In this document: piece by piece, positions 1 through 64,000 of the stretch
Layout: every line of letters starts with the position of its first letter
How positions within the stretch are numbered: position 1 is the first letter of the stretch
DNA from: Gammaproteobacteria bacterium
GTDB taxonomy: Bacteria > Pseudomonadota > Gammaproteobacteria > UBA4575
Direction of reading: 5' to 3'
Assembly: GCA_965207475.1 (NCBI GenBank)
Contig: OZ242278.1
Coordinates: 1,589,935 to 1,653,934, forward strand
DNA: 64,000 bases
Position numbers and translations under genes: made by a program
The notes under the pieces: model-generated
Seen by the model: only the letters and a program-made list of their open reading frames with translations
Databases searched by the model: none
Told to the model about the DNA's origin: nothing

Positions 1-438
1 TTCAGGAAGTTCAGGGTAGACTACTCGGTGATTCCGTGGTGTACCTTCACGGAACCGGAGCTGGCGCGGGTGGGTCTGAATGAGCAGGAGGCAAGGGATC
101 AGGGTATCGAATACGAGGTCACCCGGTATGACCTGTCCGAGCTGGACCGCGCCGTCACCGACGAGGAAGCGCATGGAATGGTCAAGGTGCTGACCGTGCC
201 TGGCAAGGACAGGATCCTTGGTGCGGCCATCGCGGGTGAACACGCCGGAGACCTGATCACGGAATACGTTTCAGCCATGAAACACAAGCTGGGCCTGAAC
301 AAGATCCTGGGCACCATTCATATCTATCCGACCCTCGCGGAAGCCAACAAGTCTGCCGCGGGCGTGTGGAAACGCGCACATGCCCCGGAGAGGATACTGA
401 ACTGGCTAAAGAGGTATCATGCGTTTGAGAGACGATAA
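1..438 (+). CDS. FAD-dependent pyridine nucleotide-disulfide oxidoreductase, C-terminal part (5' end of the gene lies outside the window)
   Basis: The ORF is open from base 1 in frame 1. It shows the dimerisation-domain-like signature of class-I disulfide reductases (lipoamide dehydrogenase / mercuric reductase type) and a short C-terminal extension. Confidence 0.6.
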   Translation, partial: FRKFRVDYSVIPWCTFTEPELARVGLNEQEARDQGIEYEVTRYDLSELDRAVTDEEAHGMVKVLTVPGKDRILGAAIAGEHAGDLITEYVSAMKHKLGLNKILGTIHIYPTLAEANKSAAGVWKRAHAPERILNWLKRYHAFERR

Positions 439-459
439 ACGAGAGCCTGATCATCGGCG

Positions 460-1431
460 GTGCAGTGCATGTACGATACTTTTCACCTGTTGAAACCTTC
501 TGATTTTCCGGAAATTTCCCGTGAGAAAGTGGACACCCTGCAGGTTAACCTGGGTTACCGGTGCAACCAGTCCTGTGTGCACTGCCATGTCAATGCAGGA
601 CCCACCCGCAAGGAAGTGATGTCATCGGAAACCCTGGACACCGTTATGGACTACCTGCATGCCCGGCCCATCCAGACGCTGGATATTACCGGTGGCGCAC
701 CTGAACTGCATCCGCAGTTCAAAACCCTGGTAAGCAGGGCTTGTGGCCTGGTGCGGCGCGTCATTGACCGTTGCAACCTCACCATCCTGGTAGAGCCCGG
801 CCAGGAACGCCTGGCCGGGTTTCTGGCCAGGCACAATGTGCAAATCGTGGCCTCGCTTCCCTGTTATCTTGAGCAGAATGTTGATCGCCAGCGCGGCAAG
901 GGCGTGTTTGAGAAAAGCGTACGTGCTCTGCGCTTGCTGAATTCCCTGGGGTACGGAAAGGGCAATCCTGATCTGACCCTGATGCTTGTCTACAACCCAC
1001 AGGGTCCTGACCTTCCCCCGCCACAGGCTGGCCTGGAGGATGAATACCGGGAATACCTGGACAGGTACGATGTGAGCTTTGATGGCCTGTTCACCATCAC
1101 GAACATGCCGATCAAGCGATTCGGCAGCACCCTCGTCAGCCAGGGGAAATTCTCCACGTACATGTCCTTGTTGCGGGGTGCCCACGAAGTGAAAAACCTG
1201 CAGTCCGTGATGTGTCGCACCCTGATCAGTGTCGACTGGCAGGGCTATGTATACGACTGTGATTTCAACCAGATGCTGGGCATGCCTCTGCGATACCATG
1301 ATCGTGTGCGCACTCACCTGTCAGAACTGGTTGACATTGACCTGCGGAACAGCAAAATTGCGGTTGCCGATCACTGTTACGGCTGTACCGCGGGCCAGGG
1401 AAGTAGCTGTGGCGGCTCGCTGAGCCGGTGA
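460..1431 (+). CDS. Radical SAM / Cys-rich domain protein (ArsS-like family)
   Basis: A CNQSCVHC (Cx3Cx2C) radical-SAM motif lies near the N-terminus and a C-terminal Cys cluster reads CYGCTAGQGSSCGG, giving the TIGR04167-like architecture. The start may be GTG at 460 or ATG at 469. Confidence 0.7.
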   Translation: MQCMYDTFHLLKPSDFPEISREKVDTLQVNLGYRCNQSCVHCHVNAGPTRKEVMSSETLDTVMDYLHARPIQTLDITGGAPELHPQFKTLVSRACGLVRRVIDRCNLTILVEPGQERLAGFLARHNVQIVASLPCYLEQNVDRQRGKGVFEKSVRALRLLNSLGYGKGNPDLTLMLVYNPQGPDLPPPQAGLEDEYREYLDRYDVSFDGLFTITNMPIKRFGSTLVSQGKFSTYMSLLRGAHEVKNLQSVMCRTLISVDWQGYVYDCDFNQMLGMPLRYHDRVRTHLSELVDIDLRNSKIAVADHCYGCTAGQGSSCGGSLSR

Positions 1432-1463
1432 TCCCCCGTTTAACTGCCTGGCATGAACCGTTC

Positions 1464-2525
1464 ATGAAATACCTTCCGGCGCATATTTTCCTGGTCATGG
1501 TCGCCCTGGCCTGCGTCGCCCATGCACAGCAACAGGAACAGCCTCCTTCGGTGTTTGTGGTGACGGAGCAGGCGGTGAAGAAGTTCGTATCGCCTACCGT
1601 CCTGTACAGTGCGACGGTCATCAGCCGCAACGATGCCAACCTGGCCGGGGAAATTTCAGGACACCTGACATGGGTTGCGGAAGTGGGTGACCGCTTTCGC
1701 AAGGGTGCACTGGTGGCCAAGCTGGATGATGTATTCATCAGGCAGGAAGTGATCGAGGAACAGTCCACCATCCAGAGTGAGCAGGCCAGGTACGAGTTCT
1801 ATACCAAAACCCTGGAACGTTTCAGAAAGCTGCTGCCGGACGACAATATTTCACGCAGTCAGGTTGACCAGGCGAGCACGGACCAGTCGGTTGCCCGAAG
1901 CAATATCCATTCAGCCAGGGCACGCCTTGCCCAGGCCGAGGAGCGTCTGAAGCGGACCAATATCCTGGCGCCCTTCGACGGGGTGGTGTCGGAGCGGTTC
2001 CTGCAGGCCGGCGAGTGGGCGGACATGGGTGACACGGTCGTACGCCTGGTGAGCCTGGACGATCTCGAGATCCAGACGCACGTCCCGGCCAGCACCCTGC
2101 AGTTCGTGACAGAAGGCACGCCTCTGAACTACACGGACCGCGACTCGTCCGGTACCGGCAAGGTCCGGATTTTCGTGCCGGTCGGCGGGGACGTGTCGCG
2201 GTTGTACGAGTTGCGGATCGCGGTATCGGACCCCTCGCTCGAGGCCGGCAACCTGTTGCGTGTGGCCATCCCCACGGCGCATCCCCAGGAAACGGTACTG
2301 GTGCCGCGTGACGCGCTGGTCCTGCGCCGGGAGGGCGTCCATGTTTTCCGGGTCAATGAGGCATCCGTTGCCGAGAAAATTCCCGTGCAGACCGGGGTTG
2401 CCGAGTCCGGTTACATCGAAGTCCTGGGGGATATTCGGGAACATGACCGGGTCGTGGTCCGCGGCGGGGAATACCTGGCACATGGCATGCCGGTCAGCGA
2501 GCAGCCGTCGACTGCGAGTCCATGA
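1464..2525 (+). CDS. Efflux RND transporter periplasmic adaptor subunit (HlyD/membrane-fusion family)
   Basis: A signal-peptide-like N-terminus (MKYLPAHIFLVMVALACVAHA) is followed by MFP-type coiled-coil and beta-barrel regions. Its stop overlaps the downstream RND permease. Confidence 0.8.
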   Translation: MKYLPAHIFLVMVALACVAHAQQQEQPPSVFVVTEQAVKKFVSPTVLYSATVISRNDANLAGEISGHLTWVAEVGDRFRKGALVAKLDDVFIRQEVIEEQSTIQSEQARYEFYTKTLERFRKLLPDDNISRSQVDQASTDQSVARSNIHSARARLAQAEERLKRTNILAPFDGVVSERFLQAGEWADMGDTVVRLVSLDDLEIQTHVPASTLQFVTEGTPLNYTDRDSSGTGKVRIFVPVGGDVSRLYELRIAVSDPSLEAGNLLRVAIPTAHPQETVLVPRDALVLRREGVHVFRVNEASVAEKIPVQTGVAESGYIEVLGDIREHDRVVVRGGEYLAHGMPVSEQPSTASP

Positions 2526-5500
2526 ACCTGATCAAGGCTGCACTGGGCAACCCCACTGCGACCCTGGTCGGTTGCCTTCTGGTCATCCTGTTTGGTTCCG
2601 TGACGTTGACCCGGCTTCCTGTGCAGCTCACTCCTGCGGTGGAACAGCCTGAAATCGTGATTACGACCAATTGGCGTGCCGCGGCCCCGCAGGAGATCGA
2701 GTCCGAGATTATTGAACCCCAGGAAAAGCAGCTGAGAGGCCTGCAGGGCATGACGGAACTGCTTTCCGAGGCCAGCAGCGGAAACGGCAAGATCACGATC
2801 ACCTTCGAAGTGGGCTACGACCTGAATCGGGCACTGATCGAAGTGATCAACCGGCTGAACCGCGTACCGAGCTATCCTGAAGATTCGGACGAACCCATAC
2901 TGAGCACGGCCGGGGGCAGGGGCCGCCCGATCGCCTGGTTCATCATCAAGACCGATGAAGGCAATACGAGACCGATCGAGACCTACCGGGATTTTGTCGA
3001 GGAAGTGGTGCAGACCCGTTTCGAACGGGTTCCCGGTGTAGCCCTTTCAGAAGTTCTGGGTGGAAATGAATACGAGGTACGGATCACGATCGACCCGTAC
3101 AAGGCCGCGGGCCTGGGAGTTGACCTGCCCAGAGCCGCTGCGATGGTTGGCGGCATTGAGGACGTGTCCGGAGGTTTTGCCAATGTGGGGAAGCGGCGTT
3201 ACACGCTCCGCTTCACCGGCGCGCTCAATGCGCAACAATTCAGGGAGCTTATCCTCGAGTGGCGGGATGGCAAACCGGTCACCTTGCGGGATATTGCCCA
3301 GATCGAATTTCGAACGGTCGACCGCGAAACCTTCGTGACAACCAAGGGTAGCCTTTCCATCGCGGCAAACGCCCACCGGGAAGCGGGAGTCAACGTGCTC
3401 GAAACCATGGCGGACCTTCGTGCTGCAACAAGGGAAATCCAGGAAGGCCCTTTCAAGCGCGCAGGCCTCAATCTGGAGCAGGTCTATGATGAAACCGTAT
3501 ACATCAACAGTGCCATCGAGCTGCTCCGGAACAGCCTGGGCCTGGGCATACTGCTGGCAGTGGTCGTTCTCTGGTTTTTTCTCAGGAAGTTCCGCACTAC
3601 GCTGATCGTCACACTGACCGTACCCCTGTGCCTGTTTGTAACGCTGGTCGTGATGAACCTCACTGGGCGTACCCTGAACGTCATTTCGCTGGCGGGGATG
3701 GCTTTTGCCGTGGGGATGGTGATGGACGCTGCTATCATAGCGCTGGAGAACATCGTGCGCATGCGCGAGCAGGGCATGTCGCCCAGGGAAGCCGCACTCG
3801 AGGGTACCCTGCAGGTTTGGCCGGCCCTGTTTGCTTCGGCCGTGACTACGGTTGCGATTTTTCTGCCCATCATCTTCCTGAAGGATCAAAGTGGCCAGCT
3901 GTTCTCGGACCTCGCGATCGTGATTTCTGCGGCAACAGCCACCTCGCTGCTGGTGGCAAGTACGGTTGTTCCGGTTTCCGCCTACAAGTTCACAATGCGT
4001 ATGAACCTGAGGCAGCGGGCCCGTTCCTGGCAGGATTACGCCAGTTCATTCATCATGATGATTACCGGAACGGCCGCATTGCGCTGGGTGTGGATTTTCG
4101 GCCTGATCGGTACCGCGGCAACCGTCACCTACTTCGCGTTTCCGAAAACGGATTACCTGCCAACGGGCAACCGCAATCTGGTGTTCGGCATCGTAATCCC
4201 GCCTCCGGGGGTCAATGTTGACCACATCGAGCAGGAAATGGGCAAGGTCATTGCAACACGCCTGCAACCGTACCTGGATGGTGTCCAGTCACCGAAGATC
4301 AAGCACTACTTTTTTGTGGCACGTTCCGGATCCATCTTCCTGGGTGCCCGGGCGCAAAATTCCGGGAAGGAGGAAATCGACCGCCTGCTGGAAGTCGTGC
4401 AAGGCACCATATCGGGTTTCCCGGACAGCTTTGCAGTGGTGCGCAGGGCGTCCCTGTTCAGTGGCGTTGGCGGGCGCACGGAGGTCGACATCAATGTCCA
4501 GGGGAGCAACATAGAGAGCCTGTTGCGCGCGGCGCGTGTCGGCTTTTTCGAAATTCCCAAGGTCTTCGATGGGGTCCGGGCCCGCCCGCGTCCCGGATTG
4601 CAACTGGCTGAGCCGGAACTGCAGATGGAACCGAAAGAGGACCGGCTGGCAGAAGTCGGCTGGAATCGTGGCACCATGGGTATCCTGACCCGGTTTCTCG
4701 GACAGGGTCTTTTCGTGAATGAATATTTCACAGGCGATGAAAAGCTTGACGTGATTGCGAGGGCGGAACCCTGGTCGACCCCGGAAGAACTGGCCGCGAT
4801 CCCCTTGTACACTCCGAAGGGCGGGGTGCTGCCCGTGAGCGAACTGGTCGATATCAGGCGTACTGCCGGGCCGGACCAGATACGCCGCCTGGACCGGCGT
4901 CGCACCGTCACGCTGGAGTTACGCCCGCCGCCCGGGATGCCACTGGAGGTGGTCATTGACAAGATCCAGCGGGAAATCGTGCCGCTGATGGAACGCGAGC
5001 TTCCGGAGGATGGAGAGATTCGGCTCAGCGGTTCAGCGGACAACCTGAAGCAGGCCATTAAAAGTTTCGCCAGCAGCTTTATCCTTGCCGTGATCATCCT
5101 GTATCTCCTGATCAGTGCCCTGTTCCGCTCGTTCCTGGACAGTATCCTGGTCGTGCTGGTCTTGCCTCTCGCCACGGTGGGAGGGGTGTTGATGCTGCGT
5201 GTGCTTGGCTTGCCTGCGGACCTGCTGACCATGCTCGGCTTTATTGTCCTGCTGGGCCTGGTCGTGAACAATGCCATCTTGCTGGTGCACCAGGCTCGCG
5301 GCGGTGAACGCAGGGGCATGTCCCGGCACGACGCCGTCCAGGAGTCGGTGCGGGTGCGGCTGCGCCCCATCTTGATGAGCACCCTTACCAGCATTTTCGG
5401 AATTTTGCCTTTGTTGCTGATCCCGGGTCCGGGCTCGGAACTGTACAGGGGATTTGCCGGCGTGATCGTTGGCGGCATGTCCGTGAGCACGGTTTTTACG

Positions 5501-5575
5501 CTTATCCTGCTGCCGAGTTTTCTGCAGCTGGGCCGGGCGCGGCCACTTCCTTCCGGTGAAATGACGCATAGCTGA
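2522..5575 (+). CDS. Efflux RND transporter permease (AcrB/HAE family)
   Basis: The 1017-aa protein has 12-TM RND topology with two large periplasmic loops and is translationally coupled to the adaptor. Confidence 0.9.
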   Translation: MNLIKAALGNPTATLVGCLLVILFGSVTLTRLPVQLTPAVEQPEIVITTNWRAAAPQEIESEIIEPQEKQLRGLQGMTELLSEASSGNGKITITFEVGYDLNRALIEVINRLNRVPSYPEDSDEPILSTAGGRGRPIAWFIIKTDEGNTRPIETYRDFVEEVVQTRFERVPGVALSEVLGGNEYEVRITIDPYKAAGLGVDLPRAAAMVGGIEDVSGGFANVGKRRYTLRFTGALNAQQFRELILEWRDGKPVTLRDIAQIEFRTVDRETFVTTKGSLSIAANAHREAGVNVLETMADLRAATREIQEGPFKRAGLNLEQVYDETVYINSAIELLRNSLGLGILLAVVVLWFFLRKFRTTLIVTLTVPLCLFVTLVVMNLTGRTLNVISLAGMAFAVGMVMDAAIIALENIVRMREQGMSPREAALEGTLQVWPALFASAVTTVAIFLPIIFLKDQSGQLFSDLAIVISAATATSLLVASTVVPVSAYKFTMRMNLRQRARSWQDYASSFIMMITGTAALRWVWIFGLIGTAATVTYFAFPKTDYLPTGNRNLVFGIVIPPPGVNVDHIEQEMGKVIATRLQPYLDGVQSPKIKHYFFVARSGSIFLGARAQNSGKEEIDRLLEVVQGTISGFPDSFAVVRRASLFSGVGGRTEVDINVQGSNIESLLRAARVGFFEIPKVFDGVRARPRPGLQLAEPELQMEPKEDRLAEVGWNRGTMGILTRFLGQGLFVNEYFTGDEKLDVIARAEPWSTPEELAAIPLYTPKGGVLPVSELVDIRRTAGPDQIRRLDRRRTVTLELRPPPGMPLEVVIDKIQREIVPLMERELPEDGEIRLSGSADNLKQAIKSFASSFILAVIILYLLISALFRSFLDSILVVLVLPLATVGGVLMLRVLGLPADLLTMLGFIVLLGLVVNNAILLVHQARGGERRGMSRHDAVQESVRVRLRPILMSTLTSIFGILPLLLIPGPGSELYRGFAGVIVGGMSVSTVFTLILLPSFLQLGRARPLPSGEMTHS

Positions 5576-5607
5576 GGCAACCGCAGCGATTCCGGCAGCG
5601 CCGGGCC

Positions 5608-6642
5608 CTACTTGGCTGTCAGCTTGATCTCTATTCTCCTGTTCCTGGAATAGGCTTCGTGGGAATCCGAGGCGTCCAGGGGATGGTACTCACCGAAACC
5701 GGTCGCCGCCAGGCGTTCTGCCGGAACCCCCTGCTCGATCATGTACCGGACGATGGCCAGGGCTCGCGCAGTGGACAGCTCCCAGTTGGAAGGGAACTCG
5801 GGCGTGTTGATCTTTCTCGAGTCGGTATGCCCGTCGATGCGGATGACCCAGTCGATGTCATCCGGGATCTCGGAGGCCACCTCTGTGATGATCCGTGCGA
5901 GCGATCTCACCTGTCGCCTCCCGCGCTCACCCAGCGTGGCGGAGGCAGTGTCGAACAGGAGTTCCGACTGCAGGATGAACCGGTCTCCAACGATCTGGAT
6001 ATTGGGATTGTTTCCCAGCACGTCGCGCAAGCGCCCGAAAAAGTTGGAACGGTAGTATGCCAGCTTCTGTACCATCTGGAGGAGGGACCGGTTCAGCTCT
6101 CTGGAGAACTGCTCCAGGTTCTCATCGTCAGGATCCATCTCCAGTCCCAGCAACTGCGAAATGGCACTGAGATGTTCGCGCAGCATTTTCACCTGCCGGT
6201 TGATCAACTGGATCTGTGCGACCGACTTGGCCGAGAGTTCCTGTTCCTCTTCGAGTGCTTCCTGGCTGGTCCGGAGCTCTGCAGAAAGACTCTGGATTTC
6301 CTTTTCCAGTTGCTGGCGCAGCTCGGCCAGCAACTCGACGTCCGTCTGCAGGCCCGCAATGTTTTCAGATTTGCCCAGGAGCTGTTCGGCGAGCTTTTCC
6401 ACGCGTTGCTGCATATCCGTACTGGTTGCCCTTTCCGTGGCCAGCAGTGCAGACAGTTCAGCAGTCACACGGTCGAGCTCCGTTATTCTCTTTTCCTTGC
6501 CGGTCAGCGTGATGCTGAGCAGAAACTGTCCGATGGTGAATATCAGCAGCAGGAATACGATGACCAGGAGCAGGGCAGACAGTGCATCGACAAAACCTGG
6601 CCAGATGTTGACATTCCGCCGGGATGAACTGGAGAGTTGCAC
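5608..6642 (-). CDS. MotB/OmpA-family protein: single N-terminal TM, long coiled coil, C-terminal OmpA-like peptidoglycan-binding domain
   Basis: An N-terminal TM helix is followed by about 150 aa of heptad-like coiled coil and a C-terminal OmpA_C-like domain (NRRIEIKL). It is translationally coupled to the upstream MotA-like gene. Confidence 0.75.
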   Translation of the reverse strand: MQLSSSSRRNVNIWPGFVDALSALLLVIVFLLLIFTIGQFLLSITLTGKEKRITELDRVTAELSALLATERATSTDMQQRVEKLAEQLLGKSENIAGLQTDVELLAELRQQLEKEIQSLSAELRTSQEALEEEQELSAKSVAQIQLINRQVKMLREHLSAISQLLGLEMDPDDENLEQFSRELNRSLLQMVQKLAYYRSNFFGRLRDVLGNNPNIQIVGDRFILQSELLFDTASATLGERGRRQVRSLARIITEVASEIPDDIDWVIRIDGHTDSRKINTPEFPSNWELSTARALAIVRYMIEQGVPAERLAATGFGEYHPLDASDSHEAYSRNRRIEIKLTAK

Positions 6643-6644
6643 GT

Positions 6645-7625
6645 CTATTCGGGTGGTTTGCGGTGTGCCAGCGAAGCACTGATCGTGCGCGCCAGGATAC
6701 GCAGCTCCTTGCGCAGTTCGTCTGACAGGGGCTGCTGGTCACGTTTCAGGTACTCGCCGAGTTCTGCCAGCTGACGCGTGAGTTCGAGCAGGTTCGAGTC
6801 CAGCCTGGAGCGTTCATTGACCTGCTCACCCAGTGCACGTTCCAGGCTTTCAATGCCGTCAGCGGTTTTCTCCAGCAAGGCCTGTACATACTCCGGCACG
6901 ATGACGTCTTCGCCATCGGTCAGGGCGCCCGAGGAGAGACGGGTGACGCTTGACAGCCATTCCTCGAGCTCGTTGAAGAACCTTCTTTGTGCATGGCCGG
7001 TCTGCAGGTCAGTAAAGCCCAGGATCAACGAGCCGGCCAGACCGAAGAAGGACGAGCTGAACGCCACACCCATGCCGGCCAGGGGTTGTTGCAGTCCCCG
7101 CTTCAGGTTTTCGAACAGTAACAGGCTGTTCTCGCCATCGGATGACATGTTCTTGATCACGTCGCCCGCGGAATTGATCGTGCTCAGTAGCCCCCAGAAA
7201 GTTCCCAGGAGCCCCAGGAATATCAGCAGGCCGATCAGGTACCGTGATATGTCGCGTGACTCATCCAAGCGGCTGGTGATGCTGTCCAGTAGAGAACGCA
7301 TGGACAGGGTGGACAGCGTGAAACGGTCCCCGGTTTTCCGGGAGAGCATTCGCTCCATGGGCGCAAGCAGGGTCGTGGATTTTACGGATGCGCCATTTTT
7401 GTCCGGGTTGCGAAACTGGTCGATCCATTCGATTTCCCTGACAAGTTTCATCACCTGCAGGGCGTTATAGGCGAGGCCCGCAAGCAGCACCAGCAGGATC
7501 AGGGAGTTGAACCAGGGGTTGGTCCAGAAGGCAAAGAGGATCGAATCATGGGCCGCAAGTGCCGCCAGCGCTGCACTCAGCACGAATATGATCATCCACG
7601 TCAGTACAAGGTACGGCTTTGTCAT
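6645..7625 (-). CDS. MotA/TolQ/ExbB proton-channel family protein with C-terminal coiled-coil tail
   Basis: The protein has a 3-4 TM MotA/ExbB core plus a cytoplasmic C-terminal coiled coil of about 90 aa. It is not in a flagellar or Tol-Pal context. Confidence 0.75.
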   Translation of the reverse strand: MTKPYLVLTWMIIFVLSAALAALAAHDSILFAFWTNPWFNSLILLVLLAGLAYNALQVMKLVREIEWIDQFRNPDKNGASVKSTTLLAPMERMLSRKTGDRFTLSTLSMRSLLDSITSRLDESRDISRYLIGLLIFLGLLGTFWGLLSTINSAGDVIKNMSSDGENSLLLFENLKRGLQQPLAGMGVAFSSSFFGLAGSLILGFTDLQTGHAQRRFFNELEEWLSSVTRLSSGALTDGEDVIVPEYVQALLEKTADGIESLERALGEQVNERSRLDSNLLELTRQLAELGEYLKRDQQPLSDELRKELRILARTISASLAHRKPPE

Positions 7626-7730
7626 GACTGGCTCTGGAAATCAGTGGATCAGGTGCGCAATACTAGCATGCCAAGCCAGTCTCAACCTATACGTCGGCCA
7701 CTAAGGGTGTTTCCGGCACCTGGCCCTGGA

Positions 7731-8540
7731 CTAGCCGTGATTCCCGCGTTGCTGCCGGACCAGGTCGTAGGCCTTGCGTATCTCCTGGGTTTTTTCCGTG
7801 GCGATCTCGATCATTTCTTCCGGCAAGCCCTTGGAGATCAGTTTGTCCGGGTGGTGCTGGCTCATCAGCCTGCGGTAGGCCTTCTTGATTTCTGCATCAC
7901 CGGTCTCGGGGTCTACCCCCAAAACCCTGTACGCGTTGCGGATGTCGGCAGCCGAGCTCTGCGAGGTTGTTCCACGGTAACGGGAATGCTCCCGTGCACC
8001 GTATGTGATGGACTCCAGCTGCACAAGCCACGCGACCGGGTAGCCCAGCTTGTTGCAGATATGGTGCAGGATGCGTTCTTCAGCAGGGTCCTTGACACCG
8101 TCCGCGTAGGCGGCCTGAAGCTGGATCTCGATGAACATCTGGATCAGTGTGGTCTTGCGGTGGCATTCCCTGCGAAACTGCTCGAGCACTTCATCCAGCA
8201 TGAAGTCGGGCTGCTTGCCAAGGTTGAACAGTTCCACGGCAGCGCGTTGCTGATCCTTGTTCAGGCGCATCCGGGCAACGATTTCCTGGGCAAGCTGGAT
8301 TTCATCCTCGGATACCTGTCCGTCAGCCTTGGCAATATGGCCCATCACAGAAAAGGTTGCGGTGAAAAAGGCAGCCTGGGTACGTTCCCGGGCTCCCACA
8401 TTGAGTGAACCCAGTTGCCCGATGTCTTTCTCGGTGGATTTGTCAAGCTGGTGACCGAGCATGATGCCTATCATGGCTCCAAGGGGTCCTCCCAGGACGA
8501 ACCCCAGACCCCCTCCGGCCAGTTTTCCCCACCAACTCAT
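7731..8540 (-). CDS. djlA: Co-chaperone DjlA
   Basis: An N-terminal TM is followed by a TerB-like domain and a C-terminal J domain with an HPD motif (MSQHHPDKL). Confidence 0.8.
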   Translation of the reverse strand: MSWWGKLAGGGLGFVLGGPLGAMIGIMLGHQLDKSTEKDIGQLGSLNVGARERTQAAFFTATFSVMGHIAKADGQVSEDEIQLAQEIVARMRLNKDQQRAAVELFNLGKQPDFMLDEVLEQFRRECHRKTTLIQMFIEIQLQAAYADGVKDPAEERILHHICNKLGYPVAWLVQLESITYGAREHSRYRGTTSQSSAADIRNAYRVLGVDPETGDAEIKKAYRRLMSQHHPDKLISKGLPEEMIEIATEKTQEIRKAYDLVRQQRGNHG

Positions 8541-8578
8541 CGTTTACGGCTCGCTGTACCCGCCTGTTGTCCCGGTGT

Positions 8579-9886
8579 TCATCGATTCGCGCAGGTCCTG
8601 AACCCGGCAAAGACATCGTTCCGGTCGGCTCCGTAGTAGTTCCGCCAGGTACTGCGCAGCATGCGTCCGCGGGTGGTCCAGGCGCCTCCGCGCAGGACTT
8701 TTGTCTGGTTGAACAAGGGCCGGGAATACTCCACGTACCAGTCAGGCGAAAATCCCGGGTAAGGAAGGAAAGTGGTGCCTGTCCACTCCCAGACATTGCC
8801 GTACATCTGCCGGCATCCTGACGCGCTGTCGCCCCCGGGGCAGTCGTGTACAGGTACGGTGCCAAGGGTGGAACTGTCCAGGTTGGCGCTTTGCCCGACC
8901 GGATGGTCCGTCCAAGTGAACGGAATTTTCCGCGGGTCTTTGCCGGCCTGGCGGTCCGGTTCGCAGGTCGCTGCAAATTCCCACTCCGCTTCTGTGGGCA
9001 GGCGGCGGTTCGCCCATCGGCAGTAGGCCTCGGCCTCATACCAGCTGACATGAATCACGGGGTGCGACAGTGCCAGCGGATGCCACTGGTCGAACTGCCT
9101 GGCATACCAGGTGTGATCGGAGTCCCTGTTCCAGAACACCGGGCATTCAAGTCCCTGGCGGCAACGCCATTGCCATCCTTCCCTGCACCAGTATTTCTCG
9201 GTCCGGTAGCCTGCCGCCTCCACGAACTCCGCGTACTCCTGGTTGCTGACGGCAAACTTCGCAATCCTGAACGGCGCGAGCATGACCCGGTGTGCCCATT
9301 TTTCATTGTCGAATACGAATTCACCATCCCGTTCTGCACCCAGCAGGAACGGGCCGCCTGCCATCTCGATGTCTTCATTTGCCGGGGGGCCGGCGGGTTC
9401 CGCAGGAGTCCTGTCCTGCAGGAAGCGGGGAACCGGGTAAGCCAGTGTCTGGCGTGTGTACGTCAGGGCCTCACCATGCATGTCTTCGTGGAAAATGGCC
9501 AGCAGGTAGAAGTATTTGGCGGCATCTTCCAGTTCAATCTGTTCCAGCTGCACGAGTTCAGCCGATAACACGTCCTGCATGTACTGGAGGATACCCTCCA
9601 TGCCGGGCAGCGGCAGATCCCAGCGCAGGTCGTGCTGAATCGAGATGGAATCGAACAGTTCGTCCGAGCCCGGGAGAATTTCCTTTCGACTGCCAAGATG
9701 GCGAAGCACCCACAGCTCATGGAAATAGGCGGTGTGGGCGATTTCCCAGCACAAAGGATTGGTGGTAGGCAAACGCGGCCCCATCAGCTGCTGTTCGTCG
9801 AGGTCTTCCACCAGCGCCAGTGTCCGGGAGCGTGCATCCTGCAAGGCGTCCGCCAGGGATTTCCCTGTGGCCAGTGCGTAATTCAT
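8579..9886 (-). CDS. EgtB-like sulfoxide/selenoxide synthase (DinB_2 + FGE-sulfatase domains); candidate selenoneine synthase SenA-like
   Basis: The N-terminus aligns with the mycobacterial EgtB N-terminus (KSLADALQDARSRTLALV) and the C-terminal domain is FGE-like. An alternative TTG start lies at 9922. The gene is divergent from a family-1 glycosyltransferase and sits near a SelD fusion. Confidence 0.7.
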   Translation of the reverse strand: MNYALATGKSLADALQDARSRTLALVEDLDEQQLMGPRLPTTNPLCWEIAHTAYFHELWVLRHLGSRKEILPGSDELFDSISIQHDLRWDLPLPGMEGILQYMQDVLSAELVQLEQIELEDAAKYFYLLAIFHEDMHGEALTYTRQTLAYPVPRFLQDRTPAEPAGPPANEDIEMAGGPFLLGAERDGEFVFDNEKWAHRVMLAPFRIAKFAVSNQEYAEFVEAAGYRTEKYWCREGWQWRCRQGLECPVFWNRDSDHTWYARQFDQWHPLALSHPVIHVSWYEAEAYCRWANRRLPTEAEWEFAATCEPDRQAGKDPRKIPFTWTDHPVGQSANLDSSTLGTVPVHDCPGGDSASGCRQMYGNVWEWTGTTFLPYPGFSPDWYVEYSRPLFNQTKVLRGGAWTTRGRMLRSTWRNYYGADRNDVFAGFRTCANR

Positions 9887-9967
9887 GAGCGGTGCATGTC
9901 GTTTTGTCTCCAAGTAGGGCAATATACCCTGTTATCCGTACTGTGACCTAATACCATTTTGCGATTC

Positions 9968-10921
9968 ATGAAAATTATCCTGGTTACCCCGGCATTGCCC
10001 CGTTCCCGTGCCGGAAACCGTGCCACGGCGATTCGCTGGCGGAACATCCTGGCTGAGCTCGGGCACAAGGTCGACGTGGTGACCGAGTATACCGGAGGAA
10101 GGTATGACGCCATGGTAGCGCTGCACGCATGGCGCAGTGCTTCATCCATCCGTCATTTTCACGCCCGATGGCCCGACTGCTTGCTGGTGGTGGCGCTGAC
10201 CGGCACCGATCTGTACAAGTTCATCCGGACTTCACCTGAACCCACCTTGTACTCTATCCATGTCGCCGACCTGCTGGTCACCCTGCATGATCTTGCAGGC
10301 CTGGCGATACCCGAGCGGTACAGGGAAAAGATAACCGTGATTCACCAGTCGGCGAAGCCGGCGGTTCGCAAGCCCGCAAAGAGAAGGGCAAGGTTCAGGG
10401 TGTGCGTGATCGGGCACTTGCGTGAAGAAAAGGATCCGCTGCGTGCCGCCTACGCGGTGCGCCGGCTTCCCGCTGGTTCCCGAATCGAGGTGAACCAGTA
10501 CGGGAAGGCCCATACCTGGGTCTGGGCGGAGCGCGCAGAAACGGAAATGAGGAACAATGCCCGCTACCGTTGGCATGGTGAGGTTCCTCACTGGCAGGTA
10601 CGCAGGGTGTATGCGACAGCTGACCTGATGGTACTGAGTTCCAGGATGGAAGGCGGGGCCAATGTCATTTCCGAGGCATGCATGGCGGGCCTGCCCACGG
10701 TCGCGTCGGACATAGCGGGATCGGTCGGCCTGCTGGGGAAAGACTATCCCGCATACTATCCTGTGGGAGATACTCGTGCATTGCGCGAGATGCTTCTCAG
10801 GGCCGAAGCTGAACCGGCCTGGCTGGAAAAACTGCGGGTTTCCAGCCAGGCCAGGGTTGGGTTGTTCAGCCATGAACGTGAGAGGCGCAGCTGGAAGCTC
10901 CTGTTGGCCAAGGCTGCCTGA
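9968..10921 (+). CDS. Family-1 (GT4) glycosyltransferase; candidate selenosugar synthase SenB-like
   Basis: The protein has a GT-B fold with retaining-GT motifs. Its position between the EgtB-like gene and SelD matches sen-cluster organisation. Confidence 0.65.
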   Translation: MKIILVTPALPRSRAGNRATAIRWRNILAELGHKVDVVTEYTGGRYDAMVALHAWRSASSIRHFHARWPDCLLVVALTGTDLYKFIRTSPEPTLYSIHVADLLVTLHDLAGLAIPERYREKITVIHQSAKPAVRKPAKRRARFRVCVIGHLREEKDPLRAAYAVRRLPAGSRIEVNQYGKAHTWVWAERAETEMRNNARYRWHGEVPHWQVRRVYATADLMVLSSRMEGGANVISEACMAGLPTVASDIAGSVGLLGKDYPAYYPVGDTRALREMLLRAEAEPAWLEKLRVSSQARVGLFSHERERRSWKLLLAKAA

Positions 10922-11251
10922 TTTGTACCGGGCCGGCTGTGCCAGCCGGCAAGAGGCCAGCCTCCTGGCGTGAGACGACTGACATCCCGGTTGGTGCGGA
11001 CTGTATCCAACCATTTGATTTGGGACATAAAGAAGATTTGCTTGTGTGGCCACCTGGTTCTGCGTAATCTGGGGGCGTGAATGTTTTATTGTTGTTTAGC
11101 AGGCAGGCCGAACCAACAACGAGACGCAGGTCGCACGTAACATGACAAGTCTGCCCCGGGAGTGCGCGTAATTGCACGGGGGGCAATTCTAGCGAAAGAC
11201 GTACGACTGGTTGCAGAAAAACATCACCGACGAGACAGCAGGCCTGCAGGG

Positions 11252-11288
11252 AAAGCCCGCTCCTGGCGGGCTTTCTTTTTTTCGGGTT
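11252..11288 (+). terminator. Rho-independent terminator (GC stem AAAGCCCGC/GCGGGCTTT followed by a T-run)
   Basis: A perfect 9-bp stem with a 5-nt loop is followed by CTTTTTTTTCGGGTTTT on the + strand. It lies about 330 nt downstream of the glycosyltransferase stop. Confidence 0.5.
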
Positions 11289-11327
11289 TTGGCAGGACCC
11301 TGCACGGGTCACAGGCCGGGCGTATCC

Positions 11328-13592
11328 CTAGCTGATGGTAATGGATTCAACGGTGTCGCTGGCGCGCAGGACCTGTCCGATGATGCAGGCGTGCCGGTAA
11401 CCGAGGCGTTGCAGTTCCTGTATGCAGTTGTCTGCACAGTGCCTGGGGACGGCGGCAAGCAAGCCTCCTGAAGTCTGCGGATCAAACAGCAGCGGATAGA
11501 GCGCGTGCCGGGTAGCCGCCTCCTGGTTTTTGATGGCACGCCGCAGTCGCACATTGGAAGGTTGCAGGGAACTGAATATTCCGAGCTCGATCGTCTCGGC
11601 TGCGCCGTCCAGGACCGGCAGTGCATTCAGTTCGAGTTGTATGTTCACCTCGCTGGCCCGAACCATCTCGACCAGATGGCCGAGCACCCCAAAGCCCGTG
11701 ATGTCCGTGCAGGCATGTACGTCGTGGTTGTACAGGCATTGTGCAGCCGCATGGTTTGACCGCAGCATGCAATCAATGGCACCCGCTATCCAGCGTCCCT
11801 TGGCCTTGCCACGCATTTCCGCTGCAAACAGCGTACCCGTGCCTACCGGCTTGGTGATAATGAGGGTGTCGCCTGGCTCCAGGCCCCCTTTGGCAAGCAG
11901 CCTGTCCCTGTCGATCAGGCCGGTCACGCTGAGTCCGAATGAAAGGTCGGCGCCTTCGCTGGAATGACCGCCGATCAGGGTCGCCCTGTGGTCATCCAGC
12001 ACCTGGACAGCACCTTCCATGATCTGGTAAAGCTGTTGTTCCACCATGGTTTCCCTGCCGAAAGGAATGGTTGCGATAGCCATCGCTGCCTGCGCTTGCG
12101 CCCCCATGGCAAACACGTCACTCAGGCTGTGATTGGCCGTGACTTGCCCGAACACGTAGGGGTCATCGATGAATGCCCTGAAGTAATCCACGGACTGTAC
12201 CTGGACTTTCCCGGGCGGCACCTCCACGACCGCTGCATCGTCCGGAGCATCCAGGCCGAGCAAGATGTCTTCACGTTTGAACGGAGACAGCCGGTTCACG
12301 ACCCGGCTCAGGACATTGCTGCCGATCTTCGCACCGCAGCCGCCACAGCGCATGGCTATCGATGAGAGTTCCTTGAGTGAATCCTGGCTGGCCAGCCTCC
12401 TGTCAAATTCGTGCTCCTGCTTGACTTTCATTTCCGGCAGGCTGTTGTACTTGCGCATGAACTTTCGGTCGATGACATCCTTGAGCCGCCATACCCATGC
12501 GCCTTCACAGGCCAGGGTTCCCCGTGACGCAACCGCATAACGGTTGCCCGTGCTGATCAGGCTGAGAAAGCTGATCTGCGGAACATGCTTCTTGAGGGGC
12601 TGCTCCTGCAGCGCGCGTTCGAGGTTTTTGTGGAGGGGGCGTCCCTGGCGAACCGCGAAAACTCCGGATTTGGGCCGGGGATGGTCGGTCACCGTGGCAA
12701 TGTCTCCTGCAGCAAACACGTTGCCGTGAGAAACCGACTGCAGGGAACTGTTCACCAGGATGAATCCCCGCTCGTCCACAGCAAGGCCGGACTCCCCGTA
12801 CCAGGAAGGTGCGGAAGCGTGTGTAGCCCAGATGGTCGCATTCGCATGCAGGGTGTCGCCGGTATCCGTCTGGATGGTGCGGTCACTGACCCGACTGACC
12901 GTACACGCATCGTGCACGGTGATTCCGCGTTCTTCCAGAATCCGTATGAAGCGACGCTGCACGGAACGGTTGTGCGTGGGCAGTACCGAGTCATTGCCCG
13001 ACATGAGGTGAAACCGAAGCCTGTCGGTCGGCAGTGCATGTTTTTTCAGTAACTCCTGCAGGTGGAACTGTGTGGACAGGGCCACTTCAACCCCTCCCGC
13101 CCCTGCACCCACCACGACGATCCGGTACTCGCCTTTGCGCACGAGTGCTTCCTTCATCATGGCTTCCCAGCCATCGAGAAACTGGTTGATGGGCTTCACT
13201 CCAAGCGCATGTTCGCAGGAGCCGGGCACTTCAAGCGAGGGTGTGGACCCGGTGTTGATGGAAAGCACGTCGTAGTGCACGGGGGGGTGATTGCCACAGA
13301 TGACGTACTGGTTTTCGAGATCCAGGGCCCGGGCTTCGGTGTGAAACAGGCGTGCCCCGGCGAAACGGCTCAGCGGCTGCAAGTCGATATGGCTTTCGTC
13401 GTACTCGTAATGACCTGCAATATACCCCGGCAACATGCCCGAATAGGGCGTATGCACATCACGACTGATCAGCGTGATCTGCAGACCTGCAACAGGTTTC
13501 ATGCCGAATCTTTTCAGCACCGCGACATGGCTGTGCCCGCCGCCTATCAACACCAGGTCCTTGATCACTATGTTGCTTTTCTGGCTTTCCAT
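11328..13592 (-). CDS. selD: Fusion protein: FAD-dependent pyridine nucleotide-disulfide oxidoreductase (NADH-dehydrogenase-like) + selenide, water dikinase SelD
   Basis: The N-terminal ~380 aa carry a GGGHSH dinucleotide-binding motif. The C-terminal ~350 aa have the AIR-synthase-like SelD fold and a CGGCGAK loop, in which the Cys aligns with catalytic Cys17 of E. coli SelD. Confidence 0.8.
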   Translation of the reverse strand: MESQKSNIVIKDLVLIGGGHSHVAVLKRFGMKPVAGLQITLISRDVHTPYSGMLPGYIAGHYEYDESHIDLQPLSRFAGARLFHTEARALDLENQYVICGNHPPVHYDVLSINTGSTPSLEVPGSCEHALGVKPINQFLDGWEAMMKEALVRKGEYRIVVVGAGAGGVEVALSTQFHLQELLKKHALPTDRLRFHLMSGNDSVLPTHNRSVQRRFIRILEERGITVHDACTVSRVSDRTIQTDTGDTLHANATIWATHASAPSWYGESGLAVDERGFILVNSSLQSVSHGNVFAAGDIATVTDHPRPKSGVFAVRQGRPLHKNLERALQEQPLKKHVPQISFLSLISTGNRYAVASRGTLACEGAWVWRLKDVIDRKFMRKYNSLPEMKVKQEHEFDRRLASQDSLKELSSIAMRCGGCGAKIGSNVLSRVVNRLSPFKREDILLGLDAPDDAAVVEVPPGKVQVQSVDYFRAFIDDPYVFGQVTANHSLSDVFAMGAQAQAAMAIATIPFGRETMVEQQLYQIMEGAVQVLDDHRATLIGGHSSEGADLSFGLSVTGLIDRDRLLAKGGLEPGDTLIITKPVGTGTLFAAEMRGKAKGRWIAGAIDCMLRSNHAAAQCLYNHDVHACTDITGFGVLGHLVEMVRASEVNIQLELNALPVLDGAAETIELGIFSSLQPSNVRLRRAIKNQEAATRHALYPLLFDPQTSGGLLAAVPRHCADNCIQELQRLGYRHACIIGQVLRASDTVESITIS

Positions 13593-13654
13593 GAAATGTT
13601 CTGTCAGGCTGGATGTGGGTGGGAGCCTGTTACGGCTGTCTGCACCGGGTCTGC

Positions 13655-15253
13655 TCAGGCAGTCATCGTCTTCTGGGGAGGGCTCTGCCGGAAATAACTC
13701 TCCAGGAAATCATCAAAGGATACCGTGTCTGCAGCCTCTATACTGTGTTGTTTCTCAATGGATTGCTGCACTGATTTTTTTAAATGCCCCAGATCCTGTT
13801 TGCTCAGTGCATGGCTACACAACTGTTCCCGGTGCATTTCCGAGTACCGGTTTGCCATTTCGAAGAAACCTTCCCTGTTCTTGCGCATTTCATCCAGTGT
13901 TCTGGAAGAAGGCGTCTGGTCGGGGTCATCGATGAGTGCGGTCTGATCGCGCAGCGCTGTACTGTAGTGTTCACACCGGTTGGACTTGTCCAGGATTTCA
14001 CAGACTCCCTGCATTTCACGCAGGATTTCCTGTCCCCACTCCTGCAGGGAAACCTGTTTCATGCATCGGGTGAGCTTGAGCTGCGGATCTCGGCCATAGT
14101 GCGCGGTATGGATTTCATTGCTGTCAATCGCCTGACGCTCCGGGGCATCGATCAGCGGGCTGTGTTGCAGCAGGCAGAAAACCATCAGGGCTTCCAGGAA
14201 ATAAAGCTGGGGGGCGCTGGTTCCCAGGGGCTCGAACATATCCAGGTCCAGGGAGCGTAATTCGATGTACTGGACGCCGCGCTCATCGAGCGCATGGACC
14301 GGTTTTTCATGGCTCCCACAGGGCTGCTTGGGCCGCACGGTGCTGTAGTATTCATTTTCTATCTGCAGGATATTTGCGTTGAGCTGGCGGTACTCGCCTG
14401 CAACCTTGATCCCTATCCGTTCATATTCGGGGGAAGGTGTCTCGATGGCGCGGGCCAGGCACTGGATATAGGAATCGACGCTGTCGTAACAGGCCTTGAT
14501 CCCGATCTCGCTTTCTTTCTTGTTGCTGTAACCGAAGTCTCCCATGCGCAGGCTGGTGGCGTAGGGCAGGTAATAGGTTGTGGCATCAAACTGCATCAGG
14601 GGTCCGCGTTGCCCGGTCAGGAATGATTTGCAGATGGCCGGCGATGAGCCAAACAGGTAGTAAATCAGCCAGCCGTAGCGCTGCAGGTTGCGCGTCAGTG
14701 CGAAGTACCTGTCGGATACGAAATCACGCAGTGAACGGTCACTGCCCACAACGTCCATGTAGTACGGCCAGAAACCGTCCTGCAGCGAGTAGTTGAAGTG
14801 CACGCCGGCAATGACCTGCATCATCTTGCCGTAGCGGTAGCCAAGCCCTCTGCGGTACACCGTCTTCATCATCCCCAGGTTTGAGCTGCCGTAACGGGCG
14901 ACAGGGATGCTTTCCTCACCGTCCACCACGCACGGCATGCTCGCATTCCACAGGGACTCGTCTTCCAGTTGCGCGTACACGAACTGGTGGATTTTTTTAA
15001 GGAATCCAAGTGTGGATGAAATTTCCTGCAGGGGCGGCGTGATCAATTCCAGCAGTGCTTCCGAGTAGTCGGTCGTGATGAAAGGGTGGGTAAGTGCCGA
15101 ACCCAGGCCGGGCGGGTGAGGCTGCTGGGAAATCTTTCCGTCGCGGTCCACCCGCAGCGACTCCTTTTCCAGACCGATCTTGCTGCCTGACAGCAGGTGC
15201 AGTTGCCCGTCCCGAACGATTCTGGAGAGTGTGCTGTGTAACTGCTCGTACAT
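13655..15253 (-). CDS. gshA: Glutamate--cysteine ligase
   Basis: The 532-aa protein is collinear with enterobacterial GshA. Confidence 0.85.
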   Translation of the reverse strand: MYEQLHSTLSRIVRDGQLHLLSGSKIGLEKESLRVDRDGKISQQPHPPGLGSALTHPFITTDYSEALLELITPPLQEISSTLGFLKKIHQFVYAQLEDESLWNASMPCVVDGEESIPVARYGSSNLGMMKTVYRRGLGYRYGKMMQVIAGVHFNYSLQDGFWPYYMDVVGSDRSLRDFVSDRYFALTRNLQRYGWLIYYLFGSSPAICKSFLTGQRGPLMQFDATTYYLPYATSLRMGDFGYSNKKESEIGIKACYDSVDSYIQCLARAIETPSPEYERIGIKVAGEYRQLNANILQIENEYYSTVRPKQPCGSHEKPVHALDERGVQYIELRSLDLDMFEPLGTSAPQLYFLEALMVFCLLQHSPLIDAPERQAIDSNEIHTAHYGRDPQLKLTRCMKQVSLQEWGQEILREMQGVCEILDKSNRCEHYSTALRDQTALIDDPDQTPSSRTLDEMRKNREGFFEMANRYSEMHREQLCSHALSKQDLGHLKKSVQQSIEKQHSIEAADTVSFDDFLESYFRQSPPQKTMTA

Positions 15254-15439
15254 TGTTCTGGCATGCAGGTAACCTTGCCTGGTGTAGGCGGATCGGCTAC
15301 TGCACTGCGGTGTTTGTCAGTACATGCGCATTGTACACACTTTGTCTCCAAATGCTTTCAAGATCATTGACTGCATGCAGGCAAGACCTGGGCGCGGGTG
15401 TCCGGTGCCGGCCTGCGGCAGGCCAGGCCTGAATGAGGG

Positions 15440-15988
15440 CTAGGCCAGTTCCCGGTACAGGCGTTGCCAGTCGAAAGCAGGGCCCGGGTCGGTTTTCCGG
15501 TCCGGTGCGATTTCGCAATGGCCTGTGATGTTCTGCCTGTCCAGGGTCGGATAGGCGATGCGCAATGCATCGATCAAAGCCGCCAGTACCCGGTACTGCG
15601 CATCCTCGTAGGGCAGGGTGTCGGTACCTTCCAGTTCAATTCCGATACTGAAATCATTGCAGTGATCCCGCCCCCTGAAGTTCGAGACTCCTGCATGCCA
15701 GGCACGACGGTTGAACGGCACAAATTGCACGATTCTTCCACTTCGCCGAATCAGTACGTGGGCCGATACCTTCAGTTTTGACAGGGAGGCAAAACCGGGG
15801 TGTGCCCCGGGGTCAAGCCGGTTGGTGAACAACTGCGGGATGTACGGCCCTCCGAATTGTCCCGGCGGCAGGCTGATATTGTGAATTACGACCAGTGAAG
15901 GCTGGCAATTACCGGGGCGTTCATCTGCATTGCAGGAAGGCATATGGCTTGCGCCGGTAATCAGGTGGCTTGCAGGGTCAACACGCAT
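15440..15988 (-). CDS. ampD: 1,6-anhydro-N-acetylmuramyl-L-alanine amidase AmpD
   Basis: The protein has an amidase_2 fold and aligns end-to-end with E. coli AmpD (VVHNISLPPG, WHAG, GIELEG). Confidence 0.8.
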   Translation of the reverse strand: MRVDPASHLITGASHMPSCNADERPGNCQPSLVVIHNISLPPGQFGGPYIPQLFTNRLDPGAHPGFASLSKLKVSAHVLIRRSGRIVQFVPFNRRAWHAGVSNFRGRDHCNDFSIGIELEGTDTLPYEDAQYRVLAALIDALRIAYPTLDRQNITGHCEIAPDRKTDPGPAFDWQRLYRELA

Positions 15989-16077
15989 GGGGGCCAGTAT
16001 GCGAAATATCCGGGGAATAAAAAAGGCCCCGCGATGCGGGGCCTTCCAGGACGGTAAAGCTTACCGGTGCGACTGCA

Positions 16078-17736
<1,659 letters not shown>

Positions 17737-17769
17737 CTAAATGCGTTAAATCTGTTTGAGAGTAAGAGA

Positions 17770-18060
17770 CTAGTCTTCGATCACTGCCATGACGTCGTCT
17801 TCACGCATCACCAGCAAATCTTCCCCGTCGACTTTCACTTCCGTGCCGGAATATTTTCCAAACAGGACTTTATCTCCGGCTTTCAGATCCAGTGCACGGA
17901 CCTCTCCGCTTTCAGTAATCTTTCCGTTCCCCACAGCGATCACCTCACCCTTGATCGGTTTTTCGGTAGCTGAATCGGGGATCACAATTCCCCCGGGGCT
18001 TGTACGTTCTTCTTCCATACGCTTGACGACCACCCGGTCATGCAACGGACGTAACTTCAT
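17770..18060 (-). CDS. groS: Co-chaperonin GroES
   Basis: The 96-aa protein is canonical GroES. Confidence 0.95.
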
Positions 18061-18132
18061 CAGGATCGCCTCCTTATAAAATCTGTAAACTCGGTTTTTG
18101 CTTTGCGTGCCCTGTCTCGGGCAAGCCTATTA

Positions 18133-18159
18133 TTAGCACTCGCGTTCAGCGAGTGCTAA
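18133..18159 (-). promoter_or_regulatory. CIRCE element (HrcA operator) upstream of groES
   Basis: The sequence TTAGCACTC-N9-GAGTGCTAA is a perfect match to the CIRCE consensus and is embedded in a longer palindrome. Confidence 0.8.
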
Positions 18160-18186
18160 TAATACGGTCGAGACAGGCAATGTCAA
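18159..18186 (-). promoter_or_regulatory. Sigma70-type promoter of groESL (TTGACA-N16-TATTAT on the minus strand), -10 abutting CIRCE
   Basis: The hexamers are near-consensus when read as the reverse complement. The promoter is about 100 nt upstream of the groES start. Confidence 0.5.
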
Positions 18187-18205
18187 GTGATTTCTTCAGC
18201 CAATA

Positions 18206-18679
18206 TCAGCCGGTTGATCCGTCATCGTGGCGGGTGCTCTCGCCTTCGTAGACATTGCCGCGGGTACGGTATGCACGGGGGGTGTGCAGCGAACCTTGCA
18301 GGCCGCTGCCGAATCTGGCGATCAGCCAGGTGACCAGCGTCCTGCGCGTCACGGGTACCAGACAGGCAAAGCCGATCGCATCCGTGAAAAATCCGGGTGT
18401 GAGCAGCAGGGCTCCGCCGATCAGCAAGGCGACTCCTTCCAGCAACTCGCCCGCCGGATTGCGTCCCTGGACAAGGGACTGCTGAAATCTGAGAAAGGTC
18501 TGGATTCCCTGCATGCGCAGCAGCATGACACCCAGTACGGCCGTCAGCACGACGAGCCCGATCGTGGGGAGCGCACCGATGATGCTTCCCACCTGTATCA
18601 GCAGGTAAATTTCAATGATCGGGACGATCAGGAATACCGCTGCGATCACCGGAAACAGTCTGACTCGGCCTTGCCGCAT
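18206..18679 (-). CDS. fxsA: FxsA family inner-membrane protein
   Basis: It aligns with E. coli FxsA (TM-rich N-terminus, LLPGFFTD motif). The ATG at 18679 was chosen over the longer ORF that extends to 18724. Confidence 0.7.
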   Translation of the reverse strand: MRQGRVRLFPVIAAVFLIVPIIEIYLLIQVGSIIGALPTIGLVVLTAVLGVMLLRMQGIQTFLRFQQSLVQGRNPAGELLEGVALLIGGALLLTPGFFTDAIGFACLVPVTRRTLVTWLIARFGSGLQGSLHTPRAYRTRGNVYEGESTRHDDGSTG

Positions 18680-18931
18680 GAGATGATCCTTCTTCGGTAC
18701 GGGTTTGCGGCACGCAGGCTGCAAATTCCGATTTGCCGGGTGTTTTGCGAGGCTACGGGAAGGGCAGCGGTACGGGTACCGGTGATCTGCCGTGCCGTCG
18801 TGTACCTACTGTATACCGGATTGGCTTGAAATTGTACCTTGCCGTTGCCGGGCAGACCTCCCGGGTCGCCTGCCGCAAGCTGCTCCCGCCCAAGGCTTGT
18901 TGGGAATTCCGGTTCCAAGATATGATGCCGC

Positions 18932-19252
18932 ATGACTTCACATTTGCTGGTTCTGACCACTTTTCCGGACAGTGATAGCGCCATACAGGTGGCAAGGGGT
19001 ATCGTGCGGGCAAAACTTGCCGCCTGCGTGAACATCCTGCCTTCCGTGCAATCTGTCTATGTGTGGCAGGGAAAGGAGTGCGTGGAGCCCGAGCATGTTG
19101 TGCTGATCAAAACGACCGAAAGCGCGTATCCGGGGCTTGAGTCCTACATAAAAAACCATCACCCCTATGAACTTCCTGAGCTGATTGCGACTCCCATCAC
19201 CATGGGATTCCAAGAATACCTGGACTGGGTTACACGGCACGTCATCACATGA
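18932..19252 (+). CDS. cutA: Divalent-cation tolerance protein CutA
   Basis: The 106-aa CutA1 fold overlaps the dsbD start, as in the cutA-dsbD operon. Confidence 0.8.
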   Translation: MTSHLLVLTTFPDSDSAIQVARGIVRAKLAACVNILPSVQSVYVWQGKECVEPEHVVLIKTTESAYPGLESYIKNHHPYELPELIATPITMGFQEYLDWVTRHVIT

Positions 19253-21135
19253 AACATTTGAGCGCCTGGCTTTGCATTGTACTGGCATGGTGGGTACAAC
19301 CGCTGATCGCGGGCACCGCGGATGGCGAGCCGTTGCTGGGCCGTTACGGGGTCCAGAAATTTCTCGATCCGGACGATGCCTTCCGGGTCACCGCAAGCCA
19401 GGGAGATGGCCGGATCATCATCCTGCAATGGCGGGTCGAGCAGGGGTATTACCTGTACCGGGACAAGATTGCTGTCACGCCGAAAGATGAAACCCGCCTG
19501 ACCCTGGGCCCGCCGCAGCTGCCTGCCGGCCAGGTCACGCAGGATGAGTACTTTGGCGAAGTGACCAGTATCGAGCATGACTTCCAGTCCGCCGTGCCGG
19601 TGCTGCAAGTCGCACGGGACACGCGCGACCTGGAGCTGCTGGTGTCCTACCAGGGATGCGCGGAAGCCGGTCTGTGCTACCCGCCCATAACCAAGGCCCT
19701 TGTGGTGGATTTCAATCCCGACCTGGGGACCGGCATGCCGTGGACCGGTTCGAACGGCTCTGCTGCCGGCACCCCGGGTTTCCAGTCCGAGCAGGACCGC
19801 CTGGCGGGCCTGCTGGCCTCGGGGAAACTCTGGCTTACCGTCGCCAGCTTTTTTGGCCTGGGGGTCCTGCTGGCCTTCACGCCCTGCGTGTTTCCGATGA
19901 TCCCTATCCTTTCCAGCATCATCGTCGGGCAGGGCGCGGGGGTCTCGACATCCAGGGCGTTCTCACTGTCGCTGGTCTATGTGCTGGCCATGTCCGTCGC
20001 CTATACCGCTGCGGGAATCGCCGTTGGCCTGTCCGGTGAAAATATCCAGTTCTGGCTCCAGACTCCATGGGTGCTGGGCGCGTTCGCCGGCATCCTCGTG
20101 CTGCTTTCCCTGTCCATGTTCGGGCTTTACGAGTTGCAGTTGCCGCAGGCGTGGCGGTCCAGGGTGCATGCCGTGACTTCCGGCCAGCGACAGGGCTCCT
20201 ATGTCGGGGCGGCCGTGATGGGTTTTCTGTCGGCGCTGATTGTGGGGCCGTGTATCAACGCCCCCCTGATCGGTGCATTGATCTACATCGCCAACGTCGG
20301 GGATGCCGTGCTCGGTGGCACCGCGTTGTTTGCACTGAGCCTGGGCATGGGTTTGCCGTTGCTGGTGCTGGGGACCTCGGAAGGGAAGCTGTTGCCGAAG
20401 GCAGGGGCGTGGATGGGCTCGGTGAAGGCGGTGTCCGGAGTGCTGCTGCTGGGACTGGCCATCTGGTTGCTGGAACGCGTGATGCCGGCCCCGCTGGTGC
20501 TGATGCTCGCCGGAATCCTGCTCATTGCATCTTCCGTGTACATGGGGGCGCTGGAAAGGGTCAGGGAGGGGGCCTCGGGCTGGTTCAGGTTGTGGAAAGG
20601 CCTGGGAGTCATTGCCCTGGTCTATGGCGCGGTCCTGGTCATCGGGGCGGCTGCGGGCAGTCACAGCCTGCTGCATCCGCTGCAGGGCATGATGGCCAGG
20701 AATTTTGACCCGGGCACTGCAGGGTATGCCGTGGACCCGGATCATGTCTTGCCGTTCAGGCAGATCAAGGGGGTCGAGGGACTGGACACGGCCCTGCGCC
20801 AGGCCGTCGCGGAAGGCAAGCCCGTCATGCTCGATTTTTATGCCGACTGGTGCATTTCCTGCAAGGAGATGGAAGCCTTCACGTTCAGCAAGCCGCAGGT
20901 GCGCCGCGCGCTTCGGGATTTCGTCCTGCTGCAGTCGGACGTGACGCATCACGATGAACAGGACCGGGCGCTATTGAAGCATCTCGGCCTGTTTGGCCCG
21001 CCGGCAATCCTGTTTTATGACCCTTCGGGAAGGGAGAGGTACAGTTACCGGCTAATAGGCTTCATGGGCGCATCCGGGTTTTCATCGCACCTTGAGCGAT
21101 TCAAGGAAGCGGTTGCACCCGATCAGGGCCTTTAG
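19249..21135 (+). CDS. dsbD: Thiol:disulfide interchange protein DsbD
   Basis: A signal peptide is followed by N-terminal alpha, central TM (beta, 8 TM) and C-terminal thioredoxin-like gamma domains with a CISC motif. Confidence 0.85.
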   Translation: MKHLSAWLCIVLAWWVQPLIAGTADGEPLLGRYGVQKFLDPDDAFRVTASQGDGRIIILQWRVEQGYYLYRDKIAVTPKDETRLTLGPPQLPAGQVTQDEYFGEVTSIEHDFQSAVPVLQVARDTRDLELLVSYQGCAEAGLCYPPITKALVVDFNPDLGTGMPWTGSNGSAAGTPGFQSEQDRLAGLLASGKLWLTVASFFGLGVLLAFTPCVFPMIPILSSIIVGQGAGVSTSRAFSLSLVYVLAMSVAYTAAGIAVGLSGENIQFWLQTPWVLGAFAGILVLLSLSMFGLYELQLPQAWRSRVHAVTSGQRQGSYVGAAVMGFLSALIVGPCINAPLIGALIYIANVGDAVLGGTALFALSLGMGLPLLVLGTSEGKLLPKAGAWMGSVKAVSGVLLLGLAIWLLERVMPAPLVLMLAGILLIASSVYMGALERVREGASGWFRLWKGLGVIALVYGAVLVIGAAAGSHSLLHPLQGMMARNFDPGTAGYAVDPDHVLPFRQIKGVEGLDTALRQAVAEGKPVMLDFYADWCISCKEMEAFTFSKPQVRRALRDFVLLQSDVTHHDEQDRALLKHLGLFGPPAILFYDPSGRERYSYRLIGFMGASGFSSHLERFKEAVAPDQGL

Positions 21136-21231
21136 TGATCCGGTTCAGGCGCAAACAGCACTCGTGCATGCCGCCAGGCGGGGCAGGGTCCAGGGCCCGC
21201 AAGCCGCTGTACGGTACCATCGGCTGGAGGT

Positions 21232-21996
21232 TCACTGTTTCAGCCTGTAACCGGTCTTGAAGATCCACCAGATGATTAGCAGGCAGATACCGGTAAACAG
21301 CATCACCATGAACAGGCTGACTTCGACGCGGACGTCGGCAACCTCGTAAAAACTCCAGCGGAAACCGCTCACCAGATACACTACCGGGTTAAACAGGCTT
21401 GCGGTCCTCCAGGCGGGTGGCAGCATGTCGATGGTGTAGAAACTTCCGCCGAGAAATACCAGCGGCGTGATCACCAGCATCGGAATCAGCTGCAGTTTTT
21501 CAAAGTTGTCTGCCCACAGGCCAATGATGAATCCCAGCAGGCTGAAGGAGATACAGGTGAGGACCAGGAAGCCAAGCATCCAGAAAGGGTGGTGGATGTC
21601 CAGTTCGACAAAGAATCCTGCAGTGACCAGGATGATGATCCCGATCAGGAAGGACTTGGTGGCGGCAGCACCCACGTAGCCCATGAGAATCTCGATGAAC
21701 GAAACCGGTGCAGAGAGTACTTCGTAGATCGTGCCCGTGAATCTCGGAAAATAAATGCCGAACGAGGCGTTGGCCACGCTCTGTGTGAGCAGGGCCAGCA
21801 TCATCAGGCCGGGAACAAGGAACGCACCGTAGGGAACGTCCTGGACCGTTTCGATCCTTGTTCCGATGGCTGAACCGAACACGACAAAGTACAGGATGGT
21901 AGAGACGATGGGTGAGACGAAAGTCTGCATGACGGCCTGCCATGCACGCAGCATTTCGTGCTTGTAGATAATGCTGACTGCGTGAACGTTGATCAC
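21232..21996 (-). CDS. ABC-2 type transporter permease (YadH-like)
   Basis: A 6-TM ABC-2 permease coupled to the upstream ATPase. Confidence 0.75.
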
Positions 21997-22916
21997 TGGT
22001 CTTGCACCAGGTTGATGAAGATATCCTCCAGCGAGCTTTGGGAAGTGTTCACGTCCTTGAGCAGCAAGCCGGCCTGGTCCACGGCCCGCAGCAGTTCTGC
22101 GATGCCGGTATGCTCGCTGTAGCTGTCATAGGTATAGATCAACCGCGTGCCGTCCGTGGACAGTTCCAGGGACCAGCGGGACAGGGATGGCGGGACCGAG
22201 GCAAGCGGCTCTTCCATTTCTATGGTCATCTGGCGTTTTCCAAGCTTGTGCTTGAGGGCCTGCTTGTCATCCACGACCAGCAATTCGCTTCTGTTTATCA
22301 CGCCGACCCGGTCCGCGATCGCCTCCGCCTCCTCGATATAGTGCGTGGTCAGGATGATCGTCGTCCCGGATTCCTTGAGCCGGGTCACAAGGCTCCACAT
22401 TTCCTTGCGCCGTTCGATATCCACCCCGGCCGTAGGCTCGTCCAGGAACAGAACGGAAGGCTGATGGGAGAGGGCCTTTGCGATCAGTACGCGGCGTTTC
22501 ATTCCTCCGGACAGGGTCATGATCAGGCTGTCCTTTTTCTCCCACAGCGACAGCTGCTTGAGGAGTTCTTCAAGGTAAGCGGGGTCCGGCCGTTTGCCGA
22601 ACAGTCCCCTGCTGAAGCAGACCGTGTTCCACACGGTCTCGAACATGCCCAGGGTCAACTCCTGGGGTACCAGGCCGATCAGGCTGCGCGTGGTCCGGTA
22701 TTCGTGGATGATGTCATGACCGTTTACCATGACGGACCCCTCGCTGGGATTCACGATGCCACAGATGATGGAGATCAGGGTAGTCTTTCCCGCGCCGTTC
22801 GGTCCGAGCAATGCGAGAATCTCTCCGGCGTGGATGTCCAGGTTGATGTTATGAAGCGCACGGTGTCCGTTCGAGTAAACCTTCGACAGGTTGGTGATTG
22901 AAATAACTGGATTCAT
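21993..22916 (-). CDS. ABC transporter ATP-binding protein (YadG-like)
   Basis: Walker A (GPNGAGKT), the LSGGMKRR signature and Walker B are present. Confidence 0.8.
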
Positions 22917-23240
22917 GCCGGCATGGTCAAAGCGGTAATTGTGCGTTGCGTGCTAAAGATACCATCAAACCGGTCTGGGTACCCTTTCCCGTCTCGGACC
23001 CGTGCGCACGAAACCGTCCGGGTGCAGGTACCACTGGAGACACGGCACTTCGTGGACGGATGCCCGCTTGCCGGACCAGGCCCAGCACGGACGGGGTATC
23101 GAGGCCGGTCAGGCCCGCGATGCCAGGAGCGATGAAATATCCGAACAAAGCACTGGCCTCCCCGCAAATTTCATGTACACTAGCAGAAAATCGAAGAAAC
23201 CTGCACGATCAAGACATTTCGAAGCAAAAATCCGGTAGAT

Positions 23241-23684
23241 ATGGCCAAGATTCTAGTTTTAAACGGTCCAAATCTTAACCTTCTGGGCAGGCGCGAACCT
23301 GAAATCTACGGTCATGAGACGCTTGAGGAAGTGGTCCGGCAGGCCCAGGTTACCGCGCACGGGCTCGGTCACCAGCTGGAAGGGTTCCAGAGTAATGCGG
23401 AGCACGAGCTGGTGGAGCGGATACACCGTGCCGGCAAGGAGGGCATCGCCCTGATCATTTTCAATCCGGGTGCGTTCACGCATACCAGCATCGCCCTGCG
23501 CGATGCCCTGCTGGGCGTTGCCATCCCGTTCATCGAGGTGCACCTGTCCAACGTTTTTGCGCGTGAGGACTTCAGGCAGCATTCGTTCCTCACGGACATC
23601 GCGGCCGGCGTGATTTCCGGACTCGGTGCCAAGGGTTACGAACTGGCCGTCCAGGCGGCTCATCACAGGCTGTCCGGAAGCTAG
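23241..23684 (+). CDS. aroQ: 3-dehydroquinate dehydratase, type II
   Basis: The 147-aa protein has the type II DHQase signature. Confidence 0.85.
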
Positions 23685-23686
23685 GC

Positions 23687-24133
23687 ATGGATATTCGAAA
23701 GATCAAGAAGCTCGTCGAGTTGCTGGAGGAGTCCGGGATTGCGGAAATTGAGATCAGGGAGGGCGAGGAGTCGGTGCGAATCAGCCGGGGTGTCCCGGCT
23801 GCTGCAGCCGTCCAGGCGGTTGCACCTCCTGCGCCGCCCGTACAGCCGGCACCGGCTCCCGTCGATACGCCTGACGAACAGGCAGGGGATCATCCGGAAG
23901 GCCACGCCGTCACGTCACCGATGGTGGGCACGTTCTATGAAGCCCCGGCTCCGGGCCAGAAACCGTTCGTGCAGGTTGGGGATTCCGTGCAGTCGGGCGA
24001 TACCCTGTGCATCATCGAAGCCATGAAGATGCTGAATCAGATCGAGGCAGACCAGGCCGGAACCATCAAGGCAAAGCTGGTCGACAATGCGCAACCCGTG
24101 GAATACGGGCAGGCCTTGTTCGTCATCGGCTGA
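23687..24133 (+). CDS. accB: Acetyl-CoA carboxylase biotin carboxyl carrier protein
   Basis: An Ala/Pro-rich linker precedes a C-terminal biotinyl domain with EAMKM. Confidence 0.85.
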
Positions 24134-24137
24134 ATAG

Positions 24138-25490
24138 ATGCTCGACAAGGTCGTCATTGCCAACCGTGGCGAGATTGCACTGCGCATATTGCGTGCGTGT
24201 CGCGACATGGGGATCAGGACCGTCGCCATACATTCCGAGGCAGACCGGGACCTGATGCATGTAGGCATGGCCGATGAATCCGTTTGCGTGGGTCCTGCAC
24301 ACTCGGCAAAAAGCTACCTGGATATTCCCGCAATCATCAGTGCCGCGGAGGTGACCGATGCCACGGCCATTCATCCGGGATACGGATTTCTTTCGGAGAA
24401 TGCGGAGTTTGCCGAAATTGTCGAGTCAAGCGGATTTGTGTTCATCGGGCCCAGCGCGGATACCATCCGGCAGATGGGAGACAAGATCACGGCCAAGAAA
24501 GTCATGCAGGCCGCCGGGGTTCCCTGTGTGCCGGGTACTACGGATCCGATCGGTGATGACACGGATGAAACATTGCGCCTGGCCCGGGACATCGGGTATC
24601 CCGTAATCGTGAAGGCGGCAGGCGGTGGTGGCGGGCGCGGCATGCGGATCGTGCTCGAGGAAGACAAGCTGATCGAGTCTGTGATGCTCACCCGTGCGGA
24701 GGCCAAGGCCGCGTTCAATGATGACCGCCTGTATATCGAGAAATTTCTGCTGGCTCCACGACACGTTGAATTCCAAGTGCTGGCGGATACGCATGGCAAT
24801 GCGATACATCTGTGTGAGCGGGACTGCTCCATGCAGCGGCGCAACCAGAAGGTCATCGAGGAAGCCCCTGCATTCGGCATCAGCGAGGAACAGCGCAAGG
24901 CGATTGGAGACTGCGTGACGCAGGCCTGCCGTGAAATCGGCTACCGGGGCGCCGGCACTTTTGAATTCCTGTATGAAGACGGAAAGTTCTATTTCATCGA
25001 AATCAACACGCGCATCCAGGTCGAGCACCCGGTTACGGAAATGATTACGGGCATCGATATCGTCAAGCAGCAACTGCTGATCGCCTCGGGAGAGCCGCTG
25101 TCGTTCGTCCAGAGCGACATCCGTATTCGAGGACATGCCATAGAGTGCCGCATCAATGCCGAGGATCCCTATACCTTCATCCCCAGCCCGGGCAAGATCA
25201 CCCACTTTCACTGCCCAGGGGGGCCCGGCATCCGGGTTGACACCCACCTGTACAACGGCTACACCGTGCCCCCCTACTATGACTCGATGATCGGCAAGCT
25301 GCTCGCTCTCGGGCACAGCCGTGAAGGGGCATTGACGAGAATGGCAGGGGCTTTGCATGAGATCGTGATTGACGGCATCAAGACGAATGTGCCCCTGTTA
25401 CAGGACCTGATGCGCGACGAGGCGTTCAGAAAAGCCAGGCACAACATCCGCTATCTTGAAGACAAGCTGGACAACCGCTCACAGGCATGA
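24138..25490 (+). CDS. accC: Acetyl-CoA carboxylase biotin carboxylase subunit
   Basis: The 450-aa protein is canonical AccC. Confidence 0.95.
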
Positions 25491-25915
25491 ATCAGGCCGG
25501 GCCCCGGTCTACGCTGCCGGAGAAGGCACCGGCCCGCCGCGTGCCATCTGAAAGATGTGCCGTATGTGAAAAGCCGTAAAAAAACTCTTGGAATTGATCG
25601 AGCCAAGTGCGATCATAATATGGAAAACAGCGCGGCAAAGATCGGGTGCGCGGCTGGACAGATTTCTCCAAAATAATAAGACGCTGCCTGCACGTTTTTG
25701 GACAATTAGCAAGTGCCATAAGTATAAAGAGACAGCTTGTATTCGTGCGTCCGGTATCTGCGAGCGTACACACTATTCGAGAACATCACGTCTGACACCT
25801 GAGCTTGGCCTTGTAGTTTGGAGCTGCCTTGGTGCGCAAGGAGAGTCTGCCGCATCAACAGGTACAGGAAGCAAGAATGCCGGGTATCTACCGGCTTGGA
25901 ACATGGAGCTAACGC

Positions 25916-26197
25916 ATGAACTTATCTCCCTCTACCGTCCAACTGGCCGATCTGCACGTCGAAGAAAAAGAACTGTCCTTGCGTGACACGGTCACAAGTT
26001 GTCTCCACCTTTATTTCAGCCAGTTGAGTGACCATGAACCCGAAGGTCTTTATAAAATGTTCATCGAGGAGGTTGAACGCCCGCTTCTTGAAATGGTCAT
26101 GCAGTACTGCAACGGCAATCAGACCAAGGCGGCAAGGTTTTTGGGACTGAATCGAGGAACGCTACGCAAAAAGCTCGTGTTCTACGGGCTGAGCTGA
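25916..26197 (+). CDS. fis: DNA-binding protein Fis
   Basis: The 93-aa protein has the C-terminal HTH sequence [20 protein letters not shown]. Confidence 0.85.
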
Positions 26198-26223
26198 CCG
26201 GCGGGCTGGACCGGGTTACTCCA

Positions 26224-27798
26224 TTGGCCAATTCCACATGGCAGCCTGTTTGCCGTGCCCTGATCAGCGTTTCCGATAAAGCGGGGGTGGTGGAGTTTGC
26301 CGGTGAACTGGCCAGCCTGGGCATAGAACTGCTTTCTACCGGCAACACTGCGAAGTTGCTGGCCGGGCAGGGGATCGAGGTCACGGAAGTTTCCAGCTAC
26401 ACGGAATTTCCGGAGATCATGGACGGGCGCGTCAAGACGCTGCACCCCAGGATTCACGGCGGGATCCTGGCACGCCGGGACCGGGATAATGCGGTCATGC
26501 AGCAGCACGGAATCGTGCCGATCGACCTGGTAGTGATAAACCTCTACCCGTTTGCCGGGATCACGGCGAGGCCGGACTGCTCTCTGGAAGAAGCCATCGA
26601 GAACGTCGATGTAGGGGGGCCTGCGATGATCAGGGCAGCCGCCAAGAACTTCGAGCATGTGACGGTGATCGTCGATCCGGGTGATTATCCTGACGTCACG
26701 GCACGGCTGAAGAAGCATCACGGCACGCTGGATGCTGCGGTGCGGTTTGATCTTGCAGTGAAGGCATTCGAGCATACCGCGCGCTATGACGGCATGATTG
26801 CGAATTATCTCGGACGGAAGCTTCCGGACGGAGACCCCGAGTTTCCGCGCACGCTCAACCTGCAATTCAGGCAGGTGCAAAGGCTTCGCTACGGTGAAAA
26901 CCCCCATCAGCGCGGTGCATTTTACGTTGAACCGGAACTGGCTGAGCCCTGTGCGGCAGGTGCCAGGGTTGTTCAGGGCAAGAAACTTTCCTACAACAAT
27001 CTGTCTGACACCAATGCAGCACTGGAATGCGTGAAGCAGTTTCCGGACCCTGCCTGCGTGATTGTCAAGCATGCCAATCCTTGCGGGGTTGCCACGGATG
27101 TGGAGATCGCCCTGGCCTATGAACGGGCTTTTGAAACGGATCCGACTTCCGCATTCGGCGGGGTGATCGCGCTCAACCGGGAACTTGACGGCAGGACTGC
27201 CGCGTCTATTCTCGAGAGGCAGTTTGTCGAAGTGCTGGTAGCACCCGTGGTGACCGGGGATGCCCGCAAGGTGCTGAAGGCCAAGGAAAAGGTTCGCGTC
27301 TTGGAATGCGGGGCATGGAAGCAGCCTGTCGCGGCACTGGACTACAAGCGCATCGTGGGCGGGCTGCTGGCACAGGACCGCGACCTGGGTACGGTAACGA
27401 GCAACGATTTGAAGGTGGTGTCCAGGCGCCCACCCGATCACCGTGAACTGGAGGATCTGCTGTTTGCCTGGAAAGTCGTAAAGTTTGTCAAGTCCAATGC
27501 CATTGTGTACGCTCGCAATGGCCAGACTGTGGGCATCGGTGCCGGGCAGATGAGCCGCGTGTACTCGGCCAGGATTGCCGCGATCAAGGCGCAGGATGAG
27601 AAGCTGGCAACAGAGGGTTCTGTAATAGCTTCCGATGCGTTTTTCCCGTTCAGCGATGCCGTACACACAGCACATGAGCACGGCGTTACCGCGATCATCC
27701 AGCCGGGAGGTTCCATGCGTGACGGGGAAGTGGTCGAAGCGGCCAATGCACTGGACATTGCAATGGTGCACACAGGCATGCGCCATTTCAGTCATTAG
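26224..27798 (+). CDS. purH: Bifunctional AICAR transformylase / IMP cyclohydrolase
   Basis: The 524-aa protein has an MGS-like N-terminal domain followed by the AICARFT domain. Confidence 0.95.
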
Positions 27799-27916
27799 GG
27801 TATTTGAGCATGTGGCATGCATGGCATCCTGCAGCGGGCAGCTTGGCTTCGGACGGTCAGGGATTCGCGTGGCTTGACAGGAGAGCGGGGTGCCTGATGT
27901 CGTGGAGGCCGCTGCC

Positions 27917-29206
27917 ATGAAAGTTCTCGTGGTTGGAGGGGGAGGGCGTGAACACGCCCTGACCTGGAAGCTGGGCCATTCCGAAAAGGTCTCCAGGATA
28001 TTTGTCGCCCCCGGCAACGGAGGCACGGCGACCGAGCCCAAGGCAACCAACATACCGATCAGCGCTGAGGATCTGCCGGCACTGCTTGACTTCGCCAGGC
28101 AGGAGCAAATTGACCTGACCCTGGTCGGGCCGGAGGCTCCGCTGGTGGCAGGCATCGTCGACCGGTTCAGCGAAGAGCAGCTGCCGGTTTTCGGTCCGTG
28201 CGCCGCTGCAGCCCGGCTGGAGGGATCCAAGGCATTCGCCAAAAAGTTCATGCAACAGCACCGGATCCCGACGGCCCGTTACGAAGTGTTTTCGGATTTT
28301 CGGGATGCGAGGGACTATATCGAGTCCATGCCCGTGCCGATGGTGATCAAGGCTGACGGGCTTGCTGGCGGCAAGGGTGTGCTGATTGTCGGCGATCACG
28401 AGCAGGCCGCGTGCTGTGCAAGGGAAATGCTGAGCGGTGAACGCTTCGGTGATGCGGGCAGGCAGGTCGTGTTCGAGGAGTTCCTCCGGGGGGAAGAAGC
28501 CAGTTTCATCTGCATGGTCGATGGCAGGCATGTCTTGCCCCTGGCAACCTCACAGGACCACAAGAGGCGGGACGCCGGGGATGAAGGTCCGAATACCGGC
28601 GGCATGGGGGCCTATTCGCCGGCGCCGGTCGTGGATGCCGTCCTGCACCGGCGTATACTGGACGAAGTCATCTACCCGACCGTCAACGGGCTTGCCGAAC
28701 AGGGTACACCTTATGTCGGCTTCCTGTATGCGGGCCTGATGATCGATTCGCAGAAAAACCTGCATGTACTCGAATTCAACTGCCGCTTCGGTGATCCAGA
28801 GGCCCAGCCGATTCTCATGCGCATGCACTCGGACCTGGCAGAACTGTGCATGGCGGCCCTGGCCGGCAGGCTCGACGAGCATGCCATCCAGTGGGATTTT
28901 CGCACAGCGCTGGGAGTGGTGCTGGCCGCAGGGGGATATCCACTGGAGGCCTGTAAATCCGGTGCGGTGATCAAGGGACTGCCGGCAGCTGAAACGAGTT
29001 CCTCGAGAAAAGTGTTTCATGCAGGGACCCGGCTGGGCGACGATGCGGTGCTGACGCAGGGTGGACGGGTGCTGTGCGTTACGGCCCTGGGGGACACAGT
29101 CCGGGAAGCCCGCCGGGACGCCTACGATCTCGTGCGGCAGATCTCGTGGCCGCAAATGTTTTACCGTGAGGACATCGGTCACCGGGCTGTGTCTGAAAAC
29201 ACCTGA
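27917..29206 (+). CDS. purD: Phosphoribosylamine--glycine ligase
   Basis: The protein has an ATP-grasp fold. The ATG at 27917 (MKVLVVGGGGREHA) is preferred over the upstream in-frame start at 27890. Confidence 0.9.
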   Translation: MKVLVVGGGGREHALTWKLGHSEKVSRIFVAPGNGGTATEPKATNIPISAEDLPALLDFARQEQIDLTLVGPEAPLVAGIVDRFSEEQLPVFGPCAAAARLEGSKAFAKKFMQQHRIPTARYEVFSDFRDARDYIESMPVPMVIKADGLAGGKGVLIVGDHEQAACCAREMLSGERFGDAGRQVVFEEFLRGEEASFICMVDGRHVLPLATSQDHKRRDAGDEGPNTGGMGAYSPAPVVDAVLHRRILDEVIYPTVNGLAEQGTPYVGFLYAGLMIDSQKNLHVLEFNCRFGDPEAQPILMRMHSDLAELCMAALAGRLDEHAIQWDFRTALGVVLAAGGYPLEACKSGAVIKGLPAAETSSSRKVFHAGTRLGDDAVLTQGGRVLCVTALGDTVREARRDAYDLVRQISWPQMFYREDIGHRAVSENT

Positions 29207-29274
29207 AAACAGGTCATGGTCATGTTGCCCGAGAGTCTGATTGTGCCCGGTACCCGTCAGGCGATTGATCCCGC

Positions 29275-30207
29275 ATGAGAGCCTTAACGGTCTGTGTACT
29301 GGGCGGAACCGGTTTTGTTGGCAGCCACTTGTGTGCGGAGCTCGCCCGACGTGGTCATCGACTCAGGATCGCATCCCGCAGGCGTGAACGTTCCCGGAAA
29401 TTGCTGGTGTTGCCGGGCGCGCAAGTCATCCAGGCCGACGTGCATGATGTGGCCCAGCTTCATGCATGTGTCCAAGGCTGTGATGCGGTGATCAACCTTG
29501 TAGGCATCCTCAACGAGAAAGGCCGCCGCGGCAGGGAATTCCACGCCGTTCATGTAGAACTGGTTCAAAAGCTCATCAACGCATGCGTTCAGTGCAACAT
29601 CACCAGGCTGCTTCACATGAGCGCGCTCAACGCGAGTCCGGATGCTCCAAGTCATTACCTGCGCTCGAAGGGAGAGGCCGAGAATCATGTGCATTCCGCA
29701 GGCGGGAAAGTAGCGGTTACCAGTTTCAGGCCTTCTGTGATTTTTGGCCCGGAGGACGATTTCCTGAACCGCTTTGCATCCCTGCTTGAATGGAGCCCCG
29801 GGATCTTCCCGCTGCCTTGTCCCCATGCCAGGCTGGCACCCGTATATGTGGGCGATATTGCAGGGGTCATGGCAGATACCCTGGGCGACCCTGCGGCCTG
29901 CGGTTCCAGGCTGGACCTGTGTGGTCCCAGGCAGTATACCCTCAGGCAGCTGGTGAGTTACACCGCTGCTGTGTGCGGGCTCAGGAGAAGAGTACTGGGT
30001 TTGCCGAACTGGATGTCCAGGCTGCAAGCGCATCTTTTGGGGTTTGTGCCGGGCAAACCGTTTACCCTGGACAACTACCTGTCCTTCCAGGTTGACAGCA
30101 TTTGCCAGGGGGCAGGTCATTGCCCGACGACTCTTGAGTCCGTCGCACCGGGGTACCTGCGCAAGCGGTCAGATTATGACACCTTTCGCAGCAAGCACGC
30201 CGGTTAA
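29275..30207 (+). CDS. NAD(P)H-binding SDR-family protein (NDUFA9/complex-I-like epimerase/dehydratase family)
   Basis: A GGTGFVG Rossmann motif and atypical-SDR layout are present. Confidence 0.7.
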   Translation: MRALTVCVLGGTGFVGSHLCAELARRGHRLRIASRRRERSRKLLVLPGAQVIQADVHDVAQLHACVQGCDAVINLVGILNEKGRRGREFHAVHVELVQKLINACVQCNITRLLHMSALNASPDAPSHYLRSKGEAENHVHSAGGKVAVTSFRPSVIFGPEDDFLNRFASLLEWSPGIFPLPCPHARLAPVYVGDIAGVMADTLGDPAACGSRLDLCGPRQYTLRQLVSYTAAVCGLRRRVLGLPNWMSRLQAHLLGFVPGKPFTLDNYLSFQVDSICQGAGHCPTTLESVAPGYLRKRSDYDTFRSKHAG

Positions 30208-31256
30208 CATTCCAGGTGCGAGCGGAACAAGCGTGTGCGTTCTTCCTGTGACCGCCTGGAGATTTCCTTCACACGCCGGTAGAAGACGCTGAAGTCGCGG
30301 CCGCATGCCACGAACAGCTGTTTGAACGCAGGAGTCAGGTCCCGGTACAGGGCAAGGGCCCCGAGCTGTGCGTTGTTCAGGGGCCCGGCCATCCATTTGC
30401 GGTATCGGGTCAACTGGTCATTCGTCCGCACTAGGTCTTCGTACTGCTGACGCAGTTCAGCAGTCATTTTCCGCTTTTCGTCGCGCATGGCATCGGCAGG
30501 CAGGTCCGTGGAGTACAGTTGCTTGAATTCACGCCGGGCCTGCCCGATGAAGTCGGAAAACACCTTTTTCTGGGCAATCCAGTTCTCATACCTGTCCTGT
30601 TCGACCTGGCGTGCACCGTGTTCAAACCACAGGCTTACACCGAGTTCCTCAACGGCCGTGGCGAAGGCCTCGTTGAAGCCGGTATCCCCTTTCAGGTAAA
30701 GCTGCTGGTGTGCGAGCTCGTGAAAGATGTAGGAGGCCGTGACAATTTCGCCCCGGTTGAGCATGCTGCTCAGCAAGGGATCATCGAACCAGCCCAGGGT
30801 GGAATATGCGGTCACCCCGGAGACGTGGACGTCCAGCCCCAGCCCGGACAGTTTCCTGGCGTAGGCCCTGGCGTCATGCTTGTCGAAAAAACCCCGGTAT
30901 TTCAGGCAGCCTACTATCGGGAAGCACCATTTGCGCAGTGACACGGAAAATTCAGGTGCGGCAAAAACGCTCCAGACCACGTAGGGCCTGTCCAGCTGGA
31001 CATAGCTGCGGTAACTGTCATTTTCAGGCAGTTTGAGATGCGAGCTTGCGAAGGATCGCAGTTCCTGGGCGAGCATCAACTGATCTATCAGTTTCTTGTC
31101 CAGCCCGGAATCGTTTACGATGTCGGCAATGGGCTTGCGTTTGGAAATCAAGGACAAGTGGCCGCTGACGGATTGATGGTAATACCCGATCGTCGTGCAT
31201 CCTGTGCATAAGCTGGCCAGCAATACCAGACTCAATACCCGGGTACGGTTTTTCAT
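30204..31256 (-). CDS. Putative lipoprotein aminopeptidase (HExxH zinc peptidase-like, DUF2265-like)
   Basis: The N-terminal signal sequence carries Cys residues (LASLCTGC) and a HELAH motif is present. Confidence 0.55.
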   Translation of the reverse strand: MKNRTRVLSLVLLASLCTGCTTIGYYHQSVSGHLSLISKRKPIADIVNDSGLDKKLIDQLMLAQELRSFASSHLKLPENDSYRSYVQLDRPYVVWSVFAAPEFSVSLRKWCFPIVGCLKYRGFFDKHDARAYARKLSGLGLDVHVSGVTAYSTLGWFDDPLLSSMLNRGEIVTASYIFHELAHQQLYLKGDTGFNEAFATAVEELGVSLWFEHGARQVEQDRYENWIAQKKVFSDFIGQARREFKQLYSTDLPADAMRDEKRKMTAELRQQYEDLVRTNDQLTRYRKWMAGPLNNAQLGALALYRDLTPAFKQLFVACGRDFSVFYRRVKEISRRSQEERTRLFRSHLEC

Positions 31257-31286
31257 GATATTTTCAAGTTACCATATTTCCACGGT

Positions 31287-32459
31287 GTGACAATGGAAGT
31301 TTATCTGGTTGGCGGTGCGGTTCGCGATGAGCTTCTGGGCTTGCCCGTCGGCGAACGCGACTGGGTCGTGGTGGGTTCCAGTCCCGGGGAAATGCTGCAT
31401 CTGGGTTACCGCCAGGTCGGCAGGGATTTCCCGGTATTCCTGCATCCGGACACGGGCGAGGAGTATGCGCTGGCCCGGACCGAACGGAAACAAGGCCGCG
31501 GTTACCGCGGATTCGAGGCGCATGCATCGCCGGAAGTCAGTTTGCAGGAAGACCTGAAACGGCGCGACCTGACCATCAATGCCATGGCGAAAAGCCTGTC
31601 AGGAGAAGTGATTGACCCCTATGGCGGCCAGCGGGACCTCGGGGCCGGGCATTTGCGGCATGTCTCGGCAGCCTTCGTCGAGGATCCTCTTCGTATCCTG
31701 CGGGCGGCCCGATTTGCAGCCAGGTTTTCCGCCCTGGGATTCAGGATCGCAGACGAGACGATGCGCCTGCTGCGTGACATGGTCGGGGCCGGAGAACTGA
31801 AGGATGTTCCCCGGGAACGCATCTGGGAGGAAACACGTCGTGCCCTGGCCACACCCTCACCCGGTGTGTTTTTCGATGTGCTGCATCGCCTGAATGCAAC
31901 CGGGCAGGTGTATGCCGGAATGGCTGATGTATTGTTCAGTGAGTCGGCACGCGGGCTGGCGCAGGCAGCACTGGCTAACATCGTACCTCTGGACGATGAG
32001 CCGTGCGTGCGGTTTGCAGTGCTGGTCGGGGGTCTTTGTTTTCACCGGGATGAATCTGTGACGCGGGGTGCCCTTGAGGTTGCCCTGCAGCCAGGCATTC
32101 CGGGACAGTGCAGGGAGTTGCTTGAACTCACGGTGAATTTTCAGCATGCATGTCATGATGCGCTTGAGCTTGACGCCGCTGCGCTGCTGAAACTGTTGCA
32201 CAGGCTCGACGGGAAGCGGCGCCCGGAACGGTTTGCCAGACTGCTGAGGATATGTTCTGCCGTGTATGCTGCCGCGAAAGGACAGGACGAATACCCGCAG
32301 GCAGACTGGCTGCGCAACACATCTGGACGGATCGAGGCCCTCGACACACGTCGGTATATCGGGAACTTGACCGACGGACAGGAAGTCGCCGAAAGGCTGG
32401 AGCAGGCCCGGCTGCAACTGCTGGAGGAAATGATAGGAGAGCGAGGCTCTCCTGGATGA
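31287..32459 (+). CDS. cca: Multifunctional CCA tRNA nucleotidyltransferase
   Basis: A class-II nucleotidyltransferase head (GGAVRD...D.D) is followed by an HD domain. Confidence 0.85.
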   Translation: MTMEVYLVGGAVRDELLGLPVGERDWVVVGSSPGEMLHLGYRQVGRDFPVFLHPDTGEEYALARTERKQGRGYRGFEAHASPEVSLQEDLKRRDLTINAMAKSLSGEVIDPYGGQRDLGAGHLRHVSAAFVEDPLRILRAARFAARFSALGFRIADETMRLLRDMVGAGELKDVPRERIWEETRRALATPSPGVFFDVLHRLNATGQVYAGMADVLFSESARGLAQAALANIVPLDDEPCVRFAVLVGGLCFHRDESVTRGALEVALQPGIPGQCRELLELTVNFQHACHDALELDAAALLKLLHRLDGKRRPERFARLLRICSAVYAAAKGQDEYPQADWLRNTSGRIEALDTRRYIGNLTDGQEVAERLEQARLQLLEEMIGERGSPG

Positions 32460-32474
32460 CTGCAGGAGGCCGCC

Positions 32475-33266
32475 TCACCCGTAGGCAAGCAGCAGCACGC
32501 CTCCAAGCAGAATCCTGTAAATCACGAACGGCAGGACCCCGATCCGGTTCACAAATTTTATGAACCAGTGTATGCAAAGGTAGGTCACTCCAGCCGAACA
32601 CGCGAACACCCCGAGTCCGAAACTCCATCGTATCACCGAAGCGTCCTGCCAGACCTGGTATCCCCCGTACAGGGAGGTTGCCAGAATGGTCGGGATGGCA
32701 AGCAGGAAGGAAAATCGTGCAGCCTCTGACCGTTTCAGGCCGAGCCACATTGCTGCCGTCATGGTGACCCCCGAGCGGGACGCCCCGGGAATGAGGGCTA
32801 GGGCCTGTGCCAGGCCGACCAGCACTGCATCCAGGGTCGTCAACTGCCGTGTCCCCCGCGTGTGACTTCCTCGCCAGTCGGCCAGCCATAACAGCAGGGC
32901 AAACCCTATGGAGGCCCAGGCGATCACGATCGCATTCCGGCTGTACTGCTCGACATGGGTGTGAAAAATGAAGGCCACGACCAGTATGGGAAGCGTGGCC
33001 CACAGGAGCAGCCAGGCTAGATTTCTTTCCCCGCTTTCCTGCCCGGCGGAAGCGGATCCCCTGCCGGTGATCGAACGCAGGTCATCACGAAAATAAACCA
33101 TTACTGCCAGCAGGCTGCCAAGATGGGCTGCAACATCCATCACCAGGCCTTGGTCCTGCCAGTGCATGATAATGGGCAGCAACACCAGGTGTGCCGAGCT
33201 TGAGATAGGCAGAAACTCGGTCAGCCCCTGTATCACTGCCAGCAGGAACGCGTGCAGTGCTTCCAT
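32475..33266 (-). CDS. uppP: Undecaprenyl-diphosphate phosphatase
   Basis: The 263-aa polytopic membrane protein belongs to the BacA/UppP family. Confidence 0.85.
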   Translation of the reverse strand: MEALHAFLLAVIQGLTEFLPISSSAHLVLLPIIMHWQDQGLVMDVAAHLGSLLAVMVYFRDDLRSITGRGSASAGQESGERNLAWLLLWATLPILVVAFIFHTHVEQYSRNAIVIAWASIGFALLLWLADWRGSHTRGTRQLTTLDAVLVGLAQALALIPGASRSGVTMTAAMWLGLKRSEAARFSFLLAIPTILATSLYGGYQVWQDASVIRWSFGLGVFACSAGVTYLCIHWFIKFVNRIGVLPFVIYRILLGGVLLLAYG

Positions 33267-33280
33267 TCTACCTAGACTGC

Positions 33281-34456
33281 CTACAGCCGCGCGCGCATGT
33301 CGCGCATCGTGAACCGGTCCGCTTCATAGTCTGCCTCTTTCCCCAGCACCATGACCTGAAAACGTTCGCCCAGGGCCGAGCCCAGGGTCAGTTGCTTGAG
33401 CCTTGCCGTCTCTGCCGCGCACGCGGCCGGGTCTTTGCCGGAGGGCCGCCAGTCGAGCAGGCCGTTGGCCAGCATGAAGTTGCGCAGGGAGCCAAAGGAG
33501 AGTACCTGTATAGCCTGCCTGCCCGCTGCCCGCGCCAGCAATGAGAAATCGACGTCCACCGTGATGTCTTGCAATCCCGGAAAGTCAAAAGGGTTGCTGG
33601 ACACCTGGTGCCTGAGGTAGCTGCGCAAGGTTCCCATGCTGCGCTGGGGGTGGTAGTACTCGCTGCACGGGTAGCCGTAATCGATCAGAAACATGACGCA
33701 TTGTCGGCAACATCCGGACCAGTTCGCAAGTACGTTTTCCAGGACAAGGCAGATTTCGCTGCAATACGGTCCGGCGAGCGGCTCAGGCAAACTTGCCATG
33801 AGGTATTCCAGCGCCGTGTCCAGTTCGCTGCACGGGGCTTGCAGGCACCAGTCCAGCTTGCCGTCCCCGGTTGTGGTCACGCATCTCTCTTGCAGCTGGC
33901 AGGGGTCGACGGCAAAACATTTCACGGGCAGTGCATCCAGCACTTCGTTGGCGATCACGATGGCGCAGTCCAGTTCTGCAGGCATTTCCGGCAGCCATTC
34001 TATAACCGGAATGATCTCGGGAGCCTGGCTTTCGAACCGCATGCGCTGTGCAGACCTCATGGTTTCGCTGGTCTCGTGAATGCAGTACTTGCGTGGAAGC
34101 TGCTCCCAGGCGAGCAGGTACCGGATCATGTCCAGAGCAAGCTGCCCGGTGCCTGCACCGATTTCCAGGATACTGTGTCCGGGGTTGTCCCGGATGAGTC
34201 CTGCACAGGCATGAGCCAGGCAATATGCCAGGTGGTCGGACGTCTCCGGTACCGTGACAAAATCACCTTCCTTTCCGATCACCGCGTGATCGCCGTGGTA
34301 ATAGCCCACTGCCGGGTCATGGAGTGCTAGCTGCATGTACCGGTCAAATCCCATACTGCCGCCATGGCGGAGAATTTCCTGCCGGATGCGTTCGGAGCAC
34401 GATGCCGTGCGCTGCAGCTGGTCTGCAGTCGGATTGTAGAAAGGCGGACGGGGCAT
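33281..34456 (-). CDS. Class I SAM-dependent methyltransferase, MidA/NDUFAF7 (DUF185) family
   Basis: An EIGAGTG SAM-binding motif is present and the layout is collinear with NDUFAF7-like proteins. Confidence 0.7.
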   Translation of the reverse strand: MPRPPFYNPTADQLQRTASCSERIRQEILRHGGSMGFDRYMQLALHDPAVGYYHGDHAVIGKEGDFVTVPETSDHLAYCLAHACAGLIRDNPGHSILEIGAGTGQLALDMIRYLLAWEQLPRKYCIHETSETMRSAQRMRFESQAPEIIPVIEWLPEMPAELDCAIVIANEVLDALPVKCFAVDPCQLQERCVTTTGDGKLDWCLQAPCSELDTALEYLMASLPEPLAGPYCSEICLVLENVLANWSGCCRQCVMFLIDYGYPCSEYYHPQRSMGTLRSYLRHQVSSNPFDFPGLQDITVDVDFSLLARAAGRQAIQVLSFGSLRNFMLANGLLDWRPSGKDPAACAAETARLKQLTLGSALGERFQVMVLGKEADYEADRFTMRDMRARL

Positions 34457-34516
34457 TCAGTCTGTCGTTATGAAGTGTTAGAGTCTGGAAAATCGAAAGT
34501 TGTCGCAAGTGTCGAT

Positions 34517-35254
34517 ATGGAAAACTCCAAGGTGGTCATGATAACAGGTGGTGCAAGGCGAATCGGCGCGGAGCTTGTTCGGCATCTGCATCGACACGAA
34601 ATGCGTGTCATCCTGCATTACCGCAACTCAGAGAGTGATGCCCGCAGTCTGGCTGATGAACTGAATGCAAGGCGCAGCAATTCGGTCAGGCTGCTTCAGG
34701 GAGACCTGACGGAGTATGCCAAGATCCCGGCCCTGATGGGACGGGCTTTCAGTTTCTTTGAGCGTCTGGATGCCCTCGTCAACAATGCATCGACCTTTTT
34801 CCCTACGGCTATCGAGAACATCAACGAGGCTGCATGGGAAAGGCTCGTAGGAACCAATCTCAAGGCCCCGCTCTACCTGATACAGGCTGCGGTGCCCTAC
34901 CTGGAATCCACGAGGGGTTGCGTGGTCAATATCGTTGATATCCATGCCGGCCGGCCGCTCAAGGGGTACCCGTTATACTCCATATCCAAGGCGGGGCTTG
35001 CAATGCTGACCCGGTCCATGGCGCGGGAGCTCGCACCCGGGATTCGTGTAAACGGCATTGCACCCGGCGCAATCATGTGGCCGGAAGCCGAGCATTACGA
35101 AGCCATGCACGAGGAGATCATCTCGCGTACGGCCCTGAAGCGGGAAGGCAGCCCGTGCGACATTGCCGATGCAGCCCTGTTCTTGATTCGTCACGCGAAT
35201 TACGTGACCGGGCAAGTCATCGCGGTGGATGGGGGACGCACACTGAGCAATTGA
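34517..35254 (+). CDS. Short-chain dehydrogenase/reductase, pteridine-reductase-like (FolM-like)
   Basis: A TGGARRIG cofactor motif and a YSISK catalytic motif are present. The ATG at 34517 has an SD and was chosen over the longer ORF starting at 34364. Confidence 0.65.
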   Translation: MENSKVVMITGGARRIGAELVRHLHRHEMRVILHYRNSESDARSLADELNARRSNSVRLLQGDLTEYAKIPALMGRAFSFFERLDALVNNASTFFPTAIENINEAAWERLVGTNLKAPLYLIQAAVPYLESTRGCVVNIVDIHAGRPLKGYPLYSISKAGLAMLTRSMARELAPGIRVNGIAPGAIMWPEAEHYEAMHEEIISRTALKREGSPCDIADAALFLIRHANYVTGQVIAVDGGRTLSN

Positions 35255-35263
35255 GGTGTCGCC

Positions 35264-36007
35264 TTACCAGTAGCTTTCCGTAGTGATCTGACCCGGGCTT
35301 CTGCGAAGGTTTTTCTTGAGCCCCTTCTCCTTCAGCGCGCTGCGGGTATCGGCCACCATATCCGGATTTCCGCAAAGCATGGCTTGTGAACAGGCCGGGT
35401 CAAGTTCAATACCTGTCTTTTCCTCCAGCCTGCCGCTCAGGATGGCTGCGGGAATCCGGCCTGGCATGGCGAAGCCGGCAGGTTCGCGGCTTACGAAAGG
35501 GATCATCTGGAATCTTTCGGGATGACGGTTTTCGAAGGTCCGGATCGTATCCCGGTAGCTCAACTCCCGGGCGTGGCGCACTGCATGGACCAGTACGATG
35601 TTTTCAAACCGGCTCCACACTTCCCCGGATTTCAGAATGGACAGGAAAGGTCCCAGGGCGGTGCCTGTGGCAAACATCCAGATGTCCCGTCCGTCGGGAA
35701 CCTCGTTCAGCGTGAAAAACCCGTTCACCCGCCTGTCGATCCAGACCGGGTCGGATTCACGCAGCTCGTACAGGCGGGGAGACAGGGGTCCGTCCTGAAC
35801 CGTGATGGAATAAAACTCGTGGGTGCTTTCATGGGGGGCGTTTACAAAGGAATAGGGCCGTCCCACGATCTGGTCACCTATGTTCAGGCCAAGACGCCCG
35901 TACTGTCCGGCAATGAATGGGTCGATGTCTGCCTCGATGGACAGTGAGTACAGCGTGTCTGTCCAGTGTCTGTTCCTGACGACTTTGCCCTCGATCCAGT
36001 TGCTCAT
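35264..36007 (-). CDS. fpr: Ferredoxin--NADP(+) reductase
   Basis: FAD-binding RPYS and NADP-binding GTALGP motifs are present. The start at MSNW is preferred. Confidence 0.8.
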   Translation of the reverse strand: MSNWIEGKVVRNRHWTDTLYSLSIEADIDPFIAGQYGRLGLNIGDQIVGRPYSFVNAPHESTHEFYSITVQDGPLSPRLYELRESDPVWIDRRVNGFFTLNEVPDGRDIWMFATGTALGPFLSILKSGEVWSRFENIVLVHAVRHARELSYRDTIRTFENRHPERFQMIPFVSREPAGFAMPGRIPAAILSGRLEEKTGIELDPACSQAMLCGNPDMVADTRSALKEKGLKKNLRRSPGQITTESYW

Positions 36008-36069
36008 TGGGTATTGCGGGTGTAGCCTGAATTCATACTGAAATAGGGGCAAGATTCGCAGAAATCAAC

Positions 36070-36405
36070 TCAAGTGTCCTGGAAATCGCCTGGACAAACC
36101 TCGATCCGGCCGTCCTTGATTCGAACCGGATAGCAGCGCAAGGCTTCCGTGGCGGGTTCTTCCATGGGTTGTCCAGTGACCACGCTGAAACGGCTTCCGT
36201 GCAGGGTACAGCTGATCAGTTCCCCCTTCAGGCAACCGAGTGCGAGCGAGGAATCTTCATGTGTGCACATATCATCAACGGCATATACTTTGCCGTCTAC
36301 ATTGGCAAGTAGAATATCCCCATGGGCCATCTTCACTTTCAGGGTATTTCCAGGCGGCAACTGGTCCTGCGAGGCGACGTCAAAAAATCTTTCCTGTGCG
36401 TCCAT
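36070..36405 (-). CDS. Rieske (2Fe-2S) ferredoxin-like protein
   Basis: CTHEDSSL...CTLHGSRF matches the Rieske CxH...CxxH ligand pattern in a 111-aa protein. Confidence 0.75.
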   Translation of the reverse strand: MDAQERFFDVASQDQLPPGNTLKVKMAHGDILLANVDGKVYAVDDMCTHEDSSLALGCLKGELISCTLHGSRFSVVTGQPMEEPATEALRCYPVRIKDGRIEVCPGDFQDT

Positions 36406-36460
36406 GGGTTTCGGAACCGGGAATAACGGTTAGACCGTACAAGTACATTCGAGGCCAATC

Positions 36461-36700
36461 ATGCCTTACTTTATCTATAAAATCACATCCGGATCTTCAG
36501 GTGCCATCAAGGCGCTTGAATGCATTGACAGGTACGACGGGTTCAAACAGGCCAAGAAGTTCATCCGTGAACTGCGCGAACAGACCGTCCTTGACAGCAG
36601 GACCGTGATCAAGATGATTTTTGCTGACGACGAACTGGAAGCTGAACAGAGACTGCGTGAGCCGCGCCAGGCGCCTATACTCAGGGAATGGGAGAAGTAG
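36461..36700 (+). CDS. Hypothetical protein (79 aa)
   Basis: The ORF has plausible coding composition but no recognisable motif. Confidence 0.4.
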   Translation: MPYFIYKITSGSSGAIKALECIDRYDGFKQAKKFIRELREQTVLDSRTVIKMIFADDELEAEQRLREPRQAPILREWEK

Positions 36701-36746
36701 CCTGCCGTGACCCGTTCCCGTCCGGCAATCAGGGTTTCATCCGCCA

Positions 36747-37223
36747 ATGCGCATTCGAGACATGGATGAGCACCAGTATAAAACCACATACCATTTCGTC
36801 AATCCGAACCGGTGCGTGTTTGAAAAAGCACTGAACTCGCGGGTCTGCAACTGCAGCCGGGCCAAACGTTTCAATCTTGCTGACCGCGAGGGCGTTGCAT
36901 GCACTTCCTTGCCCAGGCTGGAGCGCTGCAGCGTTCTGCTTGGCAAGCTCCGTGAGAACGCGAGGTTTGCATTGCAATGCCTGAAGGTCAGCCAGACCCT
37001 GGGGCACGGCGATGAGATCAAGATCCAGAATGGAAGCATGCTGGGGCTGCAGGCGCTCGTCGAGGAAAGCCAGGACACCACGGTCCGGGACATCGATTCA
37101 CTTGTCATCCAGGCGGAACGCAGGTTCGACGGCATCGACGGCTTCCCGTATTCACGACTCATGCAAGGGGTCATCGCCTATCGGTCTCGCAATCGTCGCA
37201 AGAAATCCAGGACCAGCAAGTAG
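36747..37223 (+). CDS. Hypothetical protein (158 aa), Cys-containing N-terminal region, basic C-terminus
   Basis: The ORF has coding-like codon usage. The start is uncertain (36747 or 36762). Confidence 0.4.
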   Translation: MRIRDMDEHQYKTTYHFVNPNRCVFEKALNSRVCNCSRAKRFNLADREGVACTSLPRLERCSVLLGKLRENARFALQCLKVSQTLGHGDEIKIQNGSMLGLQALVEESQDTTVRDIDSLVIQAERRFDGIDGFPYSRLMQGVIAYRSRNRRKKSRTSK

Positions 37224-37229
37224 AGATCA

Positions 37230-37832
37230 ATGCAAACGGTTACCAGGCTGGACCGCTTGCTGGTTGAGGCACGAGCTTGCCGTGTATGTGAGCACGAGTT
37301 GCCGCTCGGGGCCAATCCGGTCTTGCGTGCAGGGCATGGCGCCAGGATACTGATCGTGGGCCAGGCTCCGGGAATCAGGGTGCACAGGACCGGTGTTCCC
37401 TGGAATGATCCGAGTGGCAAACGTCTGCGCGAATGGATGGATCTTGAAGATTGCGTGTTCTATGACGAGCGACGGGTTGCAATCATCCCGATGGGGTTCT
37501 GCTACCCGGGCAAGGGTCCCTCGGGCGACCTGCCGCCACGAAAGGAATGCGCACCACTGTGGCACAAGAGACTGTTGGACATGCTTCCAGAAGTCCAGCT
37601 TGTACTGCTTGTCGGGCAGTATGCCCAGAAGTACTACCTGGCAAATCCCGGCACCACGCTTGCAGATACGGTGCGACGGTGGAAACAGTATGGCCCGAGG
37701 TATTTCCCGCTCCCACACCCTTCACCGAGAAACATCGGCTGGCTGAAAAAAAACAGCTGGTTCGAATCCGAAACCGTACCCCAGTTGCGCAAGAGAATTC
37801 ATGCGGTATTGCACGGGCGTCCGTTCAGCTAG
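37230..37832 (+). CDS. Uracil-DNA glycosylase family protein (family 4/5-like)
   Basis: GQAPG and HPSPRN motifs typical of the UDG superfamily are present. Confidence 0.75.
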   Translation: MQTVTRLDRLLVEARACRVCEHELPLGANPVLRAGHGARILIVGQAPGIRVHRTGVPWNDPSGKRLREWMDLEDCVFYDERRVAIIPMGFCYPGKGPSGDLPPRKECAPLWHKRLLDMLPEVQLVLLVGQYAQKYYLANPGTTLADTVRRWKQYGPRYFPLPHPSPRNIGWLKKNSWFESETVPQLRKRIHAVLHGRPFS

Positions 37833-38085
37833 GCCGAGATGAGACCCGGGAATCCCGGGCAGCGTACGGGCCTGCCCCGGTACGGCATTTGTCAGGGCAA
37901 TTGATGGTCAAGTTCCTGGAATATTTCAGGGACAGGGCCGGCTGCACAGGAACGCGGATGCGGCCATTTAAAAAAGCAATAGGCACTTTAGATTATCTCG
38001 CAACTATCTATATATGAATATTAACATATACTAATATATATCCTATACTGCCCTCAACACATTTAACCAGTTCGAGGACAGTAAC

Positions 38086-38199
38086 ATGGATAGAATCTTC
38101 TCAAAAATTAACGATCTGAACACCGTACTCTGGGTGGAGACGGCAGTGTTTATTGCAGCTGTAGGCCTCATCTTCGGTCTTGTTGTGGGGGTTTTGTAG
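38086..38199 (+). CDS. Candidate small ORF (37 aa) with hydrophobic C-terminal helix, preceded by a GAGGA Shine-Dalgarno
   Basis: The reading is MDRIFSKINDLNTVLWVETAVFIAAVGLIFGLVVGVL. It lies in the AT-rich region just upstream of the RiPP block and is not in the ORF track (shorter than 60 aa). Confidence 0.25.
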   Translation: MDRIFSKINDLNTVLWVETAVFIAAVGLIFGLVVGVL

Positions 38200-38455
38200 C
38201 CAGTAACGATACTTCATGCACCGGTCATGACCGGCCGGGTCACGACCGGTGCATGCCTGGATTCATGCGTATGGGCTGCATGTGACCTGCAGCATCTCAA
38301 CACCTTCTGAAAGTACACGGCAGTCCCTGCCGAACAGCTGCCCGTATCGTTGACCACGTACTCGGAGCTGCCCGGAGCAAGACAGCTTGACAAGGCAGTC
38401 CAGTTGCTGACAATAAGCTTATCAGGGTGTAAATCTGAATAGGCTGGAGGTCGCG

Positions 38456-40903
38456 ATGGCGGAGTATATGGCAGAACCGGGCGGCCTGGATCCCGGTATA
38501 TCTAGAAGAGGTATGGTCGAGCCGTCGGTTCTGAATGCTCTCCCGCACTTTTTGTCCCTTACAGTTTTTCCACTTTTAATCTGTGCCGTGGTATACGGTG
38601 GCTGGTGGATCATCGGGCCGTTTGTCTACTTCGGGCTCGCAAACTGGTTTGACTCGCTGTTTGGCATGGAAAAGCGAAACATGGACCCGGGCAATACGCT
38701 CGAAAGCCAGTTATTCCTGTACAAGCTAGCTGTCTGGATGTGGGCTGTGATGTGGCCCGCCACACTCGTGCTCTCGCTTTGGCTGATGCTTGTCGCTGAC
38801 CATTTGGCCGTTTGGGAATCTGCACTGATCACCATCACCTTGTTTTTTACAGCCCAGTCAATCTTCATCGTTGGACATGAGCTGGTGCACAGGACCTCCT
38901 GGCTGGAAAGACGGTTTGGTGAATTCCTCTTGGCGTCGTCTTCCTATCCGCATTACGCTACTGAACATATTTATGTTCATCATTCTCTGGCCTGTACGCC
39001 TGCTGATCCCGGGTCTGCGAGAAAGGGCCAGAGTTTCTGGCAGTACTTTCCCAGGGATTTGAGGCGAAGTCTGATCGAGTCCTGGCGTTTTGAGCGCGAC
39101 CGGCTTGCACGACGGCACTTGCCTGTGTGGCACTATACGAATCCTTTCTGGCGCTACTCCCTAGAAACCGCTGCGTGGTATGCGCTGGTGTACTGGATGG
39201 GAGGGATCTGGGTAGCGCTGGTCTTCGCCGTATTGTGTTTCTTCCTTGTCCTGTCGATGAAAATCATCAACTATGTCCAGCACTATGGGCTGGAGCGCAT
39301 CCGCCTTCCCGGCGGCCGGTATGAGCCGGTTCTGGTGCGACACTCCTGGAGTGCTGCCAGCAGGTTCACCAACTGGCTCTATTACAATATGCAACGCCAT
39401 TCGGACCATCACACCGAGGCCACCCGGTACTACCCGCTGTTGCAGTATCACGGTGGGGACGAGTCGCCACAGTTACCGGAAGGTTACTCCGCGATGGCTA
39501 ATTACGCGATGGTCCCTCGTGTCTGGTTCCGAAAGATGGATCCGCTGGTTGATCGCTGGCGTGCACACTTTTATCCACAGATTGAGGACTGGAGCGCCTA
39601 TGACAGCGCTGCATACGCTGCCTGCCCGGACGAGTTCGAAGCCATTTCGGAGATCTATGATGCCGCACCACGCATGGCCGAATGGATAAACCGGGCTCCG
39701 GAACTGCTCGAGAGCCTGCGGGACAGGGAGTTCACCGCTCTTGACCTCCCGGATGGCTTCGCCCCGGATCCGGAATTCGAAATGGTTGCGCGGCGAGGGC
39801 TGGCGCGTGTGTACTGGACACGCGAGTTTGATGTTTCTGAAATGAAGGAGCAACTTGCCGCAATACCGGCCCAGGGCGTAAAGGAAGTGGTAGAGACTGC
39901 AAGAAACTGGCTCAACGACAAGGTCTTTCAGATCAGCATGCACATGATCCGCGGTAATCTGCAGCCGACCGAGGCAGGGAAAGTCCTGTCCAACCTTGCC
40001 GAGGCCTCGGTCTGCATCCTGCTGTCGGCGGTTGAGGTGGAATTTGCCAACCGGCGTCGTCGACGCGGCGAAGGTGCCGTCACAGCTGTACTTCTGGGTG
40101 AATCTGCCAGCGGAGAGGCAGCACCCGGTACAAGGCTCGATGTCATGTTCGCGTACGAAGGCGGCCCTGTAGAATATTATCAAGCCCTGTGCAGACGGTT
40201 CCTTGAGGAACTGCGTACATTTTCGCATGAAAACCTGCTTTTTCAGCCACTTCCACGTGGCGGGAAGGGAAGGGGTGTCTGGTCCGTGGCTGAATTTGCC
40301 GAACATTACCGGGGAGACACGGTGAACGGTCTGCCGGACCTCATTCAGTCACGGTGTGTCTTTGAATCCGGAAATCCCGGAATTTGGACCCGCCTGGACA
40401 CGGTGCGACACGAAGTCCTGTCCTCTGGTGCTTCCCGCATCGCACAGGCAGATGCGTTGCGTGAAGCTCTGGGAGCAGCCGGTACGGCCGAACCGGGTCT
40501 GCAGTCGATCGAAGAAATGCGTGGTGGCCTTCGGGAGCTCGTGCATGCAGCCAGGCTGGTACAACTGGCCCATGCCGGTGAGGCTCCTGAAATTCTGGTT
40601 CCTGATACGGCTTCCGCATTCCGGACTGCAGGCAGTCTCGGGCTGATTGCCGGGGATGTCTCCAGGCGGCTGGCCGATGCAGCAGAGATGTGGTTGAACC
40701 TGCATGGCATTTTGCGACTGGTGGTCAAGGATGGCTTTGCCATCGAGAAGGCAACACCGAAGGTCCAAGCCGTCATTGCCCGTTCCTGCGGGATGAAGGA
40801 TTTCAGTGCGCTGACCGATGCAATACATGAAACGGCGGACCGTACCGCTGCAGACATCGATGCGCTGGACAGCACAGTCCTGAAATCAACCCGTATATCC
40901 TGA
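38456..40903 (+). CDS. Fusion protein: AlkB/fatty-acid-desaturase-type membrane di-iron oxygenase (N-terminal) + GlnE/GlnD-like nucleotidyltransferase domain (C-terminal)
   Basis: His boxes HELVHR, EHIYVHH, NYVQHYGL and RHSDHH lie within TM segments. The C-terminal half aligns with the GlnE adenylyltransferase core (LDVMFAYEG; LFQPLPRGGKGRGVWSVAEFAEHY; LIQSRCVFESGNP). A GGAGG SD precedes the ATG. Confidence 0.7.
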   Translation: MAEYMAEPGGLDPGISRRGMVEPSVLNALPHFLSLTVFPLLICAVVYGGWWIIGPFVYFGLANWFDSLFGMEKRNMDPGNTLESQLFLYKLAVWMWAVMWPATLVLSLWLMLVADHLAVWESALITITLFFTAQSIFIVGHELVHRTSWLERRFGEFLLASSSYPHYATEHIYVHHSLACTPADPGSARKGQSFWQYFPRDLRRSLIESWRFERDRLARRHLPVWHYTNPFWRYSLETAAWYALVYWMGGIWVALVFAVLCFFLVLSMKIINYVQHYGLERIRLPGGRYEPVLVRHSWSAASRFTNWLYYNMQRHSDHHTEATRYYPLLQYHGGDESPQLPEGYSAMANYAMVPRVWFRKMDPLVDRWRAHFYPQIEDWSAYDSAAYAACPDEFEAISEIYDAAPRMAEWINRAPELLESLRDREFTALDLPDGFAPDPEFEMVARRGLARVYWTREFDVSEMKEQLAAIPAQGVKEVVETARNWLNDKVFQISMHMIRGNLQPTEAGKVLSNLAEASVCILLSAVEVEFANRRRRRGEGAVTAVLLGESASGEAAPGTRLDVMFAYEGGPVEYYQALCRRFLEELRTFSHENLLFQPLPRGGKGRGVWSVAEFAEHYRGDTVNGLPDLIQSRCVFESGNPGIWTRLDTVRHEVLSSGASRIAQADALREALGAAGTAEPGLQSIEEMRGGLRELVHAARLVQLAHAGEAPEILVPDTASAFRTAGSLGLIAGDVSRRLADAAEMWLNLHGILRLVVKDGFAIEKATPKVQAVIARSCGMKDFSALTDAIHETADRTAADIDALDSTVLKSTRIS

Positions 40904-41010
40904 GCTTGCACACAGTACGGGCAGGCAGGTTACAAGAGCCCATGACTGAATGGTGCCGACTGGCATGATCGGTCTGGCAGGCACTACCCCGGAGTCGGAG
41001 AATTTCTAGC

Positions 41011-43359
41011 TTGGAGAAAAGTACGGACAGGAAGGCATCACCTAACGCCGGTTCATCCCGCAGTATTCTGAAGAAAACCACCGAAGCTGACTGCGGTTTC
41101 ATCGAGAAACCCGTACTTGTCCCGCACCTGGAATTCAGGTTGCTGGGCGGGCGGCAAGCGCTGCTGGTTTCTGAAACTTTCAACACGCTGCTCCATGGGC
41201 AGCTGGTTTGCGATATTCTGCCGCTTCTTGATGGCCGCCGCACACGCCGGGACATCATGGCATCCCTGACCGGCAAGCATCTGGGGCCCGATATCCTGAC
41301 CGCGCTCACCTTCTTGACAACCAAGGGGTATATTGTCTCGGGGGAGTACAGAATGGAACAGGGGCAGGCGGCATACTGGTCTTCACAGGGTGTCACTCCT
41401 CGATATGCCGAGGAGCGGCTGAAGTCATTGCAGGTAGATGTAGCCGGCGATGAAGGCCGCCACCTTGCCCGGCGGCTTGAAGCCATGGGTGTGTACTTGG
41501 ACAGGAGCCATCCGGCCCTTTCCATTATCATTTGTGCCGATTTTCTTGATGAGCGGAATGCGGCCCTCAACCGGCGCCATGTCAGCTCTGGCGTACCCTG
41601 GTTGCTGGTCAGGCCAAAGGGCGTGATTCCACTGCTTGGCCCGGTTTTCCGGCCTGCGGAGCAGGGGCCTTGCTGGGCCTGCCTGGCCTACCGCCTGCAA
41701 GGCCAGCAGGAGGTCCATAACTTCCTGCGCAATCGTGCCGGCACTGAGGCCGCCTTTCAGCCCTTTGCGGCCGAACCCATGGTGCTGGAGACGGTGTACG
41801 GGCTGTTTGCGGCGGAGATTGCCAAGTGGCTGGTCTTCGGCGAGCTGGCGCCGATACATGAGCATGCAATCACGCTGGATGTCGCTGCACTGAAAACGGC
41901 GAGACATCCGGTGCGCAGGCGACCACAGTGCGTGGTGTGCGGCGAGGAAAGGCACTTCAGCCCTGATCGCCCGGCCAGTCCGGTGCACCTCAAGTCCAGT
42001 CCCAAAAACGTTCAAAACAGTGGTGGTGTGCGCTCGGTGTCTCCCGAAGAGACCCTGGCCAAGTACCGCCATCTCATCAGCCCAGTCAGCGGGGTGGTGA
42101 CCTGGATCGAACGTACCACGGACGTGTACGATCACTGGCTTCATGTCTATTGGGCCGGTAGCAATCTGGCCCTTCGTGTCAAAAACCTGAGCTCGCTGAG
42201 ACGCAGCCTGCGGAGCAAGAGTGCAGGCAAGGGAAGCACACCCGAACAGTCCGAGGCGAGTGCGCTTTGCGAGGCGGTTGAGCGCTATTCGGGCGCATTC
42301 CACGGGGATGAGATCCGTACTTGCAAACGGTTTTCAGAATTTTCTGACAAGGAACAGGAGTTTGACGCCATCCACCCGAACCAGGTCCAGTTGTTCAGTG
42401 ATCACCAGTTCGACCATGCGCGCGAGATCAATGCCAGGCAACATCCCTACAATTTTGTTCCTGGCCGGCTCGACCCGGAGGCTGCGATCGAATGGTCGCC
42501 GGTCTGGTCGCTCACGCGAGGTCGGCACTGTTACCTTCCGACCTCCATGCTCTACAGCATGACGCCGGAGCAGCGAGGCACTTCAGACTTGATTGCGGAT
42601 TCGAACGGCTGTGCGGCCGGCAATACGCTGGAGGAAGCTATCCTGCAGGGATTTTTCGAACTGGTGGAACGTGACGCGTTCGCCATCTGGTGGTACAACC
42701 GGCTGCGCTTTCCCGCGGTCGACCTGGAGAGTTTTGGCGACGCCTACCTTGCGGGTGCGCAGGACTACTACCGAAAGCTCCACCGCGAGATGTGGCTGCT
42801 GGATATCACGGGTGATTTTGGCATTCCGGCCTTTATTTCCATCTCGCGACGAACCGATTCACAACCCGAAGACATCCTGTACGGGGCCGGTGCGCACACC
42901 GATCCGCATATCGCGGCCTTGCGTGCAGTATGCGAAATGAACCAGTGCCTGACCTGGGTTCCCCGCCCGGAAACCGGCCATACCGGGTACGGAGTGGATG
43001 ACCCGATGTGCCTGTCATGGTGGAAGAACGCCACGCTTGAGGAATATCCCTACCTGGCCCCCGATCCTGGGGCCGCAACACGGGGCCGCCCGGATTATTT
43101 CGTGCCCGAAACTTCGGATGTGAAAGAGGATGTCGAGCGGTGCGGTGCACTGGTAAAAGCCAGGGGCCTGGAGATGCTTGTACTTGACCAGACCCGTCCC
43201 GATATCGGCATGCCGGTAGCCCGGGTGATCGTGCCGGGATTGCGTCACTTCTGGGAAAGGTACGCACCGGGGCGCCTGTACGACGTGCCGGTCAACATGG
43301 GCTGGCGGGAAAAACCGCTGGCTGAGGCCGACCTCAACCCCGTCCCGGTCATCGCCTGA
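41011..43359 (+). CDS. Fused E1-like (leader-binding/ThiF-like) + YcaO cyclodehydratase, PatD/TruD-like
   Basis: The 782-aa protein has an N-terminal E1-like domain with Cys pairs (CWAC, CVVCGE) and a C-terminal YcaO domain (ALCEAVERYSG; CAAGNTLEEAILQGFFELVERDAFAIWWYN). It appears to start at TTG. Confidence 0.85.
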   Translation: MEKSTDRKASPNAGSSRSILKKTTEADCGFIEKPVLVPHLEFRLLGGRQALLVSETFNTLLHGQLVCDILPLLDGRRTRRDIMASLTGKHLGPDILTALTFLTTKGYIVSGEYRMEQGQAAYWSSQGVTPRYAEERLKSLQVDVAGDEGRHLARRLEAMGVYLDRSHPALSIIICADFLDERNAALNRRHVSSGVPWLLVRPKGVIPLLGPVFRPAEQGPCWACLAYRLQGQQEVHNFLRNRAGTEAAFQPFAAEPMVLETVYGLFAAEIAKWLVFGELAPIHEHAITLDVAALKTARHPVRRRPQCVVCGEERHFSPDRPASPVHLKSSPKNVQNSGGVRSVSPEETLAKYRHLISPVSGVVTWIERTTDVYDHWLHVYWAGSNLALRVKNLSSLRRSLRSKSAGKGSTPEQSEASALCEAVERYSGAFHGDEIRTCKRFSEFSDKEQEFDAIHPNQVQLFSDHQFDHAREINARQHPYNFVPGRLDPEAAIEWSPVWSLTRGRHCYLPTSMLYSMTPEQRGTSDLIADSNGCAAGNTLEEAILQGFFELVERDAFAIWWYNRLRFPAVDLESFGDAYLAGAQDYYRKLHREMWLLDITGDFGIPAFISISRRTDSQPEDILYGAGAHTDPHIAALRAVCEMNQCLTWVPRPETGHTGYGVDDPMCLSWWKNATLEEYPYLAPDPGAATRGRPDYFVPETSDVKEDVERCGALVKARGLEMLVLDQTRPDIGMPVARVIVPGLRHFWERYAPGRLYDVPVNMGWREKPLAEADLNPVPVIA

Positions 43360-43498
43360 GGAGCCAGCCTGTTTAGGGAGCATCTCCATGCCGTGGAAAT
43401 GAGCCCCATCCTGTAGGGGGTGTTGCTCAGGTCTGCTGGGCCTTGAGCGTACAACCTGGGTCAGTGTGCATGGGCACTGCAGGACCTGTACAAATTCG

Positions 43499-43526
43499 TT
43501 GACATTCCGTCCCGGCGGACTATATT
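43499..43526 (+). promoter_or_regulatory. Near-consensus sigma70 promoter (TTGACA-N16-TATATT) upstream of the MMPL exporter gene
   Basis: The hexamers were read directly from the sequence and lie about 250 nt upstream of the ATG at 43774. Confidence 0.35.
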
Positions 43527-43773
43527 CTCCACCGCATTGACCTTCAGTCTGTGTTGCCGCGGATGGTAAATACCTTGATCAACCTTGGTTTGGACTCAGT
43601 GGATTCGGAGCACGTGGTCTAAGTTGGACTGCTCTCGGAGTAACAGGGTTGCAGGCTGCGAAATGGCATGTTTATTACTTGGCATGAGGCTTCCGTTGCA
43701 ATGAAGCTTGTTGCGCGACTTGCCGCCAAGGCCGTTCGCAGCTAGTCACGTCATTCCTGTGAGCAAGCGCGGC

Positions 43774-46104
43774 ATGAAAAAAGGGCAATTTGCCAGGCGA
43801 TTTGCCGAACAGGTGCTCACGGCCCGCTGGCTGGTCATCGTGGCCACGCTGTTACTGGTTGCGGGCGCATCAAGCGGCATCGCCCTGCTTGAATTCTCAG
43901 CCAACTACCGAATCTTCTTCGACGAAGACAATCCGCAGCTTCTGGCATTGGAAGCACTGGAGAATACTTACGGGAAGAACGAGAACATCGTGTTCCTGAT
44001 TGCCCCGGACGATGGTGACGCCACGTCACAAAACGCACTGTCGGCCGCCGTCTGGCTCACGGAAGCCGCCTGGTTGACGCCCTATTCAAGGCGAGTCGAC
44101 TCACTCGCCAATTTTCAGTACACGACTGCCGATGGCGACGATCTGTATGTGCGGGACCTTGTTGATCCGCAGGAACTGGCCCAGGCCGAGGTGCGGTCAC
44201 GAATTCGTGACGTTGCCCTGTCCGACCCGCGGATAGCAGGCACCATTCTAGCCCGGAATGCTGATGTCAGCGTTGTAAACGTCGCGGTCGAGCTGCCCGA
44301 GGAGGGCCTGCTGGAGGCTGTGGCCGAAGTCGCCGAATATGCCAGGTCGGTTGCCGCGGAGGCTGAAGAACGGTTTCCCGACATAGACCTTCGCATCGTC
44401 GGTACGGTCATGATCAACCAAACCTTCCTGGAAGCCTCGATCAACAGCCAGAAGGTTTTCCTGCCCGCAAGCCTGCTGCTCATGGCCTTGATCCTTGGTG
44501 TCCTCACACGGGGCTGGGCAGGGGTGGCGGCGACCGGAATTGTCATAGTCTTTTCCATTTTCACGTCAGTGGGCCTGGGTGTGTGGGTCGGCTTACCCTT
44601 TTCCCCGCCCGTCTCGCCAGCACCGACCATCGTGCTGATGATCGTCGTGGCAAACTGTGTGCACTTGCTGGTGGCTGTGCAGCAGCATTTGCGTGCGGGG
44701 GATTCCAAGCACGACGCCATCGTTGAAGCTGTCAGGCTCAACTTGCACCCGGTATTTCTGGCGAGTCTCACAACGGCGATTGGATTCTTGAGCATGAACT
44801 TTTCCGAAGTGCCGCCCTATCGTCATCTCGGAAACTTCGTCGCATTCGGAATCGTCGCCTCTTTCGTTCTCTCCGTCACCTTTCTTCCGGCCCTGCTTTC
44901 GCTTCTTCCTATCCGTGCGGCAAAGGACCGTCGGCTGCTCCGCGGACCCACAATGCACCGCTTGGCGGATGTTGTGTTGCGCCATAGAAAGCCGCTGTTT
45001 TGGGGATGGCTGGTGGTTGTGCTTGCAATGATTCTGTCCATTCCGCGAAACGAGCTCAATGATGTTCTGGTCCACTTTTTCGATGAGGGCGTTGAATTCC
45101 GGCAAGATGTGGACTTCATGGACGAGCACCTAAGCGGCAACACCCTGCTTGAGTACTCGCTGCACGCATCTGCTGAGGGAGGTGTCACCGATCCGCTTTT
45201 CCTCGCCGAGGTTTCGAGCTTCGCCGGCTGGTACCGTGACCAGCCCCCTGTACGCCACGTGTCGGTCATTACCGATACCTTTCAGCAACTTAACAAGAGC
45301 ATGCACGGAGACGACCCGGGTGCCTACCGAATACCGGAAAGCCAGGAACTGGCGGCACAATACCTGCTGCTTTACGAACTCTCGCTTCCGCAGGGTCTGG
45401 ACCTGAACAATCAGATTGACAGGTCCAGATCAGCCACGAGAGTGACGGTCTCGGCGGAAACACTTTCTTCGCAAGAAGTGCTTGAGCTGAATGCGCGTGC
45501 CGAGGCATGGCTAAAGGAAAATGCATCGCATGTTGCCGGCGTCAACAGCACCGGCCCCGCCGCGTTGTTCGCCTACATCGGGCATCGCAACATTCGGGCC
45601 ATGCTAGTCGGGACAATGGTTGTTCTCTTGGCAATTTCTGTCATTCTGCTCGTCGCGTTGCAATCACTGCGACTGGGCTTGATAAGCATCGTCCCCAATT
45701 TGATTCCTGCAGTGCTGGGCTTCGGTGTCTGGGGATTGATGGTCGGACAGGTTGGACTTTCGCTATCTGTCGTGGTGGCCATGACCGTCGGCATCGTCGT
45801 GGATGACACTGTGCATTTTCTCAGCAAGTACCAGCGGGCGCGAAATGAATACGGCCAGAGTCCCGAGGAAGCGGTACGCTACGCCTTTGACACGGCAGGC
45901 CGGGCCCTGTTTACAACGACGGTCGTGCTGGTGGCCGGTTTTTTGATTTTTATGTTTTCACCCTTCGTTCCCACCGCACAGGTTGGTGTCCTCACCGGGA
46001 TGATTATTGCCTTTGCATTCATCGCCGACCTGACACTCCTGCCTGCGTTGCTGACAGCGGTGGACCGGAATGCTGCAAAGCGGACCGCGCTTGCACCCGA
46101 CTGA
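43774..46104 (+). CDS. MMPL-family / RND-superfamily exporter (HpnN-like, two SSD-like 6-TM bundles)
   Basis: The 776-aa protein has an N-terminal TM (RWLVIVATLLLVAG) and two periplasmic domains with an overall MMPL layout. The ATG at 43774 is preferred over the TTG at 43708. Confidence 0.8.
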   Translation: MKKGQFARRFAEQVLTARWLVIVATLLLVAGASSGIALLEFSANYRIFFDEDNPQLLALEALENTYGKNENIVFLIAPDDGDATSQNALSAAVWLTEAAWLTPYSRRVDSLANFQYTTADGDDLYVRDLVDPQELAQAEVRSRIRDVALSDPRIAGTILARNADVSVVNVAVELPEEGLLEAVAEVAEYARSVAAEAEERFPDIDLRIVGTVMINQTFLEASINSQKVFLPASLLLMALILGVLTRGWAGVAATGIVIVFSIFTSVGLGVWVGLPFSPPVSPAPTIVLMIVVANCVHLLVAVQQHLRAGDSKHDAIVEAVRLNLHPVFLASLTTAIGFLSMNFSEVPPYRHLGNFVAFGIVASFVLSVTFLPALLSLLPIRAAKDRRLLRGPTMHRLADVVLRHRKPLFWGWLVVVLAMILSIPRNELNDVLVHFFDEGVEFRQDVDFMDEHLSGNTLLEYSLHASAEGGVTDPLFLAEVSSFAGWYRDQPPVRHVSVITDTFQQLNKSMHGDDPGAYRIPESQELAAQYLLLYELSLPQGLDLNNQIDRSRSATRVTVSAETLSSQEVLELNARAEAWLKENASHVAGVNSTGPAALFAYIGHRNIRAMLVGTMVVLLAISVILLVALQSLRLGLISIVPNLIPAVLGFGVWGLMVGQVGLSLSVVVAMTVGIVVDDTVHFLSKYQRARNEYGQSPEEAVRYAFDTAGRALFTTTVVLVAGFLIFMFSPFVPTAQVGVLTGMIIAFAFIADLTLLPALLTAVDRNAAKRTALAPD

Positions 46105-46354
46105 AGTCCATTCCGAACGCCTTCTTGAGGAGGAAGCACGTCCTCAGGCTCGTTTCCGGACCCATGCACTCCTGCGAACCATGGCGTGCGATCAAGGCTG
46201 TTGGCTTCATACACCTTCAGGCAGGAGCCCTAGGGAGGGAACTTGATCAGGAAAACGAGACTGAAAGCGGCTTGGCCCCCAAGCCTGCGCACTGAACCGG
46301 AAATTCACGGTCTTGACTGCTTGAAATAGCCATGTTAACGTCATATCACGAACG

Positions 46355-46371
46355 TGTTAATGTCATTAACA
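46355..46371 (+). promoter_or_regulatory. Perfect 8-1-8 inverted repeat TGTTAATG-T-CATTAACA between the putative promoter and the RBS of the precursor gene; candidate operator
   Basis: Read directly from the sequence. A half-site-like copy TGTTAACGTCAT lies 22 bp upstream, and TTGACT at 46313 is a possible -35. Confidence 0.4.
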
Positions 46372-46393
46372 ATCTGAATACAGGAGAATCATC

Positions 46394-46645
46394 ATGAGAA
46401 GCGGAGATGATATGCTGAAGCAGATTGTTGAGAAGTCTGCCTTGAATGCGGAGTTCAGGCAACAGCTTCTTGATGATCCAAAATCTACCATCAGTGGGGA
46501 GCTGGGTATTACAATTCCCGATTCGATGAATGTCGTGGTCCATGAGAGCGACATGCAGACGGTGCATCTTGCACTGCCACCGGACCCGAACATCACCGAG
46601 GAGCAGCTTGAGGCGATTTCAGCCGGCCTTTGCTGTTGCTGGTAG
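46394..46645 (+). CDS. NHLP (nitrile-hydratase-leader-peptide) family RiPP precursor; predicted core LCCCW after a GA/GG-type cleavage site (…EAISAG|LCCCW)
   Basis: The leader reads KQIVEKSALNAEFRQQLLDDPKSTISGELGITIPDSMNVVVHESDMQTVHLALPP, which is characteristic of NHLP leaders. An AGGAG SD lies 7 nt upstream, and the protein is 83 aa with a C-terminal Cys3-Trp. Confidence 0.8.
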   Translation: MRSGDDMLKQIVEKSALNAEFRQQLLDDPKSTISGELGITIPDSMNVVVHESDMQTVHLALPPDPNITEEQLEAISAGLCCCW

Positions 46646-46768
46646 CTCTGATAACCGGCGAGTAGCCGGCTAAGACGCGGAACCCCCTGCATTCGCGCCT
46701 GGTTTGCAGTGCCACGCTGTGCGCCATACGGGCATAGGGCGGTTCGGTGTGGCCGTTCAAGGCTGATA

Positions 46769-47827
46769 TCAGGTGGAAACCGCTCCGGAAAGTACCATGA
46801 ACACGTAGGCTTTCGCTTTTCGGAGTTGATTTTCAGATATGACCAGTTTGATGTGGTGAATGCCACGTAGCATGACAAAACGCCCGGACTTTGCAAAGAG
46901 CGTTGTCGGTTTCGAAACCCAGTCAGCAAGTGCCGTCAGTTTCTCCGAGTCTACAAGGTCCTCATGACCGAGGGCATCCAAAAACGGGTCCCAATCGGTC
47001 AGGCCATCGAGCCAATAACGTGAATCCTTTGTATATCTCTGCTTGACGATAAGCGTAAGGCCGAGCGTCGGACCAACACCTTCTTCCCGCACGTCAATAT
47101 TCACCCCGGTCCTGACGATGTTCACGCGTTTCTTGAAGCGTGCAATCACGGAATCGACCGCAGAGACCTGGCCCGGCCAACCCGTGTTTTCGAGATAGCC
47201 ACATATTTCCTGCTGCGATTTGAAACCCATGATTGCCAGGCGGATTGCACGTGAGCGAGACGGGAATATGCCGAACGAATCCATGCGCGTATCGCCTGGC
47301 TGCGCCAGGTAGGCTCGTTCGACATTCTCCCGCTTGGTGTCGTGCATCCCCCAGCCTACACTGGAAACTAGCGCTTCAACCACCAGACCGATATCGTTCA
47401 CCTGACCACGGGCTCCAATGATTGGCCGTTCCCCGGGCCGAAGGAACATTCCCGGAAGCGAACAGTTGCTTTCCTGCGCCGAGCCAATGTCATATTCCAG
47501 CATCAGCTTGCGGCCTACGATTTCACGCAGGGGCGAGTTTTCGGCATCCATTTGTGTACACAACCGCGCGATCGCTTTTGCAGTCTCATCTGTCCTGTCA
47601 GTCCGTGCGCGCTCCATGAAAAACCCTGCCGTCCTGGTTCCGCTTGCCAGGGAAACGCCGAAATCCGCTTCAGGCCTGTGCGTATGCAACGGCAGTTCAA
47701 AGCCGAACGGAAGGGCGCCCATGGTAATGGGATGTTTCCTGGCACATTCGAGTATGCGCTCCCATTCCGGGACTCCGATAAGAATCGGAGAAATCCTGTT
47801 TCGAAAGTGCTCAAGCAATTCACCCAT
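46769..47827 (-). CDS. Hypothetical protein (352 aa) in RiPP cluster, unknown fold
   Basis: The ORF has coding-like composition and a GAGGG SD but no motif I recognise. It is the last gene of the minus-strand block. Confidence 0.5.
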   Translation of the reverse strand: MGELLEHFRNRISPILIGVPEWERILECARKHPITMGALPFGFELPLHTHRPEADFGVSLASGTRTAGFFMERARTDRTDETAKAIARLCTQMDAENSPLREIVGRKLMLEYDIGSAQESNCSLPGMFLRPGERPIIGARGQVNDIGLVVEALVSSVGWGMHDTKRENVERAYLAQPGDTRMDSFGIFPSRSRAIRLAIMGFKSQQEICGYLENTGWPGQVSAVDSVIARFKKRVNIVRTGVNIDVREEGVGPTLGLTLIVKQRYTKDSRYWLDGLTDWDPFLDALGHEDLVDSEKLTALADWVSKPTTLFAKSGRFVMLRGIHHIKLVISENQLRKAKAYVFMVLSGAVST

Positions 47828-48292
47828 GGTACCGCCCTCTTCGGCAAGACGGTTCTGGGTAAGTGTGACTGCCTCGTCAATATCTATAATTGTCTCCTCA
47901 TGCTATACAAATCATTTCGTACAGAAGCCCAGGCGCGAGGCCTGGCCAGAAGTCACACATGCCCGGCGCGCCGGTCCTGGGCATGCCGGCGTCTGACGGG
48001 TTTGATTGCATGCCCTGGTGCCCTGTCAACCGGCCTCAAGAGGCATAGAAAGGGAAGTATCGGCAGCCAAGCACCCGACGCCATAAAGCGAGGCGACAAG
48101 AATTAACGAGAAACTACCCAATGGAAAATGTGCGAAAGGGCATTAAGATTCATCGGCTTCATGGGCTGCGTGATGCCTGCCCTGTTCAGGCCTGGGCCAT
48201 ATCCTGCGGTTGTATCTCGCAGCATGGCGGCTCCCTGATAGACCCTTGCATCAAGTTTCATGTTACCAGCGAGGCACCTTACCTGAAATCCT

Positions 48293-49594
48293 TCAGGCCC
48301 TCAAGATTTCTACGAGACGCTCCAGGGCCTCGATACAAAAAGCAGAGGTAACGGATTCAGAGCCATGTCCTATCTGCCCTACAGCGCCCCACTTCAGCGA
48401 CTGGTCACCAAACGCGAGAAGCTCCGGCCAACTGCCGTCCTCATGTTGCGAGCTTATGAGCCTTTCCACCTGACGTTTCGCATCGGTGCTTTCAAGGTTG
48501 CCAGTATTGTAGAGCGCTGACACGGCCTGGGCGGTCTGGAGGATGTTGCCGAATTCTCCCTGCTCATCACGCAAGCCCAGGATACGGTCCGCAAGTAGCG
48601 GGCGCAGTTGATCAAGGGCAGGTTGCACACGAATCATGGCACGGGTGATTGCATAGCAGATTGTGACAGTGTCGGGATACCATTTGGACGAGCCCTCGAG
48701 GCTCCCGTCGGCAATCAGGGATTTCAGCCATCGTTGGGCAGCCTTGGTTTCGGGGTTGTCACCGAGGTAAGCGATGACGTTTGCATTGACTACGGGGTCC
48801 GCTTCGATACGAAATCTCGACACGACATTGGGCTCGTCTTCCTCCAGTACCCAGGTCATGAAACGACCCTCCTCGTCACGGTTCGCCAAGATTCGCGGAA
48901 CATTCCTTCCCAGCAAGATCCAGGGATGAGTCCCGATGACAAGGGAGCAGGTGGTGGTACTGTCAAGATCCTGGGGCAGATGCCGGTAGTAGCGCCACAA
49001 TCCGGGGTATTCAATGGTGTCGGCAAGATACGCCTTGGTGGCGGTGCATAGGGCCCTGGCCTTCGCTTCATCGCAGCATTCCAGGGCCAGTACGCAAAGA
49101 GCCGAGATAAAAGGAGGTCTTTCGAAATGCCGTGGGATGTCCGGGTCGGCTATGTTGAACCGGATGCAGTGCCAGGCACCATTTTCGTCAATTGTGGATT
49201 CCAGGAAATCGAGGCCGCGGCGGATACTTTTCCTGCCCGCTTTTACAAGCTCCTTGGTGGTGGCTGCGTGCTGTCGGGCGTACTCACTTTCAGGGGCAGG
49301 GGAACGAAAAGCCGGTGCGGGGTCATGAAGTGTCTTGCGAAGATACTCAAGTGAAGCAACGCCTGTTTTAGCCGCCTCCCGTTCGGCCTCACTGAGTTTG
49401 CTACACGGCGGCAGCACCAAGTGAGTCGAGGTATAGGTTTCTTCGTGCACGTGAATTTCATGATCCTCGGCCAGCGTCACGCCGAGTTCCTTTTCGATTG
49501 TTTCTTTGGGCTTCCCGAGCAGGCGTTCGCGAAAGTCACTGTCCTCGCCCGCTCTCGACACGAGAAACTCTGCTGCGTTATTCGGCTTTTTCAT
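48293..49594 (-). CDS. NHLP-leader-like N-terminal domain fused to an alpha/alpha-toroid repeat domain (prenyltransferase/terpene-cyclase-like NGAW/DGSW repeats)
   Basis: The first ~65 aa (FRERLLGKPKETIEKELGVTLAEDHEIHVHEETYTSTHLVLPP) are paralogous to the precursor's leader. The remaining ~360 aa contain ENGAW and EDGSW repeat motifs. Confidence 0.6.
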   Translation of the reverse strand: MKKPNNAAEFLVSRAGEDSDFRERLLGKPKETIEKELGVTLAEDHEIHVHEETYTSTHLVLPPCSKLSEAEREAAKTGVASLEYLRKTLHDPAPAFRSPAPESEYARQHAATTKELVKAGRKSIRRGLDFLESTIDENGAWHCIRFNIADPDIPRHFERPPFISALCVLALECCDEAKARALCTATKAYLADTIEYPGLWRYYRHLPQDLDSTTTCSLVIGTHPWILLGRNVPRILANRDEEGRFMTWVLEEDEPNVVSRFRIEADPVVNANVIAYLGDNPETKAAQRWLKSLIADGSLEGSSKWYPDTVTICYAITRAMIRVQPALDQLRPLLADRILGLRDEQGEFGNILQTAQAVSALYNTGNLESTDAKRQVERLISSQHEDGSWPELLAFGDQSLKWGAVGQIGHGSESVTSAFCIEALERLVEILRA

Positions 49595-49951
49595 CGATGT
49601 TTTCCATTTTCGTGGGTCATGGTCGAACGTGAATGCTCAGCGGTTAACATACATGACGATTGGCGTGATTTCAGCAGGAGTGCTGTATTCGGGCATTCCT
49701 GTGTTTTCTGAAGTTGCCTGGCCGGGATACCGTAAGGCATTAAACCCATTCCGGATCTCGCCCGCTGCCTGAAAACAGATGAGTGACTGGCAGAGTCGCC
49801 CATGGCCTTGGAGGCGGTGTCGAAGAAACCTGTTACCATGATGCGGTCAAAACGGGTTTGTAGGCAACGACTGCTGAGGATGAAGTCGAACGGGGAATAC
49901 CTCGTGGATGATCCTGCAACGCTCGTCCGCCAGCCGGTCTGCCTGCCCGGA

Positions 49952-52894
49952 TCAGGCGATCTGTCTTTTGACCAGTTTTCTGAATACCCCTTCAGCCTCC
50001 ATGAGTTCCTTGAAGGAGCCGCTTTGCACAACTTTTCCGGTCTGTAACACGTAGATGCGATCAGTCTGTTGCAGCGTGGACAGGCGATGGGCGATGACAA
50101 CCCGGGTGGGGGTCAGGGCAGTGAGGTTCTGCATGACCTTGGCCTGGTTTTCGTTATCCAGCCAGTTGGTTGCCTCGTCAAACAGCATGATTCGCGGACT
50201 GCCGATCACCGAGCGGGCGATTGTGACGCGCTGACTTTCACCCCCTGACAAAACCGCTCCGCTGGACCCGACCATGGTCATCATGCCCATGGGCATGCCC
50301 TTGATTTCGTTCTCGACTTCTGCAACCCTGGTCGCTGTCCAGACATCCTCGGTCGCCACTTCCTCGTGATGACTGACCAGATTGTCCCAGATATCCATGG
50401 GGTGGAGCCCGACAGATTGTGGCACTGCGCCGATTTTCCGGCGCACCTGTTTCAGGTTCAGGTGCCTCAGGTCCCGCCCGTCGTAATACACTGCGCCAGC
50501 AGTCGGGCGGTCGACTCCAAGCGCGAGCCGGAACAGGGTGCTCTTGCCTGCACCGGACTCGCCGGTGATCGCGACAAATTCGCCAGGACGGGCGTGAATC
50601 GTCACATCATCGAGAATTAACGGGCCATCAGGATCGTAACGAAAGGAAACCCGGTCGAACAGAATTTCGCCACCCAGATATTCAACCGGCTCTCCTTCGG
50701 TCTCGGTTTCAGGAACTGCTGCGAGCAGCGGACGCATCTGGTCGAATGCAGGCAGCATGGCGGCAATGGTGCCGAAGGACTCGCCCAGCCGGGCGATTGC
50801 GGACTGGAAAACGATGAAGACCAGGTAGACGACGAGAAAATCACCGATCAGGATGTGCCGGTCGCTCACCGCTGCCACCGCGAATAGCAGTACCCCACCC
50901 GCGAGAAAGGGGAGCGCGGCACCAAATGCGCGTGCATGCCCCTCAAATGCCCCCAGTTCGAGTTCTGCGCGTTTCTGCTCGCGATAATCCTGCGCCCAGA
51001 TGGCGAATGCCGAACCTTCCGCGTTTTCCACGCGCAGTTTGGTGAAACCGCCCACGATCTGGAACAGCCTGCCGGAAACACGACGCGCTGCACGGATCAT
51101 CCGCCCATATGGTGAAATCTGGAGCAAGCCAAGGGCTACCGTGATCAGCAGCGAAGCCAGACTGAAGGCGAGGGTAATGACCCCGAGGGTGGTGTTGTAG
51201 AAGAAAATGATGCCAAATACCGGAAGCAGGAAAATAATCGACAGCAAGCTGTCGGCGACGACTCCTTGCAAGCCATCGCGAAGATTCTGGAACGTCATCC
51301 CCGACATGGCCAGGTCGCCGGTTGAATGGCGGTGCAGAATGCTTGCCGGAAGGCGCATGAGGCGGTCCCAAAAGGCAGCTTCGGCCCGCGATGCGGAACG
51401 ACCCTCAAGCCGCATCATTGCCGTGCTTTGAAACAGGTGCAGCAGTGCACCGAGCAGACCAAATACCGCCAGCGCCACGGCCACTGAATAGATCACTCCG
51501 GCACTTCCGCCTGCAGTTATTTCATTTGCAGCGTAGCCTAGGGCGAGGGCTGGCAACAGTTTGATCAGGCCGCCCGGAAGCCCGGAAATCACCAGCCGCA
51601 CCAGATCCGCGGCTGATCCATGCAGGGCGATTCCCAGCAGGTCAGACGGTTTCACGTTCTCCGAAGGCAAGGGGCGATAGAACATCCAGGCTTCTTCCCC
51701 CAGCGTGTTGGCGCGACCTGCTGCAATCCGCACGCTGCACTTGCTGACTGGGTCGATTTCCCGATAGCGCCCAAATTTTCCCGGCAGCAGCGCTACGGGC
51801 TGGCCATCCTCTGCCCGAAATCCCAGCATCGCGCTACTGTCGCCGCGCCACCAGTGGTCTTCGGCTTTCAATCGTACGCGCCGGGCACGTACGGCTGATG
51901 CATCAAGCACTTCAACGAGGCTGACCGGAGTATCGGAAGGTTCCGAGCGCGTGGGAATCTTGAAATCGATACCTTCATGGCGGCCGATGATTTGCAAGGC
52001 ATCTGTCAGGGCCGTGTCTTCGACACGGGTATCCTGGCCTGTCGGCAAGTCATAGATATTGAAAAGCCGCTGTCGTGCAGTTTTTTCAGCCGTACGTCGG
52101 CTGGTCGTCCGTGCACGTTCGAGATTCACTTCGTCGACCACGGCCAGTTGGCGGTTAAGGCGTTCCAGGGCGAATGCAACCGCGTGAAAAGATGCGAGCG
52201 CTGGCAGCAACATGTCTTGCTGAGCCAGTGTTTCCGTTGATTTACCCAGCAATGTGGCCCTGTCAAACAAGGTGAGCCAGCTTGTCCGCGTCAGCGGTAT
52301 CATGGTTTCATGTGAGCCGCTTGCTTCGGCAAGCTCTGCCTGGTCGACGATGTCCATGAACAGGAATTCGCCGCGCAGTGGCTTGGATACCCATACCACA
52401 TTGCGATGTACGGACAGTATGCAAGGTGGAAAGGTCCGTGCCATACCGGGATCGGCCAGCGCAGTTGCACGCGGAATGGGGCTTGCAAACCGAGAAAGTG
52501 TGTCAGTAATGGCGGTCAGCCAGGTATCCGTCTGCTCCGCCAGTTCTGCCGGATGAACCTCGGACAGCAAGGATGCCGGGAGGCGCTTCAGAAGAGTACC
52601 TGGCGATCCTTTTGCAATCAGGCTGAGGGTGGTATCTTTATTGTTGTCACGTTCGTCTGGTGCCACCCCCGGCAGTATCCAGCCCGCTTCGCGACGCAGC
52701 AGATGCTGCGGCGCTGCCTGTTCCACCCCGTCCTTGAATTCAACCAGGAACAGATTGACGGAACCCTGGTCAATAAACCAGACACTGCCTGGGTCGTCGA
52801 GTTTCACCGGCAAGTTGCCGGCACAAGGTACGGTTGTGCCGGAACGAGCTACGAGTTCGGCAATCGATGTGCAGTTCGGGCTTTTGTCCAGCAT
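49952..52894 (-). CDS. NHLP/NHLM-type bacteriocin ABC transporter, ATP-binding/permease protein without an active peptidase (N-terminal accessory domain + 6TM + NBD)
   Basis: The 980-aa protein has Walker A GESGAGKST and signature LSGGESQRV, with a ~450-aa N-terminal extension lacking the C39 Cys. Confidence 0.8.
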   Translation of the reverse strand: MLDKSPNCTSIAELVARSGTTVPCAGNLPVKLDDPGSVWFIDQGSVNLFLVEFKDGVEQAAPQHLLRREAGWILPGVAPDERDNNKDTTLSLIAKGSPGTLLKRLPASLLSEVHPAELAEQTDTWLTAITDTLSRFASPIPRATALADPGMARTFPPCILSVHRNVVWVSKPLRGEFLFMDIVDQAELAEASGSHETMIPLTRTSWLTLFDRATLLGKSTETLAQQDMLLPALASFHAVAFALERLNRQLAVVDEVNLERARTTSRRTAEKTARQRLFNIYDLPTGQDTRVEDTALTDALQIIGRHEGIDFKIPTRSEPSDTPVSLVEVLDASAVRARRVRLKAEDHWWRGDSSAMLGFRAEDGQPVALLPGKFGRYREIDPVSKCSVRIAAGRANTLGEEAWMFYRPLPSENVKPSDLLGIALHGSAADLVRLVISGLPGGLIKLLPALALGYAANEITAGGSAGVIYSVAVALAVFGLLGALLHLFQSTAMMRLEGRSASRAEAAFWDRLMRLPASILHRHSTGDLAMSGMTFQNLRDGLQGVVADSLLSIIFLLPVFGIIFFYNTTLGVITLAFSLASLLITVALGLLQISPYGRMIRAARRVSGRLFQIVGGFTKLRVENAEGSAFAIWAQDYREQKRAELELGAFEGHARAFGAALPFLAGGVLLFAVAAVSDRHILIGDFLVVYLVFIVFQSAIARLGESFGTIAAMLPAFDQMRPLLAAVPETETEGEPVEYLGGEILFDRVSFRYDPDGPLILDDVTIHARPGEFVAITGESGAGKSTLFRLALGVDRPTAGAVYYDGRDLRHLNLKQVRRKIGAVPQSVGLHPMDIWDNLVSHHEEVATEDVWTATRVAEVENEIKGMPMGMMTMVGSSGAVLSGGESQRVTIARSVIGSPRIMLFDEATNWLDNENQAKVMQNLTALTPTRVVIAHRLSTLQQTDRIYVLQTGKVVQSGSFKELMEAEGVFRKLVKRQIA

Positions 52895-55104
52895 CAGCCC
52901 GACTTAACCAGTTTGTAATACATGCCACCCTGGTCCGCAATCAACTCATCGTGCGTACCGCGCTGTACTGTAACGCCCTTGTCAAGCACGATAATTTCGT
53001 CACAATCCCGCACGGTACTCAGCCGGTGCGCCAAGATCAGGCAGGTGACACCGCGACGCCGCAAGGCATCATCAACGTATTCCTCTGTCGCTGCATCGAA
53101 CGCGCTGGTCGCCTCGTCCAGAATGAGCACTGTCGGATTGCCCACCAGCGCACGGGCGATTTCCAGCCGTTGTCGCTGGCCTCCACTGAAATTCACACCG
53201 CCTTCCTCGACGACGGTTGAATATCCTTGTGGCCTGAGCAGGATTTCGTCATGAATCTGGGCATCCCGCGAGGCGGCGAAGATGACTTCATCCGGTATGG
53301 CTGAGTTCCATAAGGTGATATTGTCGCGCAGCGACGCGGAAAAGAGCACGATTTCCTGATCCACCATGGAAATGGACTGCCGGAGCACTTCCTCGGGAAT
53401 CTCATCCCGCAGATGCCCATCGAACAGGATTTCGCCTGACCATGGCTGGTAGACACCCGAAACCAGACGTGCCAGGGTCGACTTGCCAGAACCACTGGGA
53501 CCGACTACGGCAACCCGCTGTCCTGGTTTGATCATGAGGCTGAAGTCCTGTATCAAAGGCGGTCGGCTCTTGTTGAAACCGAAGGTGACGTTTTGCAGTT
53601 CAAGCTGGCCGGCAAGCTGGAGCCGACCATTGAATGTGGGGATTGACTCCGATTCCGGACTTCGGCGGCTGTAAATGGGGTCTTCAGCGGTCTTGGAGAT
53701 ATCCTCAAGCCGTTGCAGATCGGTTTCGAGCGCCTGGCGTTTGTCGACGAACCCCAAAAAACGGCCAACAGGTGCCAGGAACATCTCTGCCAGGATATAG
53801 AACCCAACCAGTGCTCCCAGGGTCATTTCGCCGGTCATGACCAGGCTTCCCCCTATGCCGATGATCACGGCACTGCGAAGCACGGCAACCAGGCCCGGAA
53901 GCGCAGTATTGACCGAGCCCAGTTCGGAATAGAGCTGGCGCGCATGCAGTTCGCGCGCTTGATGACCGCTCCAGCGGGAAAAAAACCGGTCATCCGATCC
54001 TGTCATGCGCAGGTTGTCTGCATGGCTCAACATCTGCATGCCGACGCCTATCAACAATCCTTGTTCTCGCCGCATGGCCTGGCTGCGAACCCCCCGAAGC
54101 GCGTTGAGAAAGTGGAGCAACATTCCATGTGCAAGGGCCAGCAACAGTACCATCAGTGTGAGCAGGACATCGTAGGCCAGCATCGCGGCCAGTAACACCG
54201 CGCTCATTGCCATGTCGATAATGAGCACAAGAAACTGGTCGGTCAGGTTCTTCGCAATCCTGTCGATGGACGAGACCCGGTCAGTCAAATCACCTGCCAG
54301 CCTGTGTTCAAAAAACTCCACCGGCAATCGCAGTAACCGCGACACGCCCCGGTTGTAGCCAATCACCGATATCCGGACTTCGAGTCGCTTCAGGAACCGG
54401 TGCTTGAGCAGGGACAAAATGTATACCAGGACACCGCCGCCGAGCAGGGCTGCCACCAGTCCACCCCAGGGACCATGGTTTTCCAGAACATCGTCCACGA
54501 AAAAACTGAGAGCTACGGGCACAACAAGTGCCAGTAACGTCAACATGAATCCGCAAGCAATCACTACGGCAAGCACACTCCATGATCCGGCAAGCAAGGT
54601 GGTCAATTGACTGAGCAAGTCGGGACGCTCGCCGCCGGGTTTGAAATCGCCACTGCGCTTGAATCGCAGCGCAATTCCACTGTAGTCCTTGCTGAATTCT
54701 TCGGCAGTAACCCTGCGCCGCCCCGTGGACGGGTCATTGAGGTAGAAATAGCCGTCATCGAAACCCTCAAGGACAACGAAATGGCTGAATTGCCAGAACA
54801 AAATCAGAGGCAACTGCAGCTTCTTCAGTTGCTCAGCGCGTATACTGAGTCCATTGCATTCAAGACCATAGTGTCTGGAAGCGCGCGCGAGGCTCGCAGC
54901 ACTGCTGCCGTCTCGACTCACCTCGCATTTTTCGCGCAATTCCGTAAGCGGCACCCAGCGTCCGAAGTATGCCAATATGCTGCCAAGGCAGGCGGCACCA
55001 CATTCTGATGCGTGCATCTGTAGTAGGATTGGCGTGGTGATCCTTTGTTTCAAGGAGTCCGAGGCAGTGTTGTCTCCAGCCCCTTTAGAGGCGCTTGGCG
55101 GCAT
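52894..55104 (-). CDS. NHLP-type bacteriocin ABC transporter with N-terminal C39 peptidase domain (peptidase/permease/ATPase)
   Basis: A C39 active-site Cys lies in QMHASECGAACL, followed by 6 TM, Walker A GPSGSGKST and signature FSGGQRQR. Confidence 0.85.
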   Translation of the reverse strand: MPPSASKGAGDNTASDSLKQRITTPILLQMHASECGAACLGSILAYFGRWVPLTELREKCEVSRDGSSAASLARASRHYGLECNGLSIRAEQLKKLQLPLILFWQFSHFVVLEGFDDGYFYLNDPSTGRRRVTAEEFSKDYSGIALRFKRSGDFKPGGERPDLLSQLTTLLAGSWSVLAVVIACGFMLTLLALVVPVALSFFVDDVLENHGPWGGLVAALLGGGVLVYILSLLKHRFLKRLEVRISVIGYNRGVSRLLRLPVEFFEHRLAGDLTDRVSSIDRIAKNLTDQFLVLIIDMAMSAVLLAAMLAYDVLLTLMVLLLALAHGMLLHFLNALRGVRSQAMRREQGLLIGVGMQMLSHADNLRMTGSDDRFFSRWSGHQARELHARQLYSELGSVNTALPGLVAVLRSAVIIGIGGSLVMTGEMTLGALVGFYILAEMFLAPVGRFLGFVDKRQALETDLQRLEDISKTAEDPIYSRRSPESESIPTFNGRLQLAGQLELQNVTFGFNKSRPPLIQDFSLMIKPGQRVAVVGPSGSGKSTLARLVSGVYQPWSGEILFDGHLRDEIPEEVLRQSISMVDQEIVLFSASLRDNITLWNSAIPDEVIFAASRDAQIHDEILLRPQGYSTVVEEGGVNFSGGQRQRLEIARALVGNPTVLILDEATSAFDAATEEYVDDALRRRGVTCLILAHRLSTVRDCDEIIVLDKGVTVQRGTHDELIADQGGMYYKLVKSG

Positions 55105-55656
55105 TTATGACCGCCTCATTCGCAATAGTGTGACCGGGGCTTGCCTGCCAATTTTGATGACAACCTGGCATTCCCTGCTCGCAAGGGAAGCAAAATAAAG
55201 GCTTTCGTCGAGTGTGATGTTTACCCGGTGTAAGGACACCGGCGCTGCAGGGTCGAACACTGCCAGCTCCTCGGATAAGGGTATGGCGGTGATTTTTGCA
55301 ACCTTTCCGTCGAGTGAGTCAGCTTGTCCACCTGACTTTTCCAACTCTATCACCGCTGGCATCCCGGCCTTGATATGCGGTGCGACGTCGCTCCGGGCCC
55401 AGACGAGCACTTGCACGGTCCTGTTGCCCTCAAGCAGGTTTTCACCAGGCTCGACCAGCACGCCATCCACCGCGAGACTACGGGCCATGCTCCCGAAGAA
55501 GAGCCACGCAGCAAGGATGAACAGTAAAAGAGCAATGACAGCAACAAGAAGCCGCTCCCGCGGTGTGGAAATCGTCAGCAGCCGGTCAAGTTGTTCCCGT
55601 TCTTCCTTTGCTTCGGCAACAGTGTTGTGGAATGAGTCAAATGGATTATTGAACAC
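55105..55656 (-). CDS. Short HlyD-like secretion (membrane-fusion) protein of the NHLP export module
   Basis: A single N-terminal TM precedes a periplasmic domain. It is only 183 aa, against about 400 aa for typical NHLM secretion proteins, and is translationally coupled to the C39 ABC gene. Confidence 0.55.
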   Translation of the reverse strand: MFNNPFDSFHNTVAEAKEEREQLDRLLTISTPRERLLVAVIALLLFILAAWLFFGSMARSLAVDGVLVEPGENLLEGNRTVQVLVWARSDVAPHIKAGMPAVIELEKSGGQADSLDGKVAKITAIPLSEELAVFDPAAPVSLHRVNITLDESLYFASLASRECQVVIKIGRQAPVTLLRMRRS

Positions 55657-56150
55657 GACCGTGAATCTCCCTATGAAAAATCAGGCAGGGGCAAAAATCT
55701 GGTCCAGCTTGAGTAGGATTTTTAGAGATTATATGCAAATATCGATTGTGAAATATAAAATTTTCATGGTTCTGGAAATTTAGTGTGGTGTGTATCGGCG
55801 GAGGGCTTTCAGGCCAGGTCGTTTTCAGCTTCTTTATTTTGGTCAAGCCCCGTTTCTGGTCTTCCATCCGGAGGCAGTGGAGCCAGTAGCCTGTGATCGC
55901 GGCGGGAAGGGCATGGTACAGGTCGCCGGCAATCCCATGCCGTGGTGGCCTCCTCGTCGATGCCGGTGATCACCGGCATCGTGTCATGAATCCTCTGCCG
56001 AGTGCGCCCTGTTGGAATTTCCAGCCAGCCCATGGCTTCACCCTTTGCAGGGAATTCACGGTATAATGCCACTCGTTTGTCACGGTACCTGTGTAGATGT
56101 TTCCTGACTACGAAACTGCCGAAATCCGGCTTGTCGGCCGAGACTGGACA

Positions 56151-56969
56151 ATGGGCTTCCCGTGTACACAGGGTGCTTCGTTCAGTGTTCTGATTCTGTT
56201 ACTGGCGTGCTTCTGCCTGCTGCATACGCACGTCCTCGCCCGGGAAGAAACGCCGGAGGAGAAGGGTCTGAGAATTGCGCGTGAAGCAAGCGCCCGCAAC
56301 GACGGATTCGATGATTTCACTGCTGGAATGACGATGGTGCTGCGCGACCGGCAAGGTCGGGAGAGCATCCGTCAGATGCGCTTCAAGGTGCTGGAGGTGC
56401 CGGGTGATGGCGATAAGAGCCTGTTTGTGTTCGATCAGCCGCGAGACGTACAGGGGACCGCCCTGTTGACCCATGGCCACATTAACTCCCAGGACGACCA
56501 GTGGCTGTATCTGCCGGCCCTGAAAAGAGTGAAGCGCATCAGTGCCACGGCGCGTTCCGGGTCATTTATGGGAAGCGAGTTTTCCTACGAGGACATGAGC
56601 TCTCCGGAGGTGGAGGAATACACGTACAAATACCTTCGCGACGAGCCCTGCGGCGAACTCACCTGTACAGTGACCGAGCAAGTCCCTCTGGAGAAAAAAT
56701 CCGGATACAGCCGCAAGGTCATTTGGCAAGACACAGGCGAACTTCGCGTCTGGAAGATGGAGCTCTATGACCGAAGGAACTCGCATCTGAAAACGCTCAC
56801 TTTTGAAAGCTACAAGCAATACCTGGGCCGGTACTGGCGGGCAGGCGAACAGACGATGGTGAATCACTTGACCGGGGCGAGCACTGTGCTTAAATGGACC
56901 GATTACCGGTTTCGCACCAATCTTGAAGACAGCGAATTCACCAAACCGGCACTTCGGCGCGTGCGCTGA
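56151..56969 (+). CDS. Outer-membrane lipoprotein-sorting (LolA-like) family protein, typical partner of MMPL exporters
   Basis: A signal peptide precedes a WLYLPALKRVKRIS region typical of LolA-like/DUF1329-type proteins. Its stop is coupled to the downstream OMP gene. Confidence 0.6.
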   Translation: MGFPCTQGASFSVLILLLACFCLLHTHVLAREETPEEKGLRIAREASARNDGFDDFTAGMTMVLRDRQGRESIRQMRFKVLEVPGDGDKSLFVFDQPRDVQGTALLTHGHINSQDDQWLYLPALKRVKRISATARSGSFMGSEFSYEDMSSPEVEEYTYKYLRDEPCGELTCTVTEQVPLEKKSGYSRKVIWQDTGELRVWKMELYDRRNSHLKTLTFESYKQYLGRYWRAGEQTMVNHLTGASTVLKWTDYRFRTNLEDSEFTKPALRRVR

Positions 56970-58198
56970 TGCGATTCGGTGTCGCAATTTCAGCCCTCGT
57001 GTTCATGGCTGCCGCAGTCGCCGAAGTTCAGGCCCTTGACGTTTCGGGGGACCTGAGCTTACAGGCACGATGGTATCCGCAGTCGCCGGCTTTCCCGGGA
57101 CAGCATTCAAGTACCGTCGGGATGGTTTTCAAGCCGACGCTTTACTGGGATTTTACAGAAAGCACCAGCTTCACCTTTACCCCGCTTTATCGATTCGATA
57201 GAGCCGATTCACGGCGGACGCATGCGGACCTGCGGGAGGCCTACCTGTTGACATATGGAGACTGGGGCGAGAATTCCTGGGAGCTTCGGCTGGGGCTTGA
57301 CCGTGTATTCTGGGGTGTGGCCGAGATTCATAACCTCGTGGATATCATCAACCAACTGGACCGTGTCGAGCACCCGCGCGACCGACCCAAGCTGGGTCAG
57401 CCTATGGCACATCTGACGATTTCCGGTGACTGGGGTCTCGCTGAATTGTTTCTGCTGCCGTACCATCGCAAGCTCACGTTTCCGGGGCGTTCCGGGCGTC
57501 TCCGCTCGGAACGCCTGATCGAAGATGAAGGCCTGTACGAGAGCGGTGCCAAGGAACGCCATGTGGATTTTGCGTTCCGCTATAGCCATGGCGTGGGGTT
57601 GCTTGATTTTGGCCTGAGTACCTTTGTTGGAACGAGCCGGGATCCCTTGTTTCTTGCTGCCAACCCATCCGGACCATTGCCGGGAATTGACACGCCCTTG
57701 ATCCCGTACTACGAGCAGATTCGGCAATTCGGGCTCGAAGCCCAGTTCACGACCGAGTCCTGGCTTTACAAGATGGAAGCCATTCGCCGTAGCGGAGCGC
57801 GCAATCTCCTGGGCCAAGAGGAGGATTACAACGCCTTCATCCTGGGCCTGGAGCGCACTCTCTATGCGTTGTTTGATTCCACTGCGGACATGACCCTCCT
57901 TGGTGAGTGGTTCTACGATGATCGTGGAAGCCGTGCTACAAGTGTCTGGCAGAACGACCTGTTTATCGCGGGCTTCCTTGCACTCAACGATGTACAGGGT
58001 ACAGAGCTCGTGGCTGGCATCCTGACGGACCTCCGCCATGAATCCAGTACGCTGAACATGGAACTGAAACGCCGGTTGTCGGATAGCTGGTCGATGCGCC
58101 TGGAAGCGTTCGCGAACATACGCGCGAACCCGGAGGATTTGACCTACGATGGGCGGCGCGACAGCTTCGTCGGTATTGATTTCACACTCAGTTTCTGA
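56969..58198 (+). CDS. Putative outer-membrane beta-barrel protein (C-terminal aromatic residue, alternating amphipathic strands)
   Basis: A signal peptide (AAAVAEVQA) is present and the protein ends in F. It forms a trio with the LolA-like and MMPL genes. Confidence 0.5.
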   Translation: MRFGVAISALVFMAAAVAEVQALDVSGDLSLQARWYPQSPAFPGQHSSTVGMVFKPTLYWDFTESTSFTFTPLYRFDRADSRRTHADLREAYLLTYGDWGENSWELRLGLDRVFWGVAEIHNLVDIINQLDRVEHPRDRPKLGQPMAHLTISGDWGLAELFLLPYHRKLTFPGRSGRLRSERLIEDEGLYESGAKERHVDFAFRYSHGVGLLDFGLSTFVGTSRDPLFLAANPSGPLPGIDTPLIPYYEQIRQFGLEAQFTTESWLYKMEAIRRSGARNLLGQEEDYNAFILGLERTLYALFDSTADMTLLGEWFYDDRGSRATSVWQNDLFIAGFLALNDVQGTELVAGILTDLRHESSTLNMELKRRLSDSWSMRLEAFANIRANPEDLTYDGRRDSFVGIDFTLSF

Positions 58199-58405
58199 TG
58201 ATGCACGTGGCGGGTGCCATACAGGTTGCCTTCAGCAACTGACACCCAGCAGATGCTGAACAGCAGGGCAAGACGGGCCTTGCTGCTGCAAGCCAGTGTC
58301 TTTCTTGGAGACCATGAATTACCTGCAGGGCCGCAGTCGGGCTGACCCATGAAAAAGTTTGTGAACCGTGACAATGATAGGTGACGATGCTAGGATTTTG
58401 CGGGA

Positions 58406-59750
58406 GTGTTGTGTACACGACACATCCAAATATCCCGAGAAGGTGTTATCGACCGACATCTGTGGAAGTCATGTAGGGTGATTCAGCCGGGCAGTAAAAC
58501 ATTACGGAAGATTGCGGTTGTCGGGCGGGGGACCGCAGGGTCCTTGGCGGCAGCAAGCATAGCGCGACTTCACCCCGACAGCGACTACGAACTGCACCAC
58601 ATATATGACTCGCGCATCCCGGTCATTGGAGTGGGTGAAGGCAGTTGGCCGAGCCTGGTTCAACAATTGCAACAACTGACAAGTTTGCCCCATGACACCA
58701 TCCAGCAGCACTTGAGAGGAACCCGCAAGTACGGGGTTGCATTCGAGGGATGGGGTCGACGCAATCGAAACTTCACGCACTACTTTACACCGCGAAAGGT
58801 GTCCTACGCCTACCACCTGTCCGCCGACTTGATGGCGGATTTGCTGCACGAAAACACGCGCGCGCCACATCGATGCGAAAGTGCGCGATATCACCAGGAT
58901 AGAGGGTGGTGCACGGGTGGAGTTCGAGGGCCTGGCGCCGGAGCACTACGATTTAGTCTTTGATGCCCGCGGGTTTCCCAGGAAACTCCATCCAGACCAG
59001 CACATCGATATTTCTTTCATTCCCACCAATACAGCCGTCATCCGCCGCTGTCCGGCGATTATCAAGGAAGAGCAGGATGGACCCGTGCTGCAACATACCT
59101 ATACCCGTGCCGTTGCATGTCCGCACGGGTGGATATTCGTTATTCCGCTTACAGTACATACATCTTACGGGTACATCTTCAACCGCGATGTGTCCAGCCT
59201 TGCCGAAGTCGAATCAGACTTTGATGTTTTCCTTGACACCGATGGCGTGTCGGAATTTGAGCAACGTGCTGTCATACCGTTTCCCAATTTTGTCCACCGC
59301 CAGATTTATGATGGTGCGGTGGCTCGCATAGGCAATGCAGCCGCCTTCATGGAGCCCCTTGAAGCAACGGCCATTGTATCGGCCCAGATACAGATTGGGA
59401 TGGTACTCCACATGCGTCTCAACCGTTCGATAGAGTATCTTGAACGTGACGTGCCGATGGTCAATCAATTTCTTGTCAACAACATCCTCTGCTACGGCCT
59501 GTTCGTCGGTTGGCACTATTCCTGTGGCTCTAAGTATGATAGTGGATTTTGGCGCCATGCTCGTGACCGGGTTTGGCCACGATATCGTAAGGCAACAGAT
59601 CCCGAAGTTGTGGGCTGTGCCGCACTCCGCAAATTCGACGAAATGTTCGAATTGATGAGCCAGTCGAGCATCGACAAGGCAGACTGGACTCGAATGTGCG
59701 CGGTCCCGCTCACCAGTTATGTGCAGATGTCCGAGGGTCTTGGCTGCTAG
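58406..59750 (+). pseudogene. Flavin-dependent tryptophan halogenase, disrupted by a +1/-1 frameshift near 58860-58875 (assembly error or true pseudogene)
   Basis: The two overlapping ORFs (58406..58963 and 58881..59750) together carry GRGTAGS (GxGxxG), GWIFVIP (WxWxIP-like) and GNAAAFMEPLEATAI halogenase motifs. Removing one base in the ACGCGCGCGCCA run restores ...HENTRAHIDAKVRDITRIEGG. Confidence 0.7.
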
Positions 59751-59925
59751 TACAGGACGGTCTTCATCAATTTAGCAAGACGAGCGCAGTTTACGATCGC
59801 GGCAAGACCACCTGATGCCGGCCGTCTTAGTCCTGTGATAACTTGACCAGGCCAGGCAAGAACTTTAGTTGTGATAGTCTTTTGTTGATTCCAGTGCTGC
59901 AAATCAAAGGCCAGGTTTCTGATCC

Positions 59926-61041
59926 ATGACACCTATTCTGAAGACAACGACGTTGCACGACCTGCATGTAAAACAGGGTGCGAGGTTCGTGAACTTTGCA
60001 GGTTATGAAATGCCTTTGCAGTACCGCAGGGGCATCCGGGAAGAACATCTGCATACGCGCAGTCATGCAGGCTTGTTTGATGTTTCGCATATGGGTCAGA
60101 TTCGCCTGTCCGGTGAAAATATCGAGACCGCTATGGAAAGACTGGCAACCGGTGACATCTGTGGCCTGGAGCCATTCAGGCAGTGCTATACCTTGCTTAC
60201 CAACCAGCAAGGCGGAATCATTGACGATCTGATCCTGACCAGGACGCCGGACAGCCTTTTGATCGTTGTCAATGCAGCCTGTCGGGAATCGGATTTCAGT
60301 TACCTGAGGGCCACCTTGGGACCACGGTATCAGGTGGAAATGCTACGCGACCGTTCTTTGCTTGCCTTGCAGGGGCCGAGGGCGGCCGGCATATTGAGCT
60401 GTCTGCATTCCGAATGCGAAAAGCTGCCCTTTTTCGCAGCCTGCGAGATCGAGCTTGACGGGGTAGACTGCTGGGTCAGCCGCTGCGGTTACACGGGCGA
60501 AGATGGTTTTGAAATTTCAGTTCCGTCCGAACAAGCTGGCCATCTGGTCGAATTGTTGCTGGAAGACCATGCCGTGGAACTTGTCGGATTGGGTGCAAGG
60601 GATTCATTGCGCCTGGAAGCGGGTTTGTGTCTTTATGGCCATGACATCAATGCCACAACCACTCCGGTGGAAGCAGATTTGTGCCAGGTGATTGCCCGGA
60701 AATACCGTGACGGCACGGTACAGCAGGCACTGTTTCCGGGGGCCGACGAGATCTTCAGGCAGATGAACACCGGGGTTGAGCAAATCAGGCGTGGTTTCCG
60801 GATACAAGGTAGAATTCCCGTGCGGGAAGGTGCTGTCATACTGGATGCGCAAAAACGGGCAGTTGGCAGGATTACCAGCGGTGGATTTGGTCCCAGCGTC
60901 GGTCATCCCATTGCCATGGGGTATGTCGATATGGATTGTGCTGAACCAGACACCGTGCTGCAAGTAGAAATACGCCAAAGATTTCATGCTGTCCACGTGA
61001 CCGAGTTGCCGTTTGTAAAGCCCCATTATTTTCGAAAATGA
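59926..61041 (+). CDS. gcvT: Glycine cleavage system aminomethyltransferase T
   Basis: The 371-aa protein is canonical GcvT. Confidence 0.9.
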   Translation: MTPILKTTTLHDLHVKQGARFVNFAGYEMPLQYRRGIREEHLHTRSHAGLFDVSHMGQIRLSGENIETAMERLATGDICGLEPFRQCYTLLTNQQGGIIDDLILTRTPDSLLIVVNAACRESDFSYLRATLGPRYQVEMLRDRSLLALQGPRAAGILSCLHSECEKLPFFAACEIELDGVDCWVSRCGYTGEDGFEISVPSEQAGHLVELLLEDHAVELVGLGARDSLRLEAGLCLYGHDINATTTPVEADLCQVIARKYRDGTVQQALFPGADEIFRQMNTGVEQIRRGFRIQGRIPVREGAVILDAQKRAVGRITSGGFGPSVGHPIAMGYVDMDCAEPDTVLQVEIRQRFHAVHVTELPFVKPHYFRK

Positions 61042-63929
61042 GCGTGCTGGAACAACTTGAAATGCGCGGTGGCTTCACGCATCGCCACATCGGCGTGGGC
61101 AGAGACCAGATCCACGAGATGCTGTCCTACCTGGGTGTAAATGAGCTGGAAGACATCGTCAGCAAGGCCGTACCCGAATCCATCATTTCAAAGCAGCCTC
61201 TCTCCCTGTCCAAAACCATCAGTGAACGCGAAGTGAGCGATCGCTTGCGCAGGATGCGCAGAAGAAATCGTGTATTGACCTCCATGATTGGCATGGGCTA
61301 TCACGACACCATCATGCCTGCAGTCATCAAGCGCAATGTGCTGGAGAATCCGGCATGGTACACCGCCTACACACCCTATCAGGCTGAAATCAGTCAGGGC
61401 AGGCTGGAGGCATTGTTGAATTTCCAGCAGATGATCACAGATTTAACCGGGATGGACATTGCCAATGCTTCCCTGCTGGATGAGTCCACGGCCGCGGCGG
61501 AAGGCATGAGCATGGCAAAACGAGTGGGCGGGAAAGACAGCCGGCAGTATTTCGTTGATCATGATTGTCATCCGCAGACCATTTCGGTCGTGCAGACGCG
61601 GGCACGCCACTTTGGTTTCGAAACCATCGTCGGGGACCCGTTTACCGAGCTCGAGGACAAGGATGTATTCGGTGTACTGCTTCAGCATCCAGGCAGCAGC
61701 GGAGACGTGAGAGATTTACGCAAACCGATCGAAATGGCGCATCAACAGGCGGCCATCGTTACCGTTGCTGCAGATATCCTTGCCCTGGTACTGCTGACCC
61801 CGCCCGGAGAAATGGGGGCGGATATTGTAGTGGGCAACTCACAGCGTTTTGGTGTGCCGATGGGTTACGGTGGGCCCCATGCCGCCTATTTTGCTTCCAG
61901 GGAAAAGTATATCCGGTCCATGCCCGGTCGCATCATCGGTGTATCCCTTGACAACCATGGTGACAAGGCGTTGCGAATGGCACTGCAAACCCGCGAACAG
62001 CACATACGTCGGGAGAGGGCTACCAGCAATATCTGCACCTCGCAGGTGTTGCCTGCAGTGATTGCAGGCTTTTATGCGATCTACTATGGGCCCAGGGAGC
62101 TGCGCCTGATCGCACAGAGGGTGCATCGACTGGCACAGGTGATGGTCGCCGGTCTGGAACAGCTGGGAGTCAGGGCAGTGAACGAGCAATACTTTGATAC
62201 GGTGAAGCTCAGGGTGCCCAGTCGTGCCCGGCGCATCGCAGCAAAGGCGAGAGAAGCAAGGATCAACTTTCGAGTTTACGATGCGGATTATCTCGGCATC
62301 GCACTGGACGAGACTACGACGCGTGAGAACCTGCTGGCTGTATGGAAGGTTTTCGCGTCTGCTGCAGGGCGAAGGCTGGATATCGACGCGCTGGATGCCA
62401 CGGTGCAGGAATGCATTCCTGATGGACTGTTGCGCACCTCGTCAATACTGCAGCATCCGGTCTTCGAGTTATATCATAGTGAAACCGAGATGATGCGCTA
62501 CATGCGCTGGCTCGCGCGCCGTGACATGGCGCTGGACCGTACGATGATCCCGCTGGGCTCCTGCACCATGAAGCTGAATGCTGCTACGGAACTTGAGGCA
62601 CTGTCTTACCGGGATTTCAACGCCATTCATCCCTTCGTTGCGCTCGATCAGGCACAGGGTTACATGCAATTGTTCGAGGAACTCGAAGACATGCTGTGTG
62701 ACCTCACCGGATTTGATGCTTTTTCCTTGCAGCCGAATGCCGGTTCGCAGGGTGAGTACACGGGCCTGTTGGTGATCCGCAAGTATCATGAAGTGCAGGG
62801 TCAGGGACAGCGAAACGTCTGCCTGATCCCGGCGTCTGCTCACGGCACCAACCCTGCCAGTGCTGTCATGGCAGGTCTTGAGGTTGTCGTGATTGCCTGT
62901 GACAGGGACGGCAATGTTGACATGAGCGACCTGCAGGCCAAGGTAGAGCGGCATTCGCAGCATCTGTCAGCACTCATGATTACCTACCCATCCACGCACG
63001 GGGTCTATGAGCCAGGCTTCCAGGACATCTGTTCCCTGGTACATGATCACGGAGGTCAGGTATACCTGGACGGCGCGAACATGAATGCACTGGTGGGCAT
63101 TGCCCGCCCTGCAGAAATGGGTGCCGATGTGATGCATATCAACTTGCATAAGACTTTTGCCATTCCGCACGGTGGTGGAGGGCCTGGTATGGGGCCCATC
63201 GGCGTGAAGGTACATCTTGCGCCTTTCCTCCCCGGGCATCCCCTGGTGGAAGGTGTAAATCCGGCTGCTGGCCAGAAAGGCACTGTAGGCACCGTGTCTG
63301 CCGCCCCCTGGGGTTCTGCGAGCATACTGACGATATCGTGGGCATATATCGCGATGATGGGGGCGGACGGCTTGCGGCGCGCGACGCTGGTGGCCATCCT
63401 CAACGCCAACTACATTGCTGCGCGTTTGCGGGAACACTACCCGGTTTTATACACCGGCAGGAACGGAATGGTTGCGCATGAATGCATTCTCGACCTGCGA
63501 CCCATCAAGCAGCGCAGCAACATCACCGTGGATGACATTGCCAAACGACTGGTGGACTACGGCTTTCATGCGCCCACCATGTCTTTCCCGGTTGCAGACA
63601 CGCTGATGATTGAGCCGACAGAAAGTGAAAACAAGCGGGAACTGGACCGGTTCTGTGACGCCATGATATCTATCCGCAAGGAAATCGAACGGGTCGAACA
63701 GGGCGAGTCAGACCGGGAAAACAATCCCTTGAAGAATGCGCCCCACACCCATCGCCTGCTCCTGGAGCCCGAATGGAAGATGCCTTACAGCAAACAGGAG
63801 GCGTTCTATCCCCTGCATACGATCAGGGACGACAAGTACTGGCCGCCGGTGGGCAGGGTGGACAACCTGCATGGGGACAGGAATTTGTTTTGCAGCTGTC
63901 CGCCGATTGAAGACTATTCGGAGGCTTGA
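61038..63929 (+). CDS. gcvP: Glycine dehydrogenase (decarboxylating) P protein
   Basis: The 963-aa protein has tandem PLP-dependent halves. Its start overlaps the gcvT stop. Confidence 0.95.
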   Translation: MSVLEQLEMRGGFTHRHIGVGRDQIHEMLSYLGVNELEDIVSKAVPESIISKQPLSLSKTISEREVSDRLRRMRRRNRVLTSMIGMGYHDTIMPAVIKRNVLENPAWYTAYTPYQAEISQGRLEALLNFQQMITDLTGMDIANASLLDESTAAAEGMSMAKRVGGKDSRQYFVDHDCHPQTISVVQTRARHFGFETIVGDPFTELEDKDVFGVLLQHPGSSGDVRDLRKPIEMAHQQAAIVTVAADILALVLLTPPGEMGADIVVGNSQRFGVPMGYGGPHAAYFASREKYIRSMPGRIIGVSLDNHGDKALRMALQTREQHIRRERATSNICTSQVLPAVIAGFYAIYYGPRELRLIAQRVHRLAQVMVAGLEQLGVRAVNEQYFDTVKLRVPSRARRIAAKAREARINFRVYDADYLGIALDETTTRENLLAVWKVFASAAGRRLDIDALDATVQECIPDGLLRTSSILQHPVFELYHSETEMMRYMRWLARRDMALDRTMIPLGSCTMKLNAATELEALSYRDFNAIHPFVALDQAQGYMQLFEELEDMLCDLTGFDAFSLQPNAGSQGEYTGLLVIRKYHEVQGQGQRNVCLIPASAHGTNPASAVMAGLEVVVIACDRDGNVDMSDLQAKVERHSQHLSALMITYPSTHGVYEPGFQDICSLVHDHGGQVYLDGANMNALVGIARPAEMGADVMHINLHKTFAIPHGGGGPGMGPIGVKVHLAPFLPGHPLVEGVNPAAGQKGTVGTVSAAPWGSASILTISWAYIAMMGADGLRRATLVAILNANYIAARLREHYPVLYTGRNGMVAHECILDLRPIKQRSNITVDDIAKRLVDYGFHAPTMSFPVADTLMIEPTESENKRELDRFCDAMISIRKEIERVEQGESDRENNPLKNAPHTHRLLLEPEWKMPYSKQEAFYPLHTIRDDKYWPPVGRVDNLHGDRNLFCSCPPIEDYSEA

Positions 63930-64000
63930 TCACTTGCCTGGCCGCACTCGAGACTACGCAGCCTTGGGCCTGGTCGGAACTCTGAAATAGATCTTGAGAG

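What the first reader, a model, noticed from the sequence alone, without database searches (positions are those of the whole stretch)
38086..59750. NHLP/TOMM-like RiPP island with an unusual enzyme set
One contiguous block encodes an NHLP-leader precursor, a PatD-like fused E1/YcaO cyclodehydratase, the classic NHLP export module (C39-ABC, second ABC and an MFP) and a Trp halogenase. It also carries enzymes not normally seen in thiazole/oxazole RiPP clusters. These are an AlkB-type membrane oxygenase fused to a GlnE-like nucleotidyltransferase domain, an NHLP-leader::alpha/alpha-toroid fusion protein, a 352-aa unknown protein, and an MMPL lipid-type exporter with LolA-like and OMP partners. 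The block opens with an anomalously AT-rich stretch (~37975-38085) in an otherwise high-GC window, which is consistent with horizontal acquisition. I do not recognise this combination as a described RiPP class.
Basis: partly seen in the sequence, partly recalled or inferred. Interest (0 to 1): 0.9.

Follow-up and report, generated by a model that had tools for sequence, protein, structure and literature searches.

The report
Known sponge-symbiont srp peptide gene cluster
This 22-kb block is a copy of the already described "srp" peptide gene cluster of marine-sponge bacteria; its product is still unknown, and two of its uncharacterised genes have the folds of a prenyltransferase and a terpene cyclase, which suggests a lipid-like group is added to the peptide.

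Summary
The gene inventory is correct almost gene for gene. The claim that the combination is undescribed is not. The 83-aa precursor ends in ...EAISAG|LCCCW. That is SrpE of the srp ("sponge-derived RiPP proteusin") cluster of Nguyen et al. (JACS 2021). In that system the YcaO SrpC makes three thiazolines and the flavin brominase SrpI brominates the C-terminal Trp.

I fetched 80 related loci from MAGs of at least eight bacterial classes. The "unusual" genes recur with the precursor at 50-88% identity and in shuffled orders, so this is one cluster.

New here:
- The AlkB part matches solved alkane monooxygenases, but the nucleotidyltransferase motif of the GlnE-like part is degenerate.
- The window's srpI carries a 2-nt frameshift.
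- The AT-rich stretch is real, but the island's GC equals its flanks.

Verdict: a new member of a known family whose product is still cryptic. I infer that the product is prenylated or lipidated; this is untested.

The parts
37975..38085 (.). AT-rich intergenic region upstream of the + strand operon, probably its promoter region
   Evidence: GC 0.32, the lowest in the window. Sigma-70-like site TTAACA-17-TATACT at 38021-38049.
38086..38199 (+). 37-aa hydrophobic small ORF; lineage-specific, not a core srp gene
   Evidence: No family hit. Found in only 4 of 85 loci (L001, L002, L006, L007).
38456..40903 (+). AlkB-type membrane di-iron monooxygenase fused to a degenerate GlnE-like domain
   Evidence: FA_desaturase and GlnE hits. 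Residues 52-368 match solved alkane 1-monooxygenases 8f6t (E 2e-56) and 8sbb. The His-box segments are conserved in 39 homologues, while the nucleotidyltransferase carboxylate motif is incomplete and variable. It lies next to the YcaO gene in most loci.
41011..43359 (+). SrpC-type fused leader-binding/E1-like + YcaO cyclodehydratase
   Evidence: PF21084, TIGR03882 and TIGR03604/PF02624 hits. Present in 53 of 63 full-length loci.
43708..46104 (+). MMPL / HAE3 (HpnN-like) RND hydrophobe exporter
   Evidence: PF03176, TIGR00921 and TIGR03480 hits. Found in 22 of 63 loci at about 82% identity.
46394..46645 (+). SrpE precursor: NHLP leader with ITEEQL motif, SAG cleavage site and core LCCCW
   Evidence: TIGR03793 66 bits. 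Core LCCCW in 66 of 68 related loci. Matches published SrpE (PMC10286304, PMC10858898).
46769..47827 (-). ABBA (PT-barrel) aromatic-prenyltransferase-fold protein; putative peptide prenyltransferase
48293..49594 (-). NHLP-like N-terminal domain fused to a single-domain class II terpene-cyclase-like alpha/alpha toroid
49952..52894 (-). NHLP-type export ABC transporter, second subunit
   Evidence: TIGR03797 665 bits. Present in 62 of 63 loci.
52894..55104 (-). C39-peptidase ABC transporter (leader cleavage and export)
   Evidence: TIGR03796 840 bits and PF03412. Present in 59 of 63 loci.
55105..55656 (-). Short (183-aa) HlyD-like membrane-fusion protein
   Evidence: Only the N-terminal 50 residues match TIGR03794. 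The 183-aa length recurs in 17 related loci.
55657..56096 (.). Second AT-rich intergenic region between divergent operons
   Evidence: GC 0.33-0.35 at 55661-55800, the second-lowest in the window.
56097..56969 (+). LolA-like periplasmic protein (possible lipoprotein; the sequence contains LLAC)
   Evidence: PF17131, 7e-60. Found in 28 of 63 loci.
56969..58198 (+). Predicted outer-membrane beta-barrel protein
   Evidence: Signal-peptide-like N-terminus, C-terminal ...TLSF, weak DUF1302 hit. Found in 22 of 63 loci, usually after the LolA-like gene.
58478..59750 (+). srpI flavin-dependent Trp brominase gene, disrupted by a 2-nt deletion after 58853
   Evidence: PF04820 on both fragments. Alignment to L009, L011 and L049 shows the deletion. 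25 of 25 homologues are in a single frame. The most common intact form (424 aa, 10 of 19 scanned) has K84, Y102 and Y110, as published for SrpI (PMC10286304).

Best explanation
The block is a chromosomal copy of the srp (sponge-derived RiPP proteusin) biosynthetic gene cluster in an uncultured gammaproteobacterium. The related MAGs are of the kind recovered from sponge metagenomes.

Shown elsewhere for this family: the YcaO SrpC converts the three Cys of the SrpE core LCCCW to thiazolines, and the flavin enzyme SrpI brominates the C-terminal Trp in a leader-dependent way.

Inferred here:
1. The C39-ABC / ABC2 / short-MFP module cuts after SAG and exports the pentapeptide.
2. The conserved accessory genes also act on the peptide, so the mature product is probably lipid-like. 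The ABBA-fold protein would prenylate it, most likely on the Trp indole. The NHLP-tagged class II cyclase-like toroid would act on the prenyl chain. The AlkB-type enzyme would oxidise an alkyl or prenyl carbon.
3. The MMPL / LolA-like / OMP set would carry the hydrophobic product across the envelope.

In this genome srpI is frameshifted, so the product would lack bromine if the frameshift is real.
For: Family identity:
- LCCCW core, ITEEQL leader motif and 83-aa length match published SrpE.
- The halogenase homologues carry K84, Y102 and Y110 as reported for SrpI.
- The cyclodehydratase is a fused E1-like/YcaO enzyme.
- A near-identical locus lies on a 912-kb metagenome scaffold (L001).

Single cluster:
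- In 63 loci with full 10-kb flanks, counts are SrpE 58, toroid 58, ABC2 62, ABC1 59, YcaO 53, AlkB-GlnE 41, short MFP 31, LolA-like 28, MMPL 22, OMP 22 and halogenase 22-23. The flanking UDG appears once and gcvT never.
- There are 36 different gene orders.
- In one genome AlkB-GlnE, the halogenase and YcaO stay together about 300 kb from the core.

Folds:
- ABBA prenyltransferase fold.
- Class II terpene cyclase fold.
- AlkB.

Precedent: the mpp cluster pairs an SrpI-like brominase with a leader-dependent ABBA Trp-geranyltransferase and a terpene synthase (PMC11791876, PMC12715784).
Against: - No chemistry beyond thiazoline formation and bromination has been shown for srp, and the product is called cryptic.
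- The ABBA fold includes inactive members (PatF is among the hits), and identity to any solved prenyltransferase is only about 10%.
- The toroid model is only moderate (pLDDT 62). The segment holding the conserved D-L-D-S-T motif is modelled with low confidence, and I could not align that motif to a catalytic DxDD.
- No prenyl-diphosphate synthase or AlkB electron partner lies in the island.
- MMPL, LolA-like, OMP and halogenase genes were seen in only about a third of loci, although the 10-kb flanks make these counts lower bounds.
- I could not read the founding paper (PMC8780398 is not held), so I do not know which accessory genes it already annotated.
Confidence: 0.8

Rival explanations
1. 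One reading: this is an undescribed RiPP class with a new enzyme combination.
For: The accessory genes have no Pfam or NCBIfam assignment or only generic ones. A 2025 survey still lists 'several genes of unknown function' in LCCC-motif proteusin clusters.
Against: The precursor core, YcaO and brominase are exactly those of the srp family published in 2021 and studied since. More than 900 homologues of each accessory protein are already in public data.
Confidence: 0.03
2. Two unrelated systems lie side by side: a RiPP module, and an independent lipid or hydrocarbon module made of AlkB, MMPL, the LolA-like protein and the OMP.
For: AlkB plus RND, LolA-like and OMP genes would make sense on their own as a hydrophobe oxidation and transport set. 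MMPL, LolA-like and OMP genes are missing within 10 kb in many loci.
Against: These genes are interleaved with RiPP genes in the window. They recur at 70-88% identity next to srp genes in several phyla and in many orders. AlkB-GlnE is adjacent to the YcaO in most loci, and it stays with the YcaO and the halogenase when separated from the core. The window's own flanking housekeeping genes do not travel with them.
Confidence: 0.05
3. The product is simply the exported (bromo-)tri-thiazoline pentapeptide. The ABBA-fold and toroid proteins are non-catalytic, acting as scaffold, leader-mimic regulator of the YcaO, chaperone or immunity protein.
For: PatF, an inactive ABBA homologue, is among the structural matches. 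The toroid carries an NHLP domain whose L(X)4L motif is changed to L(X)4R in the window and in the variants recovered from about 45 related loci, so it could be a decoy or docking domain. The GlnE-like domain has already lost its catalytic motif.
Against: Both proteins are under strong constraint (70-86% identity across phyla), with many invariant Arg, Lys and Tyr residues in the 352-aa protein and an invariant acidic motif and QW repeat in the toroid. An AlkB hydroxylase and lipid-type exporters are hard to explain for a small polar peptide.
Confidence: 0.3
4. The toroid fusion is a second cargo. Its NHLP domain would be a real secretion leader, cut at the conserved (T/A/G)-G site by the C39 transporter, and the cyclase-like domain would then work in the periplasm on the exported peptide.
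For: The fusion is colinear with SrpE up to the cleavage site. Gly at -1 is invariant in the alignment, and -2 is T, A or G in different loci. The MFP is short, which fits export to the periplasm only.
Against: Positions -4 and -7, which are hydrophobic in SrpE (I/V and L), are A and an invariant R in the fusion. A folded toroid of about 350 aa is far larger than the usual cargo of C39 transporters (established knowledge).
Confidence: 0.15

Closest known systems
srp (sponge-derived RiPP proteusin) BGC: SrpE / SrpC / SrpI (Nguyen et al., JACS 2021; PMC10286304; PMC10858898)
   Same: NHLP precursor with LCCCW core and (I/L)TEEQL motif. Fused YcaO cyclodehydratase. Flavin Trp halogenase with K84, Y102 and Y110. 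Spread across many bacterial phyla in MAGs of sponge type.
   Different: The window has a minority gene order (3-4 of 63 loci). Its AlkB-GlnE and YcaO are a divergent subtype, only about 50% and 62% identical to the majority. It has an MMPL gene between the YcaO and the precursor. Its srpI is frameshifted.
Cyanobactin pathways (PatD/TruD heterocyclase with PatF/PagF/LynF ABBA prenyltransferases)
   Same: A fused E1-like/YcaO heterocyclase makes azolines from Cys, and the cluster also holds an ABBA-fold protein. PagF, PatF, LimF and KgpF are structural matches.
   Different: There are no PatA/PatG proteases and no macrocyclisation. The leader is NHLP and export is by C39-ABC. The ABBA protein shares about 10% identity with these and gives no Pfam hit.
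mpp cluster of Moorena producens (MppI, MppC, MppD; PMC11791876, PMC12715784)
   Same: A long structured leader, an SrpI-like Trp brominase, an ABBA prenyltransferase acting on Trp in a leader-dependent way, a terpene-type enzyme and an oxygenase.
   Different: mpp is a lanthipeptide cluster (LanM, Nif11 leader) with no YcaO. Its terpene enzyme is described as a terpene synthase, not an NHLP-fused class II cyclase-like toroid.
MstE and other single-domain class II terpene cyclases (PDB 6sbb, 8paj, 6ij1)
   Different: The srp protein has an N-terminal NHLP domain. A catalytic DxDD equivalent was not established; there is only an invariant D-L-D-S-T segment in a poorly modelled loop.
AlkB alkane 1-monooxygenase (PDB 8f6t AlkB-rubredoxin fusion, 8sbb)
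   Same: Residues 52-368 align over the whole catalytic domain, and the His-box segments are conserved.
   Different: The C-terminal fusion partner is a GlnE-like domain with a degenerate nucleotidyltransferase motif rather than a rubredoxin. The substrate is presumably a peptide-linked alkyl or prenyl group, which is untested.

Membership tests
srp BGC (sponge-derived RiPP proteusins) | NHLP/proteusin precursor with core LCCCW | tested here: met
   46394-46645: TIGR03793 66 bits, C-terminus SAGLCCCW. The core is quoted in PMC10286304 and PMC10858898.
srp BGC (sponge-derived RiPP proteusins) | L(X)4L-type recognition motif in the leader (LTEEQL / ITEEQL) | tested here: met
   ITEEQL lies before EAISAG. 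The ITEEQL variant is reported in bioRxiv 10.1101/2023.06.09.544420.
srp BGC (sponge-derived RiPP proteusins) | YcaO cyclodehydratase (SrpC) encoded with the precursor | tested here: met
   41011-43359: TIGR03604 274 bits plus TIGR03882. I did not compare it directly with the published SrpC sequence, which is not held.
srp BGC (sponge-derived RiPP proteusins) | Intact SrpI-type flavin-dependent Trp brominase | tested here: inconclusive
   An orthologue is present, and the most common intact form among related loci has K84, Y102 and Y110. The window copy has a 2-nt deletion after 58853. I could not tell a real pseudogene from an assembly error.
srp BGC (sponge-derived RiPP proteusins) | Occurrence in sponge microbiomes across many bacterial taxa | tested here: met
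   80 loci come from MAGs of Gamma-, Alpha- and Deltaproteobacteria, Acidobacteriota, Opitutales, Gemmatimonadaceae, Binatia and Rhodothermales, including 'Spongia_Bin9'. The sponge origin of the window's own sample is inferred from record names only.
TOMM / azoline-forming RiPP | E1-like leader-binding domain plus YcaO, with a Cys/Ser/Thr-rich core | tested here: met
   the core has three Cys.
TOMM / azoline-forming RiPP | FMN-dependent azoline dehydrogenase (B protein) to give azoles | tested here: not met
   None of the island's main ORFs listed in 'parts' has a nitroreductase or McbC-type hit. This fits the reported thiazoline (not thiazole) products.
ABBA (PT-barrel) aromatic prenyltransferases | Barrel of about ten antiparallel strands from repeated alpha-beta-beta-alpha units | tested here: met
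ABBA (PT-barrel) aromatic prenyltransferases | Sequence-level family membership (Pfam Trp_DMAT / PTase_Orf2 or PDB sequence match) | tested here: not met
   No Pfam, NCBIfam or PDB sequence hit for the protein, its profile or 10 distant relatives.
ABBA (PT-barrel) aromatic prenyltransferases | Prenyl-diphosphate binding and prenyl transfer activity | not testable with these tools
   Many Arg, Lys and Tyr residues are invariant in the alignment, but their placement in the barrel was not examined.
Class II terpene cyclases (SHC/OSC/MstE type) | Alpha/alpha toroid with QW-type repeats | tested here: met
Class II terpene cyclases (SHC/OSC/MstE type) | Catalytic DxDD (or D-C-T-A) general-acid motif | tested here: inconclusive
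   D209-L-D211-S-T is invariant and resembles the motif. It lies in a low-confidence part of the model (residues 192-231), and no sequence alignment to a known motif was obtained.
AlkB alkane monooxygenase family | Membrane di-iron domain with the conserved His boxes and the HYG motif | tested here: met
   GHELVHR, EHIYVHH, NYVQHYGL and QRHSDHH are present, and these segments are conserved in 39 homologues. Match to 8f6t at E 2e-56.
GlnE-type nucleotidyltransferases | Catalytic G-x-x-x-R-E...D-x-D carboxylate motif | tested here: not met
   The matching segment reads LG(D/E)xAS(G/R)E..PG...(D/E/N/R/H/S)... The first Asp is absent in all 39 sequences and the second is variable. I placed the motif from my own knowledge of GlnE, not from a tool alignment.

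The most novel reading that the evidence does not exclude
The long-cryptic srp product, encoded in many bacterial phyla of sponge microbiomes, may be a RiPP-terpenoid hybrid. After thiazoline formation and Trp bromination, an unannotated ABBA prenyltransferase family would prenylate the pentapeptide. A class II terpene-cyclase-like enzyme, tethered through its own NHLP domain, would process the prenyl chain. A peptide-directed AlkB would oxidise it. The lipid-like product would leave the cell by an MMPL / LolA-like / OMP route. To my knowledge a class II cyclase acting inside a RiPP pathway has not been reported. I could not check this against the founding srp paper.
Probability: 0.3. Interest if true: 0.7.

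Novelty: new member of a known kind. Interest (0 to 1): 0.4.

Why it matters
The srp clusters are reported to be ubiquitous in sponges with high microbial abundance. The precursor gene is reported to be among the most highly transcribed biosynthetic genes there (bioRxiv 10.1101/2023.06.09.544420). The final compound and its role in the symbiosis are still unknown.

The conserved "unknown" genes have the folds of a prenyltransferase, a class II terpene cyclase and an AlkB hydroxylase, and they sit with lipid-type exporters. This gives concrete, testable mass shifts and co-expression experiments for finding the real product.

For the genome scan itself, the result is that the flagged island is a known family, not a new RiPP class.

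Tried and rejected
- Exact look-ups of the window's own 352-aa protein and gcvT found nothing, so the source contig is not in that index.
- The founding paper could not be read (PMC8780398 and its DOI are not held). The supplement of PMC10858898 names only srpE and srpI. Searches for srpA, srpB, srpD and similar names found no description.
- Profile and sequence searches of the 352-aa family against PDB and Pfam gave nothing. Only fold comparison was informative.
- I tried to align the toroid's D-L-D-S-T segment to a known DxDD motif by profile search of PDB. Only the QW repeat aligned.
- A metagenome scan for the exact sequence around the srpI frameshift found nothing, so whether the frameshift is real or an assembly error stays open.
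- The afdb50 fold library was unavailable.
- No tRNA gene and no Rfam family lies in or next to the island, so there is no tRNA-linked integration site.
- I considered and rejected composition as evidence of acquisition.
- I considered and rejected the GlnE-like domain as an active adenylyltransferase.

Full report
**Observation**

On the + strand:
- 38086-38199: a 37-aa hydrophobic ORF.
- 38456-40903: an 815-aa AlkB-type protein with a GlnE-like C-terminal half.
- 41011-43359: a 782-aa winged-helix + TOMM leader-binding (TIGR03882) + YcaO (TIGR03604) fusion.
- 43708-46104: an MMPL/HAE3 RND exporter.
- 46394-46645: an 83-aa NHLP precursor (TIGR03793, 66 bits) ending in ...ITEEQLEAISAG|LCCCW.

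On the - strand:
- 46769-47827: the 352-aa protein with no family hit.
- 48293-49594: a 433-aa protein with an NHLP-like N-terminus and an SQHop_cyclase-type repeat.
- 49952-52894: TIGR03797 ABC.
- 52894-55104: TIGR03796 C39-ABC.
- 55105-55656: a 183-aa HlyD-like protein that matches only the first 50 positions of TIGR03794.

Then on the + strand again:
- 56097-56969: LolA_like.
- 56969-58198: an outer-membrane-type protein.
- A Trp halogenase split into two overlapping ORFs.

A UDG-family gene and gcvT/gcvP flank the block. The AT-rich stretch 37975-38085 is real. Its GC is 0.32 and it holds the lowest-GC windows in the 64 kb. It carries a promoter-like site at 38021-38049. The second-lowest GC lies in the divergent intergenic region at about 55.66-55.80 kb. 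The island's overall GC (0.566) and GC3 values match the flanks, so composition does not indicate recent acquisition.

**What it is**

A full-text search for the core sequence LCCCW led to work from the Agarwal laboratory. LCCCW is the core of SrpE, the precursor of the srp ("sponge-derived RiPP proteusin") clusters. The YcaO SrpC cyclodehydrates the three Cys to thiazolines. The flavin-dependent SrpI is an obligate, leader-dependent brominase of the C-terminal Trp (PMC10286304, PMC10858898, PMC12615548).

A preprint reports 191 such precursors with the ITEEQL variant seen here. They are encoded by a 252-bp gene that is very highly transcribed in sponges. Two surveys report srp-like or LCCC-motif proteusin clusters in sponge microbiomes (PMC9426513 and PMC11832590).

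The halogenase fits as well. The most common intact form among related loci is 424 aa (10 of 19 scanned), with Lys84, Tyr102 and Tyr110. Those are the residues named for SrpI. I could not obtain the founding paper.

**One cluster or neighbours?**

The 352-aa protein has 941 relatives in the large protein collection. The 120 best hits listed are 77-99% identical, and those with a source name come from Gammaproteobacteria, Acidobacteria, Rhodospirillaceae and Methylobacterium records. The toroid fusion and the AlkB-GlnE fusion behave the same way.

I fetched 80 loci from species-representative genomes, all MAGs. They come from Gamma-, Alpha- and Deltaproteobacteria, Bryobacterales/Terriglobia/Vicinamibacterales, Opitutales, Gemmatimonadaceae, Binatia and Rhodothermales. 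I then searched them with every window protein. Among the 63 loci with full 10-kb flanks:

| Gene | Loci (of 63) |
|---|---|
| ABC2 | 62 |
| ABC1 | 59 |
| SrpE | 58 |
| Toroid | 58 |
| YcaO | 53 |
| AlkB-GlnE | 41 |
| Short MFP | 31 |
| LolA-like | 28 |
| Halogenase | 22-23 |
| MMPL | 22 |
| OMP | 22 |
| Flanking UDG | 1 |
| Flanking gcvT | 0 |

These are lower bounds because of the flank limit. There are 36 distinct gene orders. The commonest is ABC1 > ABC2 > toroid > AlkB-GlnE > YcaO > ABBA protein > (SrpE, opposite strand) > LolA-like > OMP > halogenase.

The window's order is a minority form (L006-L008, and nearly L084). Its AlkB-GlnE and YcaO are a divergent subtype, about 50% and 62% identical to the majority. 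The other genes are 73-86% identical.

In one 4.9-Mb contig, AlkB-GlnE, the halogenase and YcaO sit together about 300 kb from the transporter-toroid-ABBA-SrpE core. One copy is flanked by IS66 transposases and an integrase. The single-cluster reading is therefore well supported. Horizontal spread is shown by this distribution, not by GC.

**The uncharacterised proteins**

*The toroid.* Its first 81 residues align without gaps to SrpE (32% identity, E 4e-18). SrpE's SAG|L falls on K-T-G|V. The Gly is invariant in the alignment and the residue before it is T, A or G. The second Leu of the L(X)4L motif is replaced by an invariant Arg, and the hydrophobic -4 residue by Ala. Published work shows that SrpI relies on those Leu side chains and describes L(X)4L binding to C39 peptidase domains. 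I therefore infer that the domain is a docking or mimic domain rather than a cleaved leader. The alternative, a secreted cyclase, is kept as a rival.

*The AlkB fusion.* Residues 52-368 match the solved alkane monooxygenases 8f6t (E 2e-56) and 8sbb. The His-box and HYG segments are conserved in 39 homologues. The GlnE-like half keeps a conserved N-terminal part. Its nucleotidyltransferase carboxylate motif lacks the first Asp everywhere and varies at the second. It is probably not an active adenylyltransferase. It occupies the position of the rubredoxin domain in the 8f6t fusion. This last point rests on my knowledge of that structure.

**Mechanism**

Shown for the family elsewhere: thiazoline formation by SrpC and Trp bromination by SrpI on leader-bearing SrpE.

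Inferred from family knowledge: cleavage after SAG and export by the C39-ABC / ABC2 / short-MFP module.

Inferred from folds and conserved linkage:
- Prenylation by the ABBA protein, with Trp indole the most likely site because the best matches are indole prenyltransferases.
- Action of the cyclase-like toroid on the prenyl chain.
- Oxidation by the AlkB enzyme.
- Transfer of the hydrophobic product by MMPL, the LolA-like protein and the OMP. The 183-aa MFP is less than half the length of the TIGR03794 model (421 positions), which would fit export only as far as the periplasm.

A related precedent is the mpp cluster. There an SrpI-like brominase, a leader-dependent ABBA Trp-C5 geranyltransferase, a terpene synthase and an oxygenase accompany a long-leader RiPP.

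Against this model:
- ABBA homologues can be inactive (PatF).
- No prenyl-diphosphate synthase or electron partner is in the island.
- None of this chemistry has been observed.

**This copy**

The window's srpI has lost 2 nt after position 58853 relative to homologues, whereas 25 of 25 other copies are in a single frame. This could be a real pseudogene, in which case the product lacks bromine, or an assembly error. A scan for the junction sequence found nothing.

**Verdict**

The interpretation as an undescribed RiPP class is not supported: this is a member of the srp family, in a minority architecture.

The residual interest lies in the accessory enzymes. The literature I could read still treats them as unknown, and the fold assignments here turn them into testable predictions (masses).

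Noticed in passing
window 58478-59750 (deletion after 58853): The srpI brominase gene is frameshifted by a 2-nt deletion in a non-homopolymer context (GAAA^ACACGCGCG). All 25 homologues checked are intact.
   Followed up: partly
window 38086-38199: A 37-aa hydrophobic ORF heads the + strand operon. It is conserved only in the closest relatives (L001, L002, L006 at 97%; L007 at 59%). Its function is unknown, and a gene was called there in L001.
   Followed up: partly
L003 1-13518: An srp core (truncated C39-ABC, ABC2, toroid, ABBA protein, SrpE) is flanked by IS66 transposase genes and a phage-type integrase, with a RelE/HTH toxin-antitoxin pair nearby. No YcaO lies within 10 kb. It looks like a mobile or decaying copy.
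   Followed up: no
L086 (same 4.9-Mb contig as L036): AlkB-GlnE, the halogenase and YcaO lie about 300 kb from the core locus. They sit next to two AcrB-type RND pump pairs, an IS110 transposase and a Pyr_redox_2/Reductase_C protein that could be a rubredoxin-reductase-like electron donor for AlkB.
   Followed up: no
L079 and L083: Two separate srp loci lie on one 4.13-Mb contig (CBDBZU010000004.1), so a genome can hold more than one copy.
   Followed up: no
L021: A 2.5-kb contig of a Rhodothermales MAG named 'Plut_88865' carries the ABBA gene and part of the YcaO. The name suggests a non-sponge host (possibly a coral). That would be at odds with my recollection of the founding paper's abstract (not held here), which describes the cluster as sponge-restricted. 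Not verified.
   Followed up: no
related loci: One of the 68 precursors has core LSCCW instead of LCCCW. All others are identical in the last 8 residues apart from I/V at -4.
   Followed up: no
window 55661-55800: The second most AT-rich spot of the window lies between the divergent transporter operon and the LolA-like/OMP/srpI operon. It is probably a shared promoter region. A 73-aa ORF called there in L001 looks spurious.
   Followed up: no
window 49952-52894, residues 1-290 of the product: The second ABC protein has an N-terminal extension of about 290 aa that lies outside the TIGR03797 match and has no Pfam hit.
   Followed up: no

What the first reader, a model, noticed from the sequence alone, without database searches (positions are those of the whole stretch)
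38456..40903. AlkB-type membrane di-iron oxygenase fused to a GlnE-like nucleotidyltransferase domain
The N-terminal ~380 aa have the four His boxes of alkane hydroxylase/desaturase-type integral membrane oxygenases (HELVHR, EHIYVHH, NYVQHYGL, RHSDHH). The C-terminal ~420 aa align with the adenylyl/uridylyl-transferase core of GlnE/GlnD (LDVMFAYEG ... LFQPLPRGGKGRGVWSVAEFAEHY ... LIQSRCVFESGNP). I do not know this domain combination. Its position as the first gene of the RiPP block suggests a tailoring role such as hydroxylation, desaturation or nucleotidylation of the peptide or of a lipid moiety. The second acidic residue of the nucleotidyltransferase DxD motif reads D-V-M, so that domain may be non-catalytic and serve a binding or regulatory role.
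Basis: partly seen in the sequence, partly recalled or inferred. Interest (0 to 1): 0.85.

Follow-up and report, generated by a model that had tools for sequence, protein, structure and literature searches.

The report
AlkB oxygenase fused to dead GlnE
This is one real gene that joins an intact membrane iron oxygenase of the alkane-hydroxylase type to a catalytically dead copy of a nitrogen-regulation enzyme domain, and it is an uncharacterised but near-constant part of the "srp" peptide-antibiotic-like gene clusters shared by many unrelated bacteria living in marine sponges.

Summary
Window 38456-40903(+) is one 815-aa ORF. Residues ~20-370 are an AlkB-type di-iron oxygenase (PDB 8F6T, E 2e-56), with all nine His ligands conserved in 120 homologues. 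Residues ~371-815 derive from the adenylyl-transferase half of GlnE (true GlnE hit at E 1e-57 to 1e-15; Foldseek 1V4A/3K7D E ~1e-11).

The GlnE-like module is a pseudo-enzyme. Its two Asp positions vary, and the third-carboxylate strand (YEVDxRLRP) is deleted family-wide. It is still under purifying selection (dN/dS ~0.17-0.20).

The fusion is not rare: over 560 genome loci in sponge-symbiont MAGs of at least five phyla, labelled only "fatty acid desaturase".

The "RiPP block" is the published srp proteusin cluster, with an SrpE precursor ending ...ITEEQLEAISAGLCCCW at 46394-46645. The fusion accompanies the SrpC-type YcaO in 59/80 fusion-anchored and 21/25 YcaO-anchored loci, more often than the characterised brominase SrpI. 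No held paper describes it.

The conserved neighbours are an ABBA-prenyltransferase-fold protein, CMAS-type methyltransferases and an MMPL/HpnN-like pump. No SagB-type dehydrogenase or rubredoxin was found.

Best reading: an oxidative tailoring enzyme acting at the membrane on the hydrophobic, possibly prenylated, thiazoline peptide, with the dead GlnE module serving as a docking or regulatory domain. The substrate and reaction are inferred, not shown.

The parts
38387..38414 (+). Promoter-like site (TTGACA-16-GACAAT) about 40 nt upstream of the start; GGAGG ribosome-binding site at 38446-38450
   Evidence: Consensus scan, 10 of 12 matches; sequence read directly. Weak evidence only: the number of promoter-like sites in the region is not above the shuffled expectation.
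38456..40903 (+). Single gene for the 815-aa AlkB / pseudo-GlnE fusion protein
   Evidence: ORF list and translation. Full-length homologues at 97-55% identity with 95-100% coverage. AlphaFold2 model with mean pLDDT 88.4 and pTM 0.84.
38513..39565 (+). AlkB-type integral-membrane di-iron oxygenase module (residues ~20-370). His boxes at 38876-38890, 38963-38983, 39269-39292 and 39395-39412
   Evidence: Pfam FA_desaturase, 99 bits. PDB AlkB 8F6T E 2.3e-56 and 8SBB E 4.9e-35. Foldseek 8F6T E 8e-17, target TM-score 0.71. H141, 145, 171, 175, 176, 276, 315 and 319 are invariant and H318 is present in 119 of 120 homologues.
39566..40900 (+). Cytoplasmic pseudo-nucleotidyltransferase module derived from the AT half of GlnE (residues 371-815). 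Degenerate G-S/DxD region at 40097-40150; site of the deleted third-carboxylate strand at 40235-40264
   Evidence: Pfam GlnE and NCBIfam PRK14108. phmmer against 1.84 billion representatives hits true GlnE at E 1e-57 to 1e-15, in their AT half. Foldseek 1V4A E 5.6e-12 and 3K7D E 4.9e-11. Motif alignment, column statistics and dN/dS 0.17-0.20.
41011..43359 (+). SrpC-type fused wHTH / E1-like (RRE) / YcaO cyclodehydratase, immediately downstream
   Evidence: Pfam YcaO 319 bits; TIGR03604 and TIGR03882. Present in 59 of 80 fusion-anchored loci.
43708..46104 (+). MMPL / HpnN-like (HAE3) RND transporter
   Evidence: Pfam MMPL, Sterol-sensing and Patched; TIGR00921 and TIGR03480. Present in 34 of 80 loci.
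46394..46645 (+). SrpE-type NHLP precursor peptide, ending ...NITEEQLEAISAG|LCCCW
   Evidence: Translation. It matches the published srp core LCCCW and the ITEEQL motif (PMC10286304; bioRxiv 10.1101/2023.06.09.544420). Present in 50 of 80 loci.
46769..47827 (-). Conserved srp 'hypothetical' protein with an ABBA / PT-barrel prenyltransferase fold
   Evidence: No Pfam or NCBIfam hit. 77-86% identity across phyla. AF2 model pLDDT 84.6, five beta-beta-alpha-alpha repeats. All 50 top Foldseek PDB hits are aromatic prenyltransferases, E 2e-5 to 9e-4.
48293..49594 (-). 433-aa protein: NHLP-leader domain fused to a squalene-hopene-cyclase-like repeat domain
   Evidence: TIGR03793 at residues 8-74; Pfam SQHop_cyclase_C 29.5 bits. 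Recurs in srp loci.
49952..55104 (-). Two NHLP-type ABC exporters, the second with a C39 leader peptidase domain
   Evidence: TIGR03797, 665 bits. Peptidase_C39 + ABC_membrane + ABC_tran.
58406..59750 (+). SrpI-type flavin-dependent Trp halogenase, split by a frameshift near 58.88-58.96 kb
   Evidence: Pfam Trp_halogenase covers only profile positions 204-408 in ORF 58881-59750. The N-terminal GxGxxG part lies in the overlapping ORF 58406-58963, in another frame.

Best explanation
The gene encodes a two-module inner-membrane protein that is a core, so far uncharacterised, tailoring component of the srp (sponge-derived RiPP proteusin) pathway.

Module 1 is a catalytically competent AlkB-type di-iron oxygenase. 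Its active site, as in AlkB, is reached from within the membrane.

Module 2 is a cytoplasmic domain descended from the adenylyl-transferase half of GlnE. It has lost the metal-binding carboxylates and cannot transfer nucleotides, but it is kept by selection as a non-catalytic docking or regulatory module.

Proposed mechanism (inferred):
1. SrpC (YcaO) converts the Cys residues of the LCCC(W) core to thiazolines.
2. The very hydrophobic C-terminal core, probably lipidated by the co-conserved ABBA-prenyltransferase-fold protein and methylated by CMAS-type methyltransferases, partitions into the membrane.
3. The AlkB module then carries out an O2-dependent two-electron oxidation. The most likely reaction is hydroxylation or desaturation of an aliphatic or isoprenoid terminus. 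The alternative is thiazoline-to-thiazole oxidation.
4. The product is exported by the MMPL/RND and C39-ABC systems.

Shown here: the architecture, the intact His site, the dead NTase site, purifying selection, and the cross-phylum linkage to srp genes. Inferred: the substrate, the reaction, the role of the GlnE-like module, and the electron donor.
For: Architecture and AlkB identity. Nine His ligands conserved in 120 homologues (eight invariant, H318 in 119/120).

GlnE descent. The module shares a ~30-aa insert with one GlnE subgroup (P0146, P0162).

Dead NTase: position 560 is E73/G13/D12/A7/R4 and position 562 is D87/R11/E10/G3/H3 among 120 sequences. The 'YEVDxRLRPSG' strand is deleted in every fusion member.

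Still functional: dN/dS 0.17-0.20, against 0.07-0.12 for the AlkB module.

The cluster is srp: the precursor ends ...ITEEQLEAISAGLCCCW, as in PMC10286304, PMC10858898 and bioRxiv 10.1101/2023.06.09.544420.

Linkage: the YcaO is within 10 kb in 59/80, the precursor in 50/80, the PT-fold protein in 49/80 and the halogenase in only 15/80 fusion-anchored loci, across Gamma- and Alphaproteobacteria, Nitrospirota, Acidobacteriota, Gemmatimonadota and Binatia. In reverse, 21/25 YcaO-anchored metagenome loci carry the fusion.

Lipid/isoprenoid theme among neighbours: PT-barrel fold, CMAS-type methyltransferases, MMPL/HpnN-like pump.

No SagB/nitroreductase-type azoline dehydrogenase in the annotated recurrent neighbour families I checked or in four Pfam-annotated contexts.
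Against: No experiment or product structure is available, so substrate and chemistry are inference from context. About a quarter of fusion loci show no srp gene within 10 kb (for example L134), so the protein may have an srp-independent role in some genomes. No rubredoxin or ferredoxin gene lies nearby in 131 loci, so the electron supply is unexplained. The same pseudo-GlnE module occurs on an AcrB-type RND pump outside any srp cluster; that argues against a role specific to NHLP-leader binding. The PT-fold assignment rests on a model with TM-scores of only ~0.45-0.55 and ~10% identity. The founding srp paper (JACS 2021, PMC8780398) could not be read, so it may already comment on this gene.
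Confidence: 0.6

Rival explanations
1. Azoline oxidase. The AlkB module replaces the missing FMN-dependent (SagB/McbC-type) dehydrogenase and converts the SrpC-made thiazolines to thiazoles, either by direct desaturation or by hydroxylation followed by elimination. This is a sub-case of the best explanation with a specific substrate.
For: No nitroreductase/SagB-type gene in the annotated recurrent neighbour families I checked or in four Pfam-annotated srp contexts. The only feature common to all cores (LCCCW, LCCC, LCCCG[VIL], LSCC[LV], RCCC) is the Cys run. The desaturase superfamily carries out two-electron C-C dehydrogenations (established knowledge of the family). The literature calls the products 'azole', so the oxidation state is open (bioRxiv 10.1101/2023.06.09.544420).
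Against: The sequence is AlkB-like (terminal hydroxylase) rather than desaturase-like: 35% identity to FtAlkB with the NYxxHYGL signature. No di-iron membrane enzyme is known to me to aromatise azolines. This reading does not explain the co-conserved prenyltransferase-fold, CMAS-methyltransferase and lipid-pump genes. Absence of a dehydrogenase was tested only on a sample of loci.
Confidence: 0.2
2. Active nucleotidyltransferase. The GlnE-like half adenylylates or uridylylates the peptide, or a hydroxyl group installed by the AlkB half.
For: The fold and descent from the GlnE AT domain are real. The G-x-x-A-S-G-E segment, equivalent to the NTase G-[GS] motif, is largely conserved (G548 in 119/120, S552 in 99, E554 in 112), so nucleotide binding is not excluded.
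Against: The first acidic position is Arg in this protein and E/G/D/A/R across the family. The second is D in only 87 of 120. The beta-strand bearing the third carboxylate and the RLRP motif, invariant in the seven true GlnE sequences aligned, is deleted in all members. An enzyme under selection for catalysis does not vary its metal ligands like this.
Confidence: 0.04
3. Not a peptide-tailoring enzyme. The protein modifies a membrane lipid or hydrocarbon (sponge-derived lipids, hopanoid/isoprenoid or alkane) for producer self-protection, for envelope adaptation to the sponge host, or to supply a lipid donor. It travels with srp clusters as an accessory or immunity gene. The pseudo-GlnE module acts as a regulatory sensor, for example of nitrogen status through PII or glutamine as in GlnE.
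For: AlkB enzymes canonically act on lipids and alkanes (PDB 8F6T; PMC8918992). About 25% of copies lie away from srp genes. The same C-terminal module sits on an RND pump next to squalene/phytoene-synthase genes and an MpaB-like oxygenase, in a non-srp locus. A second, plain AlkB gene occurs near the fusion in Porisulfidus loci (cluster 15).
Against: Linkage to the YcaO, precursor and PT-like genes across at least five phyla, in varied gene orders and often immediately adjacent and co-directional, is what is expected of a pathway enzyme. No PII or glutamine-binding evidence was obtained.
Confidence: 0.15

Closest known systems
AlkB alkane 1-monooxygenase (Fontimonas thermophila AlkB-AlkG, PDB 8F6T/8SBB; Pseudomonas putida GPo1 AlkB)
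   Same: Six-helix membrane fold. All nine His iron ligands sit in the four signature boxes (HExxH, EHxxxHH, NYxxHYGL, RHxDHH). 35% identity over ~320 residues. Like FtAlkB-AlkG, it carries its extra domain at the C-terminus on the cytoplasmic side.
   Different: The C-terminal partner is a dead GlnE-type domain with no Cys-rich metal site, not a rubredoxin. No rubredoxin, ferredoxin or alk catabolic genes lie nearby. It sits in a RiPP cluster, not an alkane-degradation operon. Box residues differ from the canonical sequences as I recall them (HELVHR for HELGHK, EHIYVHH for EHNRGHH). The 2022 review of AlkB fusions lists only rubredoxin and ferredoxin/ferredoxin-reductase fusions (PMC8918992).
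GlnE, glutamine synthetase adenylyltransferase, C-terminal AT domain (PDB 3K7D; N-terminal domain 1V4A)
   Same: The whole AT half is present: leading helical region, NTase core and following helical domain (Pfam PF03710 with a weak PF08335 hit in some members). It aligns end to end with true GlnE at 25-36% identity and shares a lineage-specific insert with one GlnE subgroup.
   Different: Only one of GlnE's two halves is present. The catalytic Asp pair is unconserved. The D-x-RLRP strand and a ~13-aa loop are deleted. It is tethered to a membrane enzyme. No link to glutamine synthetase.
srp (sponge-derived RiPP proteusin) gene clusters: SrpE precursor, SrpC YcaO, SrpI brominase (Nguyen et al., JACS 2021, as cited in PMC10286304 and PMC10858898)
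   Same: The window carries an SrpE-type NHLP precursor with an LCCCW core and the ITEEQL motif, an SrpC-type YcaO, NHLP ABC exporters and an SrpI-type halogenase (frameshifted). The distribution across sponge-symbiont phyla is as published.
   Different: The published biochemistry that I could read covers only SrpE, SrpC and SrpI. The fusion gene, the PT-fold protein, the methyltransferases and the MMPL pump are described only as 'genes of unknown function' and transporters (PMC11832590). Yet in the loci analysed here the fusion gene and the PT-fold protein are more constant cluster members than SrpI.
Pseudo-enzyme domains of the nucleotidyltransferase fold, and the GlnE-like AMPylator DrrA/SidM (PDB 6YX5)
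   Same: GlnE-like fold (Foldseek E 1e-3 to DrrA).
   Different: DrrA keeps its catalytic motif and AMPylates Rab1. This module lacks the catalytic carboxylates.

Membership tests
AlkB / membrane fatty-acid-desaturase superfamily (Pfam PF00487) | Significant match to the family profile and to solved AlkB structures | tested here: met
   PF00487, 99.2 bits against a cutoff of 29.7. 8F6T E 2.3e-56 by sequence. Foldseek E 8e-17, target TM-score 0.71.
AlkB / membrane fatty-acid-desaturase superfamily (Pfam PF00487) | Nine histidine di-iron ligands in four boxes, including the AlkB-specific NYxxHYGL box | tested here: met
   All are present in the query and aligned to 8F6T. Eight are invariant and H318 is present in 119 of 120 homologues.
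AlkB / membrane fatty-acid-desaturase superfamily (Pfam PF00487) | Alkane omega-hydroxylase activity with a rubredoxin/rubredoxin-reductase electron chain | tested here: not met
   Activity cannot be tested with these tools. The genomic hallmark is absent: no rubredoxin or small ferredoxin ORF in 131 loci plus the window, and no alk catabolic genes. A ferredoxin-reductase-type gene occurs in only 5 gammaproteobacterial loci. So this is a structural family member, not a demonstrated alkane hydroxylase.
GlnE adenylyltransferase (PF03710; NCBIfam PRK14108) | Homology to the GlnE NTase domain | tested here: met
   PF03710, 26.6 bits (cutoff 24). PRK14108 E 1.2e-21, though far below its equivalog cutoff of 724. 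True GlnE hit at E 1e-57 to 1e-15. Foldseek 1V4A and 3K7D, E ~1e-11.
GlnE adenylyltransferase (PF03710; NCBIfam PRK14108) | Catalytic carboxylate triad (S-D-x-D plus the Asp of YEVDxRLRP) and two tandem NTase halves | tested here: not met
   The first Asp is Arg here. Both positions vary across 120 homologues. The third-carboxylate strand is deleted in all fusion members. Only one half is present. It is not a GlnE.
srp proteusin biosynthetic gene cluster | NHLP-leader precursor with an LCCC(W)-type core and (I/L)TEEQL recognition motif, next to an SrpC-type YcaO | tested here: met
   The precursor at 46394-46645 ends ITEEQLEAISAGLCCCW. The YcaO at 41011-43359 matches TIGR03604 and TIGR03882. 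Both features match PMC10286304 and bioRxiv 10.1101/2023.06.09.544420.
srp proteusin biosynthetic gene cluster | The fusion gene is a conserved cluster component (co-occurrence beyond one lineage) | tested here: met
   59/80 fusion-anchored and 21/25 YcaO-anchored loci, across at least five phyla and several gene orders.
srp proteusin biosynthetic gene cluster | The fusion protein modifies SrpE or its product | not testable with these tools
   Needs heterologous co-expression and mass spectrometry.

The most novel reading that the evidence does not exclude
The real srp natural product is not the brominated tris-thiazoline pentapeptide reconstituted so far. It is a membrane-associated lipopeptide whose core is prenylated by a new ABBA-type peptide prenyltransferase, C-methylated, and then oxidised by this protein. 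That would make this the first AlkB-family membrane di-iron oxygenase shown to act in RiPP maturation. The dead GlnE module would be a new portable adaptor that couples membrane enzymes and RND pumps to cytoplasmic partners such as the NHLP precursor, the YcaO or a redox donor.
Probability: 0.25. Interest if true: 0.85.

Novelty: new variant of a known kind. Interest (0 to 1): 0.62.

Why it matters
srp clusters are reported to be among the most widespread and most highly transcribed biosynthetic clusters in sponge microbiomes (bioRxiv 10.1101/2023.06.09.544420; PMC11832590). In the papers I could read, their final product and ecological role remain unknown, and only three proteins (SrpE, SrpC, SrpI) have been studied.

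This gene is a more constant cluster member than the brominase. It pairs an intact oxygenase with a conserved pseudo-enzyme, and it is accompanied by a cryptic prenyltransferase-fold protein, lipid-type methyltransferases and a lipid-type pump. Together these give a concrete, testable proposal for the missing biosynthetic steps.

For enzymology, it would extend AlkB chemistry from hydrocarbon catabolism to peptide natural-product tailoring. It would also add a third class of AlkB fusion, beyond rubredoxin and ferredoxin/reductase.

For evolution, it shows half of a nitrogen-regulatory enzyme being recycled as a non-catalytic module on two unrelated membrane proteins.

Tried and rejected
(1) Two genes split by an overlooked stop: rejected. 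There is one open frame, with full-length homologues.

(2) Natural split versions. The one candidate (L133: 346 aa + 456 aa) is a frameshift after residue ~290 in a 9.9x-coverage contig, not a true split.

(3) Active adenylyltransferase: rejected on motif statistics.

(4) Fused or neighbouring electron carrier. The C-terminal half has no CxxC pairs, and no rubredoxin or 4Fe ferredoxin ORF was found in 131 loci. The FNR-like gene in the window (35264-36052) and the ferredoxin-reductase genes in 5 loci are not conserved partners.

(5) Residues 371-460 as a novel linker domain: rejected. The stretch aligns with the start of the GlnE AT half, including a subgroup-specific insert.

(6) Riboswitch or other RNA element in the 620-nt upstream gap: no Rfam hit anywhere in the window.

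(7) The founding srp paper (PMC8780398 / PMID 34213321) and PMC9746716 are not held. Searches for desaturase, AlkB or GlnE in seven held papers that discuss srp or sponge proteusin clusters found nothing about this gene. No relevant paper surfaced in searches pairing AlkB with GlnE or with RiPP.

(8) AFDB fold search: the library was unavailable.

(9) Batch Pfam scan of all 126 recurrent neighbour families: prepared but not run, because the output lists only the 25 commonest families and cannot prove absence. Pfam-annotated contexts were used instead.
Full report
OBSERVATION. Window 38456-40903(+) is a single 815-codon open reading frame with an ATG start. A GGAGG ribosome-binding site lies 6 nt upstream, and a promoter-like TTGACA-16-GACAAT lies at 38387-38414. 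No stop codon separates the two halves. Pfam finds FA_desaturase at residues 120-347 (99 bits) and GlnE (PF03710) at 461-619 (26.6 bits, just above the curated cutoff of 24). The NCBIfam GlnE model PRK14108 aligns residues 472-798 to its C-terminal third, at E 1.2e-21.

THE N-TERMINAL MODULE IS AN INTACT AlkB. Residues 52-368 align with the cryo-EM AlkB of Fontimonas thermophila (8F6T, E 2.3e-56; 8SBB, E 4.9e-35), with every His box in register. An AlphaFold2 model built on 120 homologues is confident (mean pLDDT 88.4, pTM 0.84). Foldseek returns 8F6T as its top hit (E 8e-17, target TM-score 0.71, 35% identity). Of the nine iron-ligand histidines, eight are invariant across 120 full-length homologues and H318 is present in 119 of 120. 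This module is therefore very probably a working di-iron oxygenase.

THE C-TERMINAL MODULE IS A DEAD GlnE HALF. I searched residues 371-815 against 1.84 billion representative proteins. The search returned the fusion family itself, down to 25% identity. It also returned bona fide two-domain GlnE proteins of ~950-1013 aa, always in their C-terminal (adenylyl-transferase) half, at E 1e-57 to 1e-15 (domain check). Foldseek matches both solved GlnE domains (1V4A E 5.6e-12; 3K7D E 4.9e-11), followed by the GlnE-like AMPylator DrrA.

An alignment with seven true GlnE sequences shows homology from the helical lead-in through the NTase core to the C-terminal helical domain. The stretch 371-460 is therefore not a new linker. 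The module also shares a ~30-residue insert (LDLPDG...ARRGLxRxY) with only one GlnE subgroup (P0146, P0162), which marks its likely origin.

The catalytic apparatus is gone:
- GlnE 'GKLGGRE...SDLDL' becomes 'GESASGE...TRLDV' in this protein.
- Across 120 homologues the first acidic position is E73/G13/D12/A7/R4 and the second is D87/R11/E10/G3/H3.
- The strand 'YEVDxRLRPSG', which carries the third carboxylate and is invariant in the true GlnE sequences aligned, is deleted in every member.

The module is nevertheless under purifying selection. Its dN/dS is 0.17-0.20 in unsaturated comparisons, against 0.07-0.12 for the AlkB module. It is a conserved pseudo-enzyme.

THE ARCHITECTURE IS COMMON AND ECOLOGICALLY RESTRICTED. 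A search of 5.8 billion protein clusters found 914 relatives. The top 120 are all ~805 aa, cover the full length at 55-97% identity, and are named only 'fatty acid desaturase' or 'hypothetical protein'. A scan of one genome per species found 563 encoding loci. The best 80 are almost all MAGs whose names or bin codes point to marine sponges (Candidatus Porisulfidus, Poriferihabitaceae, Palauibacter, Spongia_Bin9, the Theonella TsSOB, and RHO/APA/COS/SB bins). They span Gamma- and Alphaproteobacteria, Nitrospirota, Acidobacteriota, Gemmatimonadota and Binatia at a fairly uniform 50-60% identity. That pattern suggests horizontal spread within the sponge microbiome. The sponge origin of the anonymous OZ/OY/CB-series MAGs is my inference.

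THE 'RiPP BLOCK' IS THE PUBLISHED srp CLUSTER. Window 46394-46645(+) encodes MRSGDD...NITEEQLEAISAGLCCCW. This has an NHLP-type leader, the ITEEQL recognition motif and the LCCCW core. Those features define the sponge-derived RiPP proteusin (srp) precursor SrpE. In the published work, its three Cys residues are cyclodehydrated by the YcaO SrpC and its C-terminal Trp is brominated by SrpI (PMC10286304, PMC10858898; bioRxiv 10.1101/2023.06.09.544420).

The rest of the window fits:
- an SrpC-type wHTH/E1-like/YcaO fusion at 41011-43359;
- an MMPL/HpnN-like RND pump at 43708-46104;
- NHLP-type ABC exporters, one with a C39 peptidase, at 49952-55104;
- an SrpI-type halogenase at 58.4-59.75 kb that is split by a frameshift.

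LINKAGE. I called ORFs in the 80 fusion-anchored loci plus the window and clustered them. By tblastn:

| Gene within 10 kb of the fusion | Loci (of 80) |
|---|---|
| SrpC-type YcaO | 59 |
| SrpE-type precursor | 50 |
| 352-aa unknown protein | 49 |
| MMPL pump | 34 |
| Halogenase | 15 |

Many loci are truncated by contig ends, so these counts are minima. Gene orders differ among lineages. The precursor cores are LCCCW, LCCC, LCCCG[VIL], LSCC[LV] and RCCC. In the reverse test, 21 of 25 YcaO-anchored metagenome loci with at least 4 kb on both sides contain the fusion. The fusion is thus a near-constant srp component and more constant than the brominase that gave the cluster its fame. About a quarter of copies lack visible srp neighbours (for example L134).

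WHAT THE NEIGHBOURS SAY ABOUT CHEMISTRY.
- The 352-aa unknown (window 46769-47827, minus strand) has no Pfam or NCBIfam family, yet it is 77-86% identical across phyla. Its AlphaFold2 model (pLDDT 84.6) consists of five beta-beta-alpha-alpha repeats. All 50 best PDB matches are ABBA/PT-barrel aromatic prenyltransferases: EpzP, CloQ, NphB, DMATS enzymes, TleC, AmbP1/3 and the cyanobactin enzyme LimF (E 2e-5 to 9e-4, TM-score ~0.45-0.55).
- A methyltransferase recurring in 31 loci matches, among generic methyltransferase models, the CMAS (lipid-olefin methyltransferase) family. L136 has two copies.
- The pump is of the MMPL/HpnN lipid-exporter type.
- No SagB/nitroreductase-type azoline dehydrogenase appears among the annotated recurrent neighbour families I checked or in four Pfam-annotated contexts.
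- No rubredoxin or small ferredoxin ORF occurs in 131 loci.

A SECOND HOME FOR THE PSEUDO-GlnE MODULE. The same degenerate module, with the same deletions, is fused to the C-terminus of an AcrB-type RND transporter (P0170 and P0171, ~1525 aa). That locus has no srp genes but lies next to an MpaB-like oxygenase and two squalene/phytoene-synthase genes. AcrB-type pumps also sit directly beside the fusion gene in 12 srp loci. The module therefore behaves as a portable cytoplasmic appendage of membrane proteins, not as a partner exclusive to AlkB.

MECHANISM (INFERRED). AlkB enzymes take hydrophobic substrates from the bilayer and oxidise terminal C-H bonds. Here I propose the following sequence. 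The tris-thiazoline C-terminus of SrpE is probably prenylated and methylated, and it partitions into the membrane. The AlkB module then performs an O2-dependent two-electron oxidation before export. Hydroxylation or desaturation of an aliphatic or isoprenoid terminus fits the AlkB-like sequence and the lipid-type neighbours best. Thiazoline-to-thiazole oxidation is the main alternative, and the missing dehydrogenase favours it. The dead GlnE module most plausibly docks a cytoplasmic partner (precursor, YcaO or redox donor) or senses a regulatory ligand. Nucleotide binding is not excluded, because G-x-x-A-S-G-E is conserved. The electron donor is unknown.

COMPARISON WITH WHAT IS KNOWN, AND NOVELTY. 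By fold and active site the protein belongs to the AlkB/desaturase superfamily. It fails the genomic hallmarks of an alkane-catabolic AlkB. It is homologous to GlnE but fails GlnE's catalytic and two-domain criteria. It is a component of the known srp cluster family.

The 2022 review of AlkB fusions knows only rubredoxin and ferredoxin/reductase fusions (PMC8918992). No relevant paper surfaced in my searches pairing AlkB with GlnE or with RiPPs. The held papers on srp and sponge proteusin clusters treat only SrpE/C/I, or speak of 'several genes of unknown function' (PMC11832590). The founding JACS 2021 paper could not be read, so it may have labelled this ORF.

I rate the finding a new variant of a known kind: real, conserved, uncharacterised, and mechanistically suggestive. 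Its function is still inferred only from context.

Noticed in passing
window 46769-47827 (-): The conserved srp 'hypothetical' protein has no Pfam/NCBIfam family but is 77-86% identical across phyla. It is predicted to have an ABBA/PT-barrel prenyltransferase fold, and all 50 top PDB fold matches are aromatic prenyltransferases. Homologues are 372 aa, so the true start may lie ~60 nt upstream of the listed ORF.
   Followed up: yes
window 48293-49594 (-): A 433-aa protein carries an NHLP leader-peptide domain (residues 8-74) fused to a squalene-hopene-cyclase-like repeat domain. It recurs in 11-19 srp loci. It could be a protein-sized precursor, a decoy, or a leader-in-cis enzyme.
   Followed up: partly
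window 58406-59750 (+): The SrpI-type flavin-dependent tryptophan halogenase is split by a frameshift. The N-terminal GxGxxG part is in ORF 58406-58963 and the rest in ORF 58881-59750. This is either a pseudogene or an assembly error, although the precursor still ends in Trp.
   Followed up: partly
L132:10001-14578 (proteins P0170, P0171): The same degenerate GlnE-like module is fused to the C-terminus of an AcrB-type RND transporter (~1525 aa). The locus has no srp genes but lies next to an MpaB-like oxygenase, a NUDIX gene and two squalene/phytoene-synthase genes.
   Followed up: partly
window 38087-38200 (+): A 37-aa hydrophobic mini-ORF (MDRIFSKINDLNTVLWVETAVFIAAVGLIFGLVVGVL) lies in the 620-nt gap upstream of the fusion gene. 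It is preceded by an AT-rich promoter-like site (38021-38049). It is conserved only in the two closest relatives (L001, L002).
   Followed up: partly
L003-L070 (cluster 4, 31 loci); L136:15932-17683: SAM-dependent methyltransferases that match the CMAS (cyclopropane/mycolic-acid synthase) family among others recur in srp loci, sometimes in two copies. They are absent from the cluster region of this window.
   Followed up: partly
window 56097-58198 (+): LolA-like (PF17131/DUF1329) and weakly DUF1302-like genes lie between the ABC exporters and the halogenase. A neighbour family that looks LolA-like by eye (cluster 30; not checked against Pfam) recurs in 5 other srp loci. This hints at an outer-membrane handling system for a hydrophobic product.
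   Followed up: no
L133:4964-7371: An apparent 'split' AlkB + GlnE-like gene pair is really a frameshift after residue ~290 of the AlkB part, in a 9.9x-coverage contig. It sits in an otherwise complete srp locus with an IS605-family OrfB/TnpB-type transposase gene.
   Followed up: yes
L014, L015, L017, L023, L026, L033, L036, L038 (cluster 15): Porisulfidus-type loci carry a second, plain ~380-aa AlkB-like gene (HELAH / NHH / NYLEHYGL / RQADHH) a few kb upstream of the fusion gene.
   Followed up: no
L134:10001-12484: This is an orphan copy of the fusion gene on a 2.5-Mb contig, with no YcaO, precursor or PT-like gene within 10 kb. The protein may therefore have, or retain, an srp-independent role.
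   Followed up: no

What the first reader, a model, noticed from the sequence alone, without database searches (positions are those of the whole stretch)
41011..43359. PatD/TruD-like fused cyclodehydratase with no recognisable azoline dehydrogenase
The 782-aa protein has the E1-like plus YcaO architecture of cyanobactin heterocyclases. The window contains no McbC/SagB-type FMN dehydrogenase and no TfuA. The expected chemistry would therefore stop at thiazolines unless another enzyme oxidises them. Thioamidation or amidine formation by the YcaO domain cannot be excluded. The AlkB-like oxygenase or the 352-aa unknown protein might be the oxidising enzyme.
Basis: inference. Interest (0 to 1): 0.6.

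Follow-up and report, generated by a model that had tools for sequence, protein, structure and literature searches.

The report
Known sponge-symbiont thiazoline-forming RiPP enzyme (SrpC)
The gene is real and correctly read as a TruD-like cyclodehydratase without a partner dehydrogenase, but it is the SrpC enzyme of the "srp" peptide gene cluster, which was described in sponge microbiomes in 2021 and shown to make thiazolines, so the finding is already known.

Summary
ORF 41011-43359 (+) encodes a 782-aa fused RRE/E1-like + YcaO cyclodehydratase. It aligns end to end with TruD and LynD (E about 1e-168, 45% identity to TruD). It sits in a complete "srp" (sponge-derived RiPP proteusin) gene cluster at 38.4-59.8 kb. 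The 83-aa NHLP precursor at 46394-46645 is 83% identical to published SrpE and has the identical end ...EAISAG|LCCCW. A Trp halogenase at 58478-59747 is about 80% identical to published SrpI, though it carries a frameshift here. The two NHLP-type ABC exporters are also present. Published work reports that SrpC converts the three Cys to thiazolines and that SrpI brominates the C-terminal Trp. No SagB/nitroreductase or TfuA gene exists anywhere in the window. That absence is typical: none of the 23 related LCCCW-type loci carries one within 10 kb, whereas the RCCCC-type relatives do. The 352-aa unknown protein is not SagB-like; its model has an ABBA prenyltransferase barrel fold. The AlkB-like/GlnE-like fusion is the most constant neighbour of the YcaO, but it co-occurs with SagB in the RCCCC-type loci, so it is not an obvious substitute oxidase. 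What remains open is the final product and the roles of the accessory genes.

The parts
41011..43359 (+). SrpC-type cyclodehydratase: RRE winged-HTH (residues 38-108), E1-like/leader-binding domain (196-363) and YcaO domain (405-779), fused in one chain
   Evidence: Pfam and NCBIfam matches. Near-full-length match to TruD and LynD; two-stretch match to MusD. 44.7% identity to TruD. 354 relatives confirmed in genome contigs, nearly all of the 80 retrieved being sponge-symbiont MAGs.
46394..46645 (+). SrpE precursor (83 aa): NHLP leader, ITEEQL (LxxxxL) motif, cleavage site ...EAISAG, core LCCCW
   Evidence: TIGR03793 66.1 bits, above the 50.9 cut-off. 83% identical to published SrpE with an identical C-terminal 17 residues. 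The 252-bp size and ITEEQL consensus match bioRxiv 10.1101/2023.06.09.544420.
58478..59750 (+). SrpI-type flavin-dependent Trp brominase gene, split by a frameshift at about 58851-58870 inside a (CG)n run
   Evidence: tblastn with published SrpI: residues 1-131 at 82% identity in frame +2 and residues 126-426 at 77% in frame +3. Sequence of the junction. Pfam Trp_halogenase on both halves. Relatives have intact ORFs of about 424 aa.
38456..40903 (+). AlkB-like diiron membrane oxygenase (residues about 50-370) fused to a conserved linker (370-500) and a GlnE-like nucleotidyltransferase-type region (about 470-800). It is the most constant neighbour of the YcaO, directly upstream.
   Evidence: Pfam FA_desaturase and GlnE. 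PDB AlkB 8f6t E 2.3e-56. tblastn hit in 66 of 80 loci and an ORF-family member in 56, mostly immediately upstream of the YcaO. His boxes conserved, NTase part poorly conserved, D-V-M in place of DxD.
46769..47827 (-). 352-aa conserved protein with a predicted ABBA (PT-barrel) aromatic-prenyltransferase fold and no sequence family
   Evidence: No Pfam or NCBIfam hit. No PDB match by sequence profile. AF2 model pLDDT 81, pTM 0.84, with five beta-beta-alpha-alpha repeats. Foldseek gave 84 PDB hits at E<=1e-3, and every one of the 50 listed is an ABBA prenyltransferase, e.g. 6-DMATS 6zrx, NphB 1zb6, PriB, CloQ. Present in 64 of 80 loci.
48293..49594 (-). 433-aa protein: NHLP leader-like N-terminus (39% identical to the SrpE leader) fused to an alpha/alpha-toroid domain of terpene-cyclase/prenyltransferase type with an invariant DLDST motif
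   Evidence: TIGR03793 48 bits (below cut-off) and SQHop_cyclase_C. tblastn. Family 76-92% identical across phyla. Low-confidence model (pLDDT 57) whose best hits are class II terpene cyclases. Motif. Almost entirely confined to LCCCW-type loci.
49952..52894 (-). NHLP bacteriocin export ABC transporter, permease/ATPase subunit (ABC2)
   Evidence: TIGR03797 E 1.3e-199
52894..55104 (-). NHLP bacteriocin export ABC transporter with a C39 peptidase domain (ABC1); presumed to remove the leader after ...SAG
   Evidence: TIGR03796 E 1.1e-252; Peptidase_C39 E 8e-34
55105..55656 (-). Short (183 aa) HlyD-like adaptor, co-directional with the ABC genes. The 189-aa ORF on the + strand (55214-55783) is its antisense shadow.
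   Evidence: Translation. N-terminal match to TIGR03794 NHLM_micro_HlyD. Homologous 190-aa ORFs sit upstream of ABC1 in 16 loci.
43708..46104 (+). MMPL/HAE3-type RND transporter, in 41 of 80 related loci
   Evidence: Pfam MMPL, TIGR00921; co-occurrence
56097..58198 (+). LolA-like lipoprotein-sorting protein (56097-56969) and a protein weakly similar to DUF1302 (56969-58198). Possible outer-membrane trafficking partners; present in 11 and 8 related loci.
   Evidence: Pfam LolA_like E 7e-60; DUF1302 only E 5e-4, below cut-off; co-occurrence

Best explanation
The ORF is the SrpC-type cyclodehydratase of a complete srp (sponge-derived RiPP proteusin) gene cluster carried by a sponge-symbiont gammaproteobacterium. 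Its N-terminal winged-helix RRE and E1-like domain bind the NHLP leader of SrpE (46394-46645), including the ITEEQL LxxxxL motif. Its YcaO domain uses ATP to cyclodehydrate the three consecutive cysteines of the five-residue core LCCCW into three thiazolines. SrpI then brominates the C-terminal Trp while the leader is still attached, although its gene carries a frameshift in this assembly. The C39-peptidase ABC exporter cleaves after ...SAG and exports the product together with ABC2 and a short HlyD-like adaptor. Because no azoline dehydrogenase is encoded, the rings most likely stay as thiazolines. Basis of each step: sequence identity and architecture are shown here; thiazoline formation and leader-dependent bromination were shown in the literature for the published system; leader binding, cleavage and export in this organism are inferred; the mature natural product is unknown.
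For: Architecture and near-full-length similarity to TruD and LynD. The ATP/Mg motif regions CEAxERYSG and LEEAILQGFxELVERD and the Pro-rich C-terminus NPVPV align with TruD. SrpE is 83% identical to the published sequence with the identical LCCCW core, and SrpI is 77-82% identical. The literature states that SrpC converts the three Cys of LCCCW to thiazolines and that SrpI brominates the C-terminal Trp only when the leader is attached (PMC10286304, PMC10858898). srp precursors are 252-bp genes with an ITEEQL consensus, spread over many phyla and highly transcribed in sponges. TIGR03796, TIGR03797 and TIGR03794-like export genes are present. Homologues at 61-96% identity occur in MAGs of Gamma- and Alphaproteobacteria, Nitrospirales, Binatia, Acidobacteriota, Gemmatimonadota, Acidimicrobiia, Thermodesulfobacteriota and Opitutales, with sponge-associated names. 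No dehydrogenase or TfuA is in the window, and none is in any of the 23 LCCCW-type loci, whereas RCCCC-type loci do carry a Nitroreductase/ThcOx protein, which serves as a positive control.
Against: Orthology of the YcaO therefore rests on its partners and context, not on a direct comparison. Published SrpC was poorly active and gave mixtures of partly modified products in E. coli, so the in vivo end state is not established. Papers also write 'azole'. srpI is frameshifted here, so this genome may make a non-brominated product, or the assembly has an error. Four conserved accessory genes have no assigned role, so the pathway is certainly longer than described.
Confidence: 0.88

Rival explanations
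1. The thiazolines are oxidised to thiazoles by a non-canonical oxidase in the cluster, most plausibly the AlkB-like diiron membrane enzyme encoded directly upstream. Its family carries out O2-dependent hydroxylation and desaturation.
For: The AlkB-like/GlnE-like fusion is the most constant neighbour of the YcaO, with a tblastn hit in 66 of 80 loci and usually immediately upstream on the same strand. Its His boxes are conserved, so it is probably catalytically competent. Azoline-to-azole conversion is formally a desaturation. Papers use the cautious term 'azole' for srp products.
Against: In the four RCCCC-type loci a true Nitroreductase/ThcOx dehydrogenase sits next to the YcaO and the AlkB-like gene is still present. 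It is therefore not a replacement for the dehydrogenase. AlkB enzymes act on hydrophobic chains in the membrane and need an electron donor, and none is fused or conserved nearby. I found no precedent in the searchable literature.
Confidence: 0.1
2. The YcaO performs thioamidation or amidine (macroamidine) formation rather than azoline formation.
For: YcaO domains can catalyse these reactions.
Against: There is no TfuA and no sulfur-delivery partner. The protein has the fused RRE/E1-like architecture and 45% identity to the azoline-forming TruD, and it scores above the cut-off for TIGR03604. The core is three Cys, and published SrpC forms thiazolines.
Confidence: 0.01
3. The cluster is decaying in this genome and the YcaO has no current product.
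For: srpI is interrupted by a frameshift in a (CG)n run. The genomes of the closest relatives are small, about 2 Mb.
Against: All other cluster ORFs are intact and full length, and homologues are the same length. A single 2-nt or 1-nt indel in a dinucleotide run is a typical assembly error. srp precursors are among the most highly transcribed genes in sponge symbionts.
Confidence: 0.05

Closest known systems
SrpC / srp BGC (sponge-derived RiPP proteusins; Nguyen et al., J Am Chem Soc 2021; follow-ups PMC10286304, PMC10858898)
   Same: NHLP precursor SrpE with an identical ...EAISAG|LCCCW end (83% identity overall). SrpI-type brominase (about 80% identity). YcaO cyclodehydratase, two NHLP-type ABC exporters, no azoline dehydrogenase, and distribution across sponge-symbiont phyla.
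   Different: The leader motif is ITEEQL rather than the published LTEEQL; ITEEQL is the variant reported as consensus in bioRxiv 10.1101/2023.06.09.544420. srpI is frameshifted in this assembly. I could not compare directly with the published SrpC sequence.
Cyanobactin heterocyclases TruD, LynD and PatD (PDB 4bs9, 4v1t) and MusD (7u58)
   Same: The same three-domain, single-chain architecture (RRE, E1-like, YcaO). 44.7% identity to TruD over 731 positions. Conserved nucleotide-binding motifs and Pro-rich C-terminus. Recognition of an LxxxxL leader motif.
   Different: The precursor has a structured NHLP (proteusin) leader, not a PatE-type leader. There are no PatA/PatG proteases or macrocyclase. 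Export is by C39-ABC transporters. The sponge YcaOs form a tight clade well separated from TruD.
MprC/MprD of Methylovulum psychrotolerans (proteusin cyclodehydratase plus flavin azoline oxidase)
   Same: A YcaO acting on NHLP-leader precursors. MprC/MprD can process an LCCCW core fused to an Mpr leader.
   Different: The mpr cluster encodes the oxidase MprD and this cluster does not. MprC does not accept the SrpE leader.
RCCCC-type relatives in Bryobacterales/Terriglobia sponge MAGs (loci L038, L056, L064, L077)
   Same: The same YcaO family (62-63% identity), AlkB-like gene, 352-aa family member, NHLP precursor and ABC exporters.
   Different: They carry a Nitroreductase/ThcOx (SagB-type) dehydrogenase next to the YcaO and have a core with four Cys. 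They have no halogenase and no toroid protein.

Membership tests
Fused RRE/E1-like + YcaO azoline-forming cyclodehydratases (PatD/TruD/LynD class) | Complete YcaO domain | tested here: met
   PF02624 at 405-745, model positions 1-325 of 325, E 3.7e-95. TIGR03604 273.8 bits, above the 219.25 cut-off.
Fused RRE/E1-like + YcaO azoline-forming cyclodehydratases (PatD/TruD/LynD class) | N-terminal leader-binding (RRE winged helix) and E1-like domains in the same polypeptide | tested here: met
   PF21084 at 38-108. TIGR03882 at 196-363 (143 bits, cut-off 36.9). Alignment to TruD covers query residues 36-780.
Fused RRE/E1-like + YcaO azoline-forming cyclodehydratases (PatD/TruD/LynD class) | Conserved ATP/Mg-binding motifs and Pro-rich C-terminus | tested here: met
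   CEAVERYSG, LEEAILQGFFELVERD and the C-terminal ...NPVPV align with TruD CEAIERYSG, LEEAILQGFMELVERD and ...NPTPM. That these are the functional residues is from established YcaO knowledge.
Fused RRE/E1-like + YcaO azoline-forming cyclodehydratases (PatD/TruD/LynD class) | ATP-dependent azoline formation on a Cys/Ser/Thr core | not testable with these tools
   Reported for SrpC in the published system (PMC10286304, PMC10858898). Not measured for this protein.
srp BGC (sponge-derived RiPP proteusin) | NHLP-leader precursor SrpE with LCCCW core | tested here: met
   83% identity to published SrpE with identical core and cleavage region. TIGR03793 above cut-off.
srp BGC (sponge-derived RiPP proteusin) | SrpI flavin-dependent Trp brominase | tested here: inconclusive
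   The gene is present at 77-82% identity to published SrpI but is split by a frameshift at about 58851-58870. Whether this is a real mutation or an assembly error is unresolved.
srp BGC (sponge-derived RiPP proteusin) | YcaO cyclodehydratase orthologous to SrpC | tested here: inconclusive
srp BGC (sponge-derived RiPP proteusin) | Occurrence in sponge microbiomes across bacterial phyla | tested here: met
   The 80 related loci retrieved come from MAGs of many phyla with sponge-associated names (Poriferihabitaceae, Porisulfidus, Foliamicus, Palauibacter, Spongia bin).
Cyanobactin pathway | PatA/PatG-type subtilisin proteases or macrocyclase and a PatE-type precursor | tested here: not met
   No such proteases among the window ORFs scanned. 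The precursor is NHLP type and processing is by a C39-ABC transporter.
Azole-forming TOMM/LAP systems (BCD type) | SagB/McbC-type FMN dehydrogenase | tested here: not met
   No Nitroreductase or ThcOx hit in any ORF scanned. Six-frame tblastn with SagB-type proteins of related loci was negative. Positive control: L056 protein PF00881 E 3.4e-15.
YcaO-TfuA thioamidation systems | TfuA partner | tested here: not met
   No TfuA family match in any window ORF scanned.
ABBA (PT-barrel) aromatic prenyltransferases (for the 352-aa neighbour) | Ten-stranded antiparallel barrel of five alpha-alpha-beta-beta repeats | tested here: met
   The AF2 model (pLDDT 81, pTM 0.84) shows the repeat pattern. Foldseek probability is 1.0 to 6-DMATS, NphB, PriB, CloQ, AmbP and CymD, but TM is only 0.4-0.57.
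ABBA (PT-barrel) aromatic prenyltransferases (for the 352-aa neighbour) | Sequence membership, diphosphate-binding residues and prenyl transfer activity | tested here: inconclusive
   No Pfam, NCBIfam or PDB sequence match even with a diverse profile. Conserved Arg, Lys, Tyr and His on the predicted strands (R191, R196, H325, K327, K339, Y341) are compatible with diphosphate binding but could not be mapped in 3D. Activity is not testable here.

The most novel reading that the evidence does not exclude
The mature srp product may be more than a brominated tri-thiazoline pentapeptide. It could be an isoprenoid-decorated, membrane-directed molecule. The near-universal 352-aa partner has an ABBA prenyltransferase barrel. 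LCCCW-type clusters add an enzyme of class II terpene-cyclase type that carries its own NHLP leader-like domain, possibly for docking or for leader-guided export. An AlkB-like membrane oxygenase is encoded next to the YcaO in most related loci. An MMPL/LolA-like system could carry a lipophilic product to the outer membrane. I found none of these assignments in the literature I could search, which calls these 'genes of unknown function'.
Probability: 0.3. Interest if true: 0.65.

Novelty: already known. Interest (0 to 1): 0.2.

Why it matters
The finding itself adds nothing new: the srp cluster and the thiazoline-forming role of SrpC were published in 2021-2024. It matters as a correct placement. 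This window holds one more copy of one of the most widespread and most highly transcribed peptide gene clusters in sponge microbiomes, and the natural product and biological role of that cluster are still unknown. The comparative results obtained along the way suggest concrete experiments toward the missing final structure. Those results are that the dehydrogenase-less state is the rule for LCCCW clusters, that a dehydrogenase is present only in RCCCC-type relatives, that the invariant unknown protein has a prenyltransferase fold, and that there is a terpene-cyclase-like protein with a leader-like domain.

Tried and rejected
1. The original srp paper (PMC8780398) and the mpr paper (PMC9746716) are not held. 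Gene-by-gene published annotation and the SrpC sequence could therefore not be compared.

2. Reviews and a 2026 preprint on sponge halogenated peptides held nothing on srp accessory genes.

3. 352-aa protein as SagB-like dehydrogenase: rejected, because the model has an ABBA prenyltransferase fold.

4. Sequence-level link of the 352-aa family to known prenyltransferases was not found. Searches tried: Pfam on 26 close and 41 diverse members, a profile against PDB sequences, and a profile search of 1.84 billion representatives (658 relatives, none with a Pfam domain among those tested).

6. The toroid protein model is low confidence (pLDDT 57), so its fold hits are only suggestive.

7. I tried to check the srpI frameshift in another assembly through the neighbouring LolA-like protein. 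Only a 1.2-kb Tara contig was found, which does not reach srpI.

8. The apparent 189-aa gene at 55214-55783 (+) was rejected as the antisense shadow of the HlyD-like gene at 55105-55656 (-). The 689-aa ORF at 26182-28251 (-), which has no Pfam match, partly overlaps the purD-like gene at 27890-29206 (+) and is probably not a real gene.

9. An apparent SagB hit in 53 loci was traced to one query ORF (L052) that overlaps the YcaO C-terminus. It is not a real dehydrogenase signal.
Full report
**Observation.** The ORF at 41011-43359 (+) is real and encodes 782 aa.
- Pfam finds a complete YcaO domain at residues 405-745 (E 3.7e-95) and an RRE-type winged helix at 38-108.
- NCBIfam adds TIGR03604 (SagD family, above cut-off) and TIGR03882 (TOMM leader-binding cyclodehydratase domain) at 196-363.
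- Against solved structures it aligns over residues 36-780 with the cyanobactin heterocyclases TruD (4bs9, E 4.7e-168) and LynD (4v1t). It also matches MusD (7u58) in two stretches.
- Identity to TruD is 44.7% over 731 positions: 39% in the N-terminal half and 50% in the YcaO half.
- The nucleotide-binding motif regions and the Pro-rich C-terminus are conserved in that alignment.

**No dehydrogenase, no TfuA.**
- I scanned a greedy set of largely non-overlapping ORFs of at least 90 aa across the whole 64-kb window, plus three further ORFs, against Pfam. No Nitroreductase, ThcOx or TfuA match appeared.
- As an independent six-frame test I used the SagB-type proteins found in related loci as tblastn queries against the window. 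Only chance-level hits resulted. The single significant hit (E 2.5e-7, from the L052 query) lies on the C-terminus of the YcaO gene itself.
- The flanks hold housekeeping genes (purD, accBC, groEL, gshA, dsbD, gcvT, gcvP). The cluster spans roughly 38.4-59.8 kb.

**What it is.**
- The neighbours identify the system. At 46394-46645 (+) lies an 83-aa NHLP-leader precursor ending ...PPDPNITEEQLEAISAG|LCCCW.
- The sequences of SrpE and SrpI are printed in the supplement of PMC10286304.
- The window precursor is 83% identical to SrpE, with an identical core and cleavage region.
- The Trp-halogenase gene at 58478-59747 is 77-82% identical to SrpI.
- Two NHLP-type ABC exporters (TIGR03796 with a C39 peptidase, and TIGR03797) and a truncated NHLM HlyD-like adaptor complete the export set.
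- This is the "srp" (sponge-derived RiPP proteusin) cluster first reported by Nguyen et al. (JACS 2021).
- The follow-up papers state that the YcaO SrpC cyclodehydrates the three contiguous Cys of the LCCCW core to thiazolines. They also state that SrpI brominates the C-terminal Trp in a leader-dependent way (PMC10286304, PMC10858898).
- A transcriptomic preprint describes the same 252-bp precursor genes. It reports an ITEEQL consensus, spread over many phyla and very high expression in sponges.

**Distribution.**
- A scan of one genome per species confirmed 354 relatives of the YcaO. The 80 best are 61-96% identical.
- They come from MAGs of Gamma- and Alphaproteobacteria, Nitrospirales, Binatia, Acidobacteriota, Gemmatimonadota, Acidimicrobiia, Thermodesulfobacteriota and Opitutales. 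Many have sponge-associated names.
- The closest is a 2.05-Mb gammaproteobacterial MAG (96% identity).

**Comparative analysis of the 80 loci.**
- Within 10 kb of the YcaO, tblastn finds the following neighbours:

| Neighbour | Loci (of 80) |
|---|---|
| AlkB-like/GlnE-like fusion, usually directly upstream on the same strand | 66 |
| NHLP precursor | 65 |
| 352-aa family | 64 |
| ABC exporters | 49-56 |
| MMPL transporter | 41 |

- Precursor cores fall into types: LCCCW, LCCCG(I/L/F/V), LCCC(L/V), LCCCG, RCCC, LSCC(L/V/G) and RCCCC(A/F/I).
- The halogenase accompanies the LCCCW type, or occurs in loci where no precursor was captured. The NHLP-toroid protein also accompanies LCCCW, with one exception (L006, core LCCCGF).
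- Other types add a methyltransferase (24 loci) or an FAD_binding_4 oxidase (14 loci).
- A genuine Nitroreductase/ThcOx dehydrogenase (PF00881 E 3.4e-15, PF22767 E 1.2e-10) occurs only in the four RCCCC-type loci and in one locus whose precursor ends SCVSTF.
- None of the 23 LCCCW-type loci has one. The dehydrogenase-less state of this window is therefore the rule for its type, and the method could detect a dehydrogenase when one is present.
- An NJ tree without support values places all sponge YcaOs in a tight clade far from TruD. The RCCCC/SagB group is nested inside it, and LCCCW-linked YcaOs fall in at least three clades, which hints at module shuffling.

- The 352-aa protein has no Pfam or NCBIfam match but is very conserved: 77-86% identity in more than 100 database clusters.
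- An AlphaFold model (pLDDT 81, pTM 0.84) shows five beta-beta-alpha-alpha repeats.
- Foldseek against the PDB returns 84 hits at E<=1e-3. Every one of the 50 listed is an ABBA aromatic prenyltransferase: 6-DMATS, NphB/Orf2, PriB, IptA, AmbP1/3, CloQ, EpzP, CymD. Probability is 1.0 but TM is only 0.4-0.57.
- No link at sequence level could be made even with a diverse profile. "Prenyltransferase" is therefore a fold-based inference.
- The 815-aa protein is a true AlkB-family enzyme at residues 52-368 (8f6t, E 2.3e-56), with conserved His boxes.
- Its region 370-500 is strongly conserved. Its GlnE-like part is poorly conserved and has D-V-M where nucleotidyltransferases have DxD.
- It may act in the pathway. 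However, because it co-occurs with SagB in RCCCC-type loci, it does not behave as an alternative azoline oxidase.

**Mechanism.**
- Shown here: the gene set, architecture, precursor and absence of a dehydrogenase.
- Shown in the literature for the published system: thiazoline formation by SrpC and leader-dependent Trp bromination by SrpI.
- Inferred: RRE binding of the ITEEQL motif, C39 cleavage after SAG, export, and persistence of thiazolines in vivo.
- Unknown: the mature product and the roles of the AlkB-like, ABBA-fold, toroid, MMPL and LolA-like proteins.

**Verdict.** Novelty is "already known" and interest is low (0.2). The most novel reading still open is that the srp product is further prenylated or terpenoid-modified and membrane-directed (probability about 0.3).

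Noticed in passing
window 46769-47827 (-): The 352-aa 'unknown' protein belongs to a large orphan family: 658 representatives at 50% clustering, with no Pfam domain. Its model is an ABBA prenyltransferase barrel. It is more conserved (77-86% identity) than the YcaO itself, and diverged paralogues (33-50%) sit directly downstream of the YcaO in cluster types whose core has no Trp.
   Followed up: yes
window 48293-49594 (-): A 433-aa protein carries an NHLP leader-like N-terminus, 39% identical to the SrpE leader and including the LVLPP motif and an xG at the position of the cleavage site. This is fused to an alpha/alpha toroid whose best fold hits are class II terpene cyclases, with an invariant DLDST motif at 209-213. 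Some database records mis-name the family 'nitrile hydratase subunit alpha'. The leader-like domain could serve for docking or for leader-guided export of an enzyme.
   Followed up: partly
window 58851-58870: srpI changes reading frame (+2 to +3) inside the run acgcgcgcgcc. The change is equivalent to a 2-nt loss or a 1-nt gain in a (CG)n repeat. Relatives have intact genes of about 424 aa. Small indel-like differences from published SrpI also occur near the C-terminus (around 59480-59560).
   Followed up: partly
window 38456-40903 (+): An AlkB-family diiron oxygenase is fused to a GlnE-like nucleotidyltransferase-type region, apparently degenerate (D-V-M instead of DxD), with a strongly conserved 130-residue linker. 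It lies next to the YcaO across many phyla. No rubredoxin or other electron donor is fused or conserved nearby.
   Followed up: partly
window 55105-55656 (-) versus 55214-55783 (+): The real gene is the 183-aa truncated HlyD-like adaptor on the minus strand, abutting ABC1. The longer plus-strand ORF is an antisense shadow.
   Followed up: yes
loci L004-L080: The sponge YcaO family serves a set of tiny cores: LCCCW, LCCCGI/GL/GF, LCCCL/V, LCCCG, RCCC, LSCCL/V/G and RCCCCA/F/I. Several genomes carry two types (L015, L035, L048, L080). LCCCW-linked YcaOs are polyphyletic in an NJ tree, which suggests exchange of cluster modules.
   Followed up: partly
loci L038, L056, L064, L077 (about 8.0-9.4 kb) and L052 (12072-13706): A SagB/ThcOx-type dehydrogenase sits next to the YcaO only in RCCCC-type clusters (Bryobacterales/Terriglobia) and in one locus whose precursor ends SCVSTF. 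In L052 the dehydrogenase ORF overlaps, or is fused to, the end of the YcaO gene.
   Followed up: partly
window 43708-46104 (+) and 56097-58198 (+): An MMPL/HAE3 RND transporter, a LolA-like protein and a protein weakly similar to DUF1302 recur in srp-type loci (41, 11 and 8 of 80). This is the kind of set used to move lipophilic molecules to the outer membrane.
   Followed up: no
window 460-1431 (+) and 8579-9922 (-): Away from the cluster there is a radical SAM/DUF3641 protein followed by HlyD and AcrB genes, and a DinB_2 + FGE-sulfatase (EgtB/OvoA-like) protein.
   Followed up: no

What the first reader, a model, noticed from the sequence alone, without database searches (positions are those of the whole stretch)
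46394..46645. Precursor peptide with a five-residue core LCCCW
The 83-aa product has a textbook NHLP leader ending in ...TEEQLEAISAG. Cleavage at a GG/GA-type site would leave only the five residues L-C-C-C-W as core. Three consecutive Cys presented to a YcaO/E1 heterocyclase would give a tandem tri-thiazol(in)e. That product is reminiscent of nonribosomal metallophores such as yersiniabactin or pyochelin-type thiazolines, but here it would be made ribosomally. The C-terminal Trp offers a handle for the adjacent halogenase or for another modification.
Basis: seen in the sequence. Interest (0 to 1): 0.9.

Follow-up and report, generated by a model that had tools for sequence, protein, structure and literature searches.

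The report
SrpE precursor of sponge srp cluster

Summary
The 252-bp ORF at 46394-46645 encodes exactly the 83-aa peptide described: an NHLP leader ending ...TEEQLEAISAG, followed by LCCCW. It is not a chance ORF. It exceeds the NHLP model cut-off, 299 species genomes encode it, all 120 listed relatives end in AGLCCCW, and pN/pS is 0.10 (0.02 for residues 50-83).

It is 83% identical to published SrpE, the precursor of the sponge-derived RiPP proteusin (srp) cluster (Nguyen et al., JACS 2021, and follow-ups). Those papers show by experiment that the YcaO enzyme SrpC converts the three Cys to thiazolines. They also show that SrpI brominates C6 of the terminal Trp in a leader-dependent way, and that AG is the leader/core boundary. 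The metallophore idea has no support here.

In this window the srpI homolog lies 11.8 kb away and is frameshifted.

The parts
46394..46645 (+). srpE: NHLP (proteusin) precursor, 83 aa. Leader is residues 1-78 (46394-46627), core LCCCW is 46628-46642, stop is 46643-46645.
   Evidence: TIGR03793, 66.1 bits. 83% identical to published SrpE. pN/pS 0.10.
41011..43359 (+). SrpC-type cyclodehydratase: wHTH/RRE + E1-like (TIGR03882) + YcaO (TIGR03604) fusion, up to 782 aa (the true start may lie downstream of the TTG).
   Evidence: YcaO 3.7e-95; TOMM_cyclo_SagD 273.8 bits vs cut-off 219. Present in 44 of 58 full-flank loci.
38456..40903 (+). Fusion of an AlkB-like membrane di-iron hydroxylase (residues ~52-368) with a GlnE-like nucleotidyltransferase domain (~461-800). 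Always next to the YcaO gene in related loci.
   Evidence: PDB 8f6t alkane 1-monooxygenase, E 2.3e-56. Gene order. His boxes HExxH and EHxxxHH found in 43 of 45 tblastn hits, and the NTase acidic motif is degenerate.
43708..46104 (+). RND/MMPL transporter of the HAE3/HpnN-like type.
   Evidence: MMPL 9.7e-34; partial HpnN and HAE3 matches, well below the equivalog cut-offs. Present in 23 of 58 full-flank loci.
46769..47827 (-). 352-aa 'hypothetical' protein with an ABBA (PT-barrel) aromatic-prenyltransferase fold. Convergent with srpE and immediately downstream of it.
48293..49594 (-). 433-aa fusion of an N-terminal NHLP/nitrile-hydratase-alpha-like domain (33% identical to the SrpE leader) with a C-terminal alpha/alpha-barrel that resembles class II terpene cyclases. 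The DLDST motif is invariant.
   Evidence: NHase-alpha, E 1.8e-6. Low-confidence AF2 model, pLDDT 55, yet the Foldseek top 14 are all class II cyclases. Motif. Present in 52 of 58 full-flank loci.
49952..52894 (-). NHLP-type bacteriocin export ABC permease/ATPase (ABC2 type, no peptidase domain).
   Evidence: TIGR03797, 665 bits, slightly below the 709 cut-off. Present in 55 of 58 loci.
52894..55104 (-). NHLP-type export ABC transporter with an N-terminal C39 double-glycine peptidase domain. This is the predicted leader peptidase that cuts after Ala77-Gly78.
   Evidence: Peptidase_C39 8e-34; TIGR03796 840 bits. Catalytic Cys in QMHASECGAAC and His in SHFVVLEG.
55105..55656 (-). Short (183 aa) HlyD-like membrane-fusion protein. 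The short form is conserved in related loci.
   Evidence: weak TIGR03794 N-terminal match..
56097..56969 (+). LolA-like / DUF1329-like periplasmic lipid-carrier-type protein.
   Evidence: LolA_like 7.4e-60. Present in 27 of 58 loci.
56969..58198 (+). 409-aa protein with a weak DUF1302-like (outer-membrane) match.
   Evidence: E 5.4e-4, below the cut-off. Co-located with the LolA-like gene in related loci.
58478..59750 (+). srpI homolog (flavin-dependent Trp-6 brominase), interrupted by a frame change at about 58851-58870 within a (CG)n run.
   Evidence: two Trp_halogenase fragments; residues 1-131 in frame +2 at 82% identity and residues 126-426 in frame +3 at 77% identity to published SrpI. 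33 of 37 related loci have a single ORF.

Best explanation
The ORF is srpE, the precursor peptide of the published sponge-derived RiPP proteusin (srp) gene cluster. The whole 21-kb cluster lies at 38456-59750.

Shown by published experiments on orthologs: the long NHLP leader docks the peptide onto the E1-like/YcaO enzyme SrpC through the (I/L)TEEQL motif, and SrpC cyclodehydrates the three consecutive Cys to thiazolines. The flavin-dependent SrpI brominates C6 of the C-terminal Trp while the leader is still attached. A double-glycine-type (AG) site marks the leader/core boundary.

Inferred here from domain content: the cluster's own C39-peptidase ABC transporter cuts after Gly78 and, together with the second ABC protein and the short HlyD-like protein, exports the five-residue product. 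With no azoline dehydrogenase in the cluster, the rings probably stay as thiazolines.

Inferred here, with lower confidence: an ABBA-fold prenyltransferase-like protein and an NHLP-tagged class II cyclase-like protein add and cyclise an isoprenoid. The HpnN-like RND, LolA-like and DUF1302-like proteins then move the hydrophobic product to the outer membrane.

In this particular genome bromination may be lost, because srpI is frameshifted.
For: Identity: 69/83 identical to published SrpE with no gaps. The srpI homolog is 77-82% identical to published SrpI over its full length.

Published chemistry: SrpC makes three thiazolines, SrpI is a leader-dependent Trp-6 brominase, and LahT150 releases the modified LCCCW core (PMC10286304; PMC10858898; supplementary note and mass table). 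The tabulated mass of 569.15 equals [M+H]+ of LCCCW minus 3 H2O minus 4 H by my arithmetic.

Translation and selection: pN/pS is 0.10. Others reported a 252-bp precursor gene with an LCCCW core as the most highly transcribed gene of these clusters in sponges (bioRxiv 10.1101/2023.06.09.544420).

Enzymes present: YcaO/E1 and a C39-ABC with catalytic Cys and His.

Same gene set in 80 related loci from at least seven phyla by record name.

Proposed terpenoid steps: ABBA fold; cyclase-like domain, invariant DLDST; DxDTT is the class II catalytic acid motif; HpnN-like RND.
Against: No experiment was done on this locus, so orthology carries the functional claims. I could not compare the YcaO with published SrpC because I had no sequence for it. 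The authors report that SrpC has poor activity and gives partially modified mixtures in E. coli, so full tri-cyclisation in vivo is not proven. The mature natural product has not been isolated, and the cluster was still called 'cryptic' in 2025. srpI is frameshifted here. The terpenoid steps rest on fold similarity only: sequence identity is 6-16%, there is no sequence-level bridge to known prenyltransferases, and the cyclase model has pLDDT 55.
Confidence: 0.9

Rival explanations
1. Metallophore reading. The tri-thiazoline peptide is a ribosomal analogue of yersiniabactin or pyochelin-type chelators, secreted to capture a metal and then taken up again.
For: Tandem thiazolines are metal ligands in nonribosomal siderophores (general knowledge). 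The product is exported.
Against: The cluster and its flanks hold no TonB-dependent receptor, no periplasmic binding protein or importer, no reductase and no metal-regulation gene. The core has no phenolate or hydroxamate cap. The conserved accessory genes instead point to lipid or isoprenoid handling. No accessible paper reports metal binding.
Confidence: 0.07
2. The minimal published product is the final product. The mature compound is just (Br-)Trp-terminated tri-thiazoline LCCCW, and the other conserved genes serve only export, immunity or regulation, with no further chemistry.
Against: The ABBA-fold and cyclase-like genes are linked to srpE at least as tightly as the YcaO (47 and 52 vs 44 of 58 loci). 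They are 75-85% identical across phyla. The DLDST acid motif is invariant, and basic and aromatic residues are near-invariant across the wider ABBA-fold family. This pattern fits active enzymes better than it fits relics.
Confidence: 0.3
3. SrpE is not cleaved. The whole 83-aa NHLP protein is the functional entity, and its modified, hydrophobic C-terminus acts as a membrane anchor in a CaaX-like way.
For: The 'leader' is unusually conserved for a discarded segment (pN/pS 0.16 for residues 1-49). NHLPs are folded, protein-like domains.
Against: The AG site is invariant, and a C39 peptidase-ABC exporter of the NHLP-specific type is conserved in the cluster. A C39 domain (LahT150) releases the core in vitro. 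Recognition by several enzymes explains the leader conservation.
Confidence: 0.04
4. The real cleavage site lies upstream, giving a longer core.
For: In another NHLP system (PalX), cleavage by cell lysate occurred eight residues from the C-terminus at a non-GG site.
Against: The NHLP model runs to Gly78. The authors mark AG as the boundary. Residues 69-78 (EEQLEA[I/V]SAG) are essentially invariant, as expected for the YcaO-binding and peptidase-recognition motifs.
Confidence: 0.03

Closest known systems
srp (sponge-derived RiPP proteusin) cluster: SrpE / SrpC / SrpI (Nguyen et al., JACS 2021, doi 10.1021/jacs.1c03474; PMC10286304; PMC10858898)
   Same: Same precursor: 83 aa, 83% identical, identical ...EEQLEAISAG-LCCCW C-terminus. 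Same E1-YcaO enzyme type. Brominase homolog 77-82% identical. Same spread over many bacterial phyla.
   Different: The leader carries ITEEQL rather than LTEEQL, a variant already noted in the 2023 preprint. srpI is 11.8 kb from srpE and frameshifted in this genome.
Mpr proteusin azol(in)e pathway of Methylovulum psychrotolerans (MprE / MprC / MprD)
   Same: An NHLP precursor processed by a YcaO cyclodehydratase through the L(X)4L motif and an RRE. MprC/MprD can heterocyclise an appended LCCCW core.
   Different: Mpr has an azoline dehydrogenase (MprD) and ten varied cores. The srp cluster in this window has no dehydrogenase and one frozen core. MprC does not accept the SrpE leader.
Cyanobactin-type short azoline peptides with ABBA prenyltransferases (PatF, PagF, LimF family)
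PalX / PalQ (Paenibacillus alvei) and MppE / MppC / MppI
   Same: PalX is an NHLP precursor with a conserved C-terminal Trp that is prenylated, aided by the leader. The mpp lanthipeptide cluster pairs a Trp prenyltransferase (MppC) with a Trp brominase (MppI), both leader-dependent.
   Different: PalQ has an isoprenoid-synthase fold, not ABBA. Those cores lack azolines. No class II cyclase is involved.
Nonribosomal thiazoline metallophores (yersiniabactin, pyochelin)
   Same: Consecutive or multiple Cys-derived thiazolines.
   Different: They are made by NRPS Cy domains, carry a salicylate cap, and have dedicated TonB-dependent uptake. None of these is present here. The resemblance is only chemical.

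Membership tests
srp cluster (SrpE family) | NHLP-leader precursor whose core is LCCCW directly after an AG double-glycine-type site | tested here: met
.
srp cluster (SrpE family) | High sequence identity to the experimentally studied SrpE | tested here: met
   69/83 (83%) identical, no gaps, against the leader sequence in the supplementary note of PMC10286304.
srp cluster (SrpE family) | Co-located YcaO cyclodehydratase (SrpC) | tested here: met
   E1-like + YcaO fusion at 41011-43359. Identity to published SrpC could not be measured because no sequence was available to me.
srp cluster (SrpE family) | Co-located flavin-dependent Trp-6 brominase (SrpI), intact | tested here: inconclusive
   A homolog is present and 77-82% identical to SrpI, but it is split across two frames at ~58851-58870. 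This is either a genuine pseudogene or an assembly indel in a (CG)n run. In the 2023 preprint only 66 of 191 precursors were co-located with a halogenase, so the gene is not universal.
srp cluster (SrpE family) | Origin in a marine sponge microbiome | not testable with these tools
   The window's source is not given. The exact peptide sits on a 2.14-Mb contig without a name. Relatives carry sponge-MAG style names such as 'Spongia_Bin9' and 'Candidatus Poriferihabitaceae'.
Proteusin / NHLP RiPPs | Nitrile-hydratase-alpha-like leader above the TIGR03793 cut-off | tested here: met
   66.1 bits vs 50.9. NHase_alpha 28.5 vs 27.2.
Proteusin / NHLP RiPPs | Dedicated NHLP-type ABC exporters, one with a C39 peptidase domain | tested here: met
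   TIGR03796 at 840 bits and TIGR03797 at 665 bits, both marginally below the strict equivalog cut-offs. C39 domain 8e-34 with the catalytic Cys present.
[quoted passage not shown] | Fused or separate E1-like (C) and YcaO (D) proteins | tested here: met
   TIGR03882 at 143 bits and TIGR03604 at 274 bits in one protein.
[quoted passage not shown] | FMN-dependent azoline dehydrogenase (B protein) | tested here: not met
   No SagB/nitroreductase-type protein among the cluster genes or the annotated flanks. This enzyme is optional in the class, and its absence implies azolines rather than azoles.
ABBA aromatic prenyltransferases (for the 352-aa neighbour) | PT-barrel fold of five alpha-alpha-beta-beta units | tested here: met
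   [not shown]
ABBA aromatic prenyltransferases (for the 352-aa neighbour) | Sequence membership in a known prenyltransferase family, or demonstrated prenyl transfer | tested here: not met
   No Pfam, NCBIfam or PDB sequence match for the protein, its profile, or 48 distant relatives. Activity is not testable here.
Class II terpene cyclases (for the 433-aa neighbour) | Alpha/alpha-barrel beta-domain fold with a DxDD or DxDTT general-acid motif | tested here: inconclusive
   Foldseek top 14 are all class II cyclases, but from a pLDDT-55 model. Only one SQHop_cyclase repeat matches at sequence level. An invariant D-L-D-S-T resembles DxDTT but lies in a low-confidence part of the model.
NRPS thiazoline siderophores | NRPS cyclisation domains, an aryl cap and a cognate outer-membrane receptor | tested here: not met
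   None were found in the cluster or in the rest of the window.

The most novel reading that the evidence does not exclude
The still-unidentified mature srp product is a ribosomal peptide-terpenoid hybrid. An unrecognised, Pfam-less family of ABBA-fold prenyltransferases (window 46769-47827) would prenylate the modified SrpE core, most plausibly the C-terminal (bromo)tryptophan. [quoted passage not shown] An AlkB-like hydroxylase fusion would tailor it further. An HpnN-like RND, LolA-like and DUF1302-like module would deliver the lipid-like product to the outer membrane. This would explain why the product has escaped detection as a simple pentapeptide, and why so many sponge symbionts keep the cluster.
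Probability: 0.3. Interest if true: 0.75.

Novelty: already known. Interest (0 to 1): 0.3.

Why it matters
The finding itself re-discovers a published system, so it adds nothing new about the LCCCW core. The system is still biologically notable. One frozen five-residue core sits behind a leader that is more than 80% conserved, it is carried by hundreds of sponge-symbiont species from at least seven phyla, and it is reported as highly transcribed. Yet its product and ecological role remain unknown. The fold-level annotations obtained here give a concrete, testable route to that product, namely to look for brominated, thiazoline-containing peptides that carry isoprenoid mass increments. If confirmed, they would add a new prenyltransferase family and a leader-tagged terpene cyclase to RiPP enzymology.

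Tried and rejected
- The primary JACS 2021 paper (PMC8780398) is not in the library, so I could not check how its authors annotated the accessory genes.
- The supplementary legend of the 2024 Nature Communications paper names only srpE and srpI.
- An Rfam scan of the whole window found nothing.
- Sequence searches of the 352-aa protein found nothing. I tried the single sequence, a close profile and a 49-member distant profile, against PDB and Pfam. The prenyltransferase call is therefore fold-only.
- The structure model of the 433-aa protein was poor (pLDDT 55), so its fold hits are only suggestive.
- An exact-sequence look-up of the window's SrpE in the contig index found no record. The cluster look-up gave no sample name.
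- The promoter/terminator scan around srpE was uninformative.
- A 12-nt direct repeat upstream of srpE (46333-46344 and 46355-46366) is shared only with the closest relative and not with other loci. I rejected it as a conserved operator.
- PDB 8tb1 turned out to be the MprE7-leader chimera rather than SrpE itself.
- The 2026 preprint on sponge halogenated peptides deliberately excludes RiPP clusters.

Full report
**Observation.** An AGGAGA ribosome-binding motif lies 7 nt upstream. The NCBIfam model for NHLP leaders (TIGR03793) scores 66.1 bits against a cut-off of 50.9. It aligns residues 6-78 to the very end of the model, so the leader ends at Gly78 and five residues, LCCCW, remain.

**Not a chance ORF.** A search of 5.8 billion protein clusters returned 700 hits. 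All 120 listed end in AGLCCCW and 115 are exactly 83 aa. Residues 50-83 are almost invariant. A scan of one genome per prokaryotic species found the gene in 299 genomes. Over 81 gene copies the synonymous difference is near saturation (pS 0.57) while pN is 0.059. That gives pN/pS of 0.10 overall, 0.16 for residues 1-49 and 0.02 for residues 50-83. This is long-standing purifying selection on a translated product, not just recent transfer.

**What it is.** A full-text search for 'LCCCW' led directly to the literature on the sponge-derived RiPP proteusin (srp) cluster. The supplementary note of PMC10286304 gives the SrpE leader and the SrpI sequence.
- The window peptide is 69/83 (83%) identical to SrpE without gaps. 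From residue 57 to the C-terminus the two differ only at position 67 (Ile in the window, Leu in published SrpE).
- The window also encodes a full-length homolog of SrpI, 77-82% identical.
- The published experiments show that the YcaO cyclodehydratase SrpC converts the three Cys of LCCCW to thiazolines.
- They also show that SrpI is an obligate, leader-dependent tryptophan-6 brominase that requires the Trp at or next to the C-terminus.
- AG is the double-glycine-type leader/core boundary, and the C39 protease LahT150 releases the modified core.
- The tabulated mass of the modified core made with the surrogate MprC/MprD pair (569.15) equals [M+H]+ of LCCCW minus three waters and four hydrogens by my arithmetic. 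That corresponds to three rings, two of them oxidised by the Mpr dehydrogenase.
- A 2023 preprint describes 'a single 252 bp gene' with an LCCCW core and an ITEEQL motif, exactly as here, as the most highly transcribed gene of these clusters in several bacterial phyla in sponges.
- A 2022 survey and a 2025 review treat srp as an established, widespread but still cryptic cluster whose ecological meaning is unclear.

**The locus in this window.** The cluster spans about 38456-59750. It lies between a uracil-DNA glycosylase gene and the glycine-cleavage genes. Its genes are:
- an AlkB-like di-iron hydroxylase fused to a GlnE-like nucleotidyltransferase domain (38456-40903; PDB 8f6t E 2.3e-56)
- the wHTH/E1-like/YcaO fusion (41011-43359)
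- an HpnN/HAE3-like RND transporter (43708-46104)
- srpE (46394-46645)
- a 352-aa protein of no known family (46769-47827, minus strand)
- a 433-aa protein with its own NHLP-like N-terminus (48293-49594, minus strand)
- two NHLP-type ABC exporters, one with a C39 peptidase domain whose catalytic Cys and His motifs are intact (49952-55104, minus strand)
- a short HlyD-like protein
- a LolA-like protein
- a weakly DUF1302-like protein
- the srpI homolog (58478-59750)

No SagB-type azoline dehydrogenase, TonB-dependent receptor or metal-uptake gene is in the cluster or elsewhere in the window. This argues for thiazolines rather than thiazoles, and gives no support to the metallophore analogy.

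**The halogenase.** In this window the srpI homolog reads in frame +2 for residues 1-131 and in frame +3 for residues 126-426. The switch falls at about 58851-58870, inside ACGCGCGCGCC. In 33 of 37 related loci the gene is one continuous ORF. Either this symbiont has lost bromination or the assembly has an indel at a dinucleotide run. I could not decide between the two.

**Conservation of the neighbourhood.** I compared the window's proteins with 80 related loci. Among the 58 loci with at least 9 kb on both sides of srpE, the counts were:

| Gene | Loci (of 58) |
|---|---|
| ABC2 | 55 |
| 433-aa NHLP-fusion protein | 52 |
| ABC1-C39 | 50 |
| 352-aa protein | 47 |
| YcaO | 44 |
| AlkB-GlnE fusion | 37 |
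| short HlyD-like protein | 30 |
| halogenase | 28 |
| LolA-like protein | 27 |
| RND transporter | 23 |
| DUF1302-like protein | 17 |

Gene order is shuffled between lineages but the set persists. The pair 'srpE followed by the convergent 352-aa gene' is the most constant adjacency. The record names span Gamma- and Alphaproteobacteria, Chloroflexota, Gemmatimonadota, Acidobacteriota, Binatia, Deltaproteobacteria/Syntrophobacterales and Nitrospinae. Many names are in the style of sponge MAGs ('Spongia_Bin9', 'Candidatus Poriferihabitaceae'). Some genomes carry several copies, including orphan srpE genes (L012, L017 and L019 are on one contig).

**The two conserved 'hypothetical' genes.**

*The 352-aa protein.* It has 941 close homologs, all unnamed and without a Pfam domain, and no sequence match to any solved structure.
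- An AlphaFold2 model built on 30 homologs is confident (pLDDT 85.3, pTM 0.85) and consists of five beta-beta-alpha-alpha units.
- All 50 top Foldseek hits are ABBA aromatic prenyltransferases.
- A profile search of 1.84 billion representatives shows a wider family of 653 clusters. It still has no Pfam or PDB sequence link. It keeps a Glu, an Asp, several Arg and Lys, and Tyr residues nearly invariant, as one would expect for a diphosphate-binding barrel. That last point is inference.

*The 433-aa protein.* Its first ~75 residues are NHase-alpha/NHLP-like. They are 33% identical to the SrpE leader, and the profile E-value against nitrile hydratase alpha is 1.8e-6. A conserved TG sits where SrpE has AG.
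- The rest modelled poorly (pLDDT 55).
- Even so, its 14 best Foldseek hits are all class II terpene cyclases. They include a ~345-residue squalene-hopene cyclase from Cystobacter fuscus, drimenol synthase, and MstE, which cyclises a prenylated aromatic.
- A D-L-D-S-T motif is invariant in 26 members. It closely resembles the DxDTT/DxDD general-acid motif of class II cyclases.

**How it most likely works.**
- *Shown on orthologs:* leader-guided tri-thiazoline formation by the YcaO enzyme, and leader-dependent C6 bromination of the terminal Trp.
- *Inferred from domains:* cleavage after Gly78 by the cluster's C39-ABC transporter, followed by export.
- *Inferred from folds and linkage, about 0.3 for the full scheme:* prenylation by the ABBA-fold protein, cyclisation by the NHLP-tagged cyclase, oxidation by the AlkB-like enzyme, and hand-over of a lipid-like product to the outer membrane by the RND, LolA-like and DUF1302-like module.

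There are precedents for lipidating a Trp on long-leader RiPPs, though with other enzyme folds or contexts: PalQ/PalX, and MppC, which shares a cluster with the brominase MppI. I found no paper that connects prenylation or terpene cyclisation with srp. I could not read the 2021 primary paper, so I cannot exclude that its authors annotated these genes.

**Verdict.** The metallophore idea is unsupported. The residual interest lies in the unexplained, tightly linked accessory genes.

Noticed in passing
window 58478-59750 (+): The srpI brominase homolog is split across two reading frames at ~58851-58870, inside a (CG)n run. 33 of 37 related loci have one intact ORF. This is either a pseudogene or an assembly indel.
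   Followed up: partly
[not shown]
   Followed up: yes
window 48293-49594 (-): A 433-aa protein fuses an NHLP/nitrile-hydratase-alpha-like domain (33% identical to the SrpE leader, with TG where SrpE has AG) to a class II terpene-cyclase-like domain with an invariant DLDST motif. A leader-like domain on a putative tailoring enzyme is unusual.
   Followed up: partly
window 38456-40903 (+): An AlkB-like alkane-hydroxylase domain (His boxes kept in 43 of 45 tblastn hits in related loci) is fused to a GlnE-like nucleotidyltransferase domain. Its acidic catalytic motif is degenerate (LDVMF here; D/E-x-[MLAR] in relatives). The gene always sits next to the YcaO gene. Its role is unknown.
   Followed up: partly
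window 43708-46104 (+), 56097-58198 (+): An HpnN/HAE3-like RND transporter, a LolA-like protein and a weakly DUF1302-like protein travel with the cluster in many loci. The combination suggests export of a hydrophobic or lipid-like molecule rather than a simple peptide.
   Followed up: no
L012, L017, L019 (all on contig CBDBZU010000004.1): One MAG carries three srpE copies. Two of them (L012, L019) are orphans with no other cluster gene within 10 kb.
   Followed up: no
window 8579-13592 and 460-1431: There is a run of an EgtB-like sulfoxide-synthase-type gene (FGE-sulfatase + DinB_2; 8579-9922, minus), a group-1 glycosyltransferase (9959-10921, plus) and a pyridine-nucleotide oxidoreductase fused to SelD-like AIR-synthase domains (11328-13592, minus). 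From memory, this resembles the selenoneine (senA/B/C) gene set. A radical SAM + DUF3641 protein lies at 460-1431.
   Followed up: no
window 46333-46344 and 46355-46366: A 12-nt direct repeat, TGTTAA(C/T)GTCAT, lies upstream of srpE. It is shared only with the closest relative (L001) and is not conserved in other loci. Most loci do have a strong AAGGAGG ribosome-binding site and their own TTGAC-like element upstream of srpE.
   Followed up: yes
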